Below are positions 1 to 64,000 of a stretch of DNA of 64,000 bases, one piece after another. Source of the DNA: Catajapyx aquilonaris. Taxonomy: Eukaryota. Each line of letters opens with the position of its first letter. Within the stretch, counting starts at the first letter, position 1. The translations under genes were made by a program, and so were the position numbers. The stretch lies in assembly GCA_000934665.2 (NCBI GenBank), contig JYFJ02001220.1, forward strand, positions 1 through 64,000, read 5' to 3'. Under the pieces are notes generated by a model. That model did no database searches and was not told the origin of the DNA. It worked only from the letters and a program-made list of their open reading frames with translations.

Positions 1-448
1 TAAGTACTGTGCTCTGTACAGTCTCATTACGAAAGCTCCGACAGATGGAGACCGAGGTAGGGCCTGGCCACAGACCAAAAACCTAATATTAGGGCCTCTC
101 AGGTCAAAGGTCAGGCTGCAACAAAACATTGGAAATGCCCTAAAAAGTGTGCCGATTCATTTGCATTTGCTAGTGATTTTATTGGACCTATAGTTTAAAT
201 TGTAGACTTAAATATTTGGAGGGGTGATAGGTTTGAGAATGGAACTCCCTGGTATAAGACAAATGTAGTCACTATGGGGCGTGTAGGGTGGGGGCTGCCG
301 GGATGGACAACGCAAAGCGAAGCCACTTGATCATTAAATTGACTTTTTATTTCTTAGACTTTTTTCTTCGAAAAAAGTGACCGCGCCCCCTCCCATTAAG
401 CAGGTGTCTTAAAAATTTCCAAAAAAAATTTCTACCCTCCCCCTTTTC

Positions 449-472
449 CCTCTCCCTCTCCCTCTCCCTCTC
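449..472. repeat. (CCCTCT)n-type pyrimidine microsatellite
   Basis: Run of cctctccctctccctctccctctc, which accounts for the ERERER/GRGRGR ORFs at 347-600. Confidence 0.8.
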
Positions 473-600
473 CACCCCTCCCCCCCTCTTCGCTGCTCCT
501 CTAACACCTCTGAAGAAGTGTTTGGGAAACTGCGAAGGAACAGTCGCCATCTTGGCCAGAGATGACGGCTGCAAATTTTTTTCTTCTGACTCTCAACCAA

Positions 601-670
601 GGAGACACGGGATTTGAACCCACATCTCCCGATTGAGAGTCTGATGCGTTACCACACAGCCACGCTATGC
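601..670 (-). pseudogene. Degenerate tRNA-like element (tRNA pseudogene or SINE head)
   Basis: Minus strand reads GCATAGCGTGGCTGTGTGGTAACGCATCAGACTCTCAATCGGGAGATGTGGGTTCAAATCCCGTGTCTCC. It has an A-box (TGGCTGTGTGG) and B-box (GGTTCAAATCC) at tRNA spacing, but the acceptor and anticodon stems pair poorly. Confidence 0.6.
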
Positions 671-801
671 TGCAACGAGAGTGGGAGTGTTGGAAGGGTC
701 TAGCCTATTTACCAGATGCACTTCAAAGAGAAATAAATGGGAAATGAGAGATAAAGTAACAGCGGGCAGAAAGGTCCATAGCGATAAAAAGAAACGACCT
801 C

Positions 802-873
802 TTCCTTTCAGGATTAGATCCTTCAACCTTCAGGTTACGAGGAGAGAGTCTTAACCACTAGACCACTGCGCTA
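802..873 (-). pseudogene. Second, more decayed tRNA-like element
   Basis: Minus strand reads TAGCGCAGTGGTCTAGTGGTTAAGACT...GAAGGATCTAATCCTGAAAGGAA. The A-box/D-loop is good and the B-box is decayed (GGATCTAATCC). Confidence 0.45.
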
Positions 874-1770
874 CTTCGATACTGACCCTCTCTCCAGCAT
901 GTATTCTATCGTAAAGAAAGGGCGCCATCACTTCAAGATGGGCTAATGACTTGCAAGGATATTTTGACATGTTTTTCTCTGCATAAAACTCCATGGCACT
1001 TGGCACAGTAAAGTTAAGTTGTTTAACTCAAACGAATGTACTTGAGTAGCGTATTTGAATGTTTAGAGTCAATCGCATGCTATAAAATTGAATCCTTTTT
1101 ATTCTAAATTTCCTTAATAATACTTCCCTGAAGACCTGCCCAACCTCCCTCTGCACACCGTAATTACTTGTAAATTGACCTGGAATCTCAATAAGGAAGA
1201 ATTTATTGAGGGATAATATATTAAGGTTCTTTATTAGCGAGCTTGTTTTTTTCCAATCCACAGATTTGGGTACAACACGAAAAAAGTTAATCTGCATAAT
1301 CGCACATAGATGTAGATTCAGCTAGGTGTAACGGTGATGATGGTGCTGCATACCTATTGTCTAAGGGGAAGTCTTCACAGATGCCTGCATAAAATTCATT
1401 CCTTGTCGCTGGTTGGGACTTACATCAGTTGGAGTATTGCGAATCATGTTGTCGCTCAGATGATGACATTTGAGGCTAGGTCACACCCACCATTTTTAAA
1501 TTATTCCGGAGTCTACCAATATTCTGAACTTAGACACTGGATAAGGTTCAAAACTTTCAAAGTAGGTTATTAACGAATTACATAGATGACCTGTATAATG
1601 CCTTATTTCCGAGAAAGAAGACATTTTCTTGGGCAGCGCATGACCCATGCGCAATATTTTCTGATCAGTAAAGAAGAACTGATGATTGCATTCACCAACA
1701 ATGACTTCCAGTTAACCAACTGGCGGCGTTTCTTATTCTACGTAATAAAATTTTTATGAACGCAATGTGT

Positions 1771-1815
1771 GGGGATGTTTGTACACAATATGTCATATTG
1801 TGTACAAACATCCCC
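1771..1815. repeat. Perfect 45-bp palindrome (22-bp arms, 1-nt spacer)
   Basis: ggggatgtttgtacacaatatg-t-catattgtgtacaaacatcccc. Confidence 0.95.
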
Positions 1816-2524
1816 CCTCCATCATATTCTTTGAATCATTTTCAGCCTCAATTCCTTTGACCGCAGCATTTTCCCTGCCGCAACTTCTTCCTGGAAAAGA
1901 GAGTATTTGTCAACAGCTGCGAGAATAATAAAAGGAGACTGTGATGCAACTGTGAATACAAAGAGTGTGCACCATTCGAAATAAGGGCCTGAACTGAATG
2001 TAGAACTAGAGCACATTGTTCAAAGCATCCCTCTTTCTCAGCATCAGTCAGCAGCATTCTACACATAACGATTACGCATTACAAATAATCGCACCCATAG
2101 AAGCCCAAATTATAATCTGGAATAATAAGTATCACTATTGGCAATGTCTGAGCGTTACTAATAATGTTGACTACTCTTAGCATTGACAGGATTGGTGATG
2201 AATGGATTTTGCTGTTTGTGTGCATGTTATGGTAAGATGTGTTGCGCGTGTCAAGAAAAAATGTTGGGTGTAATGGGCCAAAGCACACAAGGGGCAGTGC
2301 CTCAGGTGGGGGAGGATCGATCTGGGCGTGGTGGACATTACCATCACAACTATACACCAAGGATAGTAGTTGGAGTTCCGGGGCATGCACCCATCCCAAT
2401 CCATCACCTGATTCATCCCGAGACAGCGCAGCGCCAGAAGCACAGACTGTATATAATTCCCCCGCACAGAAAACGTGGGTGCTCATAATAATCGGCTGGG
2501 GGACGACCACCCACCCACCCACCC

Positions 2525-3560
2525 ATGGGGCTGTTCTCACACCTCATTGTCCTATCAGGTCAGTCACTTGCGCTCATCTTTGATTCATCAACCGCCTCTG
2601 AAATATTAGCTCGAATCAGTCACTCAAACCGGATGCTTGCAAAACCTTTCTCGTTTGACAACAATGCGAGGGTTGTGTATTTTTAATGCGTGTGCGTATT
2701 TTTTTTTGCAGTGTGTTGCGTTGTTGGGTTGCACTTGACTGAGGTTGGTACCGAACCGCCTGCCAGCAAGTGCGACGAAATGGAGGAGGTTCGTCTGATT
2801 GATGAGTGGCAACAGTTGCAGTACTTGAAAATGAATTATTGCAGGTAATAACTTACACACACTAAACACTTTCGTTGCTTCAAATACTTGAAAAATATTG
2901 TAATGCCTATGATTGTCCTATAATATTATTGATTTCTCCTTAAGAAATTAATTGCAAAAGTAAATAACAGAGTCGGTTGATATTTAACAGGCTCGCAAGA
3001 TTTCACCATCATACTAATTAGGAGATATTAAGGCTAAATAAACACATTTCCGATGAACCGGTCAGTAAATAAATAGACCGACGCAAAATTCTATAACAAT
3101 ACCTAAAAGCTGAGTACCATTATTAGATATCCCATTATAGAGGCCTTGCACTCCGTTTTTATTCGTTATTTTTCGTATATTTATCAGTCAGTGTCCACTA
3201 CGGAAAATGACGTTTTCTTGTAATTGGTGGTAATGATGGTGTTTTTTTTTCTTCTTTAGCGCTCTTGAAAAGCAACGTTTGTGCTGGAAAGAGGTGGTGA
3301 GTGTAACACCTTTAGGGATCAAGCTCAGAAGACAAGCTCGTGACCAGATGGAAGCGATGACTTCGGATCTAAAGATGGTACCTGATTGTTGACCTTCAGT
3401 ATAATTATTAGTGTTGCGTTACCTGTCGATGAGCATGCGTAAATTTTTCTTACAGTTTAATTGCACAAATTCGGCGTCGTCAACTCAGATGATGTCAATC
3501 CCTGCCATGCTGATGTTATTTCTTCACTCGATTATGTCTGATATAATCTACGATTGCTAG
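2525..3560 (+). CDS. Array gene A: single-domain Cys-helical secretory protein with hydrophobic tail, 129 aa
   Basis: Exons 2525-2558, 2712-2844, 3260-3377, 3456-3560 (phases 1,2,0; GT-AG). MGLFSHLIVLSVCCVVG...SKCDEMEEVRLIDEWQQLQYLKMNYC-SALEKQRL-CWKEVV...DLKM-FNCTNSASSTQMMSIPAMLMLFLHSIMSDIIYDC*. Confidence 0.8.
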
Positions 3561-4638
3561 TTTGCAAATAACCACAGCGTTTGAGTCCCGCTGCGTCTAC
3601 TTTGTATGGAACAAAGGCTGTGTACACTACTCAAATAAAACACGCCGTAACTGCCTGAAGTTTAGTGTCATTACTTCGTGGCAGATGGCCATTGCAGCTC
3701 TCTTTTACGGGGCAAGCTTTGTGGGTTGCCTCATGACTCAGGATGAACCAAGAGGATTCTCTCATTTGCACGCAGGGAACATATATGATCATATTATGCG
3801 ACACACGTGTACGTGTTGCTAATGAACCCGTAGCTTTTAATTTTCATTGAATCGAATGTGGAAAGAGGAAATGGATATGTCATGGATGTCTAAGTCAAGA
3901 GACAATGCAGAGTATACCAGTTTCGAAATTGCGGCCGTTCAGAGAAGGTGAGTCAGTCATACTCTCATAGCTTATGAAAATGTAGTTAACAATATTAATG
4001 ATGACAGTCTGAGCCAACAATAGGTCAAACAGCTTGACCGAACAAGGAAAAAAAATGAATATATGCGACGGCGGGGTTACGTAATTTAAAGATGAAGTGG
4101 GTGGAGGTTATGCAACAGTGTTTTACTGCATTCAAAGAAAAAGACAAGGAAAAAGAAGTCATATCACCGAAAAATGTTAAGTAATTTATGTGCATCTAAC
4201 TTACAAGATACGAGCAAAGTGTTTACCAAGCTACAGTTGCACAAAGCGCAAACACGCGATGTGCATTGGGAGTGTCAAGGCAGTAGTATATCTTGTGTAA
4301 ACTGAGCTGAGTACTTGTTGTTTGCATGAAACATTCAAGATATAGATAACTTCAGTTATCATGCTTTAAGGAGTCAGTAGATTCTGAATTAATCTTTAGA
4401 AACCATGATCAATAAATGATCGCAAATAATTGGCAACTTAGGCAATCCCATTCGTAGAGTATTTCAAGGACATTCTTGAATGACAGGCCGCAAGCTTCCT
4501 CCACTTTCATTCTAGAAAAAAAGGGTTCCTCTGTTAGTCCAAGGTCATCAAATGACTTATGCTGGATGGCTCTACTAACCAATCTTCATTATTTTCTAGG
4601 AAGAGCTTGAGTCTTCTCCGGTGTTGCCGCCATTCATC

Positions 4639-5939
4639 ATGAAGACGCTCATGTTTTCTTCCATCTTCTCAATGCGTGAGCCTCTTATGTCTAAGCGTGT
4701 TTTTGACATTAATGGCTCGTACTTCAATTTACTCTGATGATGTATTTTACATGACCGTTTGTCATGTTCTCCCACATAAATGCCTTGGGTTGGTTTTTCG
4801 TCCTTCTCATAATGTTGTTAGTGCCCACTAATAACAAGCATCTATGGAAAGGCTGTGGGAGAATCCCACTATACCGACTGTAGAACGTATAGAAGCACAG
4901 AAATTGAAGGACGAAAAACATCCTTTGTCTCAAAATGCGAACAAATAACCGCAGCCTGTTTAATTTGGTAAAATGTTACGGTGAAATTTTATTATTTTGA
5001 AATTATGAGTTTGAAAAGAAATTTGAAACGAAATTATGGATTTTGAAAAGAAAATTAAGCTGGTAGAGAGTGATAAATTATTTACAACGGGAAGTAATTT
5101 TACGGAGTATTATTTTACATGTTTCACTGATTTTCTTTACTCTGCACCAGATTTATTTGCCAATTATAAATTTTACGCGCCTGTGGCCTGTACATTTCCT
5201 ATGCATTAATTTTCAGTGTGCGCATTTAAGTTGATTTTGGCGAGTACTACTTGCATTCAAGACTTGACCGAGCAATCGCAAAATGTGCCTGACGACAACC
5301 TTGAACAACATTGCCAGCAAGTGTCTCATTATTTTTTTAAATAACCATTATTGACATCGTCATTTTCAACCCTTTTTATTTCCTCCCAAAATGTTATCTC
5401 TGTTATCAGATTAACTCGGCAACTGGTTGATTGCTACGAACACACGCTGAAGAGTGCCAACCTCACCCCATTTGTGACTGAAGAGTATGATAAGCAGGCG
5501 GCCAGTTTGAGGAAATATCTAGAGGTGAATGATACAGCTTTATGGTTACATACAGTAATAGCAAAATAATTTGTTAGGTGCTTCGAGTGTTCATTTTTGA
5601 GATTTGTTTTACAAGACACGGATGAATAATTTTTTTCTGGCCGTGGATGTATTGTTGTATGTTACAGTTTTCAATACTTGAAAAAAAATTATAATCAGGA
5701 AATCCTGCTTATTCTGCCCTATTTGCATCTACACAACCTTGGGGGTGTTATTTTTGAAACCCGCAAAAATAATCAACCATCAGATGTAATTAACGACCAC
5801 CTTTTGACTGGCAAGTGACGAAAGTGTTTATTTTTTTCAGGAAAATAAATGCTCCGGTGGGAAGCGCACCACATCCTCGGCTTGGTTGCTTTTCACGTCC
5901 ATTATTGCAGCAGCAATAATGAATCAGCACCTGAATTAG
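4639..5939 (+). CDS. Array gene B: single-domain, putative GPI-anchored, 116 aa (GC-AG intron 2)
   Basis: Exons 4639-4675, 5217-5316, 5410-5524, 5841-5939. MKTLMFSSIFSMLCAFKLILASTTCIQDLTEQSQNVPDDNLEQHC-QLTRQLVD-CYEH...RKYLE-ENKCSGGKRTTSSAWLLFTSIIAAAIMNQHLN*. Confidence 0.8.
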
Positions 5940-8900
5940 CAGCATGCATTGTTACTGCTCTTGTTTGTATGACTGTAATGAAGCGTCGAACCCAAAAAAA
6001 TGTTCTGAAACACAACAATACATGTACTGTATATGGCAAGAGAAAAACACTTTTTGGAGCAAACTCATGTTTATTAAAAGTTATTGATTCCTGATTATGG
6101 AATATCTTTTCGTGTACCGGTACTACCTTAATGTAACGTCATGACTGTTGCAAACAGCTGACATTATATCCATAGATCATCAGTTGGCTAATGCGTTGAG
6201 TCATGCCATCACAATAGAACTCTTTGTCCTTCACCTTGGTCCAGTCTGTGCGTTATGTATGTTCTGATCCTGTTTCCGTGACCAGAATCCAGAAAAGAGG
6301 TACTTCCGGTGGGGGGTGTATACGGTAACAGCATAAAAACATGTTAGCCTTGGCTGGCAATCACAGTGCTGCCATTAGATGTCTGCGCCGCATGGTTCCG
6401 GGGCCAAAAGCGATTCCTCTTTGGTGCTCTTGGTACATTTTTGTGAGCCAAATGAATGGGAGAGAGGGTCATTTTCTTCATCATTTTGGCTATAGAGATG
6501 GCTGATGGGGTCAGGTACTTTCTGGGCATGGCCACATTCCTGCTTGTTTGGATCATCTCGGAAACACGTCCTTCCGAATAAAACAGGGCGTTAAAATGTC
6601 AGAGAATAATAAAATCAAGGATATTGCATGTTTTCATCAAAGTCTCTCTAGTTCAAGGAGAAAAGTTATGGATTGCTTATTCAGAGAAACCAGGTGCTTT
6701 TTTTTGCTCAAAGTAACTATAGTCACCTTGCAAGACAAACCGCGAGTTACTCTTATTATCAGGCAATTAAATAATTAGGCGGTTCATTACATGACATAAT
6801 GCATTAAGCGTGCTAAGTGTGGGTCATACACCCTGCACGCCACCAGTCTCATTAAAGTTCTAACCCAATTAATTGCCGCGCAAGGCCCTGCTGGCTCCAT
6901 GCTCACTTTGTCTCCAAGCCGAAAATATATGTATTATGCAACGAGGAACATGCATCGGCTACAGCTTTGATGATGAAACATCCTGGAACATATTTACTGT
7001 ACAGAAACATGTCATTTGCGGACTTATTACTCTTGCAGGTTATTCCGATATTTTTTGACCCACTGAGTGTTCAATGATTCAGCTATCTTTTTGGACAATT
7101 TTGTTCTGTGTCGAAGACATGTTTTTCTGCACTGTACGGAGTAAGTACAAAGTGAGGCACCCTGTGGATGGAGATAAGCATCGATCTGGGTGTGGTTCTC
7201 GCCTCATCAAGGATTCCTGGACGGAAATCTGTCACTCGCTTTTACACAACCACGTAAGACTTGTCAACATCAAATCCTTTCGTGTTTTTTTTTGCGTGTT
7301 AGAGATTCTCAAACGAAGAGGATTCCGTTATAATCAGGTCACTCACTCCACTTCATGACTTATTTACCGGCGATAAGGATCGATCTATGTCAATCACCCT
7401 TTCTCTCCGTTTTTATTCACTTAGTCGTATATGTATACACAGTTTCGGATCGATTTGAACCTCCGGGTGAACGATATCATTTTTCATAGGCTTTAGAAAG
7501 AGATCCGGCTGAAGGGACGATTGGTTATATTTTTCCCCCCTTCTCTCAGAGCAGAACAATGTATGTTCCTGGCATTGTTTGCAACACGTTTGTGAATAGT
7601 TCAGCAATACCAACACCCACATCATCAGAAAAGAATACTAAAGTGCTGGCAGTATGATGCGTGTCAATTCATTGTGGCATGTCAGGGACATGTGTGCGAC
7701 ACGCGAGTGTTTGATTATAGAAGCGGTTCCTGTTGCGCGCCATTTCTCTTCAACACCATAATATTTTTGCATCTAAATTGAATCGCTAAACCATGAGAAA
7801 CTACAGGGTTACAATTAGAGTGTGGGAAATAAATTGCAGATACTGGCAACAATGATTATCATCGATCTGTGATGGACCTACTGGAAGGGAACATTGTAAC
7901 GAACGATTAAAAATGGCAGTGACGTCCCAAGCCTTTAATTATTGTCCCCTCATTGTTGTCTACCTGCGATTATAATGTTGCGTGATCAGAGAAAAAAAAG
8001 AGTCGATCCTGCTTGGTGTGTTGCCTCCCTTTCAGGATATGAAACCTAGCTCGAATGGCATTGTTATTCTCACACAATTCCGAGCAGCCTGGGGGATCAA
8101 GGCTGCAGCAATCACGTCCCATAGATCCTGATAGACCGACTAATTAACCTCTCTCCCAACTAACCCAGCCCCCTCACAATAAATCTCCGATATTTTCGAC
8201 ACTATTTCCAGTCCCAATTCTCAAATCTGGCCAAATTCTATAATATTCGCCATGTGCTTAAGGATTATATGGAAAGTGAAATAACGAGAGAGGAGGGGGG
8301 GGGCTAGGTTACGAATCTCTTGGTTGGGTAGAAGGTAGAGGGGGGTATGGTGGGGGACATGACGTTGTGGTGGTTGGGATGTGGGGGTGGGTGGGCAGGG
8401 CTCTGGAAAAGAGAAGGTCATGTGCGATGAGGCATCGCGTGTGAGTCGGAATCACTTTTCTGGGAGCCAGCTTCCTCGTTTGGTGAGTCGAATTTTACCA
8501 CATTGTTGTCCTACTTGAAATTCTTCCATAGAAATGTCTCTCCCTTTTTTTGTATGGGCATGACGAGTATATAGATGGTGAGGAAGACATTTTGAGTTCT
8601 GAAGAGTGTGGATAATCACTTATTGGTTAGCTAATGCGAGTGTTTTGTTACGTAATGTGTTACGACTCGCTAAATAGTGGGTGTGGTGCCCATTGCGGCG
8701 GAATTGTAAAAGCCAACAGGATTTAATGTCGAATTGTGGCTGCTCATTTAGCATGGAGTGCTAACATTTTGTGCCTGTTAACAAAATATGTAAATTAGCA
8801 GTGGCAGTTAGTTTATGATAATGTCATTTTACGTAACATATATTAAAAGGGGCCCATTAACAGACCCACTTCATTTTCCTTATAGGTTCTAAAAGTTTCC

Positions 8901-10710
8901 TCTTTATTGCGATCTATTGTCAGGAGCTGGCTTCTTTTAGACTTACACTGACCTCATAAAACAACGTGACATTTAAATTCAAACTATTCGCTCAGAAGGA
9001 GGCACAACTAGGCCAATCAACCAAGAATGTGTTTTTATCCGCATTATTTGTAATTACCTACTGCATTAGTACGTATGAACAGTTATTATTTTACCCTCAT
9101 CGCTTTTTTTCCCAAAATAATGTTATGTGGAAAAATAACAGACATTTCCGAATGTGCAAGCTACAAGATGACTAGCCCGCCCAGTTCCGACTCTTCTGAT
9201 TAGATAACCTGAGTAATGACTGGAGTCTCGCACTTCCTCAAGGGATTACGAAGCATGAATTTTTACGCCTTTTAAAGTATTGTACAACGCATTACACACC
9301 CACACCCCACACCTGACATTTAAAAATGGAACCATGGCGGCAGAAGATGATTTTTTTCATTACGGTACTGATTTTTGACCACATTCTGGAGTGTCTTCTG
9401 CACCTCTCTTCGACTTTGTTAGGCTTCGACCTTGGGTAGTGCCCCAGTCCTGTGTACGGCGCTCCAAGGCTGATGAACGTCCTGAATCTATTTCAACCAG
9501 GTGCCAAAAATATGTTGGCTTTACTCAACTAACTTATTTTGGCAACTAAGTAGGTCGACTACTCAGGATAAACCACAAAAAAGCCGTATCACATTCCTTC
9601 TTTTGAGTAGGCACGATTTGAGGGTCCCAAAATAATTGAGAAAATTAAATATTATGCATTGTGAATTTCTATTATAACTAGGAAACAGCCAATTTACAAT
9701 GAGCAAATTAGTGAATATATCCGATATTTGTCCATGATTGTGTATGATACAACCGCGCCTAACTCTCTCTCTCGAGTTATTATGCAGGCAGGTAGGATCG
9801 TCTCGACTCTTTCCTGATATGCCGTAGCCGACCGAAATAATTTTTGATCCAACTGCGCAATGAGCAGCATCACTTCACACTAATAGAAAACGCCACATTG
9901 CATGCTCCGACAATATTTTGTAATTCAGGCAACACGCTAGTTTATCTGCATGGTTTTCGTTAGAATTGATGATGTTATTACACGGAGTGTGTTACCGACC
10001 ATGTCGACATGAATGTTTTATATACACAGTGTATCTCTGGCTAATGTGGTAACCCGCGTCCTGCGTTTCAGGAAACGCACGACTTATTAGACTCAAGGTC
10101 GCGGATTTTCTGCGATTTAAGATGATTGACAGAACTTGTGGATCTTGGCAGCAGATTAGGTGTCAGTTGTGTTCCAATCCGCAATTGTTGGTATTATTAA
10201 CTATTTGTAAATTTCACCCAAAATTTTAAGCAGTTTTACTGGAGCACCTAATTTACGAACATCAAAAAAATTAGCTACAGTAAGATTAGGTTGCCTGCCC
10301 TTGCTCTTTTAAACGGAGTGTTTAGCTTGAAAATTTTTATAGTAAATGATGTTATGTTCCAATAATGAAGATATCGGATTTATACTAATATATGGATTGG
10401 ATATTCAATTCGGACTACTATTATCAGCTATTACTCTTGATAACTACTAAGAGAAACGGTTCCAAAGCCTGAAAATAAGAAGCAACTATAACACTACAGT
10501 AATTTCAGTTGCAAAGCACTGCGAATGGTTAAAATAATTATCAGGGCCTAATTATTATCGGTTTGGCAAGGGAAATGAAACGACGACTTTATCATTACAG
10601 CATCCTGTATTATGTCATCATTTGACATAGATTTTCACTTTCGCCTCTTTGTACACTCTTTTCAGCCTTTGTTTGAGCCTCGTCGTTGGTGTGTGACAAC
10701 TAATAACAAT

Positions 10711-12313
10711 ATGAAGGTCATCGTCTTGTGTGCTGTCTTTCTGGCCCGTGAGTACAATAATTCATTACATTTAACTAACTTATTAAACTACAAGTTAATA
10801 ATTCGTGGCAGGGGTAACCACTTCATTTTATTAGTTACTCAGTGGAATATTTGGAACTTTTTGTGTGTGCAGCAGCTGCTGACCGGTGAGGTGCGTGGAT
10901 AGCAGCCTGTGATATGTTATTACGACTATTAAAAAGATGATTGGATTGTTGACCACAAGAGTAGGGTTCACTCATTAACCTCGAATGATTTTTAAGTGGG
11001 TCATTCTCAGGGCTGTAGGGCCAGTTTATTTGAAGACGTGAAATTATGAGCAATCATAGCCACATTATTTTGATATTGAAGACAATCTGACTCGACTACT
11101 GGACATTACGTATCTACAGTATATTATGGGGTGTCGTGACGTTTTTATGAAACTTGAAGTGAGTATTTATAGAAGAAATGGATGGATAGTTTGTTTGCCA
11201 ACTAATAATAGCAGTGCCAATCAACAATAAATCGTATTGGAAGCGTATGAAACAGGAAACTTAAATCTCACCGGATGAGATGTGGCAGGAAAAACCCTCC
11301 AATTTAATTAAATAATGAAGAAACACCCGGCCATCATTTTATTTTCGCCTAGAAAAGGGACATATTTTAATGTCTTGAACGAGGAAGTATTAAATACAGC
11401 TCTGTTAAAAAATAATGGGGGCTATCATTTAGATGACGTTGCATCAGTCCTATCGTCAACAATGTAGGCCTGACTGACATTAAACTAGCAGAAATTAATA
11501 TTTCCTCAATTTGGATGCATTAAACCTGGTTTAACTCCATCATTGAACACTCCCATCACGAAACATTTTTCTTATGCTGTTTCCTGTTCAGGTTTTTGTT
11601 TCTAATACTACTGTACTATAAAATATTGCACATGATTTTGAAGACTGATAATATTTTCAATTTTTGCCAGTGTGCCATGCCAGCTCGGCCCAAATCCCTC
11701 GTTGCCTTTCGGACCTCCAGAACAAAATGGCTCAAACAAGTTCAAGCGCATCTGATGCGGAGCAGTGCCAGTAAGTTGTGCTAAAAGTATACTCCACGTC
11801 CACAAAGGGGGGGGGGGGAATGATCTCGGTGAGAACAGTTTGGATTCCATTAACTACGAGTAGAAAGTGACGCCAGAGAGTGCACAGTGTGCCTCCCATT
11901 TTTTTCACATGTGCCTTGTCCTACCCACAGGATCGCCCATGACATGGTGAATTGCCTGGAGAGCATAGTGAATGACAACAGCTTCCCAGATGGGGCCAAG
12001 AGCACCTACAGGAGTCAGCTTAACCAGATGAAAGCCAAAATAAGCGTAAGTCGGATTTTGCCAAATTTATTGTCCTGCAATGACTGGCGCTTGCAATAAT
12101 ACTTTTGTAAATTTTCGCAATTTTTTTTACTGTTTGCATCGAAAGTACTGAGAGTGTTGTTACTTCACCATCACTTGCTTATTATTACCCACGACTAAAA
12201 TATATTTGTTTTTCGTGCAGGAAAAGTGCGCCGCTTGCATGGGACCAACCTTCGTGGTGGGAATGCTCCTCCTGCCCCTGCTGGCCCTCATCAAGAACCA
12301 CTTCAACTTCTAA
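10711..12313 (+). CDS. Array gene C: single-domain, putative GPI-anchored, 114 aa
   Basis: Exons 10711-10747, 11671-11770, 11931-12045, 12221-12313. MKVIVLCAVFLALCHASSAQIPRCLSDLQNKMAQTSSSASDAEQC-QIAHDMVN-CLES...KAKIS-EKCAACMGPTFVVGMLLLPLLALIKNHFNF*. Confidence 0.9.
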
Positions 12314-13603
12314 AGTGTGCATTTCTCTACACATATTGCTGACGTGCCTTTTTAGATTCTATATACCCGCTTGGTGTTTATACAGAATTCAACATAAGTG
12401 TGATTTTATCAGGATGTGTAAAAAAAAACAACTCTATACCATGCTTTTTAGTGTCCAATACTTCCGTGATTTCCGGCCAGACAGTCATGTTCCATTCCAG
12501 TCAATTCAGCCATTGTTGTTGTGCAAGTACAGAAGTGTAACTCACTTTCTCCGGTCATGCCGAAATCACTCCAATGCCTCAATACTGCCAACACTCATTT
12601 AAAAACCGGGTAGTTACAGCAAAAATGTACATCCAGACCGTTGAATACGATTTTTGAGGATAACACAATTAGCCTAATAAACTTACTGTACAGCTCCCAC
12701 GTTTTCAGTTTTTTACTCGTCTTTGAATAATGCCCTTTCTGTCGCTGTTGGTAACCATAACATTAGAATATTATTCCTAGTGGTTTGTGCCATTAAGAAG
12801 GCGCTAAGAAGCGACGAAGAGGCTGGAGGAGCCGCAATGTGCCTTTCAAAAATTCAATCGAAAATTAAAGGGCCATGTCTGTCCTCTCAGTTTCGACTGT
12901 CTTTTCAGCAGAGGCCACAAAACTGTTAGGATTAAAAATACTGCAGTGCACTGATGACAGCCAAAATATTCAGGCAGGCTTCATTAATTTCTCACAAAAT
13001 ATGAGTCCTTAATGATATGGACGGCACAATAATATTGCATTTTCCTCTTCTTCATAAGAGGTCTCCCTTCATGGGGAGTTACTTTGGCCTTCGCTCAGCA
13101 TGCTGCTGTCCGACTTCCATTCCACCTTTCTACAAACTACCTGAAGTTGTGAATACCAATCGAGTCCGCAACTGCCTCTTTCAAAAATAATACCAAAAGG
13201 CCGGTTTAAAAAAAACCGTAAGATCCTCGATATCATTTGATCAAGCCATGAACATGCAATTACTGGTAGAGCCCATTTTACAAAGTACGATTTTACCTAG
13301 TTTCATTGTGTCAGAGTTACGGCGACCCGACCATAAAGGCCTCGCGCCAATGTACTATTCAAATTTTGTTATTTTAAAAATCACATAAAACAAATAAATT
13401 ATTTTGAAAAATTGAAACAAAATTTCAAAACAAAAATATATTACAATAACATTCGATGAAGTAGCACATCTCTACGAAACCTGGGAATGACAAGAATGCG
13501 CAGTGTAAAAGGGGGGATAAACTGAGAAAGATCCCAATTATCCAATTATTGATTCTCTACGAGTCTACGACAACCGATACAGTACTTCAATTGCTGAATG
13601 TAC

Positions 13604-13711
13604 TGTACTATATCGCTCAAAAAGATAGAGACGATTGGCATTTGATTCAAGTTCAAGTTGCACTTGAGGCAAATGCAAAATAGTCTCTATCTTTTTGGGC
13701 GATATAGTACA
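13604..13711. repeat. Imperfect inverted repeat of about 108 bp (foldback/MITE-like)
   Basis: tgtactatatcgctcaaaaagatagagac...gtctctatctttttgggcgatatagtaca. The arms pair over about 50 bp with few mismatches. A second near-perfect 28-bp palindrome follows at 13755-13782. Confidence 0.85.
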
Positions 13712-14568
13712 TACTATACAAATCACTATACTCCTCCATTTAACATAATGTTACCAAGAGCTCATAATATTATTAGCTCTTGATGTTACTAATTATTACA
13801 ATATATTGCAGTTTTTTTTGAGTAAGTTTCAACTCCTGCATAATTATTACGAGGTTAGTAATTTTAACTGGAGTAGTTAGTAGCCTTATAGGGTAGGCTT
13901 TTGCAAGAGTCATAAAGGATCTACGTTTTAGCCTAAATTTGGTCCCGGTGCACTATTTAGTGAAGATTGAAGCTAATCATATTCGAAAAAGGGGAAACTC
14001 AGCATATTTTTCTATACATGCGATTCCTGAGTGTTGAAAGTCCTAATTTTATATTTGCAAATTTGTAATTATTTTATTTCTCCCTCTAAATAATTTTGAT
14101 CAAAATATAATATGTGGAGGCGCGTCAGCAGAAATTGTGAATCAAGACTATACAAAGCAACATTTTGGACGTAAGAAGACTCTTCAGGTCCAGCTGAGGA
14201 AGACCTAGACCTCCTGATCCCTCATCAGCGATATTACGGAAGCCACGCCACAGGGCTCACGTCTGACAACTGCGACGAGTAACTCTTCCAAAGCAATTAA
14301 CTGTAAATAAGAAGCATAGATAAAAGTTATTTTACTTTGATTATGAATTTCAATTGTCAAATCGTGCTTGGTTAAAATAATGAACATATAATCTAATTAT
14401 TATTTGTCTGGAATGAAGTGAAAGAAATATTTAAAAAATTATGCATGATATATGGTTACATTATTTCGTCCTGTGTTGCGCGTCATCTCCTGCCATTTAT
14501 TTCACCTATTGGCACACTCTTTTCAGCCTTACTTCCAACATCGTTGTTGATGTGTGAAGATCATGATA

Positions 14569-16216
14569 ATGAAGGTCGTCGTCTTGTGCTCTGTATTCCT
14601 GGCTGGTGAGTTGTTCAGTTTCTCGAAATATTATACAGTGATTCGCGTACAGGGTTTCTCACAAAAATACATGTACGTTATATTGATGCACTATTCATTT
14701 AACCCTAAACTGATTTTTGTGTCACCGTTTTGCGTACATGACTTTACCACTGGACAGTGCTTGTCACGAGGTACATTAAACAATGTCTAACTAATTTCAC
14801 CAAAATGTAACCTTCAGCGTCCTTCTTATCCGATTTTCATGTTAATTTGGTAGGCTATTTGATGACTTTAAAGATTGTAACTCAATATTACGCGGAATAT
14901 ACATTGATATTTCGCAGCCAGGTATTGTTAGAATTGTCAATCGACAAGAAATGGCCGTGAAGGCTTCAACATAAAATAGCCTCGAGGGTTTTAGCAAAAA
15001 GACTGCCTTGAAATCTCTATCTCTCTGAAAAAAAGAAATGTGAGAACATCGCGGCCTCGCTATATGGAGAAGAATAGTGCTGGCAACATTTAGCAGAAGT
15101 ATGAAAATGCAACTCATAATTATTTATAGTATAGTGAAATGATAAATATTATCATTGACGAGGGAGTATACAATATGCAACGCTATGAAAAAATGGCATT
15201 CAAAACGACTATAATATTAATAACGACTATGTGGCATCAATCAAAATTGAAGGAAAATCTCTGACACAAGTAATATTGTAATATTATAATAATTGTGTTC
15301 TCGATATTATTCTCAATCAGAAAATGTTCCCTTATTATTGTATCCATTCAACCTGGGTCTAACTCCATTTTTACTAAATGCACTGGTGCTAGTACATTAT
15401 TATGCAGTTTTTTTGTATAGGTTTTAGCACAGAGAATAACCGAAAGGATATAGTGTGAACACTGACCGATTAAATTCCAGTGTGCCACGTCAGCTGGGCC
15501 CAAATGCCCCAGTGTGTTGCTGAAATCCAGAGCAAGATGATGAAAGAGGGTAATGTCGGAGCTTCTCTGGAAGAGCGGTGCAAGTAAGTTGTGTGATGCA
15601 TATCCACACGAAAATTCAATAATTGCATAAGTGAAAACAGATTTAAGTCGAATAACAATAACGGGGACAAACGCTACACACAAAATATAGGAATTCATAT
15701 CGCATTATGCATAATAATTTGCATGCCCCTCGTCTACTTCCGTCAGGTTCGGCAATGAATTACTGGCATGCCTGGAGAACGTGATAAGTGAGGGTTATTT
15801 TCCAGAGGGGATCATGAAGTACTACACGGATCAGGTGGACCAGATGGCATCCCAAATCAGAGTAAGTTATAGTCAATTGGGGGAAACTATGCATTTTTTA
15901 ATTTAATTTTTTTTACATCAGAGGGTAAATAAGAGTCAGCGTGCTATTCCTAGTGCAGTAAATGGTGAATTAGTTATTCAGCGTAAAATTAATGATGAAA
16001 TTCCGCGACATTACAGTGTATTAAACACATATAGTCACAGAATGAAAGATATGCGCTTAAATTATAGCTGGAAAATAACAACTAGACTCAATTTGACCCA
16101 TTCGCAAATTTTGACCCATGAATCCATGATTATTAATTATGATGATATCATCTCCTATGTTCTCTTCTGCACAGGCAAAATGCAGTTCCCAGGAAGAAGA
16201 GTCTCCTGAGAATTAG
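14569..16216 (+). CDS. Array gene D: single-domain paralog of C, truncated before the anchor (secreted), 98 aa
   Basis: Exons 14569-14605 (alternative ATG at 14563), 15481-15583, 15747-15861, 16175-16216. MKVVVLCSVFLAVCHVSWAQMPQCVAEIQSKMMKEGNVGASLEERC-KFGNELLA-CLEN...SQIR-AKCSSQEEESPEN*. Confidence 0.8.
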
Positions 16217-17038
16217 CTAAACTCGCATTCATCTGGCCCATGTGAGTGGGAATTTAACCTTCGAAACAGCGCTGTTTCTTCTGTCTCTGATGCACGCCTT
16301 TTGTCATCCATAACTATCTCAGCAATTATTGACAGCGCACACCTTTTATCTTATTTGGACGTCCCATTTATGTATTTCCCCCCGAATCTCTTTGTGCCTG
16401 TCCAGAGGAATCAATAACATAAGTTTGATTCAGTCAGATGAAGAAAAAAAACTTCCTTTTTAGTTTGCAAAATATCTGGTTCCGATGATACCAACCAGTC
16501 ACCGTATTTCACATTTTAATCAGCACAGATATTTTTGTGCCATTTACATAATCATGGAAAGGGACCCAATTTCCGGTCATAAAAGCACTGCATAGCCTTC
16601 CAAATATTTCCGAATCATATTATATCAAACGCGGGCTAGGGTACAGCACTGTACTGTATACTGCACATGGCAGTGAAGGCAGTGGAATATAATTTAAATG
16701 GATAACGCAATAAACGCAATGAAGTCTTCTGGATAGCTTCAGCCAGTCCTGTAATCACTATTATTAATAAACATATCTCTGAGCTCCCATAATTTATTTT
16801 ATTTCCTATTTGTATGCAAACTTTAGGGTCACTCTGGTATGGTTGTACAGTACGGCCGGTTTGTTGGAGGTTGCTGGGGGATGCGGCTTTGTTTGGATTA
16901 TTGTTGTCGGGAGTCGATTGTTGGTAAAACGGAAGGGTTGAATATGATCCGGTCCAGAGAGGTGTGGTGGATTGTTGTAGTTCTGTGAATCTGGTGATTC
17001 GGAGCCCTCCTCCTCCACTCCATTGAGGACCAGTCACC

Positions 17039-18007
17039 ATGAAGGTCCTCTTCTTGTGCGCTCTCATCCTCCTGACAGGTCAGTATAGTTGTTCACACGT
17101 GGTGTTTTGAACAGAACTACCGTCAATTTGGTTTCTCTTACTATCTGCAAACTTATTAATGTCACCCTATAAAAAGACGATTCATATCCAACATTATAAT
17201 GGTTTTAAACTGTAAACAAGCTCATTTTGGAAAGAAACCTATGCCTACTAAAATTAGCAAGAATTTCATTGCCTCAACACACAAGTAGTGCAATCTTAGG
17301 CCCAAAATGATATGAATGTTGAAACGCGATTGTTTGCCCTTTGTTTTGTCAGTGTGCCACGTCATCTCGGAGGAGAATTCCGGGTGCTTTCTGAAGCTCC
17401 TGGACAGGTTTAAACCACTGGACGAAGGCACTAAAGAATGGTGCAGGTGAGTTGCCTGATCGGTTTAAAAATGCATGTCGTTGTCATTCCTATATACCTT
17501 GCTCATTTAGACTGAAGTGAAATAATTGACTGGAGCAGAAGGACATGCTGCTGCAAGTTTCAGAGTATTAGCCTGCTAAAATATTTACGTGCGTTTTGAT
17601 TTGTCACCACAGGGTCGGTCGTCAGCTGCTGGTTTGCATTGAGGGCTCCGAAGCGACTGTTGAGTTGAAAGATGTTGTCGACGTGTACCTGAAGCATCTT
17701 CCCAACAAGATCCGTGTAAGTTATTATGCTCAAGGGCTTGTATTCACAATGCGCATGACTCAGTCGGTTTTCAATTTCACAAACTAACGACAGTGCAATG
17801 CATAATATATTATACCTTTCTGCACAGGGAAAGTGCTCCGCGGGCTTGGGCAGGGAAAGGGATGAACCGGCGGAGCCGGGTGCTGGTGATAATACGGGAA
17901 GGAACAAGAGGAAGAGGTGCAGCTCAGCCTGCGCCATGATGGGGCCAACCATCGCCGCCTGGCTCCTGCCCCTGTTCGCCCTGCTCAGGAACCACCTCAC
18001 CTTCTAA
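17039..18007 (+). CDS. Array gene E: single-domain with extended basic stalk, putative GPI-anchored, 138 aa
   Basis: Exons 17039-17078, 17353-17446, 17613-17715, 17828-18007. MKVLFLCALILLTVCHVISEENSGCFLKLLDRFKPLDEGTKEWC-RVGRQLLV-CIEG...NKIR-GKCSAG...GRNKRKRCSSACAMMGPTIAAWLLPLFALLRNHLTF*. Confidence 0.9.
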
Positions 18008-18632
18008 CGTGCACGTCTTTACAAGCTTTTGCAGCCAACAATGTAAATCAAACAATCAAGGATACACACACTCTCCCACACTTTCATTTAGACCACCCCC
18101 CAAATGGCATGCCCTCCAACACATTTTTCTATCGCCTTTCTACCAGCACATTGGACTCCGATCCAAGTTAAAATACAGCATCTTTTTGTACGACTCACAA
18201 CATACATTTCCGACCTGTTTCCGTAGCATAATTGTGTATCCAGGCAGTGGAATAAAAATTTCACACGGACAGTGTAATGCAATAAAGTAATTGTAAAAAT
18301 ACACTGTTTCTTTTCCTGTGCCAGCAGAACTTATCATGTGGACATGTTCATATGAAAGTGAATCAGTGAAATAATTATTCTATGGGGCCCATGATTTCAA
18401 CCTAGAAACTTTAAATGCATCAGTGAAAATGCACCTTGGAGATTCACCTTACTGGCCTTTTATTAAAATAATCCTTTTCACTAACCGTCTCCAAACACAT
18501 TAATTTTGCATTGAAGCCGCGAAAATATTGCAGAGCATAAAATCGAAGAATAACTGAGCGACTGTACGGCATTCTGCTCCATTCGACTACTTCCACAGCG
18601 GTGACAAGATGCTGACACCGGATTTCGGATCT

Positions 18633-19316
18633 TTATGGGCCTAAAATCCTGCCCAATAGTGTCAGCAGACCAATCAGGACAGCGGGGCCCGCAGTCGTAA
18701 GGAGAGTACCTCCGTCGTGCTCGTCCTCGTCGTGTTCATGGGGTTCCTCGTCCTCATACTCGTCTTCATCATGCTCCTCGTGCGCCTCTGTGCCAAACGC
18801 ACAGGCCTCCCTAGCCTGAAACACACCGAATGTCGCATTCAGAAAACCCCAACCATCATCAGACCATTGTTGTCAACAGTCAGAATGCAAGTGATACTGA
18901 CCGCAGCTATGTTTGAGTACTTCTTGTACTCCTCCTGGTACATGTCTTCCGTCATGAAGTCGAGCGTGCCGTCGCCCCTCAAGGTTTTCAAGCACAGAGA
19001 GGTCCGATCAATTTTTCTGCGGTATTTCAGATATCAGATTCGGAGAAGGGGAGAACCAATGTACACGGTGTACTCACATCTGGCAGCGAGCCATCCGGTC
19101 TGTTGGAAGCCGGTCCACGAACTCTTTGAGGCATTTCCTCAGCTTGCGATGCGCAGACTTCTCGTCGTCTCCTTCCGGGTGCTTACTCACGTCAGCGTAA
19201 CACCCTGCTGTGTGTACGGAAGACAACTAATGTATACCGATATAAGAAAAGGAACTCTAGGAATAGGAAAGAGCTGTACCTGCCAAAAGGAAGACCAGCA
19301 AGGCGATGACCCTCAT
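18633..19316 (-). CDS. Array gene F: Cx9C subfamily with His/Asp/Glu stalk, putative GPI-anchored, 153 aa
   Basis: Exons 19316-19280, 19204-19078, 19016-18902, 18815-18633. MRVIALLVFLLAGCYADVSKHPEGDDEKSAHRKLRKCLKEFVDRLPTDRMARC-QIKIDRTSL-CLKTLRGDGTLDFMTEDMYQEEY...AREACAFGTEAHEEHDEDEY...AGPAVLIGLLTLLGRILGP*. Confidence 0.9.
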
Positions 19317-19483
19317 TTTGTCGGACACATCCTTTCCACAACAATCATATTTCGATTCCATGACAGCATATTTTGTTAGGCATATAACAGCTTTTTCATT
19401 CAGCTGCCATTTTCCTGGCTAAACATAAATTTTATTGCCTGAAGGTGCTCCACATTAACTATAGGCGCATGGGTGATTAAATA

Positions 19484-20225
19484 TTACAAAATGTGAGGGG
19501 CAAACACCAACAGCAGGCCAATCAGGGCCATTTGACTCTGTCCTTTAGGGGAAGTCGCGCTATTTTTATCCTTGTCCTTGAGGTCGCCTTCGTCGTAGTC
19601 GTAGTGGTCGTCTTCGTCGTCTTCGTCCTCGTCGTCGGTGTGTACGTGAGGGATGTCGTCGCTGTCACTTGGGTCTAAATACGCATCTTCTTCCTGTGCA
19701 TCAGCCTTCGGGAAGCTCAAGCAGGCCTCGTTTGTCTGGAAGAAAAATTGTTCAATTAACTGCAATTAAGATCGGGTTATCCACTATCAGGTGTAATGTA
19801 GATCTGATAACTGACCGCCAGTTTGTCTGAGTACCTCCTGTACTCCTCCTGGTACTTGTCCTCCGTCATGAAGGCCAGCAGTCCGTTGTCCCTCATTCTT
19901 TTCAAGCATATGCCTGTCCGTTCCATTTTCCTGGTTTCATAATAATATTAATTAAGGTCGGTTTGCTCATGGGTATAAAAACTATGTACTCACATTCGGC
20001 ACCGTGCCATGGGATCTGTTGGAAGCTGGACCGCAAACTCTTTGAGGCATTGACTCAGCCTCAGATTCGCCTTTACCTCGTCGTATCCAGTCGGGTTCTG
20101 GCTCACGTCAGAGTAACACCCTGTAGTCGTTGAGGGCAAGACAAATGTATAAGTTGTTGGATCAATATTGGATGGAAATACTGACCTGCAACCGTGAGGA
20201 CCAAGAGGACGATGATGACCCTCAT
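19484..20225 (-). CDS. Array gene G: Cx9C subfamily with Asp-rich stalk, putative GPI-anchored, 177 aa
   Basis: Exons 20225-20186, 20120-19994, 19930-19816, 19735-19484. MRVIIVLLVLTVAGCYSDVSQ...SQCLKEFAVQLPTDPMARC-RMKMERTGI-CLKRMRDNGLLAFMTEDKYQEEY...NEACLSF...DDEDEDDEDDHYDYDE...QMALIGLLLVFAPHIL*. Close paralog of F, with the same exon 2/3 sizes (127/115). Confidence 0.9.
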
Positions 20226-20326
20226 TTCGACGGACTCTCATTCCATATTTATTGTTGAAGACATAACAATAATATCAGTTTCCTTCAAGCATTACTACGG
20301 TGATGTTTGCAAACAGTCGTTCGAAA

Positions 20327-21442
20327 ATGAAGGTAGCCGTACTCCTGCTGCTCCTGCTAGCAGGTCAGATATTAATTAGAGTAATTAGATATTTTGAGGT
20401 GTTGAGAGTGAAATCAGTGGATACACAATATTTCATGATAGACATATTGAAGAAATTACAGAATGAGCCATTGGATTTGCTAGGCGCGACATTTTCCAAT
20501 GTAATTGATTAAAAAAAATGCATGTCCGTTTTTCCTTTGTATGGAGCACTCTAGAAATGCTCAGTGGGGTCATATTTGCTGGAGAAGGTCATGAACATAT
20601 CAGATGTGACTTAAATCGCAGAAGAGCAAAACAATAGATTCATTGATTATATTGACAACAATGAAAGATTCAGTCAAAGTTTGCTGTGGAAATGGGCGCA
20701 ATGCAGCCCACATGGAGTGCATATTTTTTTAATGAATTTCAAAAATGTTAACCTCCGAGGTCATCCAAAGTGGTCACCAACTGACAAGTGAGTGTAGCAC
20801 ATTACCTGTATATGAATGATTCGTTTTCCAGGTTGCTACGGAGAAGAACAACCGGATGAGTACCTGCCAGACGACGTGAAGGCTGCCCATCAGAACATGC
20901 AGGAGTGTGTCGACAGGAACACCGAACTCACAGTGGACAACCATGTCATGCAGTGCGTGAGGTTAGTATAATGACACCTTCGAAGTGGGGGGAAAGAGCG
21001 TGCAAGTGGCAATGTCCGTGTCTTTTCGCATAGGAAACTGAGGGTGTCAGGGGTGTGCTTCAAGCAGCTGAGAAGGAAGGGCCTGCTGAACTACATGGAC
21101 GAGGATGCCTACCAGTACCAGCTCAGGAGGTTCACAGACGAGAAAAGGGTTAGTATTAGCATGATGTGCTTCAAAATACTGCCTTACTGGATGACTTGGA
21201 CAGTGCAACAGCTTGAGGGTATTACACGCGGTTTGCATACATCACAACATACTTTTTTCACGCAGATTAAGGAAGCTTGCAAGGATTCATCCGTAGACGA
21301 TCAGGAGGATGACAGCGACGCCGACGTCGACAACCAGGCCAATATCGAGGACGTCGTCAAGAAGAATTCCTCGCCAAATGGTCCGGTAGTCCTGATTGGA
21401 CTGGTCGGAGTTTTGGTGCCAATCTGCATTTATCTGGTGTAA
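20327..21442 (+). CDS. Array gene H: Cx9C subfamily with acidic stalk, putative GPI-anchored, 152 aa
   Basis: Exons 20327-20363, 20832-20961, 21034-21148, 21266-21442. MKVAVLLLLLLAGCYGEEQ...QECVDRNTELTVDNHVMQC-VRKLRVSGV-CFKQLRRKGLLNYMDEDAY...IKEACKDSSVDDQEDDSDAD...NGPVVLIGLVGVLVPICIYLV*. Confidence 0.9.
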
Positions 21443-21760
21443 AGAAAATATGATTCCTTTTGTTTTATGACAACGTTGAACTATTCAGGACGTGTAATTC
21501 TTGTGGTGCTAAAAGAAATTCCAAGTAAAGACATGTGTATAGTAAAATAATGTTTTGGAAGTAACAACAGATGGTAACTAAGCAGAAGCAGCATGAGACT
21601 AATAATTGGAATCAGCATACTGTGTTACATGAGGTAGGGACTATGACCTGTCGAATGTTTCGCACAGTTGTGCAGCGTTTCCAGGCAACAATAAATTGCT
21701 AATAATACGATTATGATTTGATTATTGTAATTTTCAGCATATTTGAGGAATTCTCTGACG

Positions 21761-24104
21761 ATGGAGTGTAGGATTATGGCTCTGTTTCTCTTCGTCATTG
21801 GTTGGTGAACATCATTCTGTCATGCCTTATTATTATTATTATTCGCCCTGACGTTATCCATCAGCGTTTACCACCTTTTCAAACAGGGTCCCAGGGAAGT
21901 TACTTCATGTGGCAGGAGAATCCTTTAAGAATCCGGGAGGCGTCGGAAGCCCTGCAAGCATACATAAAGTGCAAGGAAGCCGGACAACGAGGGAAGAGTT
22001 GTCGGGTGTAAGGAAAAAAATATAAGTAGGAGTAAATTAAGCACAATTTAATAAATTATCTATATGAAAGACAATTAAATCGAATCCATCAGACAAGTTT
22101 AACGACGCGATAAGTTTGACTTCATAAAAATTCAGTTCCGCTATCATCTTATAACCAGAAAATTTGTGTTGAAATGATTGTAATTTTTAAACGAGCCGTT
22201 TTTTTTCACGTATAGGTTGCAGTATTATTATGATTGTGATTTGTGACGATTTATCAATTCAGTTTTTTTGGACATCAGGGGAGCCAAGGCGGCGGAAAAA
22301 TGTTTCGTGGACTTGAAGCCAAAAATGTCCTTCATGACTGACGATGTTTACCAAAACAGGCTTAAAGCGATTCAAGAAGCAGCTCACGTAAGTTTAAATC
22401 TACAGCCACACTTTTTGTAACTAAAAGAGACTTGCCACGATGGGATTTATTTTCGAATATAGTTTCGAGTATAGTCCTACGTGGCCTAAAATCCAGGGTG
22501 GTCCTTGTGTTTACAGCAGTATAATAGGAAGGTGTAGCACAGGTCTCGAAAAGAGCGTACCGGTAATGCATAACATAATCATTTTTCATTTTTCATAGGT
22601 TCATAAAGAATGTGTTCAGTGGTCGCAGAAAGATAAGCATATACTGCAGGATCTGATCAAGTTTCATAAATGCATGATCCATTCGGAATTCCCAGAGATC
22701 ACAGACTTGGAAGAACGATGTGAAGAGTAAGAGCGAATTACATTCACATGCACGTATAAAAATGCAGGAAGGTGCAATGATCCACTCTATACATTGCACC
22801 ACCCTGCATGTATCCCTATATCATTCCATTGAAATTCTGACTTCCGCATCAGGGGAACCGCATCGAAGCAGATGTGCCTGGATGACCTGTTCGAGGACAA
22901 ACATATTCACATGATGTCAGAAGAGGAGTACGAGGACGAGATGAAAGAGTACCAGAAGGACAAGGCTCGAGTAAGTTGGCGGATATACCTCACAAGTCGA
23001 CGCATCGTAATTAATTATTGCACTTTAATCTGGTTCCAGTGCAAGGTTTGGGCGGAAGAGAAGCTCAAGTGGGACACGGAAGAAGGACAGCGGAGCATTG
23101 AGGAATGCAAGGGCAAGGAGGCCGAATTTGGGAATATTGTTGACCCTATAGAGCTTTGCGTACGGTATGCAAATTAAGCTGAGATATACTGTAATGTATA
23201 TTGGATTGACCCCCTTCCCTTCCTCTCGCAGAAATGTTTCTGTTCCGGTTATGTGCATGGAAAGGCTGAAGGACGAAGGGCTCCTCTACTTCATGCCCGA
23301 CGAGGAATTCCTAGAGAGGGTGGGGAAACACGAGAATGTTTCCATAGTAAGTTATCAGTCGTGTCAGTGACGTTTATCGGGGAATCAGTCCATATAGAGT
23401 TTCACAATCATTCCAACCTTTTAATTGATCGCTTCTTCAAGTGAGATGTCAACAAACCATTTAAATTTGCATATGAATGTAAGGGGGGAAAATATGAAAT
23501 GTCGACTCAGACTGTTAAGTGCTAATGACTATAATATGCACCGCTGCGTTACAGAAGGAGAAATGCAAACAGTTGCTGTTGAACCGGAGCAGGTCAGAGG
23601 TCCTACAAATCTACGATTGGGACAAGGGCATGAGAGGATGCCTCAGGCATTATCGGAAACACGAGGAGAGCGAGAGGGCTTGCCAGTAAGGCTTCACAGG
23701 ATACTGTTTTTTTTATAACTGCTTGAGAACTGACAACAATTTTTCGATTGTGCCATTTCCTCAGGGAAGCCACGAAATTGAGGGAATGCATGACCGTCGT
23801 TGGGTTTGCACACAACATGACCTTAGACCTTAGACACTCCACTTTTATGAGGAAGGTCCGTAAAAACCGTGTAAGTATGTACAGCACATTCCGAAATAAT
23901 GAAGACGACGCGACGTTCTATAATATTATAGAGTAAGAATTCATGTCCATTTCTGTACATTCTTCACCCGTCGTAAATGTAATCCTCGTTTGTTTTCATT
24001 TGCAGGCGATTAAGTGTGCCGCTTGTGTTGGTCCTACAACGACGCTCTGGATGCTCGCAATTCTGTCCATCACAGTCTCACTCAAATCATGGCTCCAACT
24101 GTAG
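21761..24104 (+). CDS. Array gene I: four tandem Cys-helical domains plus CAAC-type anchor tail, 363 aa, 10 exons
   Basis: Exons 21761-21800, 21887-22007, 22279-22387, 22599-22726, 22853-22970, 23040-23164, 23232-23346, 23555-23685, 23765-23870, 24006-24104 (phases 1 then (2,0)x4; 1092 nt, open). Motifs CRVGAKAAEKC, CEEGTASKQMC, CVRNVSVPVMC, CQEATKLREC. Ends AIKCAACVGPTTTLWMLAILSITVSLKSWLQL*. Confidence 0.85.
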
Positions 24105-25062
24105 CAAGTTATACATATGGCACTGGGTTATAAGTGAAACCAGATTTCGCGTCCTTTACTGCCAGTAACATGACAAGTTTTCCATGGCAGCTAATTCGAC
24201 AACGCTGCGATTACGGGGCATGAATTAACCTTTTATTACATCGTTTATGTTGCCTTACCGGTCATTACTCGGCAGTAATATCTTTTTAAAGGCAGGAGTT
24301 CATTTATAACCGGATGATGTTTTTGAATATTGTAAATATATTGCCGTCCATATAGAACGGTCCCGTTCCTTAATTATCGTGTAAGAGAATATTAGCGTTG
24401 CTGCGTTGCTGTTGATAAGAAGACAATTTCTATAGAAGTATGGGAATAAACTCCCCCCAGTAATTACATACCGGTAATTATAATAAATGACAAAACATGC
24501 ACTTGGTCGATGCCTTCAAAAAGGCGTACTTCATTGCTCTATTGTGCAACACTGTTTCAAGAGTCAAACATAAGTATATTGTTACAGCCCCAGATATATT
24601 CCAGAAAATATGGCCAGGAAATGTTTGTGCCTATGATAAACGAGGCAATAGCTCCTCTCTGATGGTCACAGATATATGGAGAGATTGGACCCATTCCACC
24701 CCCCTTTTTCTCTCTCTCTCTCCTTCTTTTCCTTCCCCCCCCCTCCTTCCCATTCGTCCAAAAGTGTGAGCAAAAAGGAGTCTACTTTTGAGCCGAACGG
24801 CGACAACAAGTCGGGGTAAAGGAAATTGCGCGAGAGAGCCTCTCGAAGCAGGGTATACACTTTGATATATACGGTTTATATGAAGTGAATGGATGCGCGA
24901 TCCCGGCGCCACCAACCTCCTCCTTTTGCCCCCCCCCCCCCCACTTCCTCCCTTAAAAGGAACAAAAAAAACATGGGCGTCGTCGTCGTCAGTCCAAATT
25001 GAGCGCTTTGCAGTAGTTAACAGGCTTCCGCTGTAGTCAGCCAGTTATTTCCTTCGGCAACA

Positions 25063-26517
25063 ATGAAGTCGTCGTTTGGTGCTTGCGTTTTGGCAGGTGG
25101 GTCGCTGTGCACGTGCATTGTTGTGGTTTTTCAAATTTTTTGTGAGAGTAATTTTGGGTTCCACGTGTCTTATTTGCTTTGGGCCGTCTTTTAAAATCTT
25201 GATCGACGTTTTAGTGTCTGTTTATATACCGTAGATATTTGTATCCGGTTAAAGGCTATAGCTGGCGCAGTAGTTTCGTCACTTCCGAAGGGCACAGCAG
25301 GCAGGGTATTGATCTTGTTCTGCTTGGAGTACTGTCGGAGGCGGCAATTGCACCGTGTGGTACCGAGATAATGTTTTTAAATTTCAGTTTTTTAAATTTT
25401 ACCACACTAACGCTATACAATCGCCAATAACTCGTGTAATAACACTGTTCGACAAGGGTATTTTTCTCGGGTTATGATATGTGTTTCAATAAGCCATAGA
25501 AACCAGTGTAATTTTGTAGAACAGTGTAATTTATAAAATCATATTTGCAATGACTTCAATTAAAACTGGTGGCTGATTGAAACAATCCGTACCTTATTTA
25601 TCCCTATAAACTTGGATGTTGAATATAGGCACCATATTTATAGTATAGTGGTCGAAGATGGATGCTAACCGTTCGGAGGGCTGTAAATGATGATGAGGAA
25701 GCTGTCGGAATGGGCTATAAAAATCCTGTTAAGGCCATTGTGAAATTATAGGTTCACGCCTGCATGCCAGATGCCCTAAATACGTACACTGTACTACAAC
25801 AGAATGCATGACCCATTTCAGACCCATATTTAGACTTCATTGGGTCGGCCATCACTTGACGTCTTATTGCTCTTTTTTTTGGTCTCCAACATGTGAACAG
25901 CATGCCTGCTGGGCATGTGCTGGGCGATGGTACCAGAATGCATACAGGAAATGGTCCAAGGAGGACAGAAGATCGCCAGCGCATCGGAAAGCGAGAAAGA
26001 AAAGCTGCAGTGCAAGTACGTTGCACATTCATACGACTAAACGTGCACTAATATTCTTTCATTATAGCCTACATGATTTGAGTATAGAAATTGTACTTAT
26101 GATCTTTTACATACAGTCAGATGCTTCACACTCTTGATTTGGTTTCTTGATAACTTCCAAAACGGCGTCTTTTAGGCGATTTAGGCGTCATTTTAATGTA
26201 ATGATTCCACCTTACAGGTTGTACGACGACACCATTACTTGCTTGAGCAATCCGGACATTCCGGATTTAATACGCAACCAATATAAGGCCAGGCTGGATG
26301 AAGCAAAGAGAGACAAAGTAATAAGTGTTGCTCTGCACAGAGCAGCAATAATTATCTTATTACTCATGATCCTAATAATTATTATTAATGTCTATTTTTT
26401 GTATTTATTTTGCAGGCGGAAAAATGCGCTGCCAGCGTAGGGCCAACTCTTGTTGCCTGGATGATGATCTTGCCAGTTATTTCTGCCATTTTAAGGCAGA
26501 ATCTGCTCGAGATGTGA
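25063..26517 (+). CDS. Array gene J: single-domain, putative GPI-anchored, 116 aa
   Basis: Exons 25063-25096, 25901-26015, 26218-26317, 26416-26517. MKSSFGACVLAACLLGMCWAMVPECIQEMVQGGQKIASASESEKEKLQC-KLYDDTIT-CLSN...KRDK-AEKCAASVGPTLVAWMMILPVISAILRQNLLEM*. Confidence 0.88.
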
Positions 26518-27842
26518 AGGGACCTTTGCTCCAATAATTGTAAACTGTTCACTGCCTTAGACGCAAATAATAATGAGCGTAATGCAGCAACTTTTATTAT
26601 TATTGTAAGCAGTCTTCCAGGCTGTAACTTTATAACTTGATAATTTCCAATCTATGCTGTTCAATAAAATTAGTACAGTTGCATTAGACTGAATTAAGTG
26701 GATAGCTTTTAGGAATAAAAAGAGGAGGTGCACTGGGATGCACTCGCTAAAATAATGTTGGAGTTGTTAATGACATTGATTTATGGTAATTTACTGGCGG
26801 CAATGTCGGTATTTTCATCATTCACTTATCGTGACCGCACACGTCAATTGATCTCAAGAGGACGGTACTGGTTGTAAGAGTATTGTTGCTTTCAAGCAGA
26901 AAATAAAACTGAAGCATACCCATTTAACTATTGATTCTTATGCCGCCATTGTTGGAAATAAGTGTTGTCATTGTGACGTGAGCAGCATTCTCTGGTTGAA
27001 TTGGTGACCTGAACGAATAATAAGAAGTAAAATATTTTGAACTCGGCAGTCGGCAGTCAGGTGAGTCTGACAACAATATGAGAGAGAGCTACGGATGCCA
27101 CCAGTGCCGATATACTGCCGCTATTGTTGAGCACAGCATGTGTCGGATTTAACTTTTGCAGTGGTCACAGCTCTTGCCAGCTGTACCTCCTTTGTATCAA
27201 CACTTGTAGGAGTTTTTTTTAAAAAAAACATTGCACTGCAGCATCATGTCTATCAATCATATACTGAAGCTACAGCAATTTTATTATTCGACTCAAAGAA
27301 AAGGTTACGCAATGACAGAATGAACGTGAGTGCCAGGATGCATGACAGATCAGTAGTGACCCCTGCATCATCCTTGCGGTATTTTGAGAAAACCGCACAC
27401 GTCTCTGAGAAATTCACTTATGTCACTCAGGAACATCCCTCTTGCGTCCTTATAATTATATCTCTTATGTAACCTCCATTCCACAAAATACCCAAAATAC
27501 CCAAAATACCACAAATAATAAACTAATCCAACACTTTTTGCAATAATCTCCCGGATTACGGCGAGTAACATAATCGGAGAATAATTATTCATGACCATGG
27601 GTCTTAGCCGTGAAACATTTTGATAGTTTGTCTCTCTCCGAGCTGCGGCCTACAACAGGCTAAAAATATATTCCTGCAAACCGAAGGCCCACATCATGGA
27701 TATCAGATGAAGAAGGGACATTCCAAAGGCCCTTCCAGGCCCCTCCCTTTTTCCGATTCTCTCCAAGTCAACTTCGTCAGTTTCGCGTTAGTCACCACAT
27801 CAGTTGGATAAAAACAAGCATAGTTACACATCCAGGGGCAGG

Positions 27843-28421
27843 ATGAGAAGGCTCCTACTTTACGCGCTTTTCTTAGCAGGTCAGTATTGCTGGTTGATCA
27901 TCAATATAATTTGTGGTTGGCTCAGAGTGTAATCGCAGAGTGATCATTATTGGCAGTGACCTTCCAATCGGCACCGGCTTTGCCACAAATGGCTGGTGTG
28001 CCACAATGTGTTCATGACATTAAGCATAAAGCCTCATCAACGGATCTCTCCAAGTCGTCCCAAAGCCAGCAGCAAAAGATGGTGTGCCAGTAAGTACATG
28101 AAAAATTATTTCATTGCAAGTTATCAAATTATTCAGACATTCTTCTCGTCGACAGGTTCACCAAAGAACTAATAGATTGCGTGGATAACGCGAAGATGTC
28201 TGCTGAAGTGCGCAAGAGTTTCGCTGCTGAGCTGAGCAATGCAAAGAAAGAATACCATGTCAGTACTGCAATTTAATTTTGTTTATGAATATTAATTTCT
28301 TTGTTTACATTTATGCCTTCCACAGGAAAAGTGCGCCGCTTGCATGGGACCCACCCTGGCTGCTTGGATGATGTTGCTGCCATTGGCTTCCATCCTCAAG
28401 CACAACCTGAGCTTGTTCTAA
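27843..28421 (+). CDS. Array gene K: single-domain, putative GPI-anchored, 122 aa
   Basis: Exons 27843-27879, 27957-28089, 28156-28258, 28326-28421. MRRLLLYALFLAVTFQSAPALPQMAGVPQCVHDIKHKASS...QQQKMVC-QFTKELID-CVDN...KKEYH-EKCAACMGPTLAAWMMLLPLASILKHNLSLF*. Confidence 0.9.
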
Positions 28422-29105
28422 TTGCAATCCAGTATTATTTGCCTCTTTGTACTATACATCCTGCGGGATGGTATGGCCTGATTATCCAACAGATATATAC
28501 ATGAATATGATAGAACCTATAGGTAAAAACATTGTAACTCGATATTTTCTATGTGTATGTGCCGTTTATTTCTGCTATGTCGCTGGACTTCATTTTAGAT
28601 TCCATACCAAGGTAACAGTACAAATTTATATAGTCAGAGCTTGTTTTGTGTTCAGTGCTCTCTCGGCTTTCTGGCTGATACATTTCTTATGGCATTTTGA
28701 TTATTGTGCCGCAAATCTCAACCAGATGACATTTTTTGTTAATTAAATAAATTATGGAATTATTGTCACATTTTATTGCAACCGCTAGAGAGTGTCGGTG
28801 GGTGTCTGCAGAGGGTGAGCCAAACATTCCTGGTGGGAACAGGTGATTGTGAGTGATTCCGATGGCTTCAGGGCCGTCCAAATGTGCTTCTGAACGATAT
28901 GCGGCCGTGGAATATTTTCACTTCTGGGTTAGTACGTCAACCCATGGACCGAACTAGTTAAAAATACACAACTACGTAGGCCTAGGCCAGGGACATTAAA
29001 AACCAGTCGGAGGCTGCGCGCTTTGCCTTCCTCTTTAGTCAGTTCTAACCTAGCCATCGTACTAAGTGGTTTGTTCTCTCTGGGCTTACCACATACATAG
29101 TGAGA

Positions 29106-29891
29106 ATGAAGCCTCTTGTTCTTTGCGTTGCCTTCGTCACAGGTCAGTCTGTCATGATATTTTTTAAAAACACAATCCTGCGTCCCAGAATAAACCCACC
29201 TGTGCTCTGATATTTATAGTTGAGATCAGGTCCTAAAGATGTTAGGCTTCCTGGCCTGACATGCATGATGGAGAATGCAGATCTGATTATTTATTGTCAG
29301 AGTATGGTCATTATTCTGGGATGACTGAATCCATGGTCAGGTTCTTTCTGTACCGGTATATATAATTATATGGAAAATACTAATGCAATAGATTTACTTT
29401 GGCAGTGTGTTTGTTGAGCTCATGTTGGGGGTTCTCGTTCGTCCCCAAGTGCCTGCAGGAAATCCAAGAAAAGGCTGAAAAATTGAAATCGTCCTCTCAC
29501 TTTGAGCAGTTAATGAACGCGTGCAAGTAAGACATTTCGTACTCTTTTTGACAATAGAGTTCGAATACTATTTTGTTTCCGCCCCCCCCCCCCTCTCCTG
29601 TGTATAGGTTCTCCAAAGAGACTATCCATTGCCTAGAAAACACGGGTGAGGTCATTCCTTCGGAGACAGTGCGCCAGCATTACATGGATCAGCTGAAGAG
29701 AATTAAGAAGGAATACCAGGTATAGGCCTATAACTACACATAATTACACGCTTATGACGCCAATAATAATAATGCTAATATTGTGTTATCCACAGGAGAA
29801 ATGCGCCGCCTGCATCGGACCCACGTTGACTGCATGGATGTTACTGCTTCCATTGGCGTCCATTTTAAGGCAGAATATGAACTGGTTCTAA
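29106..29891 (+). CDS. Array gene L: single-domain, putative GPI-anchored, 121 aa
   Basis: Exons 29106-29142, 29406-29526, 29608-29719, 29796-29891. MKPLVLCVAFVTVCLLSSCWGFSFVPKCLQEIQEKAEKLKSSSHFEQLMNAC-KFSKETIH-CLEN...KKEYQ-EKCAACIGPTLTAWMLLLPLASILRQNMNWF*. Confidence 0.9.
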
Positions 29892-31615
29892 TTAACTCGA
29901 ATGTCAATATATCATATTTTTATTTTTAAAATCACATTTTTGACAGGATTGTACAGGCAGAAAATAACAGCACATGACTTGTGCCACTTGTTACTTTGGG
30001 TAAAGTTTATTCAGGTATGGATTCACTTTGGTGTATATGGGTAATAAATCTTTTACACACATGGTTGAAATTATCAATCAAAATGTTGGTGTGGGATTAT
30101 TTCGTGTTAGATTTCTGTCGCAGGAAAGAAATTCAGCTTCATTAATGAAAAAACAAAATGCAGACCTATTTTTCCCAGGTGCATGCTGTAGCCTTCATTA
30201 TGGCATCATGAAGTACAGAATGAGCAAGAACATCCCAGTTTAATTAGTCGCGTGCAGTATGTTATGGTACATTACACAAATGGCAACAGAAAGAGCAGCA
30301 TAAACATGGCTGGAGCAACACCCTTGAGAGTTACGACCTACAAATAAGAAGCTATATTGCGCATCGCCTCATTTGGAAACCACACACTGTGCTGCAAAAA
30401 TCAGTTACACGGAAAGAGTCATTGCTGAATACCGTTCAGCCATTATTTCAGGCCAGAGTTTATGATATGATTGGAAAAAAGCCGTGGCCGTGAGGAAGAT
30501 CTCAACTTGATCCGGGAAATAAATGCCAATGTAAGTAGCCTACCACTTGATAACATCATGGGGAAACTGTTTCGCAAAAAATCGCTATATTATCAAGAGT
30601 GAAACACATTGTGGTATACCGCGATCAAAGCTGGATGCACAAAAGAATGGAGCCGGAAATATTTCATTTCGAAAAAAATGTGACACATTCACCAAACTGG
30701 ATGATAACTTTTAACCTGGCTACCATTATAGAAACCCAACCCATTTTAAATAAAATTAATACATGCTACATGAAATTTAATATTTTAAAATTATTTACTT
30801 CCATGAGGAACTGAAGACGACTTATCAGCAACATATTATGTTTCACTAGTCAGCAGTAGCGAGTATACTATAGCCTACGGTACATCTGCACATCTATACC
30901 CCCCAGGAAGAATGGTGGAAATTACTTGCGAAATATTTATCTTTAAAAAAACAATTAATTTATGACAACAAGTCAAAATATAGACGTCTACAATAATTTA
31001 TTATTTCTTCTCCTGACCTACTGGAAATGAGAAGGTTCTTGACTTGCTCAAACAGTTTCTTGCATGTTGCACATTACCACTGTCAAAATAAACACTTAGG
31101 CTGTTCGGTCCTTTATGGATCAATTACTGCAGAAATGGTATTGCTCGTTATAGAGAAGTTGCTTTTGCGTAGGCCTACGTAAAGAAGCAAGCATGTTATG
31201 CAATGAAGCAGCAGTGACATACAATAATTCATGAGAGTAAGTTTGGAATGTTAATTCCAAATAACATCTGTGCGCAGAGAACTATTCCAGATAGACCGAG
31301 TACTATGAATAAATGTAGGCTATTCAGCCTCAGAATAGCCGCACTGGTATCACAATAATCCCATTGATACTTACAATGTCGATATTGCTGTTGGCCATTG
31401 TGAACGGAAGTACTATTTTACGCCTTAATTCACTATAGACGTGTGCTAGATGGAACGCCCACACTTTTGTCTTGTGCTGCTAATTGCGACTTGGACGCAA
31501 TGTTGGACGGTACCCCACTTGGCTCTCCAACCTGTTTCGAGTGTCAGATTAGTCCAGCTGGGAGATACCTGTACTTCTATTCAGTGCAGCGGTCACTAAT
31601 AATTATCACCTGAGG

Positions 31616-32506
31616 ATGAGACTTCTGGCGTTATTCGCAGCTATCCTGCTTATTGGTGAGCTATATGAATCCGACGTTGATTTAAAGCCTTGTTCTCTCT
31701 GTGCATTGTTCGGTTTCTATGCTGGTACCCAGTGTGTTGGTTTCACCTGAGTTCGGCTCTGGACCTGCCCCTACCAAGATGCCTGACAGATTTGCAACCA
31801 TTGGCGGATAAGTACCCTCGAGACGACATACCACGTCGTTGTGCGTAAGTTCCATGCTTTCTACCGGCATCCCATGAAAGATTCAAGCAAAATAAGAAGA
31901 AAAATAATTCCAAAAATATATATATATAATATATCCTGATTGGTTTGGGGATTTCCACTGTTTCGAGTAAAGTGGAATAATTATTCTAATTCTGTAGGGG
32001 ATGTAGCAATATAAGATGTTACTGACAATCACTCTGCCTTAACATTCCACAGCACAGTAATTGAAGATGGAGTGTTTGCATTCAATTCTTTCAATAATAT
32101 TGTTTAATACCTGCTGTGACGTTTATATATAAAAAGTAATATGTATGTATTGATATAAGTTACGTGCATCCACTTTCCTTTCCAGACTTGCAAGGGAAAC
32201 TGTAATATGCTTGGAGCAGAGCGATAGCACAGAAACACTCAAGACACTCCTGGAAGGTGCCCACGAATTTTTGAATGTAAGTATAGCATCATGCGGAAAC
32301 ATTCAGCAAATAAAATTATTATTTGTTACTAGAGTACAAAATTCGGTATTTCATTTGAGTTCAATTGATGTAAGGAGGTGAGCAAAATAATATTTTTCTC
32401 TTTTAATTTTCAGGAAAAATGCGCAGCTTGCGTCAGTGCCTCTTTCGCTGCCTGGATGATGGTTATACCCATCGTGGCCATGATCAGAAACCTACTCAAC
32501 TTTTAA
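31616..32506 (+). CDS. Array gene M: single-domain, putative GPI-anchored, 111 aa
   Basis: Exons 31616-31655, 31733-31844, 32186-32276, 32414-32506. MRLLALFAAILLIVCWFHLSSALDLPLPRCLTDLQPLADKYPRDDIPRRC-ALARETVI-CLEQ...HEFLN-EKCAACVSASFAAWMMVIPIVAMIRNLLNF*. Confidence 0.9.
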
Positions 32507-33426
32507 CCAACTCTTCCTCTTTTAAAGATATTTTATTAAAAATAATGAACTGGTTACGGTACCAATAATTTGTACTCCTTAATTGTACCAAGAATCTGGA
32601 ATTATTTTTTTTTCCCTTTACAGGCAACTTATTCCATTAAAGTATTGATAACGCTTCGGAGGTGACACAAGCTTATTTATCATAATTCCCCGAAAATAGT
32701 GACACCTACTTACCTGCAAAGTGGTATTCAAATAACAGCTGCATCGTGTTATGTAAGTATTTATTTACACAACAATGGTTAGTATTACTTTCGTGTGCTC
32801 ATTTGACTTTTGGGCAGAATATATTGTTGAAATAAACATGAAGTCACGGGGGCCGTTCCTATAAAAGCCGACTGACAGGTGCCTCATTCCTTATGGTGTA
32901 ACCCGAATATATATATTTTTTTGCTTTTCCGGAGTCCCCCCCCCCAGTTACCAAAATATCTGTTTTTGGCCCTCCTCCATGTCTGCCTTATGCTTCGGAT
33001 TATTTAACCGGAGGGCATTCCAACGTCTTTCAGATCAGGTGCCATCAGGCTCTCGCCCAAATAATACAAGGTCAAAGTACACGCTAAATTATACTGTTAC
33101 TTGTAAGTGAAAACAGTATAAGCCTACTTGTAAGTCACCCTCGTATGACAACACAATTTTTTTTTTAAAAAAAAAAATCGTTTATTCCTGGAATTGGCGC
33201 AAGACCCGCCAATTACAATGTGACGTCACGATAAGATAATGAATGGCCAGCAAAAAACGGAATTTCGCATGCTGCGGTCAACCGTGCAGAGAGCACGGAA
33301 ACGAATCCAAGGCTGCAACCTACTCGGGATAGAGAGTCAGGGAGCTGCTCAGTACGACCTTTATCGATATAAACAGTCTGCTGACACACACACTCGAGAG
33401 GAGCACGAGCTGGCTGCTGCACAACA

Positions 33427-34709
33427 ATGAGGGTCCAGTCCATCTTTCTTCTGACCATCCTGGCAGCAGGTGAGTGCAGGACATTGATGCATGTCACAAG
33501 CATCAAGAGCAGGATATTAGCTGATTTGTAGTGGTAGGGGGAAAAAAAAAGGTTTGTGCTAATAATAGTAGATGCATCATTGAACTGTCTTGATATTGCC
33601 CACCACATTTCCTGTACTTTAAGCAACATACGTATGTTGCTAATACAGGAAATGTGCAATAGCAATGCAGTTCAATAGTAAATTAGGGTATGAAATCATC
33701 ACAAAATTGGGTGCGGCTTGCGTCAGTGAATTGGATTATTGCTCTCTAAGTCTGTAGAATTGGCATCATACCAACATGACTGATGTAGAAGGGCTTGGTG
33801 TTGCGTAACTGTATAAGAGTACAGCATAATGGAATCCAAGCGACTCTGTAAAAATGGAGCTGACATGCTTAGAATTGTGACCCTGCCCCACGTTACACAT
33901 TTTCTCATTTTGGATGTCTCGGGATCCTGCAGATGTGATGAGTAAATTCCTGGGTACACAGCAAATAATATGCCAGTCATCGTTTGTGGGGATAAGAGCG
34001 CATGTACAGTATACTTCATCCTCATGGCAACGTCTGTTCGCAGACTAATGCCTATTGCATTTCTATATTTTCCAGTATTGGTAGTGACACAAGGTGATGA
34101 TTACCTGGACTTACCAAAGGATTGTGAAGACAAATTGAAGCAATTTGCGGTGCCAAGCAGTGACAAATCCAAGTCAGATAAGAAAGCACATTGCAAGTGA
34201 GTTCAAAATACTGTTTGTTTTTCCATGATATTTGCGACATTCTGTGATATTATTGTACCATACAGGATGATTGAAAGTGGTATAAACTGCATGCAAAAAT
34301 ATCTCGACGACAAAAAAGACAAACTGGATGGAAGGAAGGTGTCAGCAGCACAATCAAGGTTGAACATGATGAAGAAAAATAAAGCTGTAAGTACCATACA
34401 TATCAAAATATGCGCATAATGAGCATGCATCGCGCAATCCATTGAAGAACTAGTTGTGATAATTAAATAAGCGATTGCCAAAAAAGTTTCTGCAAAGATA
34501 TAAGTAGTACATAAATCACCATTGCCATTGTCAATAATAATGAAATATAAAAACAGTGGTCTTATGAAGGGTAACAGGTTTATAAATTTTAATTGCAATT
34601 TGCTTTTCAGGCCGCATGCTCTGGTAGACTCAGCGTTCTTCCACCTACTCTCTGGATGCTAATTCTGCCTGCCATGTCCATTCTTGCATACAAGAATGTC
34701 AGCTCCTGA
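33427..34709 (+). CDS. Array gene N: single-domain, Lys-rich, putative GPI-anchored, 127 aa
   Basis: Exons 33427-33469, 34076-34196, 34266-34386, 34611-34709. MRVQSIFLLTILAAVLVVTQGDDYLDLPKDCEDKLKQF...DKKAHC-KMIESGIN-CMQKY...KKNKA-AACSGRLSVLPPTLWMLILPAMSILAYKNVSS*. Confidence 0.88.
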
Positions 34710-37360
34710 AAACTTCTAGTTACCACACCAAAAGGTTTCATACCAAAGAATGGCCAAGCTGTTACCTACAATACTCACATCTTGTTATCCTCCTGCACCA
34801 ACCAAAGTACTCGTAAGATAATCAAGTGGGTACCAATGTCATTGTTATCAGTCATCCGTCCAGAATTCCCTTAGCACAAAGAATTATTATTCTTATTAGC
34901 ATGGTTATAGGCTTGCACAAATTACAGCAGCTTCTCAACAAGGTCCACCATCATAAAACTCAGAACAATATATTACAATATCAAGTTTCAAGTTGAGGTT
35001 AGGCTGTTAAATTGTATATCATAGGATTTTAAATCATATCTAGTACATTTAAGAATATTAATTAGATGGCTCTTGTTGAACTACCAGGATGTTGTGTGCA
35101 ATATTCAATGTAAGGTGATTTTACACTATTGGGCCAGGTGTGCTCAATACAGAATAATGGTAGCATAATATGTAGGTGAAACTTGGCTGCAGTGGGAAGC
35201 AAGTCGATTCATGCCAGGTGTCATAATGACATCAACTCACACTACTGTAGCGCAGTGGTTCTCAAATGAGCATCCCATGATCCCGCAGGCCCTTGCCGTC
35301 ACTTATGCCCAGAGAAGCAAACAGTTTAACTCACTATTCTCAAATAAAGGTGACTCTTCGATTAGTTCGTGATACACAAGTGCTTTGAGAACTATTCTAT
35401 AGACAATCAAGTTGTTTCTCTTGTTATCAGAAGAAGCAACAGCATAGGTTTATACCTCAACCGGTACAACTGCATTGTTTATCTCAAAAAATCTATGAAT
35501 TCACAAGTGACTTGTGGTACAAATCTACATTATTTTTAAATCCCAGCATTTTAATATAATTGTTTAGGGAATTTGGGTGACAATATGATTACCCTCAACC
35601 AAGGTGTTGCAATATCTGTCATAAGCATTGCTCACCATAGGACCCTGTATAACTTTTCCAAAGAGAATAATTATTAAAATAAAGAATTTTATGAACGTTT
35701 AAATAATATTATGTTTCACTGGGTTTCAGGATAAGAATGCATGCAGTACAATATATGGAACATGTGAATTATGGAGTTAAAGGACACTGCAGGTCTCCTG
35801 GAAAACATCATGTCACCTTGTCAGGTGCAACACGGAGAAGAATATTGCAGCCTTGAAGTCGTCTAGGACACCATTCACAGCCTTCTGAATATGTTTGTGC
35901 TGAAGTACAGTTAATTCTGCCTCACATGCAAATTGCTCAATCCCACTCCACACTCAAGGATGATTGACTGATTGATTCAGCTTTTAAGGGCGGCAATGAC
36001 CATGCTGCGCCCAACACAGTTCTACGTTGGGCAGGCTATGCCAAGCCAGCCGAACGTAAATAGACAAAAAGTCAAAGAATAAGTGAAAAGGCATTTAAGG
36101 ATTCATTGATGTGCGATACGAGCAAGCGAATATGTATCGAACATAAAATACAACATGTGAAGATCAACGTTACACGTACGTATATATTTGAAAAGTCAAT
36201 GGTCATATATCTATTTACAAGTTAGATCTATGGCAGTCAAAATTTCAAGGACATGTCTAAGTTATGTATACACTGTAGCTGATAATGGGCTTTTGACTTA
36301 TGGGCAAGTACTTCACGGTGCATTTCAACCACGGAAGTCAACATGCCTCACACTCTTTGCGCTGACCTCTCTTCATGTTGCTTGGAGCTTCACAGCGGCA
36401 TGCCTCATGAGAACGGCAACGGTCTGGCAGCAGGGGAAACCATCCCGCTAGAAAAAGGAAGCAACAGTGAGGTTCAGCCACATGCTCCAATCAATTACAC
36501 TAAATCCCCCCCTGTAGACACAAGTAGTCCTGAACTCATTGAATCAAAATTACTCTCAGCAAAGTCAACAAACAAACAAACAAACTGCCTGGGGAATATG
36601 TGTGTGTAGGAGAGAAGTCCTGGGGGATCAGGAGAGAAGCCATATTCTGCTCCATCGCATAGCAGCTTCTCGGATGTCGCGAAACGATTATGACATTGTA
36701 AACATGCTTTTGCAAAATATGCTTAATTTTAACCGATAGTAATTCATTGTAATATAGATAAACTAAATTTGAATGTATAATGGCAGGAATTACTATATTG
36801 GCAGAAATAACAGCTACTTTTAATTAGCTACAGTCACTACTCCCTGATTTTCACTGCGAACGCATTTATTCGCCGCTAAATATGAAATCACCAATCCGAT
36901 TTAATAGTAAATAGCCAGTAACTTTACGATGCTAATTATTATGTTCAGACACACGCCATTTCCAGGACACATTCGTCCAGTTCCCCCCAGTTAATTGTAA
37001 ACCAATAATAATAAGTAAACATTTTAGAATGAGGAAAAATTCATGTGTCCATCAGGACCGTGATTAATAAGGCATACCAACGGGAAAAACCAGCTCAATT
37101 AAATAGGAGAGCAACATACCAATGATGACGTTTGTTGCATATTCCATTATTGTTCCCCCCCCCCCTCTTCGCATGTTTTTCTAGGGGCCTGACAGGAAAA
37201 TATTTGATTTGCCTAAACCATCAAGAGAGCGCACAGCCTATCATAATTCCCACCAAAATGTAACCAATTATGTATTTTAGGTCCTCACAGTGATGTACTA
37301 TCATGCGACATAAGTGCAGGGTTTGACTATAGTGGCCTGAGGAGCATCGACCAAACTCCA

Positions 37361-37421
37361 CCAGGTGGAAGTGTCGTATAGTCACGCGAAAAAAAAAATT
37401 GTCTTCGTTTCCAACTGTGTA
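37361..37421 (+). promoter_or_regulatory. Conserved upstream module of genes O/P/Q (E-box CCAG(A/G)TGG plus GTTTCCAACYGTGTA)
   Basis: The same two motifs occur in the same order before O (37361, 37407), P (39015, 39081) and Q (42176, 42267). The second motif starts 107-118 bp upstream of each ATG. Confidence 0.55.
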
Positions 37422-37521
37422 CAGTAGGCCAGTAAAATTCCGGCCCTGGACACAGGGACATCTTCTCTGGAATAGTGTGCTCTGGTCGTCACCAGCTGAC
37501 TTCAGAACAAAGGGCCTCACC

Positions 37522-38414
37522 ATGAAGTTCCTTCTGATCTGCTCAATCCTACTGGCAGGTGAGTCCTGTGATTTCAATAACATTGGTCCCCCCATATCGT
37601 GCCAAAAACCAGATGTGACAACAACGCTATTTGTTTCCTCCATTTAACTTGGCGCATGCTGGTCAGGTGGCTAAAAATAATATAGGCGGTTCACTGCTTG
37701 AAACTATCGGTGTGGGCCGCTGCCACCCATGTTTTTCAATTGTGCAAATAGGCGTTGGAAAATAATTATACCGAGGAGAAATATGTTGCCATTGAAGGAA
37801 TAATTTATTCAATTACGTTCAAAAAACCGAAAATCTCGAAATCAATCAAATGCGACTCTCTTATCAGTCTTGTGCATAATTTTCAGGCCTTCAAACGAAT
37901 ACCTGTGAAACCTTTTGACTCTACCACTATTGTATGATTTATCCACAGCGTTAGTGATGGCCACCAACTCTGAGTTCCTGTCGGAAAGATGCGACAACGA
38001 GTTCACAAACCTGTTGTCATGGGCCCGTCTGAATAAAGATGATCCGGATCAAACCAAAGAAATGTATTGCAAGTAAGTCCGTTGCTTGATGTATGATGAT
38101 TTGGACAATAATGGCTTCAAAATGCTGCCCTTTTCGTTTTGTTGTCCAGCATGTTCCAGAACGTGCTGAAATGCGCCGAATACGACATTCAGAACACGAC
38201 GATGAGGGTTCGAAACAGGTCGGCCACATCCAACAAACTGAACCAACTAGCCGAAGTATTCGAAGTAAGCCTCTTTGCTTTATCTTTTTTAATAAAGAGC
38301 AATGCACTCACTTGTTACGTACCTCAGGTGGTATGTTTCTCCTGCGGAGGACCAACCCTGTACATCTGGCTCCTGGCTCTTCCTCTGGCTGCTCTTCTGC
38401 GGCCCATGAACTAA
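37522..38414 (+). CDS. Array gene O: single-domain CDxEF subfamily, putative GPI-anchored, 120 aa
   Basis: Exons 37522-37558, 37949-38072, 38150-38264, 38328-38414. MKFLLICSILLAALVMATNSEFLSERCDNEFTNLLSWARLNKDDPDQTKEMYC-NMFQNVLK-CAEY...EVFE-VVCFSCGGPTLYIWLLALPLAALLRPMN*. Confidence 0.9.
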
Positions 38415-39198
38415 AACATATCCTCATGACAGGCACAGAATGGCTGTATGTTAAATTCATCATTTATAAATACATGTCGCCTATTCGACTCATCCAAACA
38501 AATTTTGTCACATTGTGGCTCAGCTCTTTGTACAAATGACGTAATGAAAGTGCCTGCTTGTACAGAGACGTTTTTCAATCATTCTAATTAATTTTACATT
38601 TCAGCTTTGCCTTTGATGTAATACCGACAGGTTCAAAGATTTTCGAGCAATATTTTTGTGCAAGTCACCAGGCAATGCAAAGCAGCAATGTCTGACATAA
38701 TTTCTTTATTTGGAGCATTGTTCATGTGATGTGCATAGACTCGCATGTAGCACCCAGAGTGGCACATTCAAGGCTGGAGCCGGAATTAATTATGATGAAA
38801 GCATCCGCTAATTTACGAAAAGGGGCTTCTTCCATCCCGTTAATCGGATAAAGACACGCCATATTATATAACAAACACCCAAGGGGGACCAAAGTGGCCC
38901 AAAGCGGATTCTGGATTGATTTAGACCCGGTCCTGTTGTATTACATTTGGGAATATATAATTGGAAGTGGCAAAACATACTGAAAATCAAGTCTGGAGCA
39001 TCGGTCAAATCCCGCCAGATGGAAATGTTGTCGTCACTCGCATAAACTTTTTTTTTTTTAATGATTTCGTTTCCAACACGGTTTCCAACCGTGTATGTGC
39101 GTGGGTCTGGAACACATCTGTATCTTACACTCTCTGAAGACCGCTTCTCTCTTCGTCTCTTTGCCACATCTCCTGGACAAGAGTGTCCAAAGCTGACC

Positions 39199-40193
39199 AT
39201 GAAGCTCCTCTTGAGCTGCACACTCGTATTGGGATTGGCAGGTGAGTTTATCAGTCTGCTGAAAAATTTACCTGGATATTCTCACGTCCCCGCATGACCT
39301 TCTTACATGCAAACGAGATATGACAACACAGCATGTTTTTTTTTCTTGATTTGACTTGGCGCGCGTAAGGCCGCTAAAAATACGTAATAAGGGGTTCACT
39401 GCTTGTATGTTATGATAAAAAATGAGTAGAAATGTGACGAATTAATTTTTGCATTTTTAAATGTGGAAATGTGGTGTCCATATGTGTGTGATTGATTACT
39501 GCTGTCATCTGTTTGCGTCATGCATGTACATAGAAAGGCACTCACAATAATCAGTGATACGTAATCATCGTACTAATCGTTAAAAAATGAAACTGAAACG
39601 GACACCTGAATACTTCAAACTCCACACAAGATTTAATATGTTAAATATTTGGTTACAGATGCTTATAACACCGCAATAGGGCTACTTAGTTTTATAATTT
39701 ACTAATTAACAATGTTGTTCCCCCTGTTTTATTTGCAGCATTTGCGGTGGCCAATTCGTGGTTCCTCTCGGAAAGGTGCGACAAAGAGTTCACCACCCAA
39801 TTGTCGTGGGCCAACCCGAAACCAAAAGAGATTGAGAAAAACAAGGAAATGTATTGCAAGTAAGTCCATTGTTGTTATTCCTATACGTTGACGTTGTTAA
39901 CAGTTCTTGTTGTCCAGGATATTCCAGGACATCTTGACCTGCATCAAAACTGACTTGAATGACATAAATGTGAGATTTAGTAAGAAGAACGTGACTGAGA
40001 GAAAGATGAAGGATTTAACAACAATGGCTGAGGTAAGCAAAAATTATATTTACGGTGTCATCATGTCCATAACATTCTTGTAACTGAATATTGTTACTTG
40101 CAGGTTGTATGCAGCTTCACCTGTGGTGGACCAACACTTTTCATCTCGCTCCTGGCTCTTCCTCTGGCTGTCCTTCTCCGATCCATGAATTAA
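39199..40193 (+). CDS. Array gene P: CDxEF subfamily, putative GPI-anchored, 122 aa
   Basis: Exons 39199-39241, 39739-39859, 39918-40032, 40104-40193. MKLLLSCTLVLGLAAFAVANSWFLSERCDKEFTTQLSWANPKPKEIEKNKEMYC-KIFQDILT-CIKT...TMAE-VVCSFTCGGPTLFISLLALPLAVLLRSMN*. Confidence 0.9.
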
Positions 40194-42373
40194 TATAGCT
40201 CTTATTTAAAACGCCCTCGTGTCATTAGTCTTGTTCGAGTTTTTTTTTACAAGTATAGAGTATTCCGTCATTATTTTAAACCATTGATATGCCAACATTC
40301 AAATTAGTTTGCAAAATTTGCGACACCTGCACTGAAAAATAAGTGCATAAAATATTACTAGAAGCATGAAATTTTGAATAGGCAAATCAAGTTGGCTTAG
40401 TGCGAATAATTTCATATCTAATGCCATTTTGTAATATTTTATTTACACTGCACCAGCTTTATTTGACTATCAAAAATTCATTGAATATTATTAAATTTTA
40501 ATCTGCGAGTCTGGGCCCTATTGATTTCAGACACTAAAATGCATCGAACGTGCCTACATGTCATCGAATTCATCTCACCTTCGACGGTACCTAGTTAGAG
40601 TTTCCTATTGTCAAATAAAGAGTCATTACCTGTTCATCATGCCAGATGCTGGGACCATTGTTGCAGTGTTTCTGCCATGACACGTGTGTGTGCGCGAGAA
40701 AGAGGTAAATCCCGATTGGCTGGCACACACAGCAAGGCCTTTCTAAAACGAGTTGGCATTTTAGAAACAGCTTCTCTTGCAGATAGTATTATTTCCAGTA
40801 ATGCCATGGGCGTGGTTTTGCTCTTTAATTAGTATAGGCTACCAAACCCGTGAAATTTGTCTCTCTAAACTAAGCATAATATTGTTAAATTTTGCTGATG
40901 TGTCGATATGGAATAACTTTTAGAATCGCATATAGCCATAGTGCCTATATCTCCGGTTGCCTGTTATTGTCGTACTTCATTTAGTTGCATTTGTTGTTGG
41001 GTTTGCCAATTAGTGATAATCCAACAAAATAGCAAAAAAAAGTTACACCGAGTGACCATGACGTGAATGCTGGTTAATAGTTTGTATTATGAGGACGAAG
41101 AGGAATAAAATCTTTCTTAATTTCAGTGTTTGTAACATGATGAGTCAACTTGTTGCTAATTATCTTGTGAATACGTCGTAGAAGGGGCTACTAACCATTT
41201 ATCCCTTCGCGGCCCACACTATTTAAGGAAGGTTAATGGTAATGTTATTTTATATTTGTCTTAACTGCGAATGATGAGCACACAATAGGGTGAATTAAAC
41301 CTGGAATAGAATTAAGCAAAATTAAACAGGTAGCTACTGTTTTCTTCATTATTGGTGAAAACAATTATCTTGGGTTACACCAGTGCAGTTAAACCATATG
41401 TCATTAACTCGTAGGCAGTCTTAAAACTCAGAATAAATCTTCAATCGTTAATATTTATTTGAAGGGTGCAATCCGATTTTACGCAAACAATGAGAAATTC
41501 GCAGTTTTCATACGACTTACGATGATGAAACCGGTGCTAAATAATAATTTACGTGACATTTAGAAGAAATTATAATTATTTCAAGAACACATCGAACGTT
41601 ACATTTTGAACCCTTCGACTAACACATTGTAGGCTTCCTGAACCACCATCATGAATTCACACTCAACCAAACCAACTATCTGAGACACTCTTCTGAATAT
41701 ATATCCATTGACATGATAATATTCTTTCGAAAGCCGAGCTGCCATTTATTCACGTCACCACTGCGTGATGCCGCATATTTAATAATAAAACAAAGTCGTC
41801 ACACCGTACGTCCGAATATCATTTATACCTCGAAGGCACAAGCTCACCATAAGTCATCTGCACTTCTTTTCATCAACTATCTGCCTAGTCATTCACTTGG
41901 CAGGGTCGATGCAATTAATGAACTTGTGTGCAGCAAAGTACTGATAACTTTTTATAATTTTTGAGCCATGATCCATATGCAGTAAAATGGAATCTTGGTT
42001 GCAATAATTGTCCATTTTCAAGTCAGTGTATAAGGAAAGTTCAGTCATTGATTGTTTTTTTTTGCTATGGACATGTTGGGATGTAATAATATTGCAATTG
42101 CATAATGATAATATTCATCACCTATGATAACCTTGCGACAGCCGGTTCCATCAGGTTGGAAAGCAACCAAGCCCGCCAGATGGAAACCCCTGCATATTTC
42201 CACCCCCCAGTCCCCTTCCACCTCCCCCCTTTTTTTTTTGCACTGTATGTGTGTCTGTCTGTCTTGGTTTCCAACCGTGTACACACTGGTGCGTGGCCTC
42301 CAGACCTCTCAGAAGCAGCACTTGTGCTTTTGACAAGCGCTTCAACCGTACACACCACAATCAACCAACAGCC

Positions 42374-44020
42374 ATGAAGCTGCTTCTGAGGTGCGGACTT
42401 TTATTAGCAGGTGAGACCAACAAAAGTTTGCCGAATAATATTTTTTGCGCCATCTGGCGACGACCTCCTTTGCAAAAAATAAAAAAAGTGGGCCCTCCGG
42501 CTATATTCGCAAACAGTGCACGTTTCGCGGAAGTGTGAGTGAGAAACATGGCAACATTGCGACGCGCTCTTTTTTTATTTTCATTTGGCGCGTGAAGGTA
42601 AAGAGGGCTAAAAATAAAATGCAGTGCGTTAACATGTTGCGGGGAAGGTGACATCACAGTTTGGTGACGAATTTTTCAAGGCATTGTCGTCGTCTGGTGC
42701 TTTGCCTCAATGTTGCATAACTATTTATACGAGTATCAATATCCGCAATTTATATGACACGTAAATTGATACAAGCCGCCCCCATGCCAGATGTACAAAT
42801 TAATATCAGCGGTAATTAAAATGACAAGATGCATGATTCCAGACTTGCATGCTCGAGCTTTGAGTATATACCCAAAACCGATGCTACAGTGTCCAGCAAA
42901 GAAACTATAAGATATGCTTAAAACATTGACGGAAAATCGCCCACCAAGATCATATCCTTTAATTTCCTATAAATTAGTATGCATATTTTTGCCTACATCA
43001 AAAAAATTTCCGGCAATAAGTATTCTGCTGAATATTTTGCAGCGTACAGTAGCCTGTACTGTACACCGACCGACCGCTTGCCAGCAATTCCGCGTCTGGC
43101 ACACTCATGCTATCAGCTCGAACCAAAACATTCAATTAAGCCTGAGCACAATGTGGCCTGCATTCGGAGTAGTGACCATAGTGACGCCCATTGCTTGAGA
43201 AAATACAATACATGGCAAGGTCAAGTTGTAGTGCCCACCCAAATCCTGGGTCTGTGCGTGCGGATCTTGTCGTTTTTGTGGCCCATTATTATGCGGCGGT
43301 ATACGCATTTCGTGCATGTTTCGGGTCGTAATAACACACCATATTTCCCAAATGTGTACCCAGTTAATAATCACTAATTGGTGTCTCATCTGCTCCAACA
43401 GTATTTTCGGTGATGAGCGCCGAATTCCTGTATTCCGAATGCGACGAGGACTTCACCAGGGACATTTACCAGGCCAACCATGGTGAGGACAACGACATTA
43501 GAAAGGTGCTGTACTGCAAGTAAGTGCACTGTGCACTTGTTATGTGAAAGAGTGTCACTAATATACTTTCCGTTTCCAGCCTTTTCGAGAGGACCTTGAT
43601 ATGCACCGAGCGGTACCTCAAAAAACCGGCATCTTACTTCCAGAATAGTACAACGCCAAATGACTTCCAGAATAGGACGCTGACGGAACAAAGGGTGAAA
43701 GGACTGAGAACAATGTATCAGGTACAATAATGTTCACGAAAAATGTCAAACTGATTTAAGTTAGTTCTAGAACTGGAGACATACCCAGAAATAGTTTTGA
43801 GAATTTAGATCCGAAATTTACATCAGGTAAAGAGCTACAATAATTTAGTGAAATCAGCCCCTGAAATATTTCAATATGGAGATTTTGGAGGGTTTGAGTT
43901 GTATTAATTTTTTTTTTTCATTTAAAATTTCAGGCGACGTGCGACTCTTGTGGAGGCCCGGCCCTGGTGACCTGGCTTCTGGCTCTTCCTCTGGTAGCTC
44001 GGTTCCTGCCATTGCATTAA
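42374..44020 (+). CDS. Array gene Q: CDxEF subfamily, putative GPI-anchored, 127 aa
   Basis: Exons 42374-42410, 43402-43519, 43580-43721, 43934-44020. MKLLLRCGLLLAVFSVMSAEFLYSECDEDFTRDIYQANHGEDNDIRKVLYC-NLFERTLI-CTER...TMYQ-ATCDSCGGPALVTWLLALPLVARFLPLH*. Confidence 0.9.
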
Positions 44021-46854
44021 TCTCTCATCATACACGCGCGCATCTAGAAGATCTTCTCCTCCGAACCGCACTAGTTCATTCTCCTTTTGCCACAGTTCAC
44101 TGTACTTGGTCATCAGGTTCAGCCAACTGCGACATCGGGCAGGAATTTTCCCCCCTTCTCTATTCCACAAGTGTACAGCAAATGCATGGAGCCACGAAAA
44201 AAAAGTGCCTTTTAAAAAATCGAGCTTAATCGTAGTGTTTAAAAAAAAAGGAGAGCGCTAGGAATTTATACCCTTCACTGCGCTTTGCTTGCAAAAAAAT
44301 ATTTCGAGCTGGCAATTTGTTGTACTTATCATTAGTTGTTGCTGGATTTGCCATTAATGTTTTTGTTGTGTGGCAGTCCAAAATATGATGCGTTTGGGGC
44401 TAAAAATATATGCCGCAAATACCTTTCACTTTGACCGTTATTGCTCTGAATTTTTATGTTGCTGTTAATGCGGTCGTTTTTGTAATTGCCTGTTATTGAT
44501 ATGCGGCTTTATCTCTAGTCCCTCTAGCGCCTGGATATTTTTTTTTCGTGATGTGCAGGAATAATCATTCAGTCAGTTAATAGATTGTATTTTGCACAGG
44601 AAATAAATTGTGCGTGGAAGTATTGTAAAGCCAATTACGCACTTTGCATTTCAGCTTGAAAAAGGTTAGCAACTGTGGGACCTCCTATGCACTAAAATCG
44701 TTCATACGAATCAGGAAACCATTATCGGCCACTATTAACCTCCTTTTCTCTCGTAATGACATTGCAGTTTGTACAAATATGTGTATGCTCAACTAGTACT
44801 GTTACAGAATATCATTCCGAGCATTAGACATTTCTCAGCCTATATATAATATTTTCGAATCGAATGCTGGTTACAAAGTTCTCGTTTCAACTGCTTCTAC
44901 TTCGTGACTATCAATGCAAGCGTTGGCCAAAACACTACGAGCAAAGACATAAATAATTCGCTTGATTGTGACATTCGAACTGTTACGGAACAATAGGCCA
45001 AAGCACATGACAGAATCATGCCCTGGGGGATGTACAGGGTGTTTCATCACAATGCAAAAGAATTTCCAGGGGAACCATAACCTTAAAACATATAGGCTAC
45101 TTGTTCAGATCCTATCCTCTTCAAACACAAATGTATGAATTATCCTGGCAGGTATGCATCCCTCCTGTCACTTTGCTTTTTTCCATTACCTATGTCTTTT
45201 CATGTAATTCTAATTGGAAATGTGATCTAATTAAGTGTAACTAGGCGATGGAAGTGTCATACGCGGTATCCGCAATGTAGAAAGTGGAATAATGCGGCAT
45301 TAAAAATAGCATTAGCCCATGTTCAACTTTCGTCGCAGTCTCGCAAGAAAAGTGCAGCAAACTTTGCTAACATGGCTGACCGAGAGGTGACCTTTGGCCC
45401 GCTGCCTGTAAAAGTCCAAAAGCTGGTCACCTAGGAATGAACAGGCGACATAAACCTTGGTTCATTGGCTTTAGAAGCGTGGTAATCGGGAGTTCAGCCA
45501 ATGGTATTGTCCTGCTGGCCTTGACAAATCCATTGACATCGACTGGTTATAGAATCGCACTGTAATAATAATAGGGTAGTTACACTTGCAGTTCTTCCAG
45601 TTTAGCAGGGAACAAAAGCGGGTTGAAAATTAGGTCATTACAAAAATGCAAATGAGACGCGTTTTTATTGCGCTCGTTGAAAGGGTTGCGGTCGCTGCAG
45701 GATAAGCGAGAGTCAGATTATAATCTTTTACACAATCAAGGCTGATTTTAACTGGATCGAAATGGCCGTGAAGCATGTTTAACAAGTGATTAAGTATGTT
45801 CCAATTTAGGTTGATAATTTAAATCAGTTATGTAACCCCCCCAAAAAGGTGTACTGCAGATGTGAATTCTTGAGATTCTTCCAGTTTCACCTTGGATTCC
45901 TGCGAGACAATGAGCCACATTCATCACCCATGATTCCAACAGTTCCATTACTCAGGATGTTGTTGCATTGTGTTTATATTCCTCTTACTCAATAATTCCA
46001 TTCGATGCAAAAAAAATATGTCCATGCCGCGACTTGCCCAGGAAGTACTTTCTAGTATAGCCCCACATAGCAAATTGAGTGTTTCTCTTCATCGCCCAGG
46101 TGCAAAACGAATCCTCGTGAAACAGCTAATTGAAGCCCCGTTTGCGTCTCCGTACCAACCGCACTTGTTTATTATTCCCAACCGCGTCTTGAGACGGCGG
46201 ACTGATTCACACACACCTCATTAGACTGTGGTGAGGCTGCCCACAGTTCAAGGAAAGTCCAGGATTGTTCACCCTAGCAAACTGTCCTCTGGAGGCAATG
46301 AATGTCACTGCTCTCAATCATTGCCAGATTTGCACAAATACAACGCAACTTTTTTTTTTCCATGGTTTGTCCCCAATGGACGCATCGGAAGAGTGACAAT
46401 AAAAGAATGGGGTCAAAAGGCAGGTGTTTGTTGTGGTGCTGTGCTGGGGAGTGGTGGGGGGTGTAGGAAGCATGGGACACATTTTTAGCGAAAGTTGACG
46501 TCACGTCCTTTGTTTCAATTGTCGAGAGGTGGGGTCGTAAACCCCCCCCCCCACCCTCTTTGCTTACCCCCACCCTCTTTACTCCATCCCAGTACATACG
46601 TGGAGCTCATTTTGGTTTCAGAGGGACTCTCACGTGCAAAGTCCAGGAGCAGCAGGGCAAGGATTGGTTATTAGCCAGGGAGATGAGTCTCCATTAGAAG
46701 GCCACTCCCAGTACACAGTGATTGTTCCCACAGCCCCCCTTCAGTATACCTCACAGGAGCACCAGTAGTCACCATAGCAGCTCACAGGTCCAAGAAGCTC
46801 GGATCAACTGGAGATACAGTCCAGGAACACCCTGTGGTTGATTTTCGATTCAGG

Positions 46855-49800
46855 ATGAAGCTGGTGGCAGCTCTTTTCCTGTTCTCGTCCGCTCTTCTGC
46901 TCATTGCAGGTGAGGTTTAGGTTGGCGTGACGGACCGTGACACTGGTGTTAACCACAAGTGGTTGCTTCCAATGGATTAATGTTGAAGAGAAAACAACTC
47001 AGTAAGCACATTCATACGTCGGGATTAATCTCGCTAAAAATTATTTCTGTCAGTGCATTACCCTGCGTATCAGGTAGTACATGTACAACACAATGCAGAG
47101 ATATCCAAAAGTAGGTCACGACTGGGAGTTTTTCCCACACCCATCTCCCTTTGCACGCCATGTCACGCAATATCACACAGGTTACCTTCTCAAAAAGAGT
47201 ACATTACCTTGATGTGCACCATTCCTAGGTAATTTTAATACAAAAACCAGTGAGGTCGAATGGCCGAATTTTTTAGTCGGTGTCCCTGTAAATAAATAAA
47301 TAAATAAATAAGCTTAGGCGTGGTATATTAGTCACGCGTTCTTTTATTTCCCGGTAGAGCCTGACACTAAATATTCATTCTCATCATGTATAAATAGCTG
47401 CGTTTTTCCCCGGGACATTTGCTTATTTATATTAATCTATTCATTCATTTATAATCATGTATATGTCCAATGCAGGAGCCGCTAACAATGTTGCAATATG
47501 AAGCCAATGAAGGCCTCCTATAGCTGAAGTTTGCCACTACTGCACCTACCGGTATCATGATTGAGGACAAGCAGGGCAAGCATGGAAGCATAAGGTGCTG
47601 ATGGAAAAATCTGTTAATAAAATTGAATTTTTTTTCCATTGTTCTGACTGGATAGAAACTGTTCTTGCATCGCTCAATCCTTTATTATACAAATCAGCGA
47701 GTGAGAGGCAACATTTCCTGGCGTCATCCATTCATGTATTTGCTGATCTGTGTCATGCAACAGGCATTTTTGTCCCATCATGACTGGTATTGCGTGCAGG
47801 TTTATTGTGGCATAGCATGTGTGCCACTACCCGACTCCAGCAATAGCAACAAGCGTTCTTTTGTAATATGATGATGTGTTGATAATATTGTATTGATGGA
47901 GTTGCAGTTTCGTGTACATTATTTTCTCTGTGTTTGTCTGCAGGTGTGGTGGTGGGTCAAGGGGTTGGTCAGGGAGACTACAGAGGAGGCCAGGTGGACT
48001 ACAGAGGTGTCAACAACCAGCAGGGTGACCCCAGGGGTCCCCAATGTGACCTGAACCGTGTGCAGCAGATGCAGCAGGAGGCTGCATCCATGTCATTCAG
48101 CTGGTCCAACCTGGACGACTGGTGCAAGTAAGGCATCTCTTTATTTGCTCAGGGTGTGGTTCCAAGTCCACACGATTAAAAACAGCACCCAATTTGTGCC
48201 CGCAGCAAACTCAGGGATTTGATATCGGCCATGCAGAACTACGCCTCAGATTGCCAAGGGCAGCAGCAGGGGCAGGCCCCGGGGCAACCAGGCAGACCAC
48301 AGCAACAAGTGGATGTCCTGTCGGGCATCAGAAATGTGTCCAGAAGCATGTGCGAAGATCCATCATTTCGACAGCGTACGTAATCCAATCACGTTGCAAT
48401 GATGCCGTATTGTCACTTATCCTTTTCTTACAACTCAGAGTACCGCAACTTTGCCGATTGCTTGGAGCGTGCTGGTGGTCGCGTCCAGGATTGCAGCAGA
48501 GGCCTCCAGTCCCTTCCGCCCCCGCAACCGCAGCAGCCTCCTTACTACAGCAATGCAAACACGCAGATCTGCTGTCAGTACCTGCAGGCCACCAAGTGCA
48601 TGCGCAACGGGATCATGCAGATGTGCGGATCACAGGCCGGTGACTTCTTCCAGGAGATGGCCAAGAGGAGCCAGAGTCACATACTCAAGGTATTATATAA
48701 CCGAGCACCAAATAGCCAGAGATTGGCGCAATTAATTTATAAACAGATTAATCAAATTCAATAACAGCGAATTAATTCTAAGCCGAATTGAAAGGTTCTT
48801 CCAGTAATAATTCAGCCAGTAAAATTCGTGACATTCATCTTAATTCAGTACACTTTCCATTCATTTCCATTCAATTCCACTCGCGTCCATTCTTGCATGA
48901 ATGTGGCTTCCTCCTATTCAATTATTTTAAATTCATCAAAGTGGAGCAAGTCGCACATTCATTCACTTCCGGATGGTCCCATCACAGCATTCAGTGTTAT
49001 GAATAATCACAAATGGTAATACTCGTAGATTATCCTAATACATCTTAATATCTCGTAGATTATTATAAATCTATCGGAGCTAGTAGAAAATTCCAAGTAG
49101 GCCTAATCCGAAGCTAAGCAAAATGTACATGACCAGCAAGTGCTCTCACGAGTGTTCCTGAATTCAATAGAAACAACAATCATTGCCACAATAATAATTT
49201 GTCCAGATTGTTGCTTCTCCATGCTCTGGTCGTGTCGTGAATAACTTGAGCCACTTGTTTCCGTTGTAGGAATGCGAACTTGGGGAGTGCACCACCCTGT
49301 GCTTTTTGGGCGGCCACCGCTCTGTGTATATTATATGTGTGTTGCTAAACACATGCGTGGACATGAGGAGACGACGCGTGACCTCGCACACATAATAACA
49401 CTCTGATGAGAGTCGGTTTTCTTAGAATGCGAAGGAAACGAAGGACTCTCCGCGTCGGAGGAAGATAATATGAGCGGAGTCACGAAGGCAAGGTGCCTAA
49501 TACTGCGCATTGCTCTGTGCATTGTGACGTAACCGTCGGAGGAAAATTGGCAGTAATCGAGTCACCAGCATCATAGACATGGAAATTGCACTGACCTAGT
49601 GCAATTAGATTATGCAAGTAAATGTCACTTGGCAGGCTAATGAAAGGGTGGGCGAAATTCGGCCTGAAAATATAGTCTTGTCTGATAGGCTGGCACGGGA
49701 CCATTTCTGCCATATTTTGTCTTTCCTCCTTCAGCCAGCCCTGAAACAATCTGGGGTCGACTAATGCCAGTTCTAAAATTGACCCCCGCTGTTGCCACCC

Positions 49801-50130
49801 TGATCTAAATTCAGCAAAATGTCGCAATTCCTTCCTTAGGCCCAATGCCAGGACCTGAACCAGCTTCGTTGTGCAAACGAGGACACAGACATGAACCGGC
49901 ACGACGGCCACGGATACCAGCCAGGCGGCGGCGGATACGGAGACAGGAACAACTACGACAACCGTCCATACAACGACCGGAACAACAACAACAACTACGA
50001 CAACCGCAACAGCTACGACAACCGGCCGCCTCCTCCTGGAGGCAAACGCAACGCAGGTTTCCGACCAGACGTGCCAGGTCTGGTCCTCATCCTGGCAGCC
50101 ACCTTGCCCTTAGCCTACCTGCTGTACTGA
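46855..50130 (+). CDS. Array gene R: two-domain CC-type protein with Gln-rich loops and YDNR-repeat stalk, putative GPI-anchored, 316 aa
   Basis: Exons 46855-46909, 47944-48127, 48206-48375, 48439-48689, 49840-50130. MKLVAALFLFSSALLLIAG...QCDLNRVQQMQQ...DDWCNKLRD...SDC...MCEDPSFRQQYRNFADCLERAGGRVQDC...QICCQYLQATKCMRNGIMQMCGSQAGDFF...AQCQDLNQLRC...GGKRNAGFRPDVPGLVLILAATLPLAYLLY*. AATAAA at 50160. Confidence 0.88.
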
Positions 50131-50343
50131 GACCATTTTCTCATTCTATCGAAATGTACAATAAAAGAGGCTGAGCCAAGGCTCCGTCCTTATTTCCAGC
50201 CGCTCACCTGAGAGAACAGGCGGGCAAGGTGAACTCCTTGACGTCACCCACACCCTTACCCCCGCCCCACACAACATACGACACATGCAAGACTCTCCCA
50301 ATGATTTTGAACCATTCCCTCCCGCAGCCTCCGGCCGTTCAGG

Positions 50344-53300
50344 ATGGGCACATCTGGCACGCTTTGGCTGCTGGCAGGTAAACACACCAGATCGATTCAC
50401 ATATTTTTGTATTACTAGTATCAAGAATTGCTAGATTGCCTTCAAGGTCGAGATTGGGTACCAGGAAGTTGCGGGTGTTTCGGAATGTTTAGAGAGTGAG
50501 CTGATTGTCTCGTAATTACGTACCTGGAAGTGTGCATGATCTGAACGGGATTTGGGTACAATAAGTTACTGCATGTTACATCACAGCCGCGAATTTAGAG
50601 TAGGTTACACGTGTTAATGGATGGTGGGATGGCTCTCTCAGGCGTATATGCTCAGTGCAGGATATCATTCAAAATGAATTAATTACCCTGGGCAATACAG
50701 AAAAAAAGGCTTTGAGTTGATTCTAAAATAATTACTCGTATTTGAGTAGAGATTGACATTCGCTTAAATTTTGTAGTTGAAAGTCGCCATCCGCCGCATT
50801 AAGCTATAACAATATTTAAATAAATTTTCTTCTTTCGTGTAAATTATAACCAGTTGATTATACATTGTAGCATTGGGATAATCACAGCATCATAGTTCCG
50901 AATATCGAAGTCAGTATGTATAGCAACATGTGGTGATTTTATTGCATTCATTTCTTCTGGCCTATTAAACTTTTAGCGCTTGATCCTAGTATCGCCATAA
51001 GCACGTGTCCCAAATTTTGTGCAAATCTGAAATTGTAGGGATATTTTTTTTTTGCAAACTATCGTGGAATTACCCTTCAGGCAGTATTCAAACGCAAACT
51101 GGCCAATATTCTACACATGTTGTTTTTTTTCGAGTGAAGGGGGCGTAAAATCTATTTTTGGTTGAGATAATGGTACATTAATCATCTGAGCCTGTGAGGA
51201 AATGTGCAGTTATGCAATAACGAGACAAGAATAAAATGCACATCTGTGAAGAAACAGGTTCAAAACACGTGCATCGCCATCAGCTAAAAGCACGTGCCAA
51301 AGTGATCGATTACAAAAAATATTATTCATCCTTAACAAACAGAATTATTCTCAGTTGGAGGTACTTTTTCTATAGTTTATTGCGGTTTTCCTGTCGGTAC
51401 ATTGCTACAAGTACTACTGTAGTAACTAGGATTTTATCTTCTGCTCTCTGGATTATAATAGACCATTATATGTTATGCATAATAATATTATGCAATGATC
51501 AATTCGCTATTAAATATTTTTCAATCGGATTTTTGGTATGATTTGGATAAATATTTTTGCATAATTATTGCTAACGTAGACTATAATATACCACTCTTTT
51601 CAATTAGTGCTAAAAATTCACTGGCCAAATGTAAATTTTTCATTAGCACACCCAAAGTGCTCACCTAAATTTTGACATACTTATATAGGTGTAATACACA
51701 GTATTTATGGTAAAACAACTGTGAGATATTAAATCCGGAGAAATATTTCAAATCTACGAAATATTACTATTCAATGAGTTATGAACAATTAACTGATGGA
51801 ATTTTCCAATATGCAGCAATAGGTAATGAAGACATTAAACATCCTGTATAATTACACGCCGCTGTTAAATAACTAACTGCAGTAATGACATGCAAAGGCT
51901 CTTTTAAAAAACCCACCCACCAGCTGCAAAGTATGTGCTGATGACAATACCCCATAATTATTATCAAAGTATGTACGCGCCCATATTTGCATGCGAATTG
52001 CAATATTTAAAGCGAGCCAATCCCATATAGTCTTCTGACAAGTTAAATTACTGTAGAAAAATATGTGCATAATAATTATGATTAATTGTTGTGCAGCAGC
52101 ATTGTTGTGCACGGTGGGGCCATCTGTGGCCCAGTGTGACCAGGATGCTGTTGACAGGCTGGAGACCCAGCTGACCCAGCTGACCCAGGACGGCAACCCT
52201 GCCGCCAACGCTCTCTTCATCGACGCAGCAGAAGGACCTTGCCGGTACCAGTTTTCTCTTAAGTTTTACACACACAAAAAATGGACAAAAGGACACTAAA
52301 AACCCTGCCCATTACTGACCTTATCGTGTGACCTCGTCGCCCGGCAGGTATGTGGAGAGCGTGTTGAACAGCACCGATCGGTTCGTGAAGGAGTGTGGTC
52401 AGGCCCCTGAGGTGGTTCCTCTCAGCCAAAAGGCCCAGGTGCTTAGGCAACTATGGCTAAGCGTCTGCGTCGAAGGAGACGGACGAGCCGGTATGTCTGC
52501 GCATAGTTCTGCGCATAAAGTTCACGCGCATAGTTCTGCGCATAAAGTTCACGCGCATTGATTCTGCGCATGAGTGTGCATGGCGCATCAATTCTGCGCA
52601 TGAGTGTGCATGGCGCATCAATTCTGCGCATGAGTGTGCATGGCGCATCAATTCTGCGCATGAGTGTGCATGGCGCATCAATTCTGCGCATTACCACTGC
52701 GCATATGTTCTGCGCATGGTCACAAACTATGCACATGCGCCGTTTTTTGACAACGTGAAATCTCAACTCTAATTGATGTCATTTTTTCTCTCTTCAGCTT
52801 TGCTGGAGCATGGAGTCTGCTTCGAGGAGAATCGAGATGCGATTTGGAAGTGCATTTCCCAGTTCAATCGCAAAATGGATCGGCTGATTGGCTCTGAGCT
52901 TCCTCGACAGGAGCAGACGCAAGGACTTTGTTGGCAAGTTTGACACTCTTTGTTAAGTCCTCTTCTTTACATTTTCTCCCGTTTGGTCACACCAAAGCCT
53001 ACTCATAGCTAGAGAGAATCGTAGGCTCGTAGCTAGAGAGAGCTGGAACGGGCCTAACAGTTTCTTTAATGAATGGGTAGGACTCGAGACATGTTTATGT
53101 GTGTCTTGTTTGGGGGGGATTTTCACGCCTCTTTTTTGCGCGTTGAGAGTTTGGAATTTGCATTTTCAAAACCGTGCCTTCCCGTGACGGGCATCCGTGA
53201 AAATGGATCCTCACGCGACGCATACGATTCATATAGTCCTTGAAACAACCGTCTTCAGGCATACTTCCAAATAAATATTCAGATTCAGGAACGTGCCTGT

Positions 53301-54561
53301 CCATTTATATTTTTGCACACATTTTTCTTGAATATTTTTAAAAGAAATGTGGATCCACTTAGTAAAACCATTACCTGCACGAGGGATTCCGAGATATGAG
53401 TTACGACATAGCCTTGAAAAATACAGGCGTGAGAAAAATCTCACTATTCGCAAGAATTATGGGAAAAAGAGTGTGCTTTATTTTTTTAAAAAAATTTCTT
53501 TGGCGCAGTGGCTACAGGGTGTACCGGATGTGCTTGAACTATGAGACCAGCAGCGCCTGCGGAAAAGATGCTGCGGATTTTCTGGACGAACTGGTAGAGA
53601 GGACGTCGGGAGACATTTTCCGCGTAAGTAGGTCTAGAAAAATATTTATTTTAAAAGGTATGGGGATTATGTGACGTGTAAGAAAATATATATCTCTCAG
53701 AGAATAAGTTGGCGTGACCGTGAGAATTTAAATGAAAAATACCACACACTTCCTTTGGTAATTTATCAAGGGTTGAGTCACAGAATTCCTGGAAAGTTAT
53801 GTGACTATGAGGCTATGCATAGATATTAATGGGTGGGGCTATGAATGTAAAGAATTATTAAATTATCTTCTGCATATGATTAGCTATTGGCTATTGGCTG
53901 AATGAAGAGAGTCATGCAGCATGTTGTACAACCAGGCCCAATCCGGCCCTTGTTTTATGCAATATTTCTGTGGCGGAAAATAGATAACATCGCGCGTGAC
54001 TAGAGCACGTGACAAAAAGATTTTAATGACCACTCTAATGCATTAAAGATAAAAGGGTGATTGAAGATTGTATCAAACCCAAGTGTCTTATCACATTTCG
54101 CTCGTGTCATAGAAAATATTCGTATATTGACAGGCGGAAAGTTAGGGTCTGCTCAAAAATGGACAAACTTCCACTTGGGCATTTTATTTTAACGTAAATA
54201 TTTGTTGCGGATTTGTTGCTGTCGCGTACATTAAACTCACTCTAACGTCAATTTTATCAATATTTTTATGCCAGTTCAAGATGCACTGGGTTCGACATTT
54301 CTCATCACTGAACAGAAGTCATCGTGACAGCAACTTGCATGGCGTGTTCCTGTACTTGTTTTTAAAATACCGTACAGTTAGAGTGATTGGAAAGTAGCTG
54401 GTTTTTAATTGGTATGTTTCCACCAGGTTTTCTGCAACGATCACGACGGAGTATGTCCTGGAGAAGAAGCTACAGCATTTGAAAACTCCAGCACACGTCC
54501 AGAGCATTCCATACTTGTTGCATTCCTAATATTCCTCACGACACGTTTGTTCTGCTCGTGA
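50344..54561 (+). CDS. Array gene S: two-domain CC-type protein, putative GPI-anchored, about 236 aa (GC-AG intron 4)
   Basis: Exons 50344-50377, 52097(or 52100; NAGNAG)-52244, 52348-52490, 52798-52933, 53509-53623, 54427-54561. MGTSGTLWLLAAALLCTVGPSVAQCDQD...GPCRYVES...KECG...SVC...GVCFEENRDAIWKC...GLCCGYRVYRMCLNYETSSACGKDAADF...VFCNDHDGVC...NSSTRPEHSILVAFLIFLTTRLFCS*. Exon 1 is the least certain assignment. Confidence 0.8.
52499..52691. repeat. Intronic minisatellite: 2 x 27 bp followed by 4 x 30 bp GCGCAT-rich units
   Basis: gcgcatagttctgcgcataaagttcac x2 (52499-52552) and attctgcgcatgagtgtgcatggcgcatca x4 (52561-52680), plus a partial unit. Confidence 0.95.
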
Positions 54562-54879
54562 TAAATCAAGTCATCATGATGTACAGCTCTCTCTCTCACA
54601 CACAACACAAAAAAAAAGATTTTAAATAAATTTGTTTCTTATACGTACACATATTTCTTCCGTTCCATCAATATTAATATGTCCACTCGAACCCGACTGG
54701 ACAAAAAAAGGTTCCATCACGTGTAGAACCGGTCCGGTGATGGTGGGTATAAGGCAGTGGATCAGTGGGCCAGCAGGCAACTGGCCCAGTGGATTTTTAG
54801 ACCTCACTGGGATATATGCAGGGTAACCTGGAGAGAGCAGGGTAGTTTTCCTCGTCGCACCCACTCCCGAGCAGCAGCC

Positions 54880-55998
54880 ATGGACCGTTTGTTGCTGGTA
54901 TTGTTGCTGCTGATGGCGCCAGGCATCGGATCTCTTCCGGTAAAGGACCCTCAATCGGTGATGCTCAACATGGCCCAGGGATGCAAGAGCCTGGAGGAAG
55001 TGATCGCAGAGCAGCCCGGATCGTCCCTGGTGCACCAGAGCAAAGGGGTCAAAGCTGCCCTGGCCCTTCTGTGGGGGAACCTGTGCAACAGCTCATCCGA
55101 CGCCATGGAGCTCCTGAAGGTGCCCACGTGCCTGCAGGTCAACGAGAAGAAGATAGCCGAATGCTTCAAGGCCACCACTGGACACGCTGTGAAGGAAGCC
55201 AGGGCTCTCAAGCAGACCCAGGAATGGAGCAAAGTCGTCTGTGGGTCAGTATATAATTTTCCGACTCTATTTTTGGGACAGGGTGTGGCTGTATGTGGAC
55301 TGTGTCCCTCTTCCAAAATTGGCTCGTGTTTTTGTTTGTGCAGGGTTACCAAGCAGCTGAGGAGCTGCACTCGAGCCTTTTGTGGTCAGCCCTCCGATTT
55401 CCTGGTCGACTTGGTCAAGCTTACTTCCACACTGGCACTGCAGGTACTAATTCCTCAGGATATTTCACGTGTAGTTAAGAATTACTCGCTCTAGCAACCA
55501 AGTTTGTAGATCAGAAACCATCAGACTTCACTTTTCAATAAGATATTCACAACTTGATTGTACTTGGATTTGGACAGTGCAGTATTCTGTGTGTATTCAT
55601 GTCATCGTGAGCAAACAAAACGTAATGATAAAAGCGTGTGCATACGTTTATTGCGTTTTGTTTGCTCGCTTCTCACTCGCAACGGGGTTAATGACCACAG
55701 CATGATTTAATATTTGCACAGTTCTTGAATCCTGTGTAAGACCTGGGCTGAATCGTAGAAGTCATACTTACCCGCAGGTTTCTAATAATAATATTGTTGA
55801 GGACAGCAGCTGTCAGCCAGCAAGGAGAAACCTGCGGTTGAGGTCATACCTTCAACGGTCGGCCTAATCTACTAAAGGGTCGTTGGGACCTCCACTAATT
55901 ATTATTATTGTTGGGCAAATACTGACAGTGTTGTTGGCCATTTTCAGGGCTCCGGAATGGCAGCAAAATACGGCAGCGAATGTTTGGACCACGCGTGA
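54880..55998 (+). CDS. Array gene T: intron-poor, N-terminally shortened two-domain-type member without anchor (secreted), 171 aa
   Basis: Exons 54880-55244, 55344-55443, 55948-55998. MDRLLLVLLLLMAPGIGSLP...QGC...GNLC...PTCLQVNEKKIAEC...VVCGVTKQLRSCTRAFCGQPSDFLVDLVK...-GSGMAAKYGSECLDHA*. AATAAA follows near 56044. The last exon is the least certain. Confidence 0.75.
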
Positions 55999-56401
55999 AC
56001 CCAACGGCGTAATTTATTGTATTCTAATCGGTTCAAAAATAATAATAAAAGTACTAATCGAAATCCGACGCGCATTTATTCGAACTGCGCGTGGGAGACT
56101 CGAACAGAAGAATGGGCGACGTTTGATGGACAAGAAAACAACATTGTTTTTTTTTTTGTTCAAGGAGACGTCGAAGGGGAAAAGGATGAGTCCTTTGTGA
56201 CCTTGACACTGCGCACTTTCTTCCTGCTCACTTGTCCCACTTAAACCGAACCAAGGACACGGACAAAATGGATGGGTTTTTATGTAACACTTTCTTTAAT
56301 GGTACCAATACGCGATGCATACAAATAAAAAAACAAATAATAGGGGGGGCAGTGGGCTCGTCAGGTGGGTGATGGGACTTCTTGTTCTGATGGGAGATCA
56401 C

Positions 56402-58777
56402 TCAAGCTCCATTGTTGATTTGTGATGGTAAGGTGTCCACATCCCGGCAGTCGGTCTCCACGTGGCGGCAAATCGGCTGCAAAAAAAGGGGGTCATTTAC
56501 ACTTACTTTCAGTAAAGAGTGTGAGGGGGTTCACTTTTTACCACGAGCCCCCAATAGCGTGCTTCCGTCAACAATGCGAGGGTGAAAATTGTTTTGAGAC
56601 GTGGCAGAAATTAGAGTTGGTTTTTTTTTAAAACAAAAAAAAGTTAACGCTCCGAGGAATAGCCTTTCCCAAGAGTGTGATTTATTTTTTTGGGGAGGGC
56701 TGTTTTAAATGCGGACACGCAACATTCTAACGGGTTTTGTTCCAAGGCTTTGCATACTACTAGTCCAGCGTCGGATGAAAACCATGACCTTGTTCGGATC
56801 TGGTCGTCAAGAATCTGAAGGTGAATTGCAACCCTCCCTCCCTCCCTACCCTACTCCACACCCCTGAGGGTGAAATCTCAGCACTTTCATTTAAAAATTC
56901 CGATTTAAAGTTCTGTCGCACGAAACAACCAGTTCGGCTTGTTATTAGGTCGTTTTATCCGAAGAAAAAATCAGGTGCTTTTAGAGGATATAAAAGTTCA
57001 TAAAATATGCATAATTTTGTAATGAGAAATACTATAAAAATATTTTTGAGCAATTTTCTATTACATTTTCAAAACTGGCTCGATCACTTCCTGAATGCCT
57101 TTTTTGCTCCCGTTCATTAGTGTATAGAATATTATTCATGCGCTATTGATTCAATCACACGAGGGAAAAATATTACTTCACTTAGTTGAAATATTTTTAA
57201 AATCCAAAGACCGTTAAGTGCTACAATTGTATACAGAATTGGAAACCACTCAAAAATAATTTAACTGTCTGACCTGTGGTACTTAATTTTTCATATAATT
57301 TAATAAAGTTTGCAAAAGTGAATGAATTAATAAAATATATCGTCTACAAATCCACCAAGAAATTGTTTTAACGTTCAAAGTAACTTATAAGTTGCCGAAA
57401 TAATATTGGTGACTGATGTTGGAGCAACGGAATTTTTGTGTATTAAAACTACTGCTTTCCGATTGCATGGATGATTGGGAAATATTATTATCAGCTGACC
57501 AACTTACGTCATAGATAACGCTTCCTATTTTGGCTGCCAGAAGTGTCACCCTGGTCCTTCCCTGCGCGTCACAGCTCAACGATCCGGAATCACGAATGCA
57601 AAGCAGGTACTTTTCAATAGAGCTGTAAAAAAACGGGGTCGCATTATTAATTTTTTGTATCACCGTGCATAAAAATACAGATCCCGAAATGAGAAGCCAT
57701 ATCGTCCTCGAAGGGACAAGTAGGCCTGTCCTCTCTCCATTCGTTCCAATAAACTAGTTTGCTGGTTTATTATGTCTCATGGTCTACCGGGATCGTACAA
57801 AAAAAATTGATATGAACTTACCAGCAGAGTCTGTTGAAGTAAACGTTGTTTTGAGCAAGCGATGATGCTGAGATGAGTCTCGAGTGAGCTGCCACCGAAT
57901 CCCGGAAATTGTTCACACAGCCCTGGACAGCCTGAGCATTTCTGATCAAACACGGGTCTATCCCAAGCCCTTGAACTAGAAAAACCAGTGTCACCACCAC
58001 ATTTTTTAAAAAAATTTCCTCATTAAAAATTGACTCACGCTCCAGCATCAGGTCTGACTGTTCACACTCGGCCTTGAGCAGCTCCTGCAGCCCTTGCAAG
58101 ATGCGCTGGTCAGCCTGGGCCTTGCTGCAGCTCAGCAGGACTTGAGATCGGTCCAGCAGACTCTGCATCCTCCTGCATAGAGCTGGAAGCCTGCCCTGGG
58201 ACACCAAGGGCTCCAACTGCAGGCTTGTCAGACCCAATCCTTCCCATTCCAGTTTCCAGGACTCCAAGGCAGTCATGTTGCATTCAGGGCTGGGAACACT
58301 GGGCAAGGTCAAAGGTCACGTTAGGACACATCAACAGGTAGGATACACTTTTAACCTCCTGAGACCCCTGGTACAGTATACTGTACCTTTCTTTTTTCCA
58401 GCACCTTCTGACTAACTCAAACGCTTAAAAAACAAAGGTACAGTATACTGTACCAGGGGTCTCAGGAGGTTAATAGTAGATAGTGTACACTCTAATCAAT
58501 AAAAATATTATATTCCGTTGTTTATTCAGCTAATTTTGGGCTGACTGCTAGCACGAGCAGGTACATGAACCGCGCAATTAGTTTCTCAATCCGGAACAAA
58601 CCATGTTAGTCCTGCTACCATACACACCCGCCTAATTATCCACGCATTCTGCTGATACCGCCTGAGGCTAACATTTTTTGATCTGCGAAGTAATGGGGCT
58701 CACCTTGGGATATTGGCTGCTGTTCCGCATTGGAACAGGAGAACCACGAAGGACAGGGCCTGCAGGACTCGGTACAT
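56402..58777 (-). CDS. Array gene U: two-domain CC-type member, ends without hydrophobic tail, 225 aa
   Basis: Exons 58777-58704, 58298-58039, 57975-57822, 57622-57508, 56476-56402. MYRVLQALSFVVLLFQCGTAANIPSVPSPECNMT...ALCRRMQ...LSC...AEC...DPCLIRNAQAVQGC...RLCCSIEKYLLCIRDSGSLSCDAQ...PICRHVETDCRDVDTLPSQINNGA*. Confidence 0.8.
58351..58473. mobile_element. TTAA-flanked MITE (piggyBac-like), 115 bp with perfect 36-bp TIRs, in intron 1 of gene U
   Basis: TTAA|cctcctgagacccctggtacagtatactgtaccttt ... aaaggtacagtatactgtaccaggggtctcaggagg|TTAA. A TTAA target duplication and CC termini are piggyBac hallmarks. Confidence 0.8.
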
Positions 58778-60380
58778 TGCTTCTCGTTCCTTCTTCGACT
58801 GGGGTGATGACCACCTTCTGGGTTTGTGACCGACTGACTGAAGAGATGCCTGATGCACTGAGAGGACAGCCCCTTTCTCTTCTGCTCCTCCTTCCCTACT
58901 GCTTCTTCTCGCTTTCTACACCACCGCAGAAGTGATTATTATCTCTTTTTTTCCTGCAGTCCGCTAATTACGCTTCTCCTCCCCACCTTGACCTCGGATT
59001 CTGCGATTATTCGATATCCTACCGGGGTTTTTTTTTGCCGGTATGTGCCTGCCGGCATTGCTATCGTGCTCTGGTAAAAAAGGAGGGCTACAATAAACAT
59101 GGGAATTACCAGATCTGAACGTCATAGGCAACCGAGTCGTAATAACCGCAAAATCCTTCCTTATATTTTCCGTGAATATCCTGCACACACTACGTACACT
59201 GTACGATTGTTGCTTGATAAGAAAGGGAAAAGAGGGGAAGGAACAGGAAATTGCAGGAGGGGGTAATAAAGAAATTATTACAAGCTCGTGTTCTGTTTTT
59301 AGTCATCATTTGTCTGGACAATTGTTTGAGGTCGTGTACAATATTATTTTCATGCAGGAGAATTTTTAAAAAATTGAAGGTTTCAATACTGTAATTACAT
59401 GTGCTATAAGGAAATGTGCTGGGAATAAACTCTGTCTATATGCCATCAGGAGGAACGTCAAATGTGTTAATTTGATACGATTTACAATTAGCACTAACGG
59501 CCGTAAATTATTTTTTTAAAGACAACATACGCCATTACAATTTTTGACGGGTATAAGTACATTTGGATAAAAACGAAATTGTTGCGAAATGGTGGTGCTT
59601 CTAAATTTATGAATTCATGAACTGTCGTATTAAAAAGAAGCACTTTGTTGTAAGCAACATGCACGGTTGCTGAAGTAAACAATCTGCAATTTGTTCACCT
59701 ATATGCCATTACTTTGTAATTGAGACTTGGGTAGTTGTAAGACAGCGAAATACATGGTATTTGCCCTAAAGCTTGATTAAAATGATCACTATAATCTCAA
59801 ATCAGGTCTTGTGCCACAAAATTACAGGTCGTGAATTTCACGTGATTGCACGTTCCCATATAAGAAAATAAAGGTCATTTTAAAGCCCTGGTTACGTGAC
59901 ATTTATTGGTCTTAATTCGAGCAACCTTTGGGAAAAATCGGCGGTAGTGAAACGTACAATTTGAAATTCGCAAGTGCTTAAACGTGACAAGTGGGTGCAA
60001 TAAGTAGCATGTACTGCGAGACGCCTGTTACACCAAGGACGGCGCATGTACGACTGTTAAAACGCTTGGTTGGCGTCCAATTGATTCGACGAGTCCGTTC
60101 AGCGTCCGTAACAATCAAGAAAAATGATCAAAGGAAAAAAAATGTCGAAAGGTCACGGCTGGTGGCAGTCACAATAATTACTATTGAACGGACGCGATGA
60201 TGACTTCACAGTCGTTGTGCTTTATGCGGTGTCAGCAAACAAAGACGGAAGCGGTTTTTTAATCCCACTTCCGTCACGGTTTTCTGTCGTGAACTTTGCC
60301 TTTCTCCGTCCGTCTCTTTCTCTCTCTAGACACAACATTTTTCTTCCATCCCCCTTTTTTTGTCCTCCAGCCGCATTCAC

Positions 60381-61909
60381 ATGGCCTGCTCATTGTTGCT
60401 CCTGGCCATTGTTGAGGCTCTGCTGGTGGTGTTTGTGTCCGGGCAAGGACCTGATGTGGACTACTGCGAGGACGACTCCTTGGCTCAGGAGTTGGACGAT
60501 CTGCTTCTGGGACAAACCCTGGAGGCTATGGAGGCTGCTGGAGAGGGCCGCCCCGGGGCCGCCCTGCTACCGGACGAAGCCCGTGTCGCCAATCTGTGCA
60601 AGTATGTTTATATGCAAAGAGAATATTGTCTGGATGTGTATAGCTTCAGCTTTTTAAAAATAAACTTATCGAATATCACTAGCAAAAACTTCCACCAACA
60701 AATAAAGAGCAGTAATGCAGAACGATCAGTGAAACAATCCAATGATTTCAAGATGTAAAAATTACGAAGCTAAAAATTACCTTAGCACCATCAATCACTG
60801 CAATATTCATCATTTGGCGACAAAGCCTCGTGACATAAACCTTTTTTGTCCACCTGTCAGAGACATGACGGACGTGACAGACCGAGCCAAGAATCAGAGT
60901 GCGACATGCTTGGACGAGTATGGCCTTCCGGTACACAACACGTCTCAAGCTCAAGATGTGGCCGAAATTATCCAGATTCTTACGGATAACAAGTCGCATA
61001 AGAAGATTTGCCTCGACGGAGACTACAGATTCGGTCAGTGACCCGATTAGGGTAATGAGCAAGTGTCGCATTGTTGGGTTTTTGGAGAAGGTCGTTTTTT
61101 GGAATTAGATGTGAGATTATGCCAGTCCCAGGAGAAAGGCGGGGGCGGAAAATCAGGTCGGTTCAACATGTAGGGGTTGAGGCCTCCTGAGTGTATAGTA
61201 AGGCACACCAGAATGCACTTTTTTCCGCCCTGATAGCTTTTGGGCTGAGAGTTTGAAAGTTGAGTTCATCATGCAGTGGGCTGTGGAGAAAAAAAAAAAA
61301 AGAATCGTGATCGGGTCTTTCTTTTACTTTTGACCTACTTGAAACAATTAAGGCTATTATTATTCTGGTTATGTATCCAGATCTGTCCCACGCAAGTGTG
61401 TGCATCAAGACGGTTCCGGATGCTGGGAAATGCTGGACCATCTATGCTGATCGTAAGAACATGATGGACGATTACGCACAGGACCATCCGAGGCACAACA
61501 TGTTGCATGCTACTTGCTGGTCAGACCACTCGATTTGTGATGTTCTAACGTTGAAGTAAATGTAATGTTCATTTACAGTGCTTATGTGTACTTGTACGAG
61601 TGTGTGTACGAGTCCATGAAGGACGTCTGTACCGAGAGAGAAGCCGAAGCCGGCAAACAATTTGTGATGCTGACCGAAGGAGGGGCTCTGGTATATTACT
61701 CTTTACCTTATTAATATTCATACCGCATTACCTAATGATCTCTATTATAATAAGTTTGTAACTATTTCCAGTGGCAATGCGATGGTCTGGAGCACCACTG
61801 CCCTAAGTATGGATCAGACTGGAGCATGTCTGGAAGCGGCGGAATGATGAGCCAGCTGCTTCCGTGGACCTTCTTCTTCTGGACTCTGCTTGTTATGTTG
61901 GGGCAATAA
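60381..61909 (+). CDS. Array gene V: two-domain CC-type protein, putative GPI-anchored, 260 aa
   Basis: Exons 60381-60601, 60861-61033, 61381-61519, 61579-61690, 61772-61909. MACSLLLLAIVEALLVVFVSGQGPDVDYCEDD...ANLCKDMTD...ATC...KIC...SVCIKTVPDAGKC...ATCCAYVYLYECVYESMKDVCTE...WQCDGLEHHC...SGSGGMMSQLLPWTFFFWTLLVMLGQ*. Confidence 0.9.
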
Positions 61910-63370
61910 AGACGTCTTACCCCATTTGGTCCCCCACAGTCCCCCCCAAAATAATTGGACAGACGGGTTCTTTGCGAGGCTTTAACCCTGCCCGCCGCTG
62001 GGCTATCTATCACTTGACACACACTCATTGAGCACATCCTTCCCCAGTCATCCTTTCATTGCACTTTGATCCTCCGACTCACACACTGTAAACATATACA
62101 CACTCAAGAACCACTTCATGATACGCAAGCGGATTCAGACAAGATCGTTGATTCGAAAAGGATCGGAATTTTTACAGCCGTGAGCAGAAGGTAGGCTTGA
62201 TTTAAATATTAATCTGGAAAAAAATGCAGTAATCTTACTTTTTGCTCTGGACATTTCAAAGACGTCGTTTCAACCAAAGTAGTGCCTGAAACACGTATTA
62301 CATAATATGCTCAGAGTGGTCTCATGTATTGTTCATGTATACTATAGTACCCTCAGTCAACAAGGAAACCTGTGATACTCGTAGCATTTACTGGTGCCAA
62401 TGTTATCAGGTCAATGTTATATCATTAAGGTCATGACCAAGACAAGAGTGTAAACCCTTGGCATTGTTGTGCGGAATAAAAAAAGACGACCTTGTGCGGT
62501 TCGGTCACCGCCTGGGTAAATTAATTGTGCGTTAATCCTAATTATTTCTTGGGGAGTGACTGACTGCCAGGTCATTAGTCATCCAGTAATTAGTGCCAAA
62601 ATTAGCTGCTGACGCTATTTCGGACCGACGTATCTCGTTTCAATTGGTGGCCGACCACTAATTGGGAGTTTAGTTGGGAACAGTTGGTCTGGTGCAGAGG
62701 GCTGCTGCTGGGTTGTGCAACGACTATACTAAGGTGACATTTCCATTAAGTTGCCCTCATAATTTTTTTCTCTCCAAACAATAGACTACCAATGCATAGG
62801 TCCTCTCCTGAATTTCTTTTCTTCCAACTATTATTAGGAAATTGGATGTTTTTCAACCACATAAAATATAAAACAGCAGTCGAAATTTCAAAAAAAATGC
62901 TGCAAGTTAATTTGGATCTGATTGTTGCTTCTTTTTAAAATGGTGTCTAGAGTGAACAATCCGTAATATTTTTCTTGGGCAGTGCACCACCTCCTGATAT
63001 GTGAGGCGTTATCTTAATCATTATTGCTTTGTTTCACAAAAGCAACTAGTCAGCAGCTTATGGTTTCAAGTTGAGGGCTGTGCATATCCGAAAAACATCC
63101 GCATCCTCTCTTGTGTCGTTGATATTTTTTTTAATGAGTCGCAATAAAAACGATAGTGTCCGACTGTGTGAGTGTCCAATTCATCAGGCTCCCATGTTGG
63201 CCCACAGCAATTTAATCAAAGGGTGTCTGACCTTGGCCAAAGTGGTCAGTGCTGGTTTTTATGTCCATGCTGCTCTTCTCTGTCCTGGAGGGTGATTAAC
63301 GACAGCTGATTAATTAGTCTGTTGTCAAGTCCTGGACCGTGGAACAATAATGAAAGGCCTGGCTTGTGTT

Positions 63371-63847
63371 TCATGTGCGCCTAACTGACTGCGCCTTTTC
63401 AGCAGCAGCCAGCCAGCAAAGCAAGTCAGTTAGTTCAGGACCAGGCATTGGCAGATCTGGAGTTGGCTCCTTCCTCGGATGCTGCGTCTCTGCCTGACCT
63501 CTCGTCATGCTGGGGTCATCTGAGGAGGTGACGCTGACCTGCTGCATTCTGGCACTCTGTGTCATTTCAAGTGAGTCCCACAAGAGTGAGAAAGTTTGAG
63601 AGTTGTTCACCCCAGAAGATTCTGTATATAGTTTTTGTGCTTTCGACCGATTCAAGTGGTTGCTAGGGTAAACAACGCGCGACCGTCCTGTCAATTCCTG
63701 AAAGTCAGACGCACTGTCAGGATCAAACAGGCTGGGTCTTAGTGCCCATTATATTAGTCTCAACAAAGTTGAAGAAAAAAGAGCGAAGTACTCTTACGAA
63801 ACAGAGGGTTTGGAGCCAACTGGCAGGGGAATTATTGCCATACAATT
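63371..63847 (-). CDS. Probable last exons of an unrelated gene that extends beyond the window (unknown product)
   Basis: Terminal exon 63697-63371 follows the acceptor ctttcag (ELTGRSRVVY...DLLCWLAAAEKAQSVRRT*). A possible in-phase upstream exon lies at 63847-63798 (LYGNNSPASWLQTLCF|gtaaga). It has no array Cys pattern. Confidence 0.45.
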
Positions 63848-64000
63848 CTATGCAGGTGAGTCAAAATAGGTTTTGGCGAATGCGAATGACCCTCTAAGTG
63901 CCACTTGAGGACAGTTGGGAATTCGGATCTTTAATAGTGTGAGGCAGTAACAAACTCAGTGATGCCGGATATTTTTTTAGATGCGATTTTTGCATTAGCT

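Follow-up and report, generated by a model that had tools for sequence, protein, structure and literature searches.

Does the first 64 kb of contig JYFJ02001220.1 of Catajapyx aquilonaris (positions 1 to 64,000, hereafter the window) really hold a family of small intron-split genes, what sort of protein would these genes encode, and do they descend from a family that is already catalogued? A sequence-only reading had proposed 22 spliced genes for cysteine-scaffolded, putatively lipid-anchored proteins. Our best explanation, with a probability of about 0.7, is an old tandem array of secreted, disulfide-braced helical domains, in which 19 genes carry a GPI-type tail and genes A-Q are reduced from an eight-cysteine form.

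Gene models and extent of the array

Gene models were built with a pattern-and-splice-site script, independently of the earlier reading, and were then refined by reading the DNA. Twenty-two neighbouring, intron-split paralogous genes were rebuilt within 59 kb (2525..61909), 19 on the forward and 3 on the reverse strand, with the first ATG at 2525 and the final stop codon ending at 61909, the same limits as first proposed. The models are as follows.

Gene A, 2525..3560, forward: 4 exons (2525-2558, 2712-2844, 3260-3377, 3456-3560); 129 aa, hydrophobic tail; phases 1-2-0; spacing C1-x22-C2-x8-C3-x33-C4
Gene B, 4639..5939, forward: 4 exons (4639-4675, 5217-5316, 5410-5524, 5841-5939); 116 aa; intron 2 GC-AG; exon 1 picked by reading the DNA, the script favouring a different ATG
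Gene C, 10711..12313, forward: 4 exons (10711-10747, 11671-11770, 11931-12045, 12221-12313); 114 aa
Gene D, 14569..15861, forward: 3 exons found (14569-14605, 15481-15583, 15747-15861)
Gene E, 17039..18007, forward: 4 exons (17039-17078, 17353-17446, 17613-17715, 17828-18007); 138 aa; charged insert ahead of the tail in the last exon
Gene F, 18633..19316, reverse: 4 exons (19316-19280, 19204-19078, 19016-18902, 18815-18633); 153 aa; C2-x9-C3; acidic stalk ahead of the tail
Gene G, 19484..20225, reverse: 4 exons (20225-20186, 20120-19994, 19930-19816, 19735-19484); 177 aa; acidic stalk; head to head with gene H across a gap of 101 bp
Gene H, 20327..21442, forward: 4 exons (20327-20363, 20832-20961, 21034-21148, 21266-21442); 152 aa; acidic stalk
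Gene I, 21761..24104, forward: 10 exons; 363 aa; four tandem 4-Cys domains, then one tail exon (24006-24104); least certain at the exon 1/2 junction (21800/21887), where there is no RNA cover
Gene J, 25063..26517, forward: 4 exons (25063-25096, 25901-26015, 26218-26317, 26416-26517); 116 aa
Gene K, 27843..28421, forward: 4 exons (27843-27879, 27957-28089, 28156-28258, 28326-28421); 122 aa
Gene L, 29106..29891, forward: 4 exons (29106-29142, 29406-29526, 29608-29719, 29796-29891); 121 aa
Gene M, 31616..32506, forward: 4 exons (31616-31655, 31733-31844, 32186-32276, 32414-32506); 111 aa
Gene N, 33427..34709, forward: 4 exons (33427-33469, 34076-34196, 34266-34386, 34611-34709); 127 aa
Gene O, 37522..38414, forward: 4 exons (37522-37558, 37949-38072, 38150-38264, 38328-38414); 120 aa
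Gene P, 39199..40193, forward: 4 exons (39199-39241, 39739-39859, 39918-40032, 40104-40193); 122 aa
Gene Q, 42374..44020, forward: 4 exons (42374-42410, 43402-43519, 43580-43694, 43934-44020); 118 aa
Gene R, 46855..50130, forward: 4 exons (46855-46909, 47944-48127, 48551-48689, 49840-50130); 222 aa, 8 Cys; N-terminal part G/Q/Y-rich, N/Y/D/R-rich stalk ahead of the tail
Gene S, 52063..54561, forward: 5 exons (52063-52244, 52348-52490, 52798-52933, 53509-53623, 54427-54561); 236 aa; 4-Cys and 8-Cys domains plus tail; start codon least certain
Gene T, 54880..55443, forward: 2 exons resolved (54880-55244, 55344-55443)
Gene U, 56402..58777, reverse: 5 exons (58777-58704, 58298-58039, 57975-57822, 57622-57508, 56476-56402); 225 aa; 4-Cys and 8-Cys domains, domain 1 within one exon; no hydrophobic tail
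Gene V, 60381..61909, forward: 5 exons (60381-60601, 60861-61033, 61381-61519, 61579-61690, 61772-61909); 260 aa; 4-Cys and 8-Cys domains plus tail

The 72 introns comprise 70 of GT-AG type and 2 of GC-AG type (B intron 2 and S intron 3, both GCAAGT), and every acceptor is CAG or TAG. Intron phases run 1-2-0 in 16 four-exon genes (A-C, E-H, J-R), so that the phase pattern first ascribed to A-Q is borne out and extends to R; gene I runs 1-2-0-2-0-2-0-2-0, and gene D shows 1-2 and lacks a terminal exon. No recognisable tail exon for D was found in the 1.2 kb upstream of gene E, and the gene may be truncated or may have a last exon of unrecognised form. The last exon of gene T was not identified in the window. 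The resolved intron of T is 99 nt long, in frame and stop-free, and intron 2 of gene S contains 27/30-bp tandem repeats.

As a control for chance, the identical model finder was run on both real strands and on 10 first-order Markov simulations. It returned 18 models on the forward strand, 16 of them scoring at least 38, and 4 on the reverse strand, none reaching 38, while the simulations gave 0-4 models each with a top score of 36.5; the simulated sequences thus yield nothing comparable to the real models.

Splicing in transcripts

GT..AG joints in the contigs of one public run (X5) were compared with a DNA run (X1). The X5 contigs contain 13 such joints, all missing from X1, and 12 of these coincide with predicted introns, matching 12 of the 15 introns predicted in genes J-N (J 3/3, K 3/3, N 3/3, L 2/3, M 1/3). 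For gene L, introns 2 and 3 and the donor of intron 1 were matched, and the sole contig uses an intron-1 acceptor at 29459 instead of 29406, 53 nt downstream of the model, which puts it out of frame. For gene M, intron 3 was matched, and the M contig listed is unspliced over 31815-32276, running through intron 2. These L and M transcripts look aberrant. The gene N contig extends to 35645. The tandem family is real and partly transcribed.

Divergence, age and selection

The 16 single-domain proteins share pairwise identities of 9-52%, and the closest pairs (F/G 52%, O/P 50%, K/L 44%, C/D 41%) fall within the local subfamilies already recognised from the sequence. At the DNA level, similarity persists in no more than a handful of exons of C/D, F/G, O/P, C/K and C/E. 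Because dS between copies is at least 0.45 and mostly saturated, the copies are, by this measure, old, with no recent burst.

Selection was estimated as Nei-Gojobori pairwise dN/dS, with exons 2-3 compared against the tail exon. In the least saturated pairs the ratio for exons 2-3 is 0.73 (C/D), 0.59 (F/G) and 0.46 (O/P), never clearly above 1, which fits relaxed constraint as well as selection, and the description of the repertoire as diversifying is not upheld. In the tail exon the ratio is 0.11-0.41. These low values coincide with synonymous differences of 0.41-0.75, so the conservation of the tail is due to selection rather than to recent gene conversion. On the preferred explanation, the ectodomain has been drifting almost freely except at its cysteines and helical pattern, with signal and tail maintained by purifying selection.

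Much of the array could also be decaying, with many copies being weakly expressed or non-functional relics; the high divergence would then stem from lost constraint and no functional repertoire would lie behind it. The ectodomain ratios of 0.46-0.73, the missing tail exon of D, the 3' end of T, which was not located, and the L and M contigs, which would fail to encode full protein, are all compatible with decay. For D, L and M the earlier statement that no copy is clearly broken needs qualification. Decay of this extent nevertheless seems quite improbable: 20 of 22 models keep an uninterrupted reading frame from ATG to stop over their 4-10 exons although dS is mostly saturated, splice sites are all retained, as are the four cysteines (save C4 in D), J, K and N are spliced correctly, and tblastn found no orphan exon fragments outside the 22 models.

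Cysteine scaffold and predicted fold

A Cys-x8/9-Cys pair interrupted by a phase-2 intron is present in 22 of 22 models, and the C2-x8/9-C3 core is accordingly common to all genes, as first described. In A-Q the spacing is C1-x15..25-C2-x8/9-C3-x24..34-C4, with two exceptions, namely the first domain of gene I (x9 between C1 and C2) and gene D, which lacks C4. Gene I joins four such 4-Cys domains, each interrupted by a phase-2 intron and connected through phase-0 introns. Genes R-V carry an 8-Cys version of the domain, in which a C-x8-C pair likewise spans the phase-2 intron. The two-domain genes S, U and V combine a 4-Cys and an 8-Cys domain into 12 ectodomain cysteines over 178-197 residues, compared with 8 in R, at least 7 in T and 4 in A-Q. 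The earlier reading had mentioned neither the multi-domain make-up of I, S, U and V nor the 8-Cys version in R-V.

In the 8-Cys pattern of R-V, the four A-Q cysteines correspond to positions b, c, e and g, and both groups have a phase-2 intron after c and a phase-0 intron before g. An hhalign comparison between the A-Q profile and that of the R-V 8-Cys domain was not significant (P 0.026, probability 1.9%), so the case for a common origin depends on gene architecture and adjacency. On the preferred explanation, the fuller form, with a 4-Cys and an 8-Cys domain, would be that of S, U and V (T and R showing it in part), and A-Q would be a reduced form in which four of the eight cysteines survive, placed identically with respect to the shared introns.

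A helical ectodomain, as proposed earlier, is suggested by hydrophobicity periodicity, which peaks at 90-110 degrees in three segments. The first domain of U, a complete related domain, was modelled by AlphaFold2 as a four-helix bundle (best model pLDDT 80.8, with four further models at only 59-63). The domains are probably mostly alpha-helical, and those of A-Q would be helical too.

Signal segment, tail and predicted anchor

Signal and anchor calls were made with simple hydrophobicity (Kyte-Doolittle) and small-residue rules. A hydrophobic N-terminus is found in all 22 proteins (best 8-residue mean 2.4-4.1) and a hydrophobic C-terminal stretch in 19 (best 12-residue mean at least 1.9; D, T and U are the exceptions), in agreement with the signal peptides and the nineteen tails reported previously. 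Candidate small-residue sites lie 20-32 residues from the end in all 19 tails, and each of these genes has one or more within 22-29. This is the GPI-precursor-type layout that had been recognised, and it fits a predicted GPI anchor. Each gene would encode a signal peptide that is cleaved off and, behind it, one to four small, putatively disulfide-braced, mostly alpha-helical domains; in 19 genes the C-terminus (small residues, short spacer, hydrophobic end) would most likely be cut off and replaced by a GPI lipid anchor, so that the helical part is displayed on the outside of the cell membrane.

The tail is conserved unusually well for a GPI signal, and the basic residue with 4-7 residues after it that closes the tail in many copies could suit a short membrane anchor. 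If the C-terminal segment were such a retained anchor, or another functional peptide, this would explain why the tail is the best conserved part. Strong purifying selection on the tail exon (dN/dS 0.11 for K/L, 0.15 for O/P), the almost invariant Gly-Pro and Pro positions, and the tails of C, E and J-P, in which the hydrophobic stretch is followed by a basic residue and 3-7 more residues, agree with this alternative. We nevertheless regard it as unlikely, given that the hydrophobic stretch spans just ~13-17 residues with a proline inside, that every tail has its small residues in the 22-29 interval, and that the tails of F, G, H, R, S and V have only hydrophobicity and small residues in common with those of C-Q. 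Cleavage and lipid anchoring thus remain our preferred reading of the tail.

Searches for relatives

Homology queries were single exons or read-throughs, not full-length spliced proteins. With these exon-level queries, word-index, exhaustive HMMER, Pfam, PDB and ESM Atlas searches revealed no relative apart from one sub-threshold DUF19 match, and no named family above threshold, in line with the earlier suggestion that the family may be undescribed; because of the form of the queries, this novelty is provisional. In the PDB search, profiles of exon-3 pieces were compared with all PDB sequences; profile A1 (5 rows) gave no match, and profile A2 (20 rows) gave five with E no higher than 10; the best was a designed repeat protein, and neither RGM nor GFR-alpha was among them. 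A Pfam scan of 25 exon-level or read-through pieces (E up to 10) gave no match to neuritin (PF15056) and one to DUF19 (PF01579), by exon 3 of gene R (20.0 bits, E 6.5e-4, profile positions 112-148 of 157).

The array could instead be a lineage expansion and divergent branch of an invertebrate family of small secreted proteins that is already catalogued, with DUF19 or a neuritin-like family as the likeliest candidates and A-Q as reduced derivatives. The R match would agree with this, and DUF19 has twelve conserved cysteines in one domain, the number counted in the ectodomains of S, U and V. The a-b-c-e-f-g spacing of the 8-Cys domain in S, T, U and V appears close to that of neuritin. In C. elegans, DUF19 is a large family whose members are small and secreted; one study describes 51 genes, 42 of them with a signal peptide, protein lengths of 140-220 aa, and 14 genes induced on infection (PMC3534327). 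Another source lists a 19-kDa DUF19 protein in oyster (PMC10058639). However, the R match lies under the Pfam cut-off of 23.2 bits, and the other 24 of 25 pieces, among them the corresponding exons of S, T, U and V as well as U domain 1 in full, had no DUF19 match; these exons and U domain 1 matched no Pfam family at E up to 10. The T read-through, which covers most of the 8-Cys domain, had no true relative among 1.84 billion representatives, and at 0.9 or above the ESM Atlas yielded no cluster with a name. We consider descent from such a family possible but doubtful.

A bolder form of the preferred explanation is no better than tentative: A-Q may be an undescribed minimal 4-Cys helical domain, stripped from an 8-Cys (DUF19-/neuritin-like) ancestor still present at the array end, and displayed singly or as a four-domain string (gene I) on a selectively maintained lipid-anchor module, forming a large, old, extremely divergent, lineage-specific repertoire for putative cell-surface binding.

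Comparison with known systems

Animal genomes commonly contain arrays of small secreted proteins that are specific to one lineage, and the finding is therefore solid and not startling. For gene annotation it is relevant that the exons encode only ~11-60 residues each and that exon-level queries found no annotated relative.

DUF19 proteins (T20D4.11-like domain; nematodes and some other invertebrates) are likewise small, secreted and cysteine-rich, and a gene R exon aligns to the C-terminal third of their profile; the match is sub-threshold, covers 37 of 157 profile positions and, among the pieces scanned, involves gene R alone. General GPI anchoring of DUF19 proteins is, to our knowledge, not reported. 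Neuritin (CPG15, vertebrate NRN1) is likewise small and has a signal peptide, a helical ectodomain braced by disulfides and a GPI tail, features that are predicted for the array proteins. Its cysteines number six, with a central C-x8-C pair, whereas A-Q have just four and the array consists of 22 clustered, highly divergent copies with multi-domain members.

Ly6/uPAR clusters are similar in their clustering of small GPI-anchored proteins (the anchor being predicted here), their signal and disulfide scaffold, and their conserved signal and tail around a variable ectodomain. Ly6 domains have a beta-rich three-finger fold with 8-10 cysteines, and membership of that family was rejected on the basis of 4 (A-Q) or 8 (R-V) cysteines, different spacing, helical periodicity and no such Pfam match in the scan of exon-level pieces. 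By this comparison, the likeness to Ly6/uPAR clusters is one of organisation and not of descent. Should the array proteins prove to be lipid-anchored helical modules, they would form the helical equivalent of Ly6-type clusters, and the array would offer a clean natural series that starts with a two-domain form of 12 cysteines and ends with a minimal form of four, in which introns mark homology where sequence has been erased, for the study of how small disulfide scaffolds simplify and diversify.

Gene models of the array

Twenty-two intron-split genes (A to V; F, G and U on the reverse strand, the others forward) were recovered when the models were rebuilt independently, from an ATG at 2525 to a stop ending at 61909, and both the count and the limits are those of the sequence-only reading. 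The search used a core pattern, in which a cysteine codon is followed by two bases and a donor, and then an acceptor by one base, seven to eight codons and a second cysteine codon. This pattern identified a set of forward-strand loci and, after a start and a tail exon (the last exon, encoding the hydrophobic C-terminus) had been added to each core, gave 18 non-overlapping four-exon forward models. Direct reading of the DNA added F and G on the reverse strand, H, gene I with its many exons, and R to V. The model finder misses F and G because their phase-2 intron is displaced by one codon. The introns number 72, of which 70 are GT-AG and two GC-AG (GCAAGT), and every acceptor reads CAG or TAG. 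Ten windows simulated with a first-order Markov model and passed through the same finder gave 0–4 models each, with a top score of 36.5, and the real forward strand holds 16 models scoring at least 38, the real reverse strand none at that score. The array is confirmed by the independent models and by the simulation control. A tblastn search with all models found no orphan family exon in the window, whose G+C content is 36–48%; the window likewise gave no Rfam match, no dispersed repeats and no long open reading frame beyond those accounted for by the models or by the features listed here:

20186-20363, starts of G (reverse strand) and H (forward strand), head to head and 101 bp apart
49480-50109, reverse strand, open frame of 209 amino acids antisense to the low-complexity stalk of R
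52499-52691, intron 2 of gene S, adjoining tandem arrays of 27 bp (2.7 copies) and 30 bp (4.6 copies) with 95–98% matches

The close divergent starts of G and H suggest that the two share a bidirectional promoter; U and V also diverge, about 1.6 kb apart. The frame opposite R most likely reflects repeat composition rather than a gene.

Exon–intron architecture and cysteine pattern

Sixteen genes (A–C, E–H, J–R) have four exons with a phase-1 intron within the signal peptide, a phase-2 intron directly 3' of a cysteine codon (in F, G and H, with one more codon between) and a phase-0 intron just ahead of the cysteine with which the last exon begins. The A–Q proteins carry four cysteines spaced C1-x15..25-C2-x8/9-C3-x24..34-C4. 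Gene D consists of the first three exons only, and a tail-like exon is absent from all three frames of the 1.2 kb preceding gene E. In gene I the exon-2/exon-3 pair occurs four times, linked by phase-0 introns and followed by a single tail exon, and therefore encodes four domains in tandem.

The R–V genes carry an eight-cysteine domain (cysteines a–h). S, U and V encode two domains behind a signal peptide without an intron: domain 1 has four cysteines (spacing x34-43, x15-16, x20-33) and domain 2 eight, as a-x9/10-b-x25-30-c,d-x7-e-x8-f-x22/23-g-x6-h. T retains most of the eight-cysteine domain together with an N-terminal extension, and R sets a variant of that domain in the A–Q gene structure. 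By spacing, C1–C4 of A–Q match b, c, e and g, and the phase-2 intron after c and the phase-0 intron before g are common to both groups. We take cysteine spacing, intron positions and adjacency as evidence of common descent of the four-cysteine domain of A–Q and the eight-cysteine domain of R–V. Profile alignment of the two with hhalign was not significant (P 0.026), nor were the alignments with the four-cysteine domain 1 (P 0.41 and 0.38).

Transcript evidence

One sequencing run from the same organism (X5), from a set in which none is recorded as RNA, is taken as RNA-derived solely from its GT..AG joints and contains 12% of sampled words from 20200-30000. Its contigs were compared over 17000-36999, the range of E–N, and they give no cover of 17000-24336, so that they are uninformative for E–I. 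Thirteen GT..AG joints appear in these contigs but not in the DNA run (X1). Predicted introns account for 12 of them: J, K and N are each matched at all three introns, L at introns 2 and 3, and M at intron 3. The remaining joint pairs the intron-1 donor of L with acceptor 29459, where the model has 29406, so that the first cysteine is skipped and the frame shifted. The M contig listed is unspliced over 31815-32276 and starts 30 bases ahead of the predicted donor; we infer that this start reflects the 31-mer assembly graph, if spliced and unspliced forms coexist. The splice junctions of the rebuilt models stand in full for J, K and N and in part for L and M, intron 1 of L and introns 1 and 2 of M not appearing in the contigs as predicted.

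Further X5 contigs lie between N and O at 36218-36604 and 36676-36999, where there is no gene model, and may stem from a transcript that is not annotated or from an upstream exon. Intron 3 of O (38265-38327, 63 nt) and the T intron (55245-55343, 99 nt) preserve the reading frame and contain no stop, so their retention would add 21 or 33 residues without truncation.

Signal, tail and predicted fold

All 22 proteins begin with a hydrophobic stretch, with lysine or arginine within the first six residues in 19, and 19 of the 22 end in one; those without are D, U and T, whose last exon was not found. Candidate small-residue triplets lie 20–32 residues from the end in all 19 tails, at least one per gene at 22–29. 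The stalk ahead of the tail is long and acidic in F, G and H and rich in Asn, Tyr, Asp and Arg in R. In each of the three segments tested, alignment-averaged hydrophobicity of the A–Q domain is most strongly periodic at 90–110 degrees, as would be expected for helices. Domain 1 of U, the only complete family domain contained in one exon, was predicted without an alignment as four helices (pLDDT 80.8 in the best model, 59–63 in the other four). With this model, Foldseek against the PDB returned generic helical bundles only (best E 1.0), as did the wide VIA-align search, whose best Z of 8.7 is under the level that the program treats as meaningful for helical models. AlphaFold2 on the T read-through gave an unusable model (pLDDT 43). 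The best explanation of these features is a family of secreted helical proteins, probably anchored by GPI.

Divergence and selection

Pairwise identity among the 16 single-domain proteins ranges from 9 to 52%. DNA similarity survives in exon 1 of C/D, exons 2-3 of F/G, exons 2 and 4 and part of intron 1 of O/P, and short tail-exon stretches of C with K and C with E, and in no other pairs. Nei-Gojobori estimates are saturated in most pairs. For exons 2-3, which encode the ectodomain, the least saturated pairs give dN/dS of 0.73 (C/D, dS 0.67), 0.59 (F/G, dS 0.45) and 0.46 (O/P, dS 0.99). In the tail exon the ratio is 0.11 (K/L), 0.15 (O/P) and 0.33 (F/G), and synonymous differences there are no lower than elsewhere. 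By these values the array is old, purifying selection rather than recent conversion has kept the tail, and the ectodomain evolves under weak constraint. The earlier description of the array as diversifying is not demonstrated by the range of 0.46–0.73 in exons 2-3; whole-region estimates of this kind neither show nor exclude positive selection.

One stretch stands out among C and K, which are otherwise saturated at silent sites: the acceptor and first 30 bases of the tail exon (12218-12250 and 28323-28355) are identical at 32 of 33 positions, in proteins 32% identical overall. A local conversion tract or a nucleotide-level constraint could account for this identity. Separately, X1 has second contigs at about one-third depth, differing by numerous substitutions and small indels, at 18839-18892, 25535-25590, 26356-26433, 30479-30575 and 31232-31421, a pattern that fits high heterozygosity along the array.

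Relatives and comparison with known systems

Relatives were sought with single exons or with open reading frames that read through in-frame introns. Word-index protein searches gave no match for the O exon3-intron-exon4 frame, the K tail-exon frame (against longer proteins) or the U read-through. With the T read-through as query, an exhaustive search by HMMER matched only a 1505-residue Ser/Thr/Gln-rich repeat protein (P0001), judged spurious. PDB sequence profile searches yielded nothing usable, and the best ESM Atlas scores (0.84–0.85) led to no named family. Metagenome contigs were scanned with a four-row tail-exon alignment; two loci were set aside as chance matches because they had only the first 10–16 residues in common and no hydrophobic tail. 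The literature searched on DUF19 and on neuritin in invertebrates, a weak test, described no such array.

The cysteine spacing of the eight-cysteine domain may resemble that of neuritin. Among 25 pieces searched against Pfam, the one notable match was R exon 3 to DUF19, at 20.0 bits, below the cut-off of 23.2. In C. elegans, DUF19 forms a large family of secreted proteins of small size (PMC3534327), and an oyster protein also bears the name (PMC10058639).

Follow-up and report, generated by a model that had tools for sequence, protein, structure and literature searches.

Organisation of the gene cluster

The window analysed is a stretch of 64,000 nucleotides of the genome of Catajapyx aquilonaris (contig JYFJ02001220.1, positions 1 to 64,000, forward strand). 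At least 15 paralogues, which encode small secreted proteins with a cysteine framework, were found to form a cluster within its 10.7-44 kb part. The ordinary member of this cluster consists of four exons, namely a signal peptide exon (end phase 1), an a exon (end phase 2), a b exon (end phase 0) and a tail exon. A complete tail is present in 14 of the 15 family genes, the exception being gene D, whose tail exon is truncated and without a hydrophobic end. The genes that flank the multi-module gene described here (gene I) are the following:

Gene F, 19316 to 18633, minus strand, a single C-x9-C module
Gene G, 20225 to 19484, minus strand, a single C-x9-C module
Gene H, 20327-21442, plus strand, a single C-x9-C module
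Genes J, K, L and M, 25063-32506, plus strand, single-module C-x8-C genes of four exons each with a KCAAC-type tail

From the last cysteine of the a exon to the first cysteine of the b exon, the spacing is 9 in genes F, G and H and in modules 1-3 of gene I, and 8 in module 4 of gene I and in all eleven of the single-module genes A, D, E, J, K, L, M, N, O, P and Q, values that agree with the C-x9-C and C-x8-C assignments given to domains 1-3 and domain 4 in an earlier note on this DNA. The b exon cysteine is preceded by exactly seven residues in 18 of 18 modules of the window. The position of the a exon boundary also differs, as it lies 5 nt past the cysteine codon in six of six C-x9-C modules (I1, I2, I3, F, G, H) and 2 nt past it in module 4 and the eleven C-x8-C genes, but in none of the six C-x9-C modules. 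In the tails of F, G and H an EAC-type motif comes first, then an acidic insert and then a hydrophobic end.

Gene I is situated between H and J and is co-oriented with both, confirming its reported position at the boundary of two subfamilies. F, G and H had been described as its upstream neighbours; of these, H alone shares the orientation of gene I, F and G being on the minus strand.

Exon structure of gene I

A ten-exon model at 21761-24104 on the plus strand was found to be open, with GT-AG sites at nine of nine introns. Its exons are as follows:

Exon 1, 21761-21800, plus strand, start codon and signal-peptide-like hydrophobic N-terminus, end phase 1
Exon 2 (module 1 a exon), 21887-22007, plus strand, phase 1 to 2, without the first cysteine of the framework, cysteine codon 5 nt before the donor
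Exon 3 (module 1 b exon), 22279-22387, plus strand, phase 2 to 0, seven residues then cysteine, acidic motif of the F/G/H class
Exon 4 (module 2 a exon), 22599-22726, plus strand, phase 0 to 2, module cysteine spacings 19, 15 and 9
Exon 5 (module 2 b exon), 22853-22970, plus strand, phase 2 to 0, acidic motif present
Exon 6 (module 3 a exon), 23040-23164, plus strand, phase 0 to 2, first cysteine codon at the exon start, cysteine spacings 21, 16 and 9
Exon 7 (module 3 b exon), 23232-23346, plus strand, phase 2 to 0, acidic motif, module closest to F/G/H
Exon 8 (module 4 a exon), 23555-23685, plus strand, phase 0 to 2, cysteine spacings 24 and 13, cysteine codon 2 nt before the donor
Exon 9 (module 4 b exon), 23765-23870, plus strand, phase 2 to 0, seven residues then cysteine, acidic motif not clear
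Exon 10 (tail exon), 24006-24104, plus strand, KCAAC-type motif, small residues, C-terminal hydrophobic stretch (putative GPI-attachment signal), stop codon

The open frame comprises 1092 nt, corresponding to 363 amino acids plus a stop codon. Exon 1 ends in phase 1 and the a/b pairs that follow end in phases 2 and 0 four times over, as had been noted earlier. The reading frame does not require module 4, with exon 7 ending and the tail exon starting in phase 0.

As the a/b pair is present four times, between the signal-peptide exon and the hydrophobic KCAAC-type tail exon, gene I encodes a protein of four modules of approximately 80 amino acids each. The modules measure 230, 246, 240 and 237 nt. 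The symmetry previously ascribed to all of them applies to modules 2-4, which are 0-0 units (246, 240 and 237 nt), but not to module 1 (230 nt), which is asymmetric because it runs from phase 1 to phase 0. Judged from these phases, frame-preserving skipping would be possible for modules 2-4 only.

Evidence for a probable single gene with old duplications

Gene I is likely to be a real single gene, encoding a four-module protein of 363 amino acids with a signal peptide and a tail, within a tandem cluster of its paralogues. The family signal-exon profile matched exon 1 at 21770-21799 with 9.5 bits, similar to the scores of H (9.4) and F (9.7). Codon usage was assessed using a model trained on the other 12 genes (only 1642 training counts, all from paralogues). 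The log-odds were positive in the true frame and above both other frames for all ten exons of gene I, and negative in 27 of 27 of its intron frames. Exon 1 scored 0.286 and the module 1 a exon 0.236, the latter not being matched by the F/G/H-type a-exon profile. The module 2 a exon scored 0.140, above the null 95th percentile (-0.038) and below the null maximum (0.161).

The introns of gene I were found by profile search to contain no signal-peptide-like or tail-like exon, which agrees with the earlier reading of the region as one multi-module gene. A division into two genes was also considered, in which an upstream gene would comprise the signal peptide and modules 1-3, ending at a stop after seven read-through codons in intron 7, with a downstream gene starting at an ATG at 23525 and comprising module 4 and the tail. 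The frame ahead of exon 8 is open from 23519, this ATG is in frame and is followed by about eight mostly hydrophobic residues, and exon 7 read into the intron does reach a stop after seven codons. However, the family signal-exon profile, which matches 13 of 13 modelled genes, misses this start at E<=5, and every other member examined has its signal sequence on an exon of its own that ends in phase 1. Exon 8 has a usable acceptor, intron 7 is non-coding in each of the three frames by codon usage (-0.51 to -0.89), and the upstream product would be without a tail, unlike 14 of the 15 family genes (the exception being D with its truncated tail exon). Two separate genes are thus considered very unlikely.

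An equally improbable arrangement is one in which exons 8 and 9 are decaying or optional and the main product is a three-module protein, made by splicing exon 7 to the tail exon. This join stays in frame (phase 0 to 0), and module 4 is the most diverged of the modules, with an end branch of 3.0-4.1. Against this, both exons are open with GT-AG sites and keep all four framework cysteines at family positions, and their codon log-odds (0.549 for exon 8 and 0.182 for exon 9) exceed all 200 null windows, which reach at most 0.161. The strict exon-boundary hallmark of module 4 is expected to occur by chance approximately 0.13 times in the 659-nt interval, based on a rate of 21 outside matches in 110,365 nt. 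This strict scan replaced a loose exon-pair scan, which returned 2064 candidates and was dropped as uninformative.

Comparison of the region 21500-24600 to the window using blastn gave no match to a paralogue (best off-diagonal E 0.17), and no repeat was found within gene I with TRF. As no DNA similarity to any paralogue is left, the duplication events are all old.

Modules 1-3

Modules 1-3 can be assigned on sequence grounds to the F/G/H (C-x9-C) class. When a profile was made from F, G and H alone, module 3 scored 27.7 bits, module 2 18.5 and module 1 14.0 (E 1.5e-10 to 2.7e-6, Z=1), the ten remaining rows all scoring 5.5 bits or less. Leave-one-out hhalign comparison to the C-x9-C set gave 96% for module 3, 87% for module 2 and 69% for module 1. 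In pairwise comparison module 3 reached Z values of 11.1-14.2 to F/G/H, these genes being most similar to this phase-0 module and least similar to module 1. A clade of F, G, H and modules 1-3 was recovered in the per-domain tree with a support of 95/98, which, along with the profile and hhalign results, is the grouping that had been predicted for these three modules.

The acidic motifs FMTDDVY, MMSEEEY and FMPDEEF reported earlier were found in the b exons of modules 1-3, with related motifs in F, G and H. Also common to these modules and genes are the cysteine framework, the boundary 5 nt past the cysteine codon and the seven-residue lead of the b exon. Gene I differs from F, G and H in having four modules rather than one, in the phase 0 start of its internal a exons and in its tail, a KCAAC-type one that has no acidic insert.

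The tail exon and module 4

A profile of C-x8-C tails (A, J, K, L, M, N, O and P, with gene I left out) matched the tail of gene I at 28.0 bits (E 1.6e-7 among 2430 six-frame segments), while the tails of F and G scored 1.1 and -3.1 bits and that of H was not listed. The gene I tail starts with a KCAAC-type motif as in A, K, L and M, with J having a one-residue variant. The attribution of its KCAACVGPT sequence to the downstream type was thereby upheld, this being a tail type that gene I has in common with the C-x8-C genes (A, D, E, J-Q).

By its exon boundaries, cysteine framework and codon usage, module 4 is a true family module, with all four framework cysteines kept at family positions, but its sequence is too diverged for assignment to either class. 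Pairwise comparison of its body gave a best Z of 2.5 overall and at most 1.8 to C-x8-C genes. The body scored below 4 bits on both subfamily profiles, its 3.7 bits on the C-x8-C profile equalling the score of F, G and H there. With hhalign it remained below 0.5% for both sets (0.26% for C-x8-C), although gene E, a clear C-x8-C member, also fails this comparison (0.7-0.9%). The per-exon profiles of the two subfamilies gave no match at E<=5 to either the a or the b exon of module 4.

One discrete trait ties module 4 to the C-x8-C genes, namely an a exon that ends two bases past the cysteine codon, and the exon end phases (2 and 0) are also common to both. They differ in the cysteine spacing of the a exon and in its start, as that of module 4 begins in phase 0, three codons before the first cysteine, whereas C-x8-C a exons start in phase 1, and similarity of the body was not detectable.

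Module 4 was placed beside L in a tree of 16 rows (support 44/65) and beside module 1 in a free tree of 18 rows, to which D and Q had been added (support 79/37), its end branch having a length of 3.0-4.1. None of the arrangements examined with AU tests was rejected: module 4 with J/K/L gave p 0.606, module 4 with F/G/H and modules 1-3 p 0.228, and a clade of all four modules of gene I p 0.178 and 0.217. The prediction that module 4 would group with the C-x8-C genes was not borne out, as its body is not significantly similar to either subfamily and its position in the tree is unstable. Grouping of all four domains together had been named as an outcome that would speak against a chimera; competing groupings also pass, yet the all-four clade is still compatible with the data because no arrangement is rejected by the AU tests.

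Origin of the subfamily mixture

Gene I mixes traits of two subfamilies, with modules 1-3 of the F/G/H class and a tail of the KCAAC class. Out-of-register fusion with a downstream C-x8-C gene, and retention of the tail and 8-spacing of the family, are about equally probable explanations of this. Fusion of adjacent genes by unequal crossing-over had been proposed earlier. The tail type and the gene order fit this proposal, but the body of module 4 is like neither subfamily. Crossing-over at homologous positions keeps the number of modules, so that an added module needs an out-of-register join from a phase-0 intron to a phase-1 intron, along with a new acceptor.

It is conceivable, though short of probable, that a C-x9-C gene with several modules acquired the a, b and tail exons of an adjacent C-x8-C gene, its own tail exon, the intervening spacer and the signal exon of the downstream gene being lost at the junction. 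The J-M lineage would then be the source of module 4 and of the tail. This is consistent with the end of the module 4 a exon at the cysteine codon plus 2 nt (as in eleven of eleven C-x8-C genes and none of six C-x9-C modules), with a tail that is significantly of C-x8-C type where those of F, G and H are not, and with the position of gene I between H and J, all in one orientation. In the best-likelihood trees, too, module 4 falls not within the C-x9-C clade but next to L or J/K/L, with a likelihood advantage of 2.35 lnL for 16 rows and 0.97 for 18 rows. However, the support for this placement is 44/65, it flips to module 1 once D and Q are added, and none of the groupings is rejected by AU test (p 0.18-0.61). 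Module 4 has a body unlike that of C-x8-C genes (Z <=1.8, 3.7 bits, hhalign 0.26%), and in its cysteine spacings (24 and 13) it comes closer to F/G/H (22-23 and 15) than to C-x8-C members (9-14 then 18-21, or 22-25 alone). A phase-0 intron would have to be joined to a phase-1 intron with a new acceptor, and no DNA trace of such a join was found with blastn within the window.

Just as tentatively, the 8-spacing and the KCAAC tail may be ancestral and gene I may have grown as its exon pair was duplicated internally. The old state would have persisted in the last module and in the tail, while the upstream copies gained one codon where the a exon ends, together with the acidic motif, and F, G and H would come from that upstream lineage, their tails being the same exon with an acidic insert. 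In all genes, F, G and H included, the tail exon opens in phase 0 with a cysteine-containing motif in the same position, and a long insert in the tail exon of gene E indicates that such inserts occur. Among the C-x8-C genes, KCAAC-type tails are scattered over the tree (A; J, K, L; M), modules 2-4 have the phase-0 starts and lengths divisible by three expected of copies of one internal module, and a clade of all four modules is not rejected (p 0.178, 0.217). On the other hand, the tree is unrooted, so that the ancestral states are assumed, and the tails of F, G and H do not score on the tail profile. The a exons of F, G and H are in phase 1, and yet module 3, which starts in phase 0, is the one that these genes resemble most, and module 1 the one that they resemble least; extra steps are thus needed under growth by internal duplication as well.

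Predicted product and significance

The product of gene I is most likely a secreted, membrane-tethered protein of four old, diverged, small cysteine-framed modules. By eye, the two ends resemble the layout expected of a GPI-anchored protein (an N-terminal signal peptide, and a C-terminal signal of small residues, a short spacer and a hydrophobic stretch), although the tail may instead be a short membrane anchor. The protein would enter the secretory pathway by way of the signal peptide, judged by eye, after which the tail (small residues and a hydrophobic C-terminus of 13-17 residues) may be replaced by a GPI anchor or may itself keep it membrane-bound. The four modules, braced by disulfides and probably helical, could then be displayed on the surface of the cell or cuticle.

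A more far-reaching reading, which we regard as unlikely, is that of a surface-coat family restricted to one lineage and lacking detectable relatives, in which multi-module proteins are assembled by transfer of two-exon modules between neighbouring genes of different subfamilies, gene I being a record of this process. If its 0-0 modules were skipped in splicing, this one locus would yield anchored isoforms of one to four modules.

If confirmed by cDNA, gene I would provide a clean, small case of domain accretion within a tandem family of secreted proteins that evolves rapidly. In it, a module made of two exons would be present in four copies, with the change of phase that made the copies symmetric, and the subfamily mosaic of the gene could be dated and polarised by comparison with sister genomes. 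It also carries a warning for annotation, since the large public protein sets searched gave no matching protein: automated gene finders may split or miss genes of this kind. Gene I is nevertheless a matter of ordinary family evolution; exon duplication and possibly fusion are well-known mechanisms, and no long-standing question is opened by it.

Comparison with known families and systems

Searches for homologues outside the window used single exons or frames that include translated introns as queries and are weak tests for this reason. The 114-residue frame at 22833-23174 (exon 5, the stop-free intron 5 and exon 6) gave no match at E<=0.001 with phmmer among 1.84 billion representatives, and none in a word-indexed search restricted to longer proteins. 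Profiles of nine tail frames and of six b-exon frames had no outside match at E<=1. A search of PDB sequences returned best E values of 0.14 and 0.93, which are at noise level, the best ESM Atlas score (0.88, recognition 1813) was below the usable range, and Rfam gave no matches. No such family was found in a full-text literature search, a survey too thin for the family to be called unpublished.

Comparison of the family to Pfam had low sensitivity because single exons were scanned. Among 148 stop-free frames of at least 78 amino acids, only DUF19 (PF01579) was found above the cut-off, at 48384-48761 in the same window (E 8e-6, 26.2 bits, cut-off 23.2). Nothing exceeded the threshold among 45 family exons, with none of the 45 matching DUF19 at E<=0.1. 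Nine selected frames scanned at E<=10 likewise gave nothing for the family, the module 4 exons and three other a exons being without DUF19.

DUF19 is a cysteine-rich domain of secreted proteins that is not otherwise known outside nematodes. The DUF19 gene resembles the family in having a similar signal exon near 46855 and, in its first exon pair, a cysteine codon plus 2 nt, an intron, seven residues and a cysteine (48127/48292). This common exon hallmark raised the possibility of a relationship, which was supported neither by the family a-exon profile, which does not match the DUF19 gene, nor by the Pfam scans, in which no family exon, nor the upstream exons of the DUF19 gene itself, matched any model above threshold.

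Twin C-x9-C (CHCH) proteins have two C-x9-C motifs, form a helical hairpin and are without a signal peptide. Gene I was rejected as a member of this group, as two gaps of nine occur in module 1 only, with one in modules 2 and 3 and none in module 4, and as it has a signal-peptide-like exon and no Pfam match.

Haemoglobin Lepore is the textbook case of a fusion gene arising from unequal crossing-over in a tandem family. A fusion origin of gene I would be similar in that co-oriented, adjacent paralogues recombine into a gene with parts of both. However, Lepore-type hybrids keep the exon number of their parents, whereas gene I would have gained a module through an out-of-register join of introns of different phase, and the trace of recombination is absent in gene I.

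Mosaic extracellular proteins are built of phase-symmetric exon modules, in line with the exon-shuffling rule. Modules 2-4 of gene I are similar to these, being 0-0 units that can be duplicated or skipped in frame. The gene I module differs in consisting of two exons split by a phase-2 intron, and module 1 differs in being a 1-0 unit.

Structure of gene I

Joining of the ten exons of gene I yielded an open reading frame of 1092 nt (363 codons and a stop), with GT-AG borders at all nine introns. The signal exon ends in phase 1, each of the four exon pairs that follow ends in phases 2 and 0 (exons a and b, together a module; I1 to I4), and the last exon begins in phase 0. The DNA of the window is eukaryotic in character, with short introns and a G+C content of approximately 41%. 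A codon log-odds model, trained on the 12 other modelled genes of the family against their introns, was positive and best in the true frame for all ten exons, with all 27 intron frames being negative. Eight exons exceeded the maximum (0.161) of a null of 200 non-coding windows, with exons 4 (0.140) and 10 (0.038) lying above its 95th percentile only. The open frame, splice sites and codon usage thus bear out the four repeats of a phase 2, phase 0 exon pair proposed in the earlier note.

Profiles of the family signal and tail exons found no match within the introns of gene I, so that hidden gene ends have no place there; one of the introns between modules measures only 69 nt. Division into two genes within intron 7 is improbable. 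The second gene could begin at an in-frame ATG (23525) upstream of exon 8, and translation continued past the end of exon 7 reaches a stop after seven codons, but a start at 23525 has no resemblance to a family signal exon and intron 7 appears non-coding by codon usage.

The gene family and its two subfamilies

Thirteen genes of the tandem array were fully modelled (A, E, F, G, H, I, J, K, L, M, N, O and P), with two further genes, D and Q, modelled at module level. All single-module genes consist of four exons with end phases of 1, 2 and 0, and exactly seven residues precede the cysteine of exon b in 18 of 18 modules. What separates the subfamilies is the end of exon a. In F, G, H and I1 to I3, 5 nt follow the cysteine codon, giving C-x9-C; in I4 and the 11 remaining genes, 2 nt follow it, giving C-x8-C. 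Further members and a candidate module are as follows.

14569-16216, plus strand: gene D, whose tail exon stops early without a hydrophobic stretch
39199-40193, plus strand: gene Q, near O and P; it has a separate signal-like exon (near 39199), and its tail lies at 40104-40193
2767-3377: possible extra C-x8-C module found by the hallmark scan; its exons would end at 2844 and 3260

Gene D may encode a secreted product without an anchor, or it may be a copy in decay. The description of F, G and H as upstream neighbours in the array needs qualifying, as F and G are on the minus strand, with H and all other family genes on the plus strand. In the stretch that contains these three genes (18633-21442), F and G run in the opposite direction to all other genes of the array. 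G and H diverge from start codons at 20225 (minus) and 20327 (plus), 101 nt apart, which suggests a shared promoter region. Separately, a 24-nt match of 92% identity (42260-42283 and 37400-37423), situated approximately 100 nt before the start codon in each of P and O, may be a promoter element common to both paralogues.

Modules 1 to 3 and the tail exon

Local alignment scores against shuffles, expressed as Z, were 11.1-14.2 for I3 and 4.0-5.7 for I1 against F, G and H, with I2 scoring 10.6 (F), 6.9 (G) and 3.5 (H). Against a profile restricted to F, G and H, I3 scored 27.7 bits, I2 18.5 and I1 14.0, every other row reaching at most 5.5. Leave-one-out hhalign gave 96%, 87% and 69%, respectively, against the C-x9-C set and no more than 4% for any of the three against the C-x8-C set. 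F, G, H and I1 to I3 were separated from all other rows of a 16-row maximum-likelihood tree by a branch with support of 95/98. The match of these modules to F, G and H was therefore confirmed. Regarding their inner order, AU tests rejected neither an F+G+H clade (p = 0.266) nor an I1+I2+I3 clade (p = 0.269 and 0.423). The likeness of module 1 rests with the b exon, the a exon being without the first cysteine and having no match with the a-exon profile.

The tail exon of gene I (24006-24104) was compared to a profile of the A, J, K, L, M, N, O and P tails, searched against 2430 six-frame segments. Its frame scored 28.0 bits (E = 1.6e-7), level with that of Q (28.4 bits); gene I and Q had both been left out of the profile. 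Its assignment to the C-x8-C type stands. No such match was seen for the F, G and H tails (F 1.1 bits, G -3.1 bits, H unlisted).

18636-18815, minus strand: tail exon of F
19487-19735, minus strand: tail exon of G
21266-21439, plus strand: tail exon of H

These three carry long Asp/Glu/His-rich inserts ahead of the hydrophobic end, that of G including a (TCG)16 repeat (19590-19637). They are taken to be the same exon as the others in modified form, since they share its phase, the position of the cysteine motif and, after the acidic insert, a similar hydrophobic end. The inserts could form an acidic or metal-binding stalk.

Module 4

Module 4 (exons 8 and 9; 23555-23685 and 23765-23870) is a family module, as it has four cysteines in the family arrangement, a last cysteine of exon a exactly 2 nt before the donor, seven residues ahead of the cysteine of exon b, the family phases and codon log-odds of 0.549 and 0.182. 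A strict scan for the boundary hallmark recovered it along with all 11 C-x8-C genes; 21 pairs in 110,365 nt outside the family genes, some of which fall in other cysteine-rich genes, give a chance expectation of approximately 0.13 in the 659-nt interval. Skipping of module 4 would keep the reading frame, though a three-module protein is unlikely to be the main product.

On the comparisons made, the body of module 4 resembles nothing else. Its best pairwise Z values were 2.5 (F) and 1.8 (K), and the F/G/H profile gave it 2.7 bits and the C-x8-C profile 3.7, the latter being the same as F, G and H obtain there. No match to the four per-exon profiles was found at E<=5, and hhalign gave 0.46% and 0.26%; gene E, a clear C-x8-C gene that served to gauge the power of this test, also fails it (0.7-0.9%). 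Its cysteine spacings (24, 13) are nearer those of F, G and H (22-23, 15) than those of the C-x8-C genes. The 16-row tree placed module 4 beside L (support 44/65, branch length 4.09); with D and Q added, a free search placed it beside I1 (79/37), while holding it with J/K/L was better by 0.97 log-likelihood units. AU tests rejected neither grouping with F/G/H and I1 to I3 (p = 0.228), nor all four gene I modules together (p = 0.178 and 0.217), nor grouping with J/K/L (p = 0.606). Of the claim that domain 4 belongs with the C-x8-C genes, the end of exon a and the type of the tail are borne out; the low body score and shifting placement do not uphold the grouping itself.

Origin of gene I

No nucleotide similarity was found between gene I and any paralogue or among its own modules (blastn, best off-diagonal E 0.17), and TRF reported nothing within the gene, from which it follows that all events in its history are old. 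Modules 2, 3 and 4 (246, 240 and 237 nt) run from phase 0 to phase 0 and are symmetric as had been claimed, but module 1 is not: its 230 nt begin in phase 1 and end in phase 0, so a plain tandem copy would break the frame. The first cysteine codon is preceded by 12, 0 and 9 nt in modules 2, 3 and 4 rather than by 2 nt. Given these differences between module 1 and the others, at least one acceptor shift is needed by any route.

The earlier note had proposed a four-domain chimera built by exon-pair duplication and fusion of adjacent genes through unequal crossing-over. This interpretation is partly supported. The subfamily mosaic is real for modules 1 to 3 and the tail; the comparisons establish neither a subfamily for module 4 nor fusion as the mechanism. 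The module and tail of the next C-x8-C gene may have been joined onto a multi-module C-x9-C gene, but this would bring together introns of phase 0 and phase 1 and likewise need an acceptor shift, and unequal crossing-over at homologous positions would add no module. About equally probable is that module 4 and the tail keep the ancestral family state, with no fusion. Both predict module 4 outside the C-x9-C clade, differing only in its nesting within J/K/L.

Predicted product and comparison with known families

The predicted protein begins with a signal-peptide-like stretch. Its four cysteine-braced modules contain many charged and helix-favouring residues, N-x-S/T sites occur several times in modules 3 and 4, and the tail has the look typical of a GPI-attachment signal; in combination, these features suggest a surface-displayed protein. 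Outside sequence, profile, Pfam, PDB and Atlas searches gave nothing usable for the family, and the literature listings searched held no entry relevant to it. The longest stop-free frame in the window (54727-55491, 255 aa) has a signal-peptide-like start and no Pfam match.

The sole Pfam family above its cut-off in the window was DUF19 (48384-48761, E = 8e-6, 26.2 bits against a cut-off of 23.2), a nematode family. Sequence tests gave no support for a relation between DUF19 and the small family. The DUF19 gene (46855-48761) has a similar signal exon, and its first exon pair (48127/48292) displays the boundary hallmark of the family, namely a cysteine codon and 2 nt, an intron, seven residues and a cysteine, hinting that the two could be related.

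Follow-up and report, generated by a model that had tools for sequence, protein, structure and literature searches.

Short spliced genes beside two-domain DUF19 genes of Catajapyx aquilonaris: candidate half-size relatives and their possible origin

Short single-module genes (A-Q) and longer two-domain genes (R-V) lie on one contig of Catajapyx aquilonaris, and the question is whether the short ones descend from the long ones and, if so, from which half. Twenty-two gene models (A-V) were built across the window (the whole stretch analysed, 64,000 nucleotides), by which the lettering of the first-pass annotation was recovered; the interval 46855-61909 opens with the ATG of R and closes with the stop codon of V (Table 1). 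Coding joints were confirmed by spliced contigs of one public run (X1): U, 4/4; S, 4/5; R, 3/4; V, 1/4 (the last joint; the CC joint of V was not seen). The contigs also cover joints of C, D, J, K and L, nine spliced genes in all; the 115-nt exons of C and D and the CC joints of S and U are among the structures confirmed. No spliced joint of T was found in run X1, and genes E to I had zero read cover in this single run, which says nothing on their expression.

Table 1. Gene models of the window (positions in nucleotides; "reads" refers to run X1).
Gene	Type	Position	Strand	Exons and features	Support
A	single module	2525..3377	+	exon 3 of 118 nt; last exon left out of counts	
B	single module	4639..5939	+	exon 3 5410-5524 (115 nt), behind GC-AG intron	
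C	single module	10711..12313	+	exon 3 11931-12045 (115 nt)	reads
D	single module	14569..16216	+	exon 3 15747-15861 (115 nt); no anchor tail	reads
E	single module	17039..18007	+	exon 3 of 103 nt	
F	single module, C-x9-C class	18632..19316	-	exon 3 19016-18902 (115 nt)	
G	single module, C-x9-C class	19484..20225	-	exon 3 19930-19816 (115 nt)	
H	single module, C-x9-C class	20327..21442	+	exon 3 21034-21148 (115 nt)	
I	four tandem modules	21761..24104	+	exon 7 23232-23346 (115 nt)	
J	single module	25063-26517	+	exon 3 of 100 nt	reads
K	single module	27843-28421	+	exon 3 of 103 nt	reads
L	single module	29106-29891	+	exon 3 of 112 nt	reads
M	single module	31616-32506	+	exon 3 of 91 nt	
N	single module	33427-34709	+	exon 3 of 121 nt	
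O	single module	37522-38414	+	exon 3 of 115 nt	
P	single module	39199-40193	+	exon 3 of 115 nt	
Q	single module	42374-44020	+	exon 3 of 142 nt	
R	two-domain DUF19 protein, 316 aa	46855..50130	+	46855-46909, 47944-48127, 48206-48375, 48439-48689, 49840-50130	PF01579; three joints in reads
S	two-domain, 236 aa	50344..54561	+	50344-50377 (without read confirmation), 52097-52244, 52348-52490, 52798-52933, 53509-53623 (115 nt, behind GC-AG intron), 54427-54561	gene model, read joints
T	truncated member, 171 aa	54880..55998	+	front of N-half gone; C-G replaces CC; 100-nt exon; no anchor tail	
U	two-domain, about 225 aa	56402..58777	-	58777-58704, 58298-58039 (intronless N-half), 57975-57822, 57622-57508 (115 nt), 56476-56402; no anchor tail	four joints in reads
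V	two-domain, 260 aa	60381..61909	+	60381-60601, 60861-61033, 61381-61519, 61579-61690 (112 nt), 61772-61909	gene model, last joint in reads

The long genes belong to DUF19 (PF01579; gathering cut-off 23.2 bits): R exon 4 scored 26.7 bits and P0001, a database protein with 79% identity to the last exon of gene X, 26.4 bits; the last exon of X gave 17.1 bits, under the cut-off, and for S, T, U, V, W and Y exons searched singly had no match. The products are predicted to consist of two three-helix bundles; the AF2 model of P0001 is all-helical (pLDDT 75.6). A hydrophobic N-terminus was found in 7/8 two-domain genes, the exception being W, the first exon of which was not found. Relatives of R exon 4 were found neither by word search nor among 1.84 billion representatives; an alignment of C-half exons as query returned one protein, P0001, and P0001 returned itself alone. 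PF01579 and PF15056 (neuritin) as genome queries gave nothing, the exons being too short and the search unable to cross introns. No Pfam family matched the mini-protein exons, which were searched singly (32-47 aa), a search in which most exons of true members fail too. An odorant-binding-protein reading, prompted by the C-x8-C spacing, was dropped, no Pfam match supporting it.

The short genes form a row of spliced genes for predicted lipid-anchored helical proteins. On hydropathy alone, a hydrophobic C-terminal tail is present in 14 of the 15 single-module genes whose last exon is resolved (D lacks it) and in I, R, S, V, W and X, and is weak or absent in T, U and Y. The mini-proteins are predicted to form three-helix bundles, either secreted or GPI-anchored, and are most likely fast-diverging cell-surface binding proteins.

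Gene structure had been the ground for linking the short genes to the C-terminal half of the two-domain genes, and the observation was confirmed, with some qualifications. The second Cys of CC is interrupted by the phase-2 intron in S (52933/53509, GC-AG), U (57822/57622, minus strand) and V (61519/61579). In R the site is uninterrupted, and the exon, of 251 nt, equals the 136 + 115 of S. The exon behind the split measures 115 nt in both S and U; V has 112 and T 100. The list of 115-nt exons was exact: 8/16 single-module genes (B, C, D, F, G, H, O, P), one of the four modules of I (exon 7), S and U; the other eight single-module genes have the lengths of Table 1. Where the last exon of a single-module gene is resolved (15 genes), the exon behind the split always ends in phase 0 and the last exon starts 2-4 residues ahead of a Cys. 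A split residue of the type C|K/Q/R, claimed for the single-domain genes at large, holds for 9/13 C-x8-C genes, the other four having S, A or N. The intron is one codon later (C-x9-C) in three modules of I and in F, G and H.

The same phase-2 intron is found in the N-half of R, S and V (after C|N, C|R and C|K), which the first-pass annotation did not mention; the split residue is non-Cys in 13/13 mini-proteins and 7/7 N-halves and Cys in 7/8 C-halves of this contig. Two conserved paralogues elsewhere in the genome (C881, C2783) have an N-half with both C-x8-C and the phase-2 intron. With the phase-2 intron in both halves, C-x8-C in the N-half of these paralogues and, as shown below, non-Cys residues nearer to the N-half, the assignment of the mini-proteins to the C-terminal half is not supported by sequence. 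The sole C-specific character is the phase-0 intron followed by the anchor exon. A common length in 8/16 genes has P about 8e-7 for a uniform draw from 18 allowed lengths, paralogues being non-independent draws; given a last Cys that sits two residues into the final exon, the 115 nt follow largely from Cys spacing.

The modest profile match was to the N-half. Comparison of the mini-proteins by hhalign, the profile-profile check proposed earlier, gave a score of 24.2 with the N-half (Prob 48%, E 1.9e-4; shuffled-control maximum 12.8) and 8.4 with the C-half (Prob 0.16%; 0.16-1.4% over the C-half comparisons); the two halves of the two-domain genes matched each other at only about 1%. With Cys masked, the N score dropped to 12.8 vs 13.7 for the reversed control, and HMM scores did not separate forward from reversed sequences. 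In a Cys-anchored 63-column alignment (Cys excluded), N-halves outscored C-halves for 12/12 C-x8-C mini-proteins, and the preference held in each of the four segments, the third helix among them (column bootstrap 0.16-0.48). Column permutation gave z 5.6 (N) vs 2.9 (C), the difference being matched in 0/100; a hydropathy-preserving null gave z 3.4 for N (0/200) and -0.4 for C (132/200). In the leave-one-out control, 14/14 N-halves fell on the N side and 10/13 C-halves on the C side. When Cys were included, exon 3 scored higher vs C in 10/13 and exon 2 showed no preference (N higher in 4/13); scored vs the two conserved paralogues alone, helix B was nearer to C in 8/12; neither side was favoured by F, G, H or the modules of I (-0.11 to +0.24). 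The non-Cys residues of the mini-proteins thus appear to carry a weak N-half signal.

Predicted structures point the same way: in the AF2 model of gene C exon 3 alone, the loop has 6 residues and the third helix is unbroken, which resembles the N-half of the P0001 model (5-residue loop, third helix unbroken) and differs from its C-half (1-residue break, helix broken). Foldseek gave zero matches at E 0.001, and VIA-align generic helical bundles only (best Z 9.4, rmsd 2.9, 82 aligned); almost all of these fall on the N-half, which leaves superposition hardly able to tell the halves apart.

Common to mini-proteins and two-domain genes are the phase-2 intron behind the anchor Cys, Cys at +9 and +41/42, the phase-0 intron before the last Cys and the helix-loop-helix pattern, with the best register at shift 0. 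From these characters and the profile match we infer that the short genes are homologous to the long ones, and this part of the earlier shared-origin claim was retained. That two unrelated classes of small helical disulfide proteins came to share intron phases and spacing by convergence and chance is quite improbable: the zero Pfam families on mini-protein exons, the generic nature of three-helix bundles and a profile match under conventional significance would agree with it, but the two common intron positions, the Cys register, the z of 3.4 beyond hydropathy and physical linkage on one contig argue against it.

Descent from the C-half as first proposed would take deletion of exons 2-3 (a phase 1-1 block), after which the C-half lost C5-C10 and C8-C12 and drifted. 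Under this reading no new junction is needed to account for the anchor tail, the exon length of 115 nt, the phase-0 intron or the spacing of +9 and +42; the +9 Cys is present in all local C-halves and in no local N-half; T lacks the front of the N-half and both C8 and C12, as does a gene on C176 for the two Cys; and the mini-gene on C873 has Tyr where C-halves often carry aromatic residues. The domain-level phylogeny, which had been called for, was indecisive: F/G/H fell among the C-halves on a long branch, and the tree with N-halves kept together had p-AU 0.34 (AU test), so that a C-half origin was not rejected. Against it are the missing profile match, column scores vs C no better than the hydropathy-preserving null, absence of the C-half motif C-G-x-x-A-A-x-F from all mini-proteins, their matching stretch aligning with the N-half, and the fact that the signal peptide would have to acquire a new end and four Cys would have to be lost; we consider it unlikely.

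Equally doubtful is that the mini-genes descend from a one-domain unit older than the internal duplication, with introns in phases 1, 2 and 0, the phase-0 intron having been kept in the C-half and lost in the N-half, which stayed closer in sequence. The mini-proteins would then be surviving one-domain members of a three-helix family that includes vertebrate neuritin as another survivor, and DUF19 proteins tandem doubles of the unit. A single intron loss suffices and no coincidental junction is needed; each of the four modules of gene I repeats the phase-2 and phase-0 introns; a neuritin cluster is among the Atlas look-alikes of P0001 (0.77); and neuritin, too, is small, with a signal peptide and a GPI anchor (PMC12715718). 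On the other side, 0.77 is a lead only, PF15056 matched neither P0001 nor 29 single exons, and mini-genes were found in this genome on this contig and C873 only, which fits a lineage-restricted expansion.

The reading that we tentatively prefer, and that may quite possibly be correct, is that the mini-proteins are half-size DUF19 proteins in which an internal deletion joined the N-half to the last, anchor-coding exon of a two-repeat gene. The parent would have retained the C-x8-C Cys in its N-half, as the two present paralogues do. Exons 1-3 would have been kept to about nucleotide 115 of exon 3 and exons 4-5 deleted, with the final Cys and hydrophobic tail coming from the last exon; loss of a disulfide (C1-C3 in the N-half) would then have left two, and the joined gene would have been multiplied in tandem. 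In the 143-nt N-half exon the codon ahead of the last Cys starts at nt 116; this codon is GTN in 4/21 N-half exons (in S exactly 115|GT), and a donor there would therefore yield 115 nt and phase 0. A phase-0 intron before the last Cys ends 0/21 N-half exons, so a junction at that place has to be assumed. Simple deletion of exons 3-4 (a phase 2-2 block) was rejected, the residues behind the split being N-like, not C-like. No local parent fits the N-half origin, because 0/7 complete two-domain genes on this contig keep C-x8-C in the N-half; with no neighbour a demonstrable parent, the locus cannot be said to preserve the origin of the family, as had been supposed.

A shared exon length can mislead as to descent, an internally duplicated gene having the same intron in both repeats. 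DUF19 comprises large nematode families with arthropod look-alikes and little known function, and PDB searches here gave nothing useful and no solved relative; a half-size, tandemly expanded form would imply that a single three-helix repeat can stand alone, and it offers small proteins for expression and structure solution. If the neuritin lead is true, a well-studied vertebrate synaptic protein would be tied to an invertebrate gene family; neuritin would gain invertebrate relatives, and DUF19 a first functional handle (surface ligands or co-receptors).

Comparison with known systems: the 27 kDa haemolymph protein family (DUF1397, PF07165) is an Atlas look-alike of P0001 at 0.90, with arthropod clusters; its members are secreted proteins of about 300 aa, and P0001 has no PF07165 match. 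Family members appear in the peritrophic-matrix proteome of a mosquito (PMC5865745) and in the venom of scutigeromorph centipedes (PMC6878950). The chondroitin proteoglycan 4 domain (PF15481; nematode clusters) is no more than an Atlas lead for P0001, at 0.76, present on 53% of 98 members. Neuritin (CPG15, NRN1) is a well conserved vertebrate protein with six Cys, the spacing of which may resemble that of the conserved N-half; the mini-proteins have four. Its cluster carries PF15056 on 100% of 55 members, and 0.77 counts on the tool's own scale as a lead only; the protein is described as of 142 aa (PMC12715718). Titles and abstract openings on DUF19, T20D4.11, DUF1397 and neuritin contain no description of a one-domain form, and the literature searched gave no neuritin-like proteins in arthropods. 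In C. elegans, DUF19 has > 80 paralogues, partly clustered on chromosome V and with no RNAi phenotype (PMC8410859). R and P0001 are members of this DUF19/T20D4.11-like family, in which a C-half exon of 112-118 nt is family-wide here; the mini-proteins differ from it in having one repeat and four core Cys and in matching no Pfam family exon by exon.

The single-module genes of the window, whose four-Cys products are here called mini-proteins, and the long two-domain genes are very probably kin; the mini-proteins resemble the N-half as far as exon 3 reaches and the C-half from the last intron onward (N-half and C-half: front and back predicted three-helix repeats of the two-domain proteins). The first-pass annotation had equated the mini-proteins with the C-terminal half; this remains a less likely alternative but was not backed by the sequence, since the N-half was preferred by profile alignment and column scores and the phase-2 intron occurs in both halves.

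The window is the start of an 86,588-base eukaryotic contig (assembly total 285.6 Mb). By coordinates, 22 gene models were built in it: 16 single-module (A–H, J–Q), one four-module (I) and five long (R–V); three further long genes (W, X, Y) lie downstream on the same contig. Spliced joints were present in contigs of the public sequencing run X1 for R, S, U, V, C, D, J, K and L; in this one run no reads backed T, A or E to I, and for C and S the first exon is model only. The alternative joint of gene L (Table) is probably a non-productive splice form, the unspliced gene C contig is either a retained intron or another transcription start, and metal binding by the stalks of F, G and H is possible, judging from sequence.

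Table. Coordinates of individual features (window positions unless stated; L numbers are stretches outside the window).
Feature	Position	Observation
Gene B	5317-5409	GC-AG intron at phase-2 site
Gene S	52934-53508	GC-AG intron at phase-2 site; backed by spliced contig
Gene W	contig 65011-65139 (L002 1011-1139)	GC-AG intron at phase-2 site
Gene S, intron 3	52500-52720	short GCGCAT-rich tandem repeats
Gene C	11365-11770	main contig continues unspliced into intron 1
Gene L	29142/29459	run X1 contig splices exon 1 to acceptor 53 nt downstream of modelled one; frame shifted
Gene E, last exon	17828-18007	second Cys motif behind charged spacer, resembling partial duplication of pre-anchor segment (anchor exon: last exon)
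Genes F, G, H	18632-21442	long stalks of acidic composition, with many His in F and G
Gene R	49840-50130	Asn/Tyr/Asp/Arg-rich low-complexity stalk ahead of tail; also Gln/Pro-rich loops
Open frame downstream of cluster	L004, minus strand from 1789	596 codons
Exon downstream of cluster	L002, about 4980-5630	Cys-rich
Second tandem array	G000:C509:42000-87059, C8368, C11400 (L039-L042, L045, L048, L049)	about a dozen two-domain members; N-half exons 143-152 nt, C-half exons 112-118 nt
Tandem array on C176	G000:C176:15001-23200 (L043)	four two-domain members in tandem; one without C8 and C12, one with fused N-half
Isolated single-module gene	G000:C873, about 49650-51700 (L019, L020)	close to gene C; 112-nt exon

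The long genes are ordinary members of the DUF19 family (PF01579). The fused exon of R lies above the DUF19 cut-off in a Pfam scan, as does P0001, the sole match found in the database search for relatives (79% identity to the last exon of X, colinear with the model of X; look-alike clusters mostly arthropod). A single-sequence AF2 model of P0001 was all-helical (pLDDT 75.6, pTM 0.57) and can be read as a pair of three-helix units; none of the solved structures searched with it stood out.

The earlier observation on gene structure was confirmed as a whole: in the gene models of S, U and V a phase-2 intron lies inside the second Cys of CC, and every exon listed as 115 nt has that length (S, U, 8/16 single-module genes, exon 7 of I). 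The accompanying statement that single-domain genes split C|K/Q/R at this place held in 9/13 and failed for the remaining split residues. R is without the CC intron, and its exon of 251 nt equals the 136 + 115 nt of S, which strengthens the pattern. Counted from the first Cys of CC (R, S, U, X) or from its mini-protein counterpart (C, D, O, P), later Cys stand at +9 and +42; in F, G, H and three modules of I the spacing is one residue longer than C-x8-C.

The long proteins are built of internal repeats, and their N-half carries the same phase-2 intron, which had been overlooked: in R, S, V, W, X and Y (read-confirmed in R and S) it cuts a codon other than Cys directly behind the second Cys of the N-half, and the mini-genes are split likewise. 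A genome search with the exons gave more members, on six contigs, with C-half exons of 115 nt (7/17), 112 nt (7), 118 nt (2) or fused (1); 115 nt is therefore a family-wide length with no tie to S or U. C-x8-C is kept in the N-half of two conserved members, on contigs C881 and C2783 (Cys at +9, +17, +41 versus +9, +18, +42 in C-halves), and is absent from the other 21 of 23 N-halves. Since both halves have them, neither the phase-2 intron nor C-x8-C marks a half; the sole remaining C-specific character is the phase-0 intron just ahead of the last Cys and the tail that follows it; with the Cys at +42 this intron fixes the exon length, and the set was thus counted as one character.

Profile-profile alignment (hhalign) of the 12 C-x8-C mini-proteins matched 15 N-halves with Prob 48% (E 1.9e-4, score 24.2), whereas 15 C-halves gave 0.16% (score 8.4), the level of shuffled profiles; with Cys masked, the match to N fell to the reversed-control level. 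The power of this comparison is low because N-halves against C-halves, taken as homologous, themselves reach only about 1%. HMM scores were uninformative. In a Cys-anchored alignment, Cys excluded, N was preferred in 12/12 mini-proteins, which as non-independent paralogues are not twelve separate tests; column permutation reached the difference in 0/100, a hydropathy-preserving null gave z 3.4 for N and -0.4 for C, and the same score, leaving out the own gene, sorted 14/14 N-halves and 10/13 C-halves correctly. With Cys kept, exon 3 scores favoured C in 10/13 and exon 2 had no preference. Anchors were author-chosen, N-halves without the helix-A Cys being anchored at C1+8 (the outcome stays without that segment); the last Cys of off-contig C-halves, assumed and not read, was excluded from column scores but included in hhalign and trees, and C509-type genes were taken as a subset and pooled as one group. 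Aligned automatically, six N-half exons and eight mini-gene exons required only short gaps, with the third-helix start coinciding, and the predicted fold of gene C exon 3 (38-residue fragment) has an N-type loop. In the full tree the 12 mini-proteins grouped with the N-halves on a branch that was not resolved (80/83), and F/G/H sat among the C-halves on a long branch; a tree with the N-halves constrained together was not rejected (p 0.34; 10/42 rows omitted: F, G, H, both halves of V, five C509-type rows), which weighs against the N-half reading.

The N-like front and C-like end of the mini-proteins would be explained most simply if a C881-type gene had lost an internal segment, so that its exon 3, truncated near nt 115, was fused to the last exon; conjecturally, the donor might have been supplied by the Val codon ahead of the last N-half Cys, a GT found in 4/21 N-half exons and in S exactly at 115|GT.

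Helix-A Cys and +9 Cys are both present or both absent in the aligned N-halves, C8 and C12 are both missing in T and in one C176 gene, and the mini-proteins have neither the leading Cys nor the one at +17/18; from these joint losses we infer C1-C3 and C2-C4 as the mini-protein disulfides. Signal peptides, hydrophobic tails and low mutual identity suggest that the mini-proteins likely form a variable group of binding proteins, secreted or at the surface.

No description of a one-repeat DUF19 form was found in the literature searched; compared with DUF19, the mini-proteins are probably such a one-repeat variant. Neuritin is a similarity lead to P0001 (Atlas, 0.77), a link based in part on its Cys spacing, which we take to resemble that of the conserved N-half.
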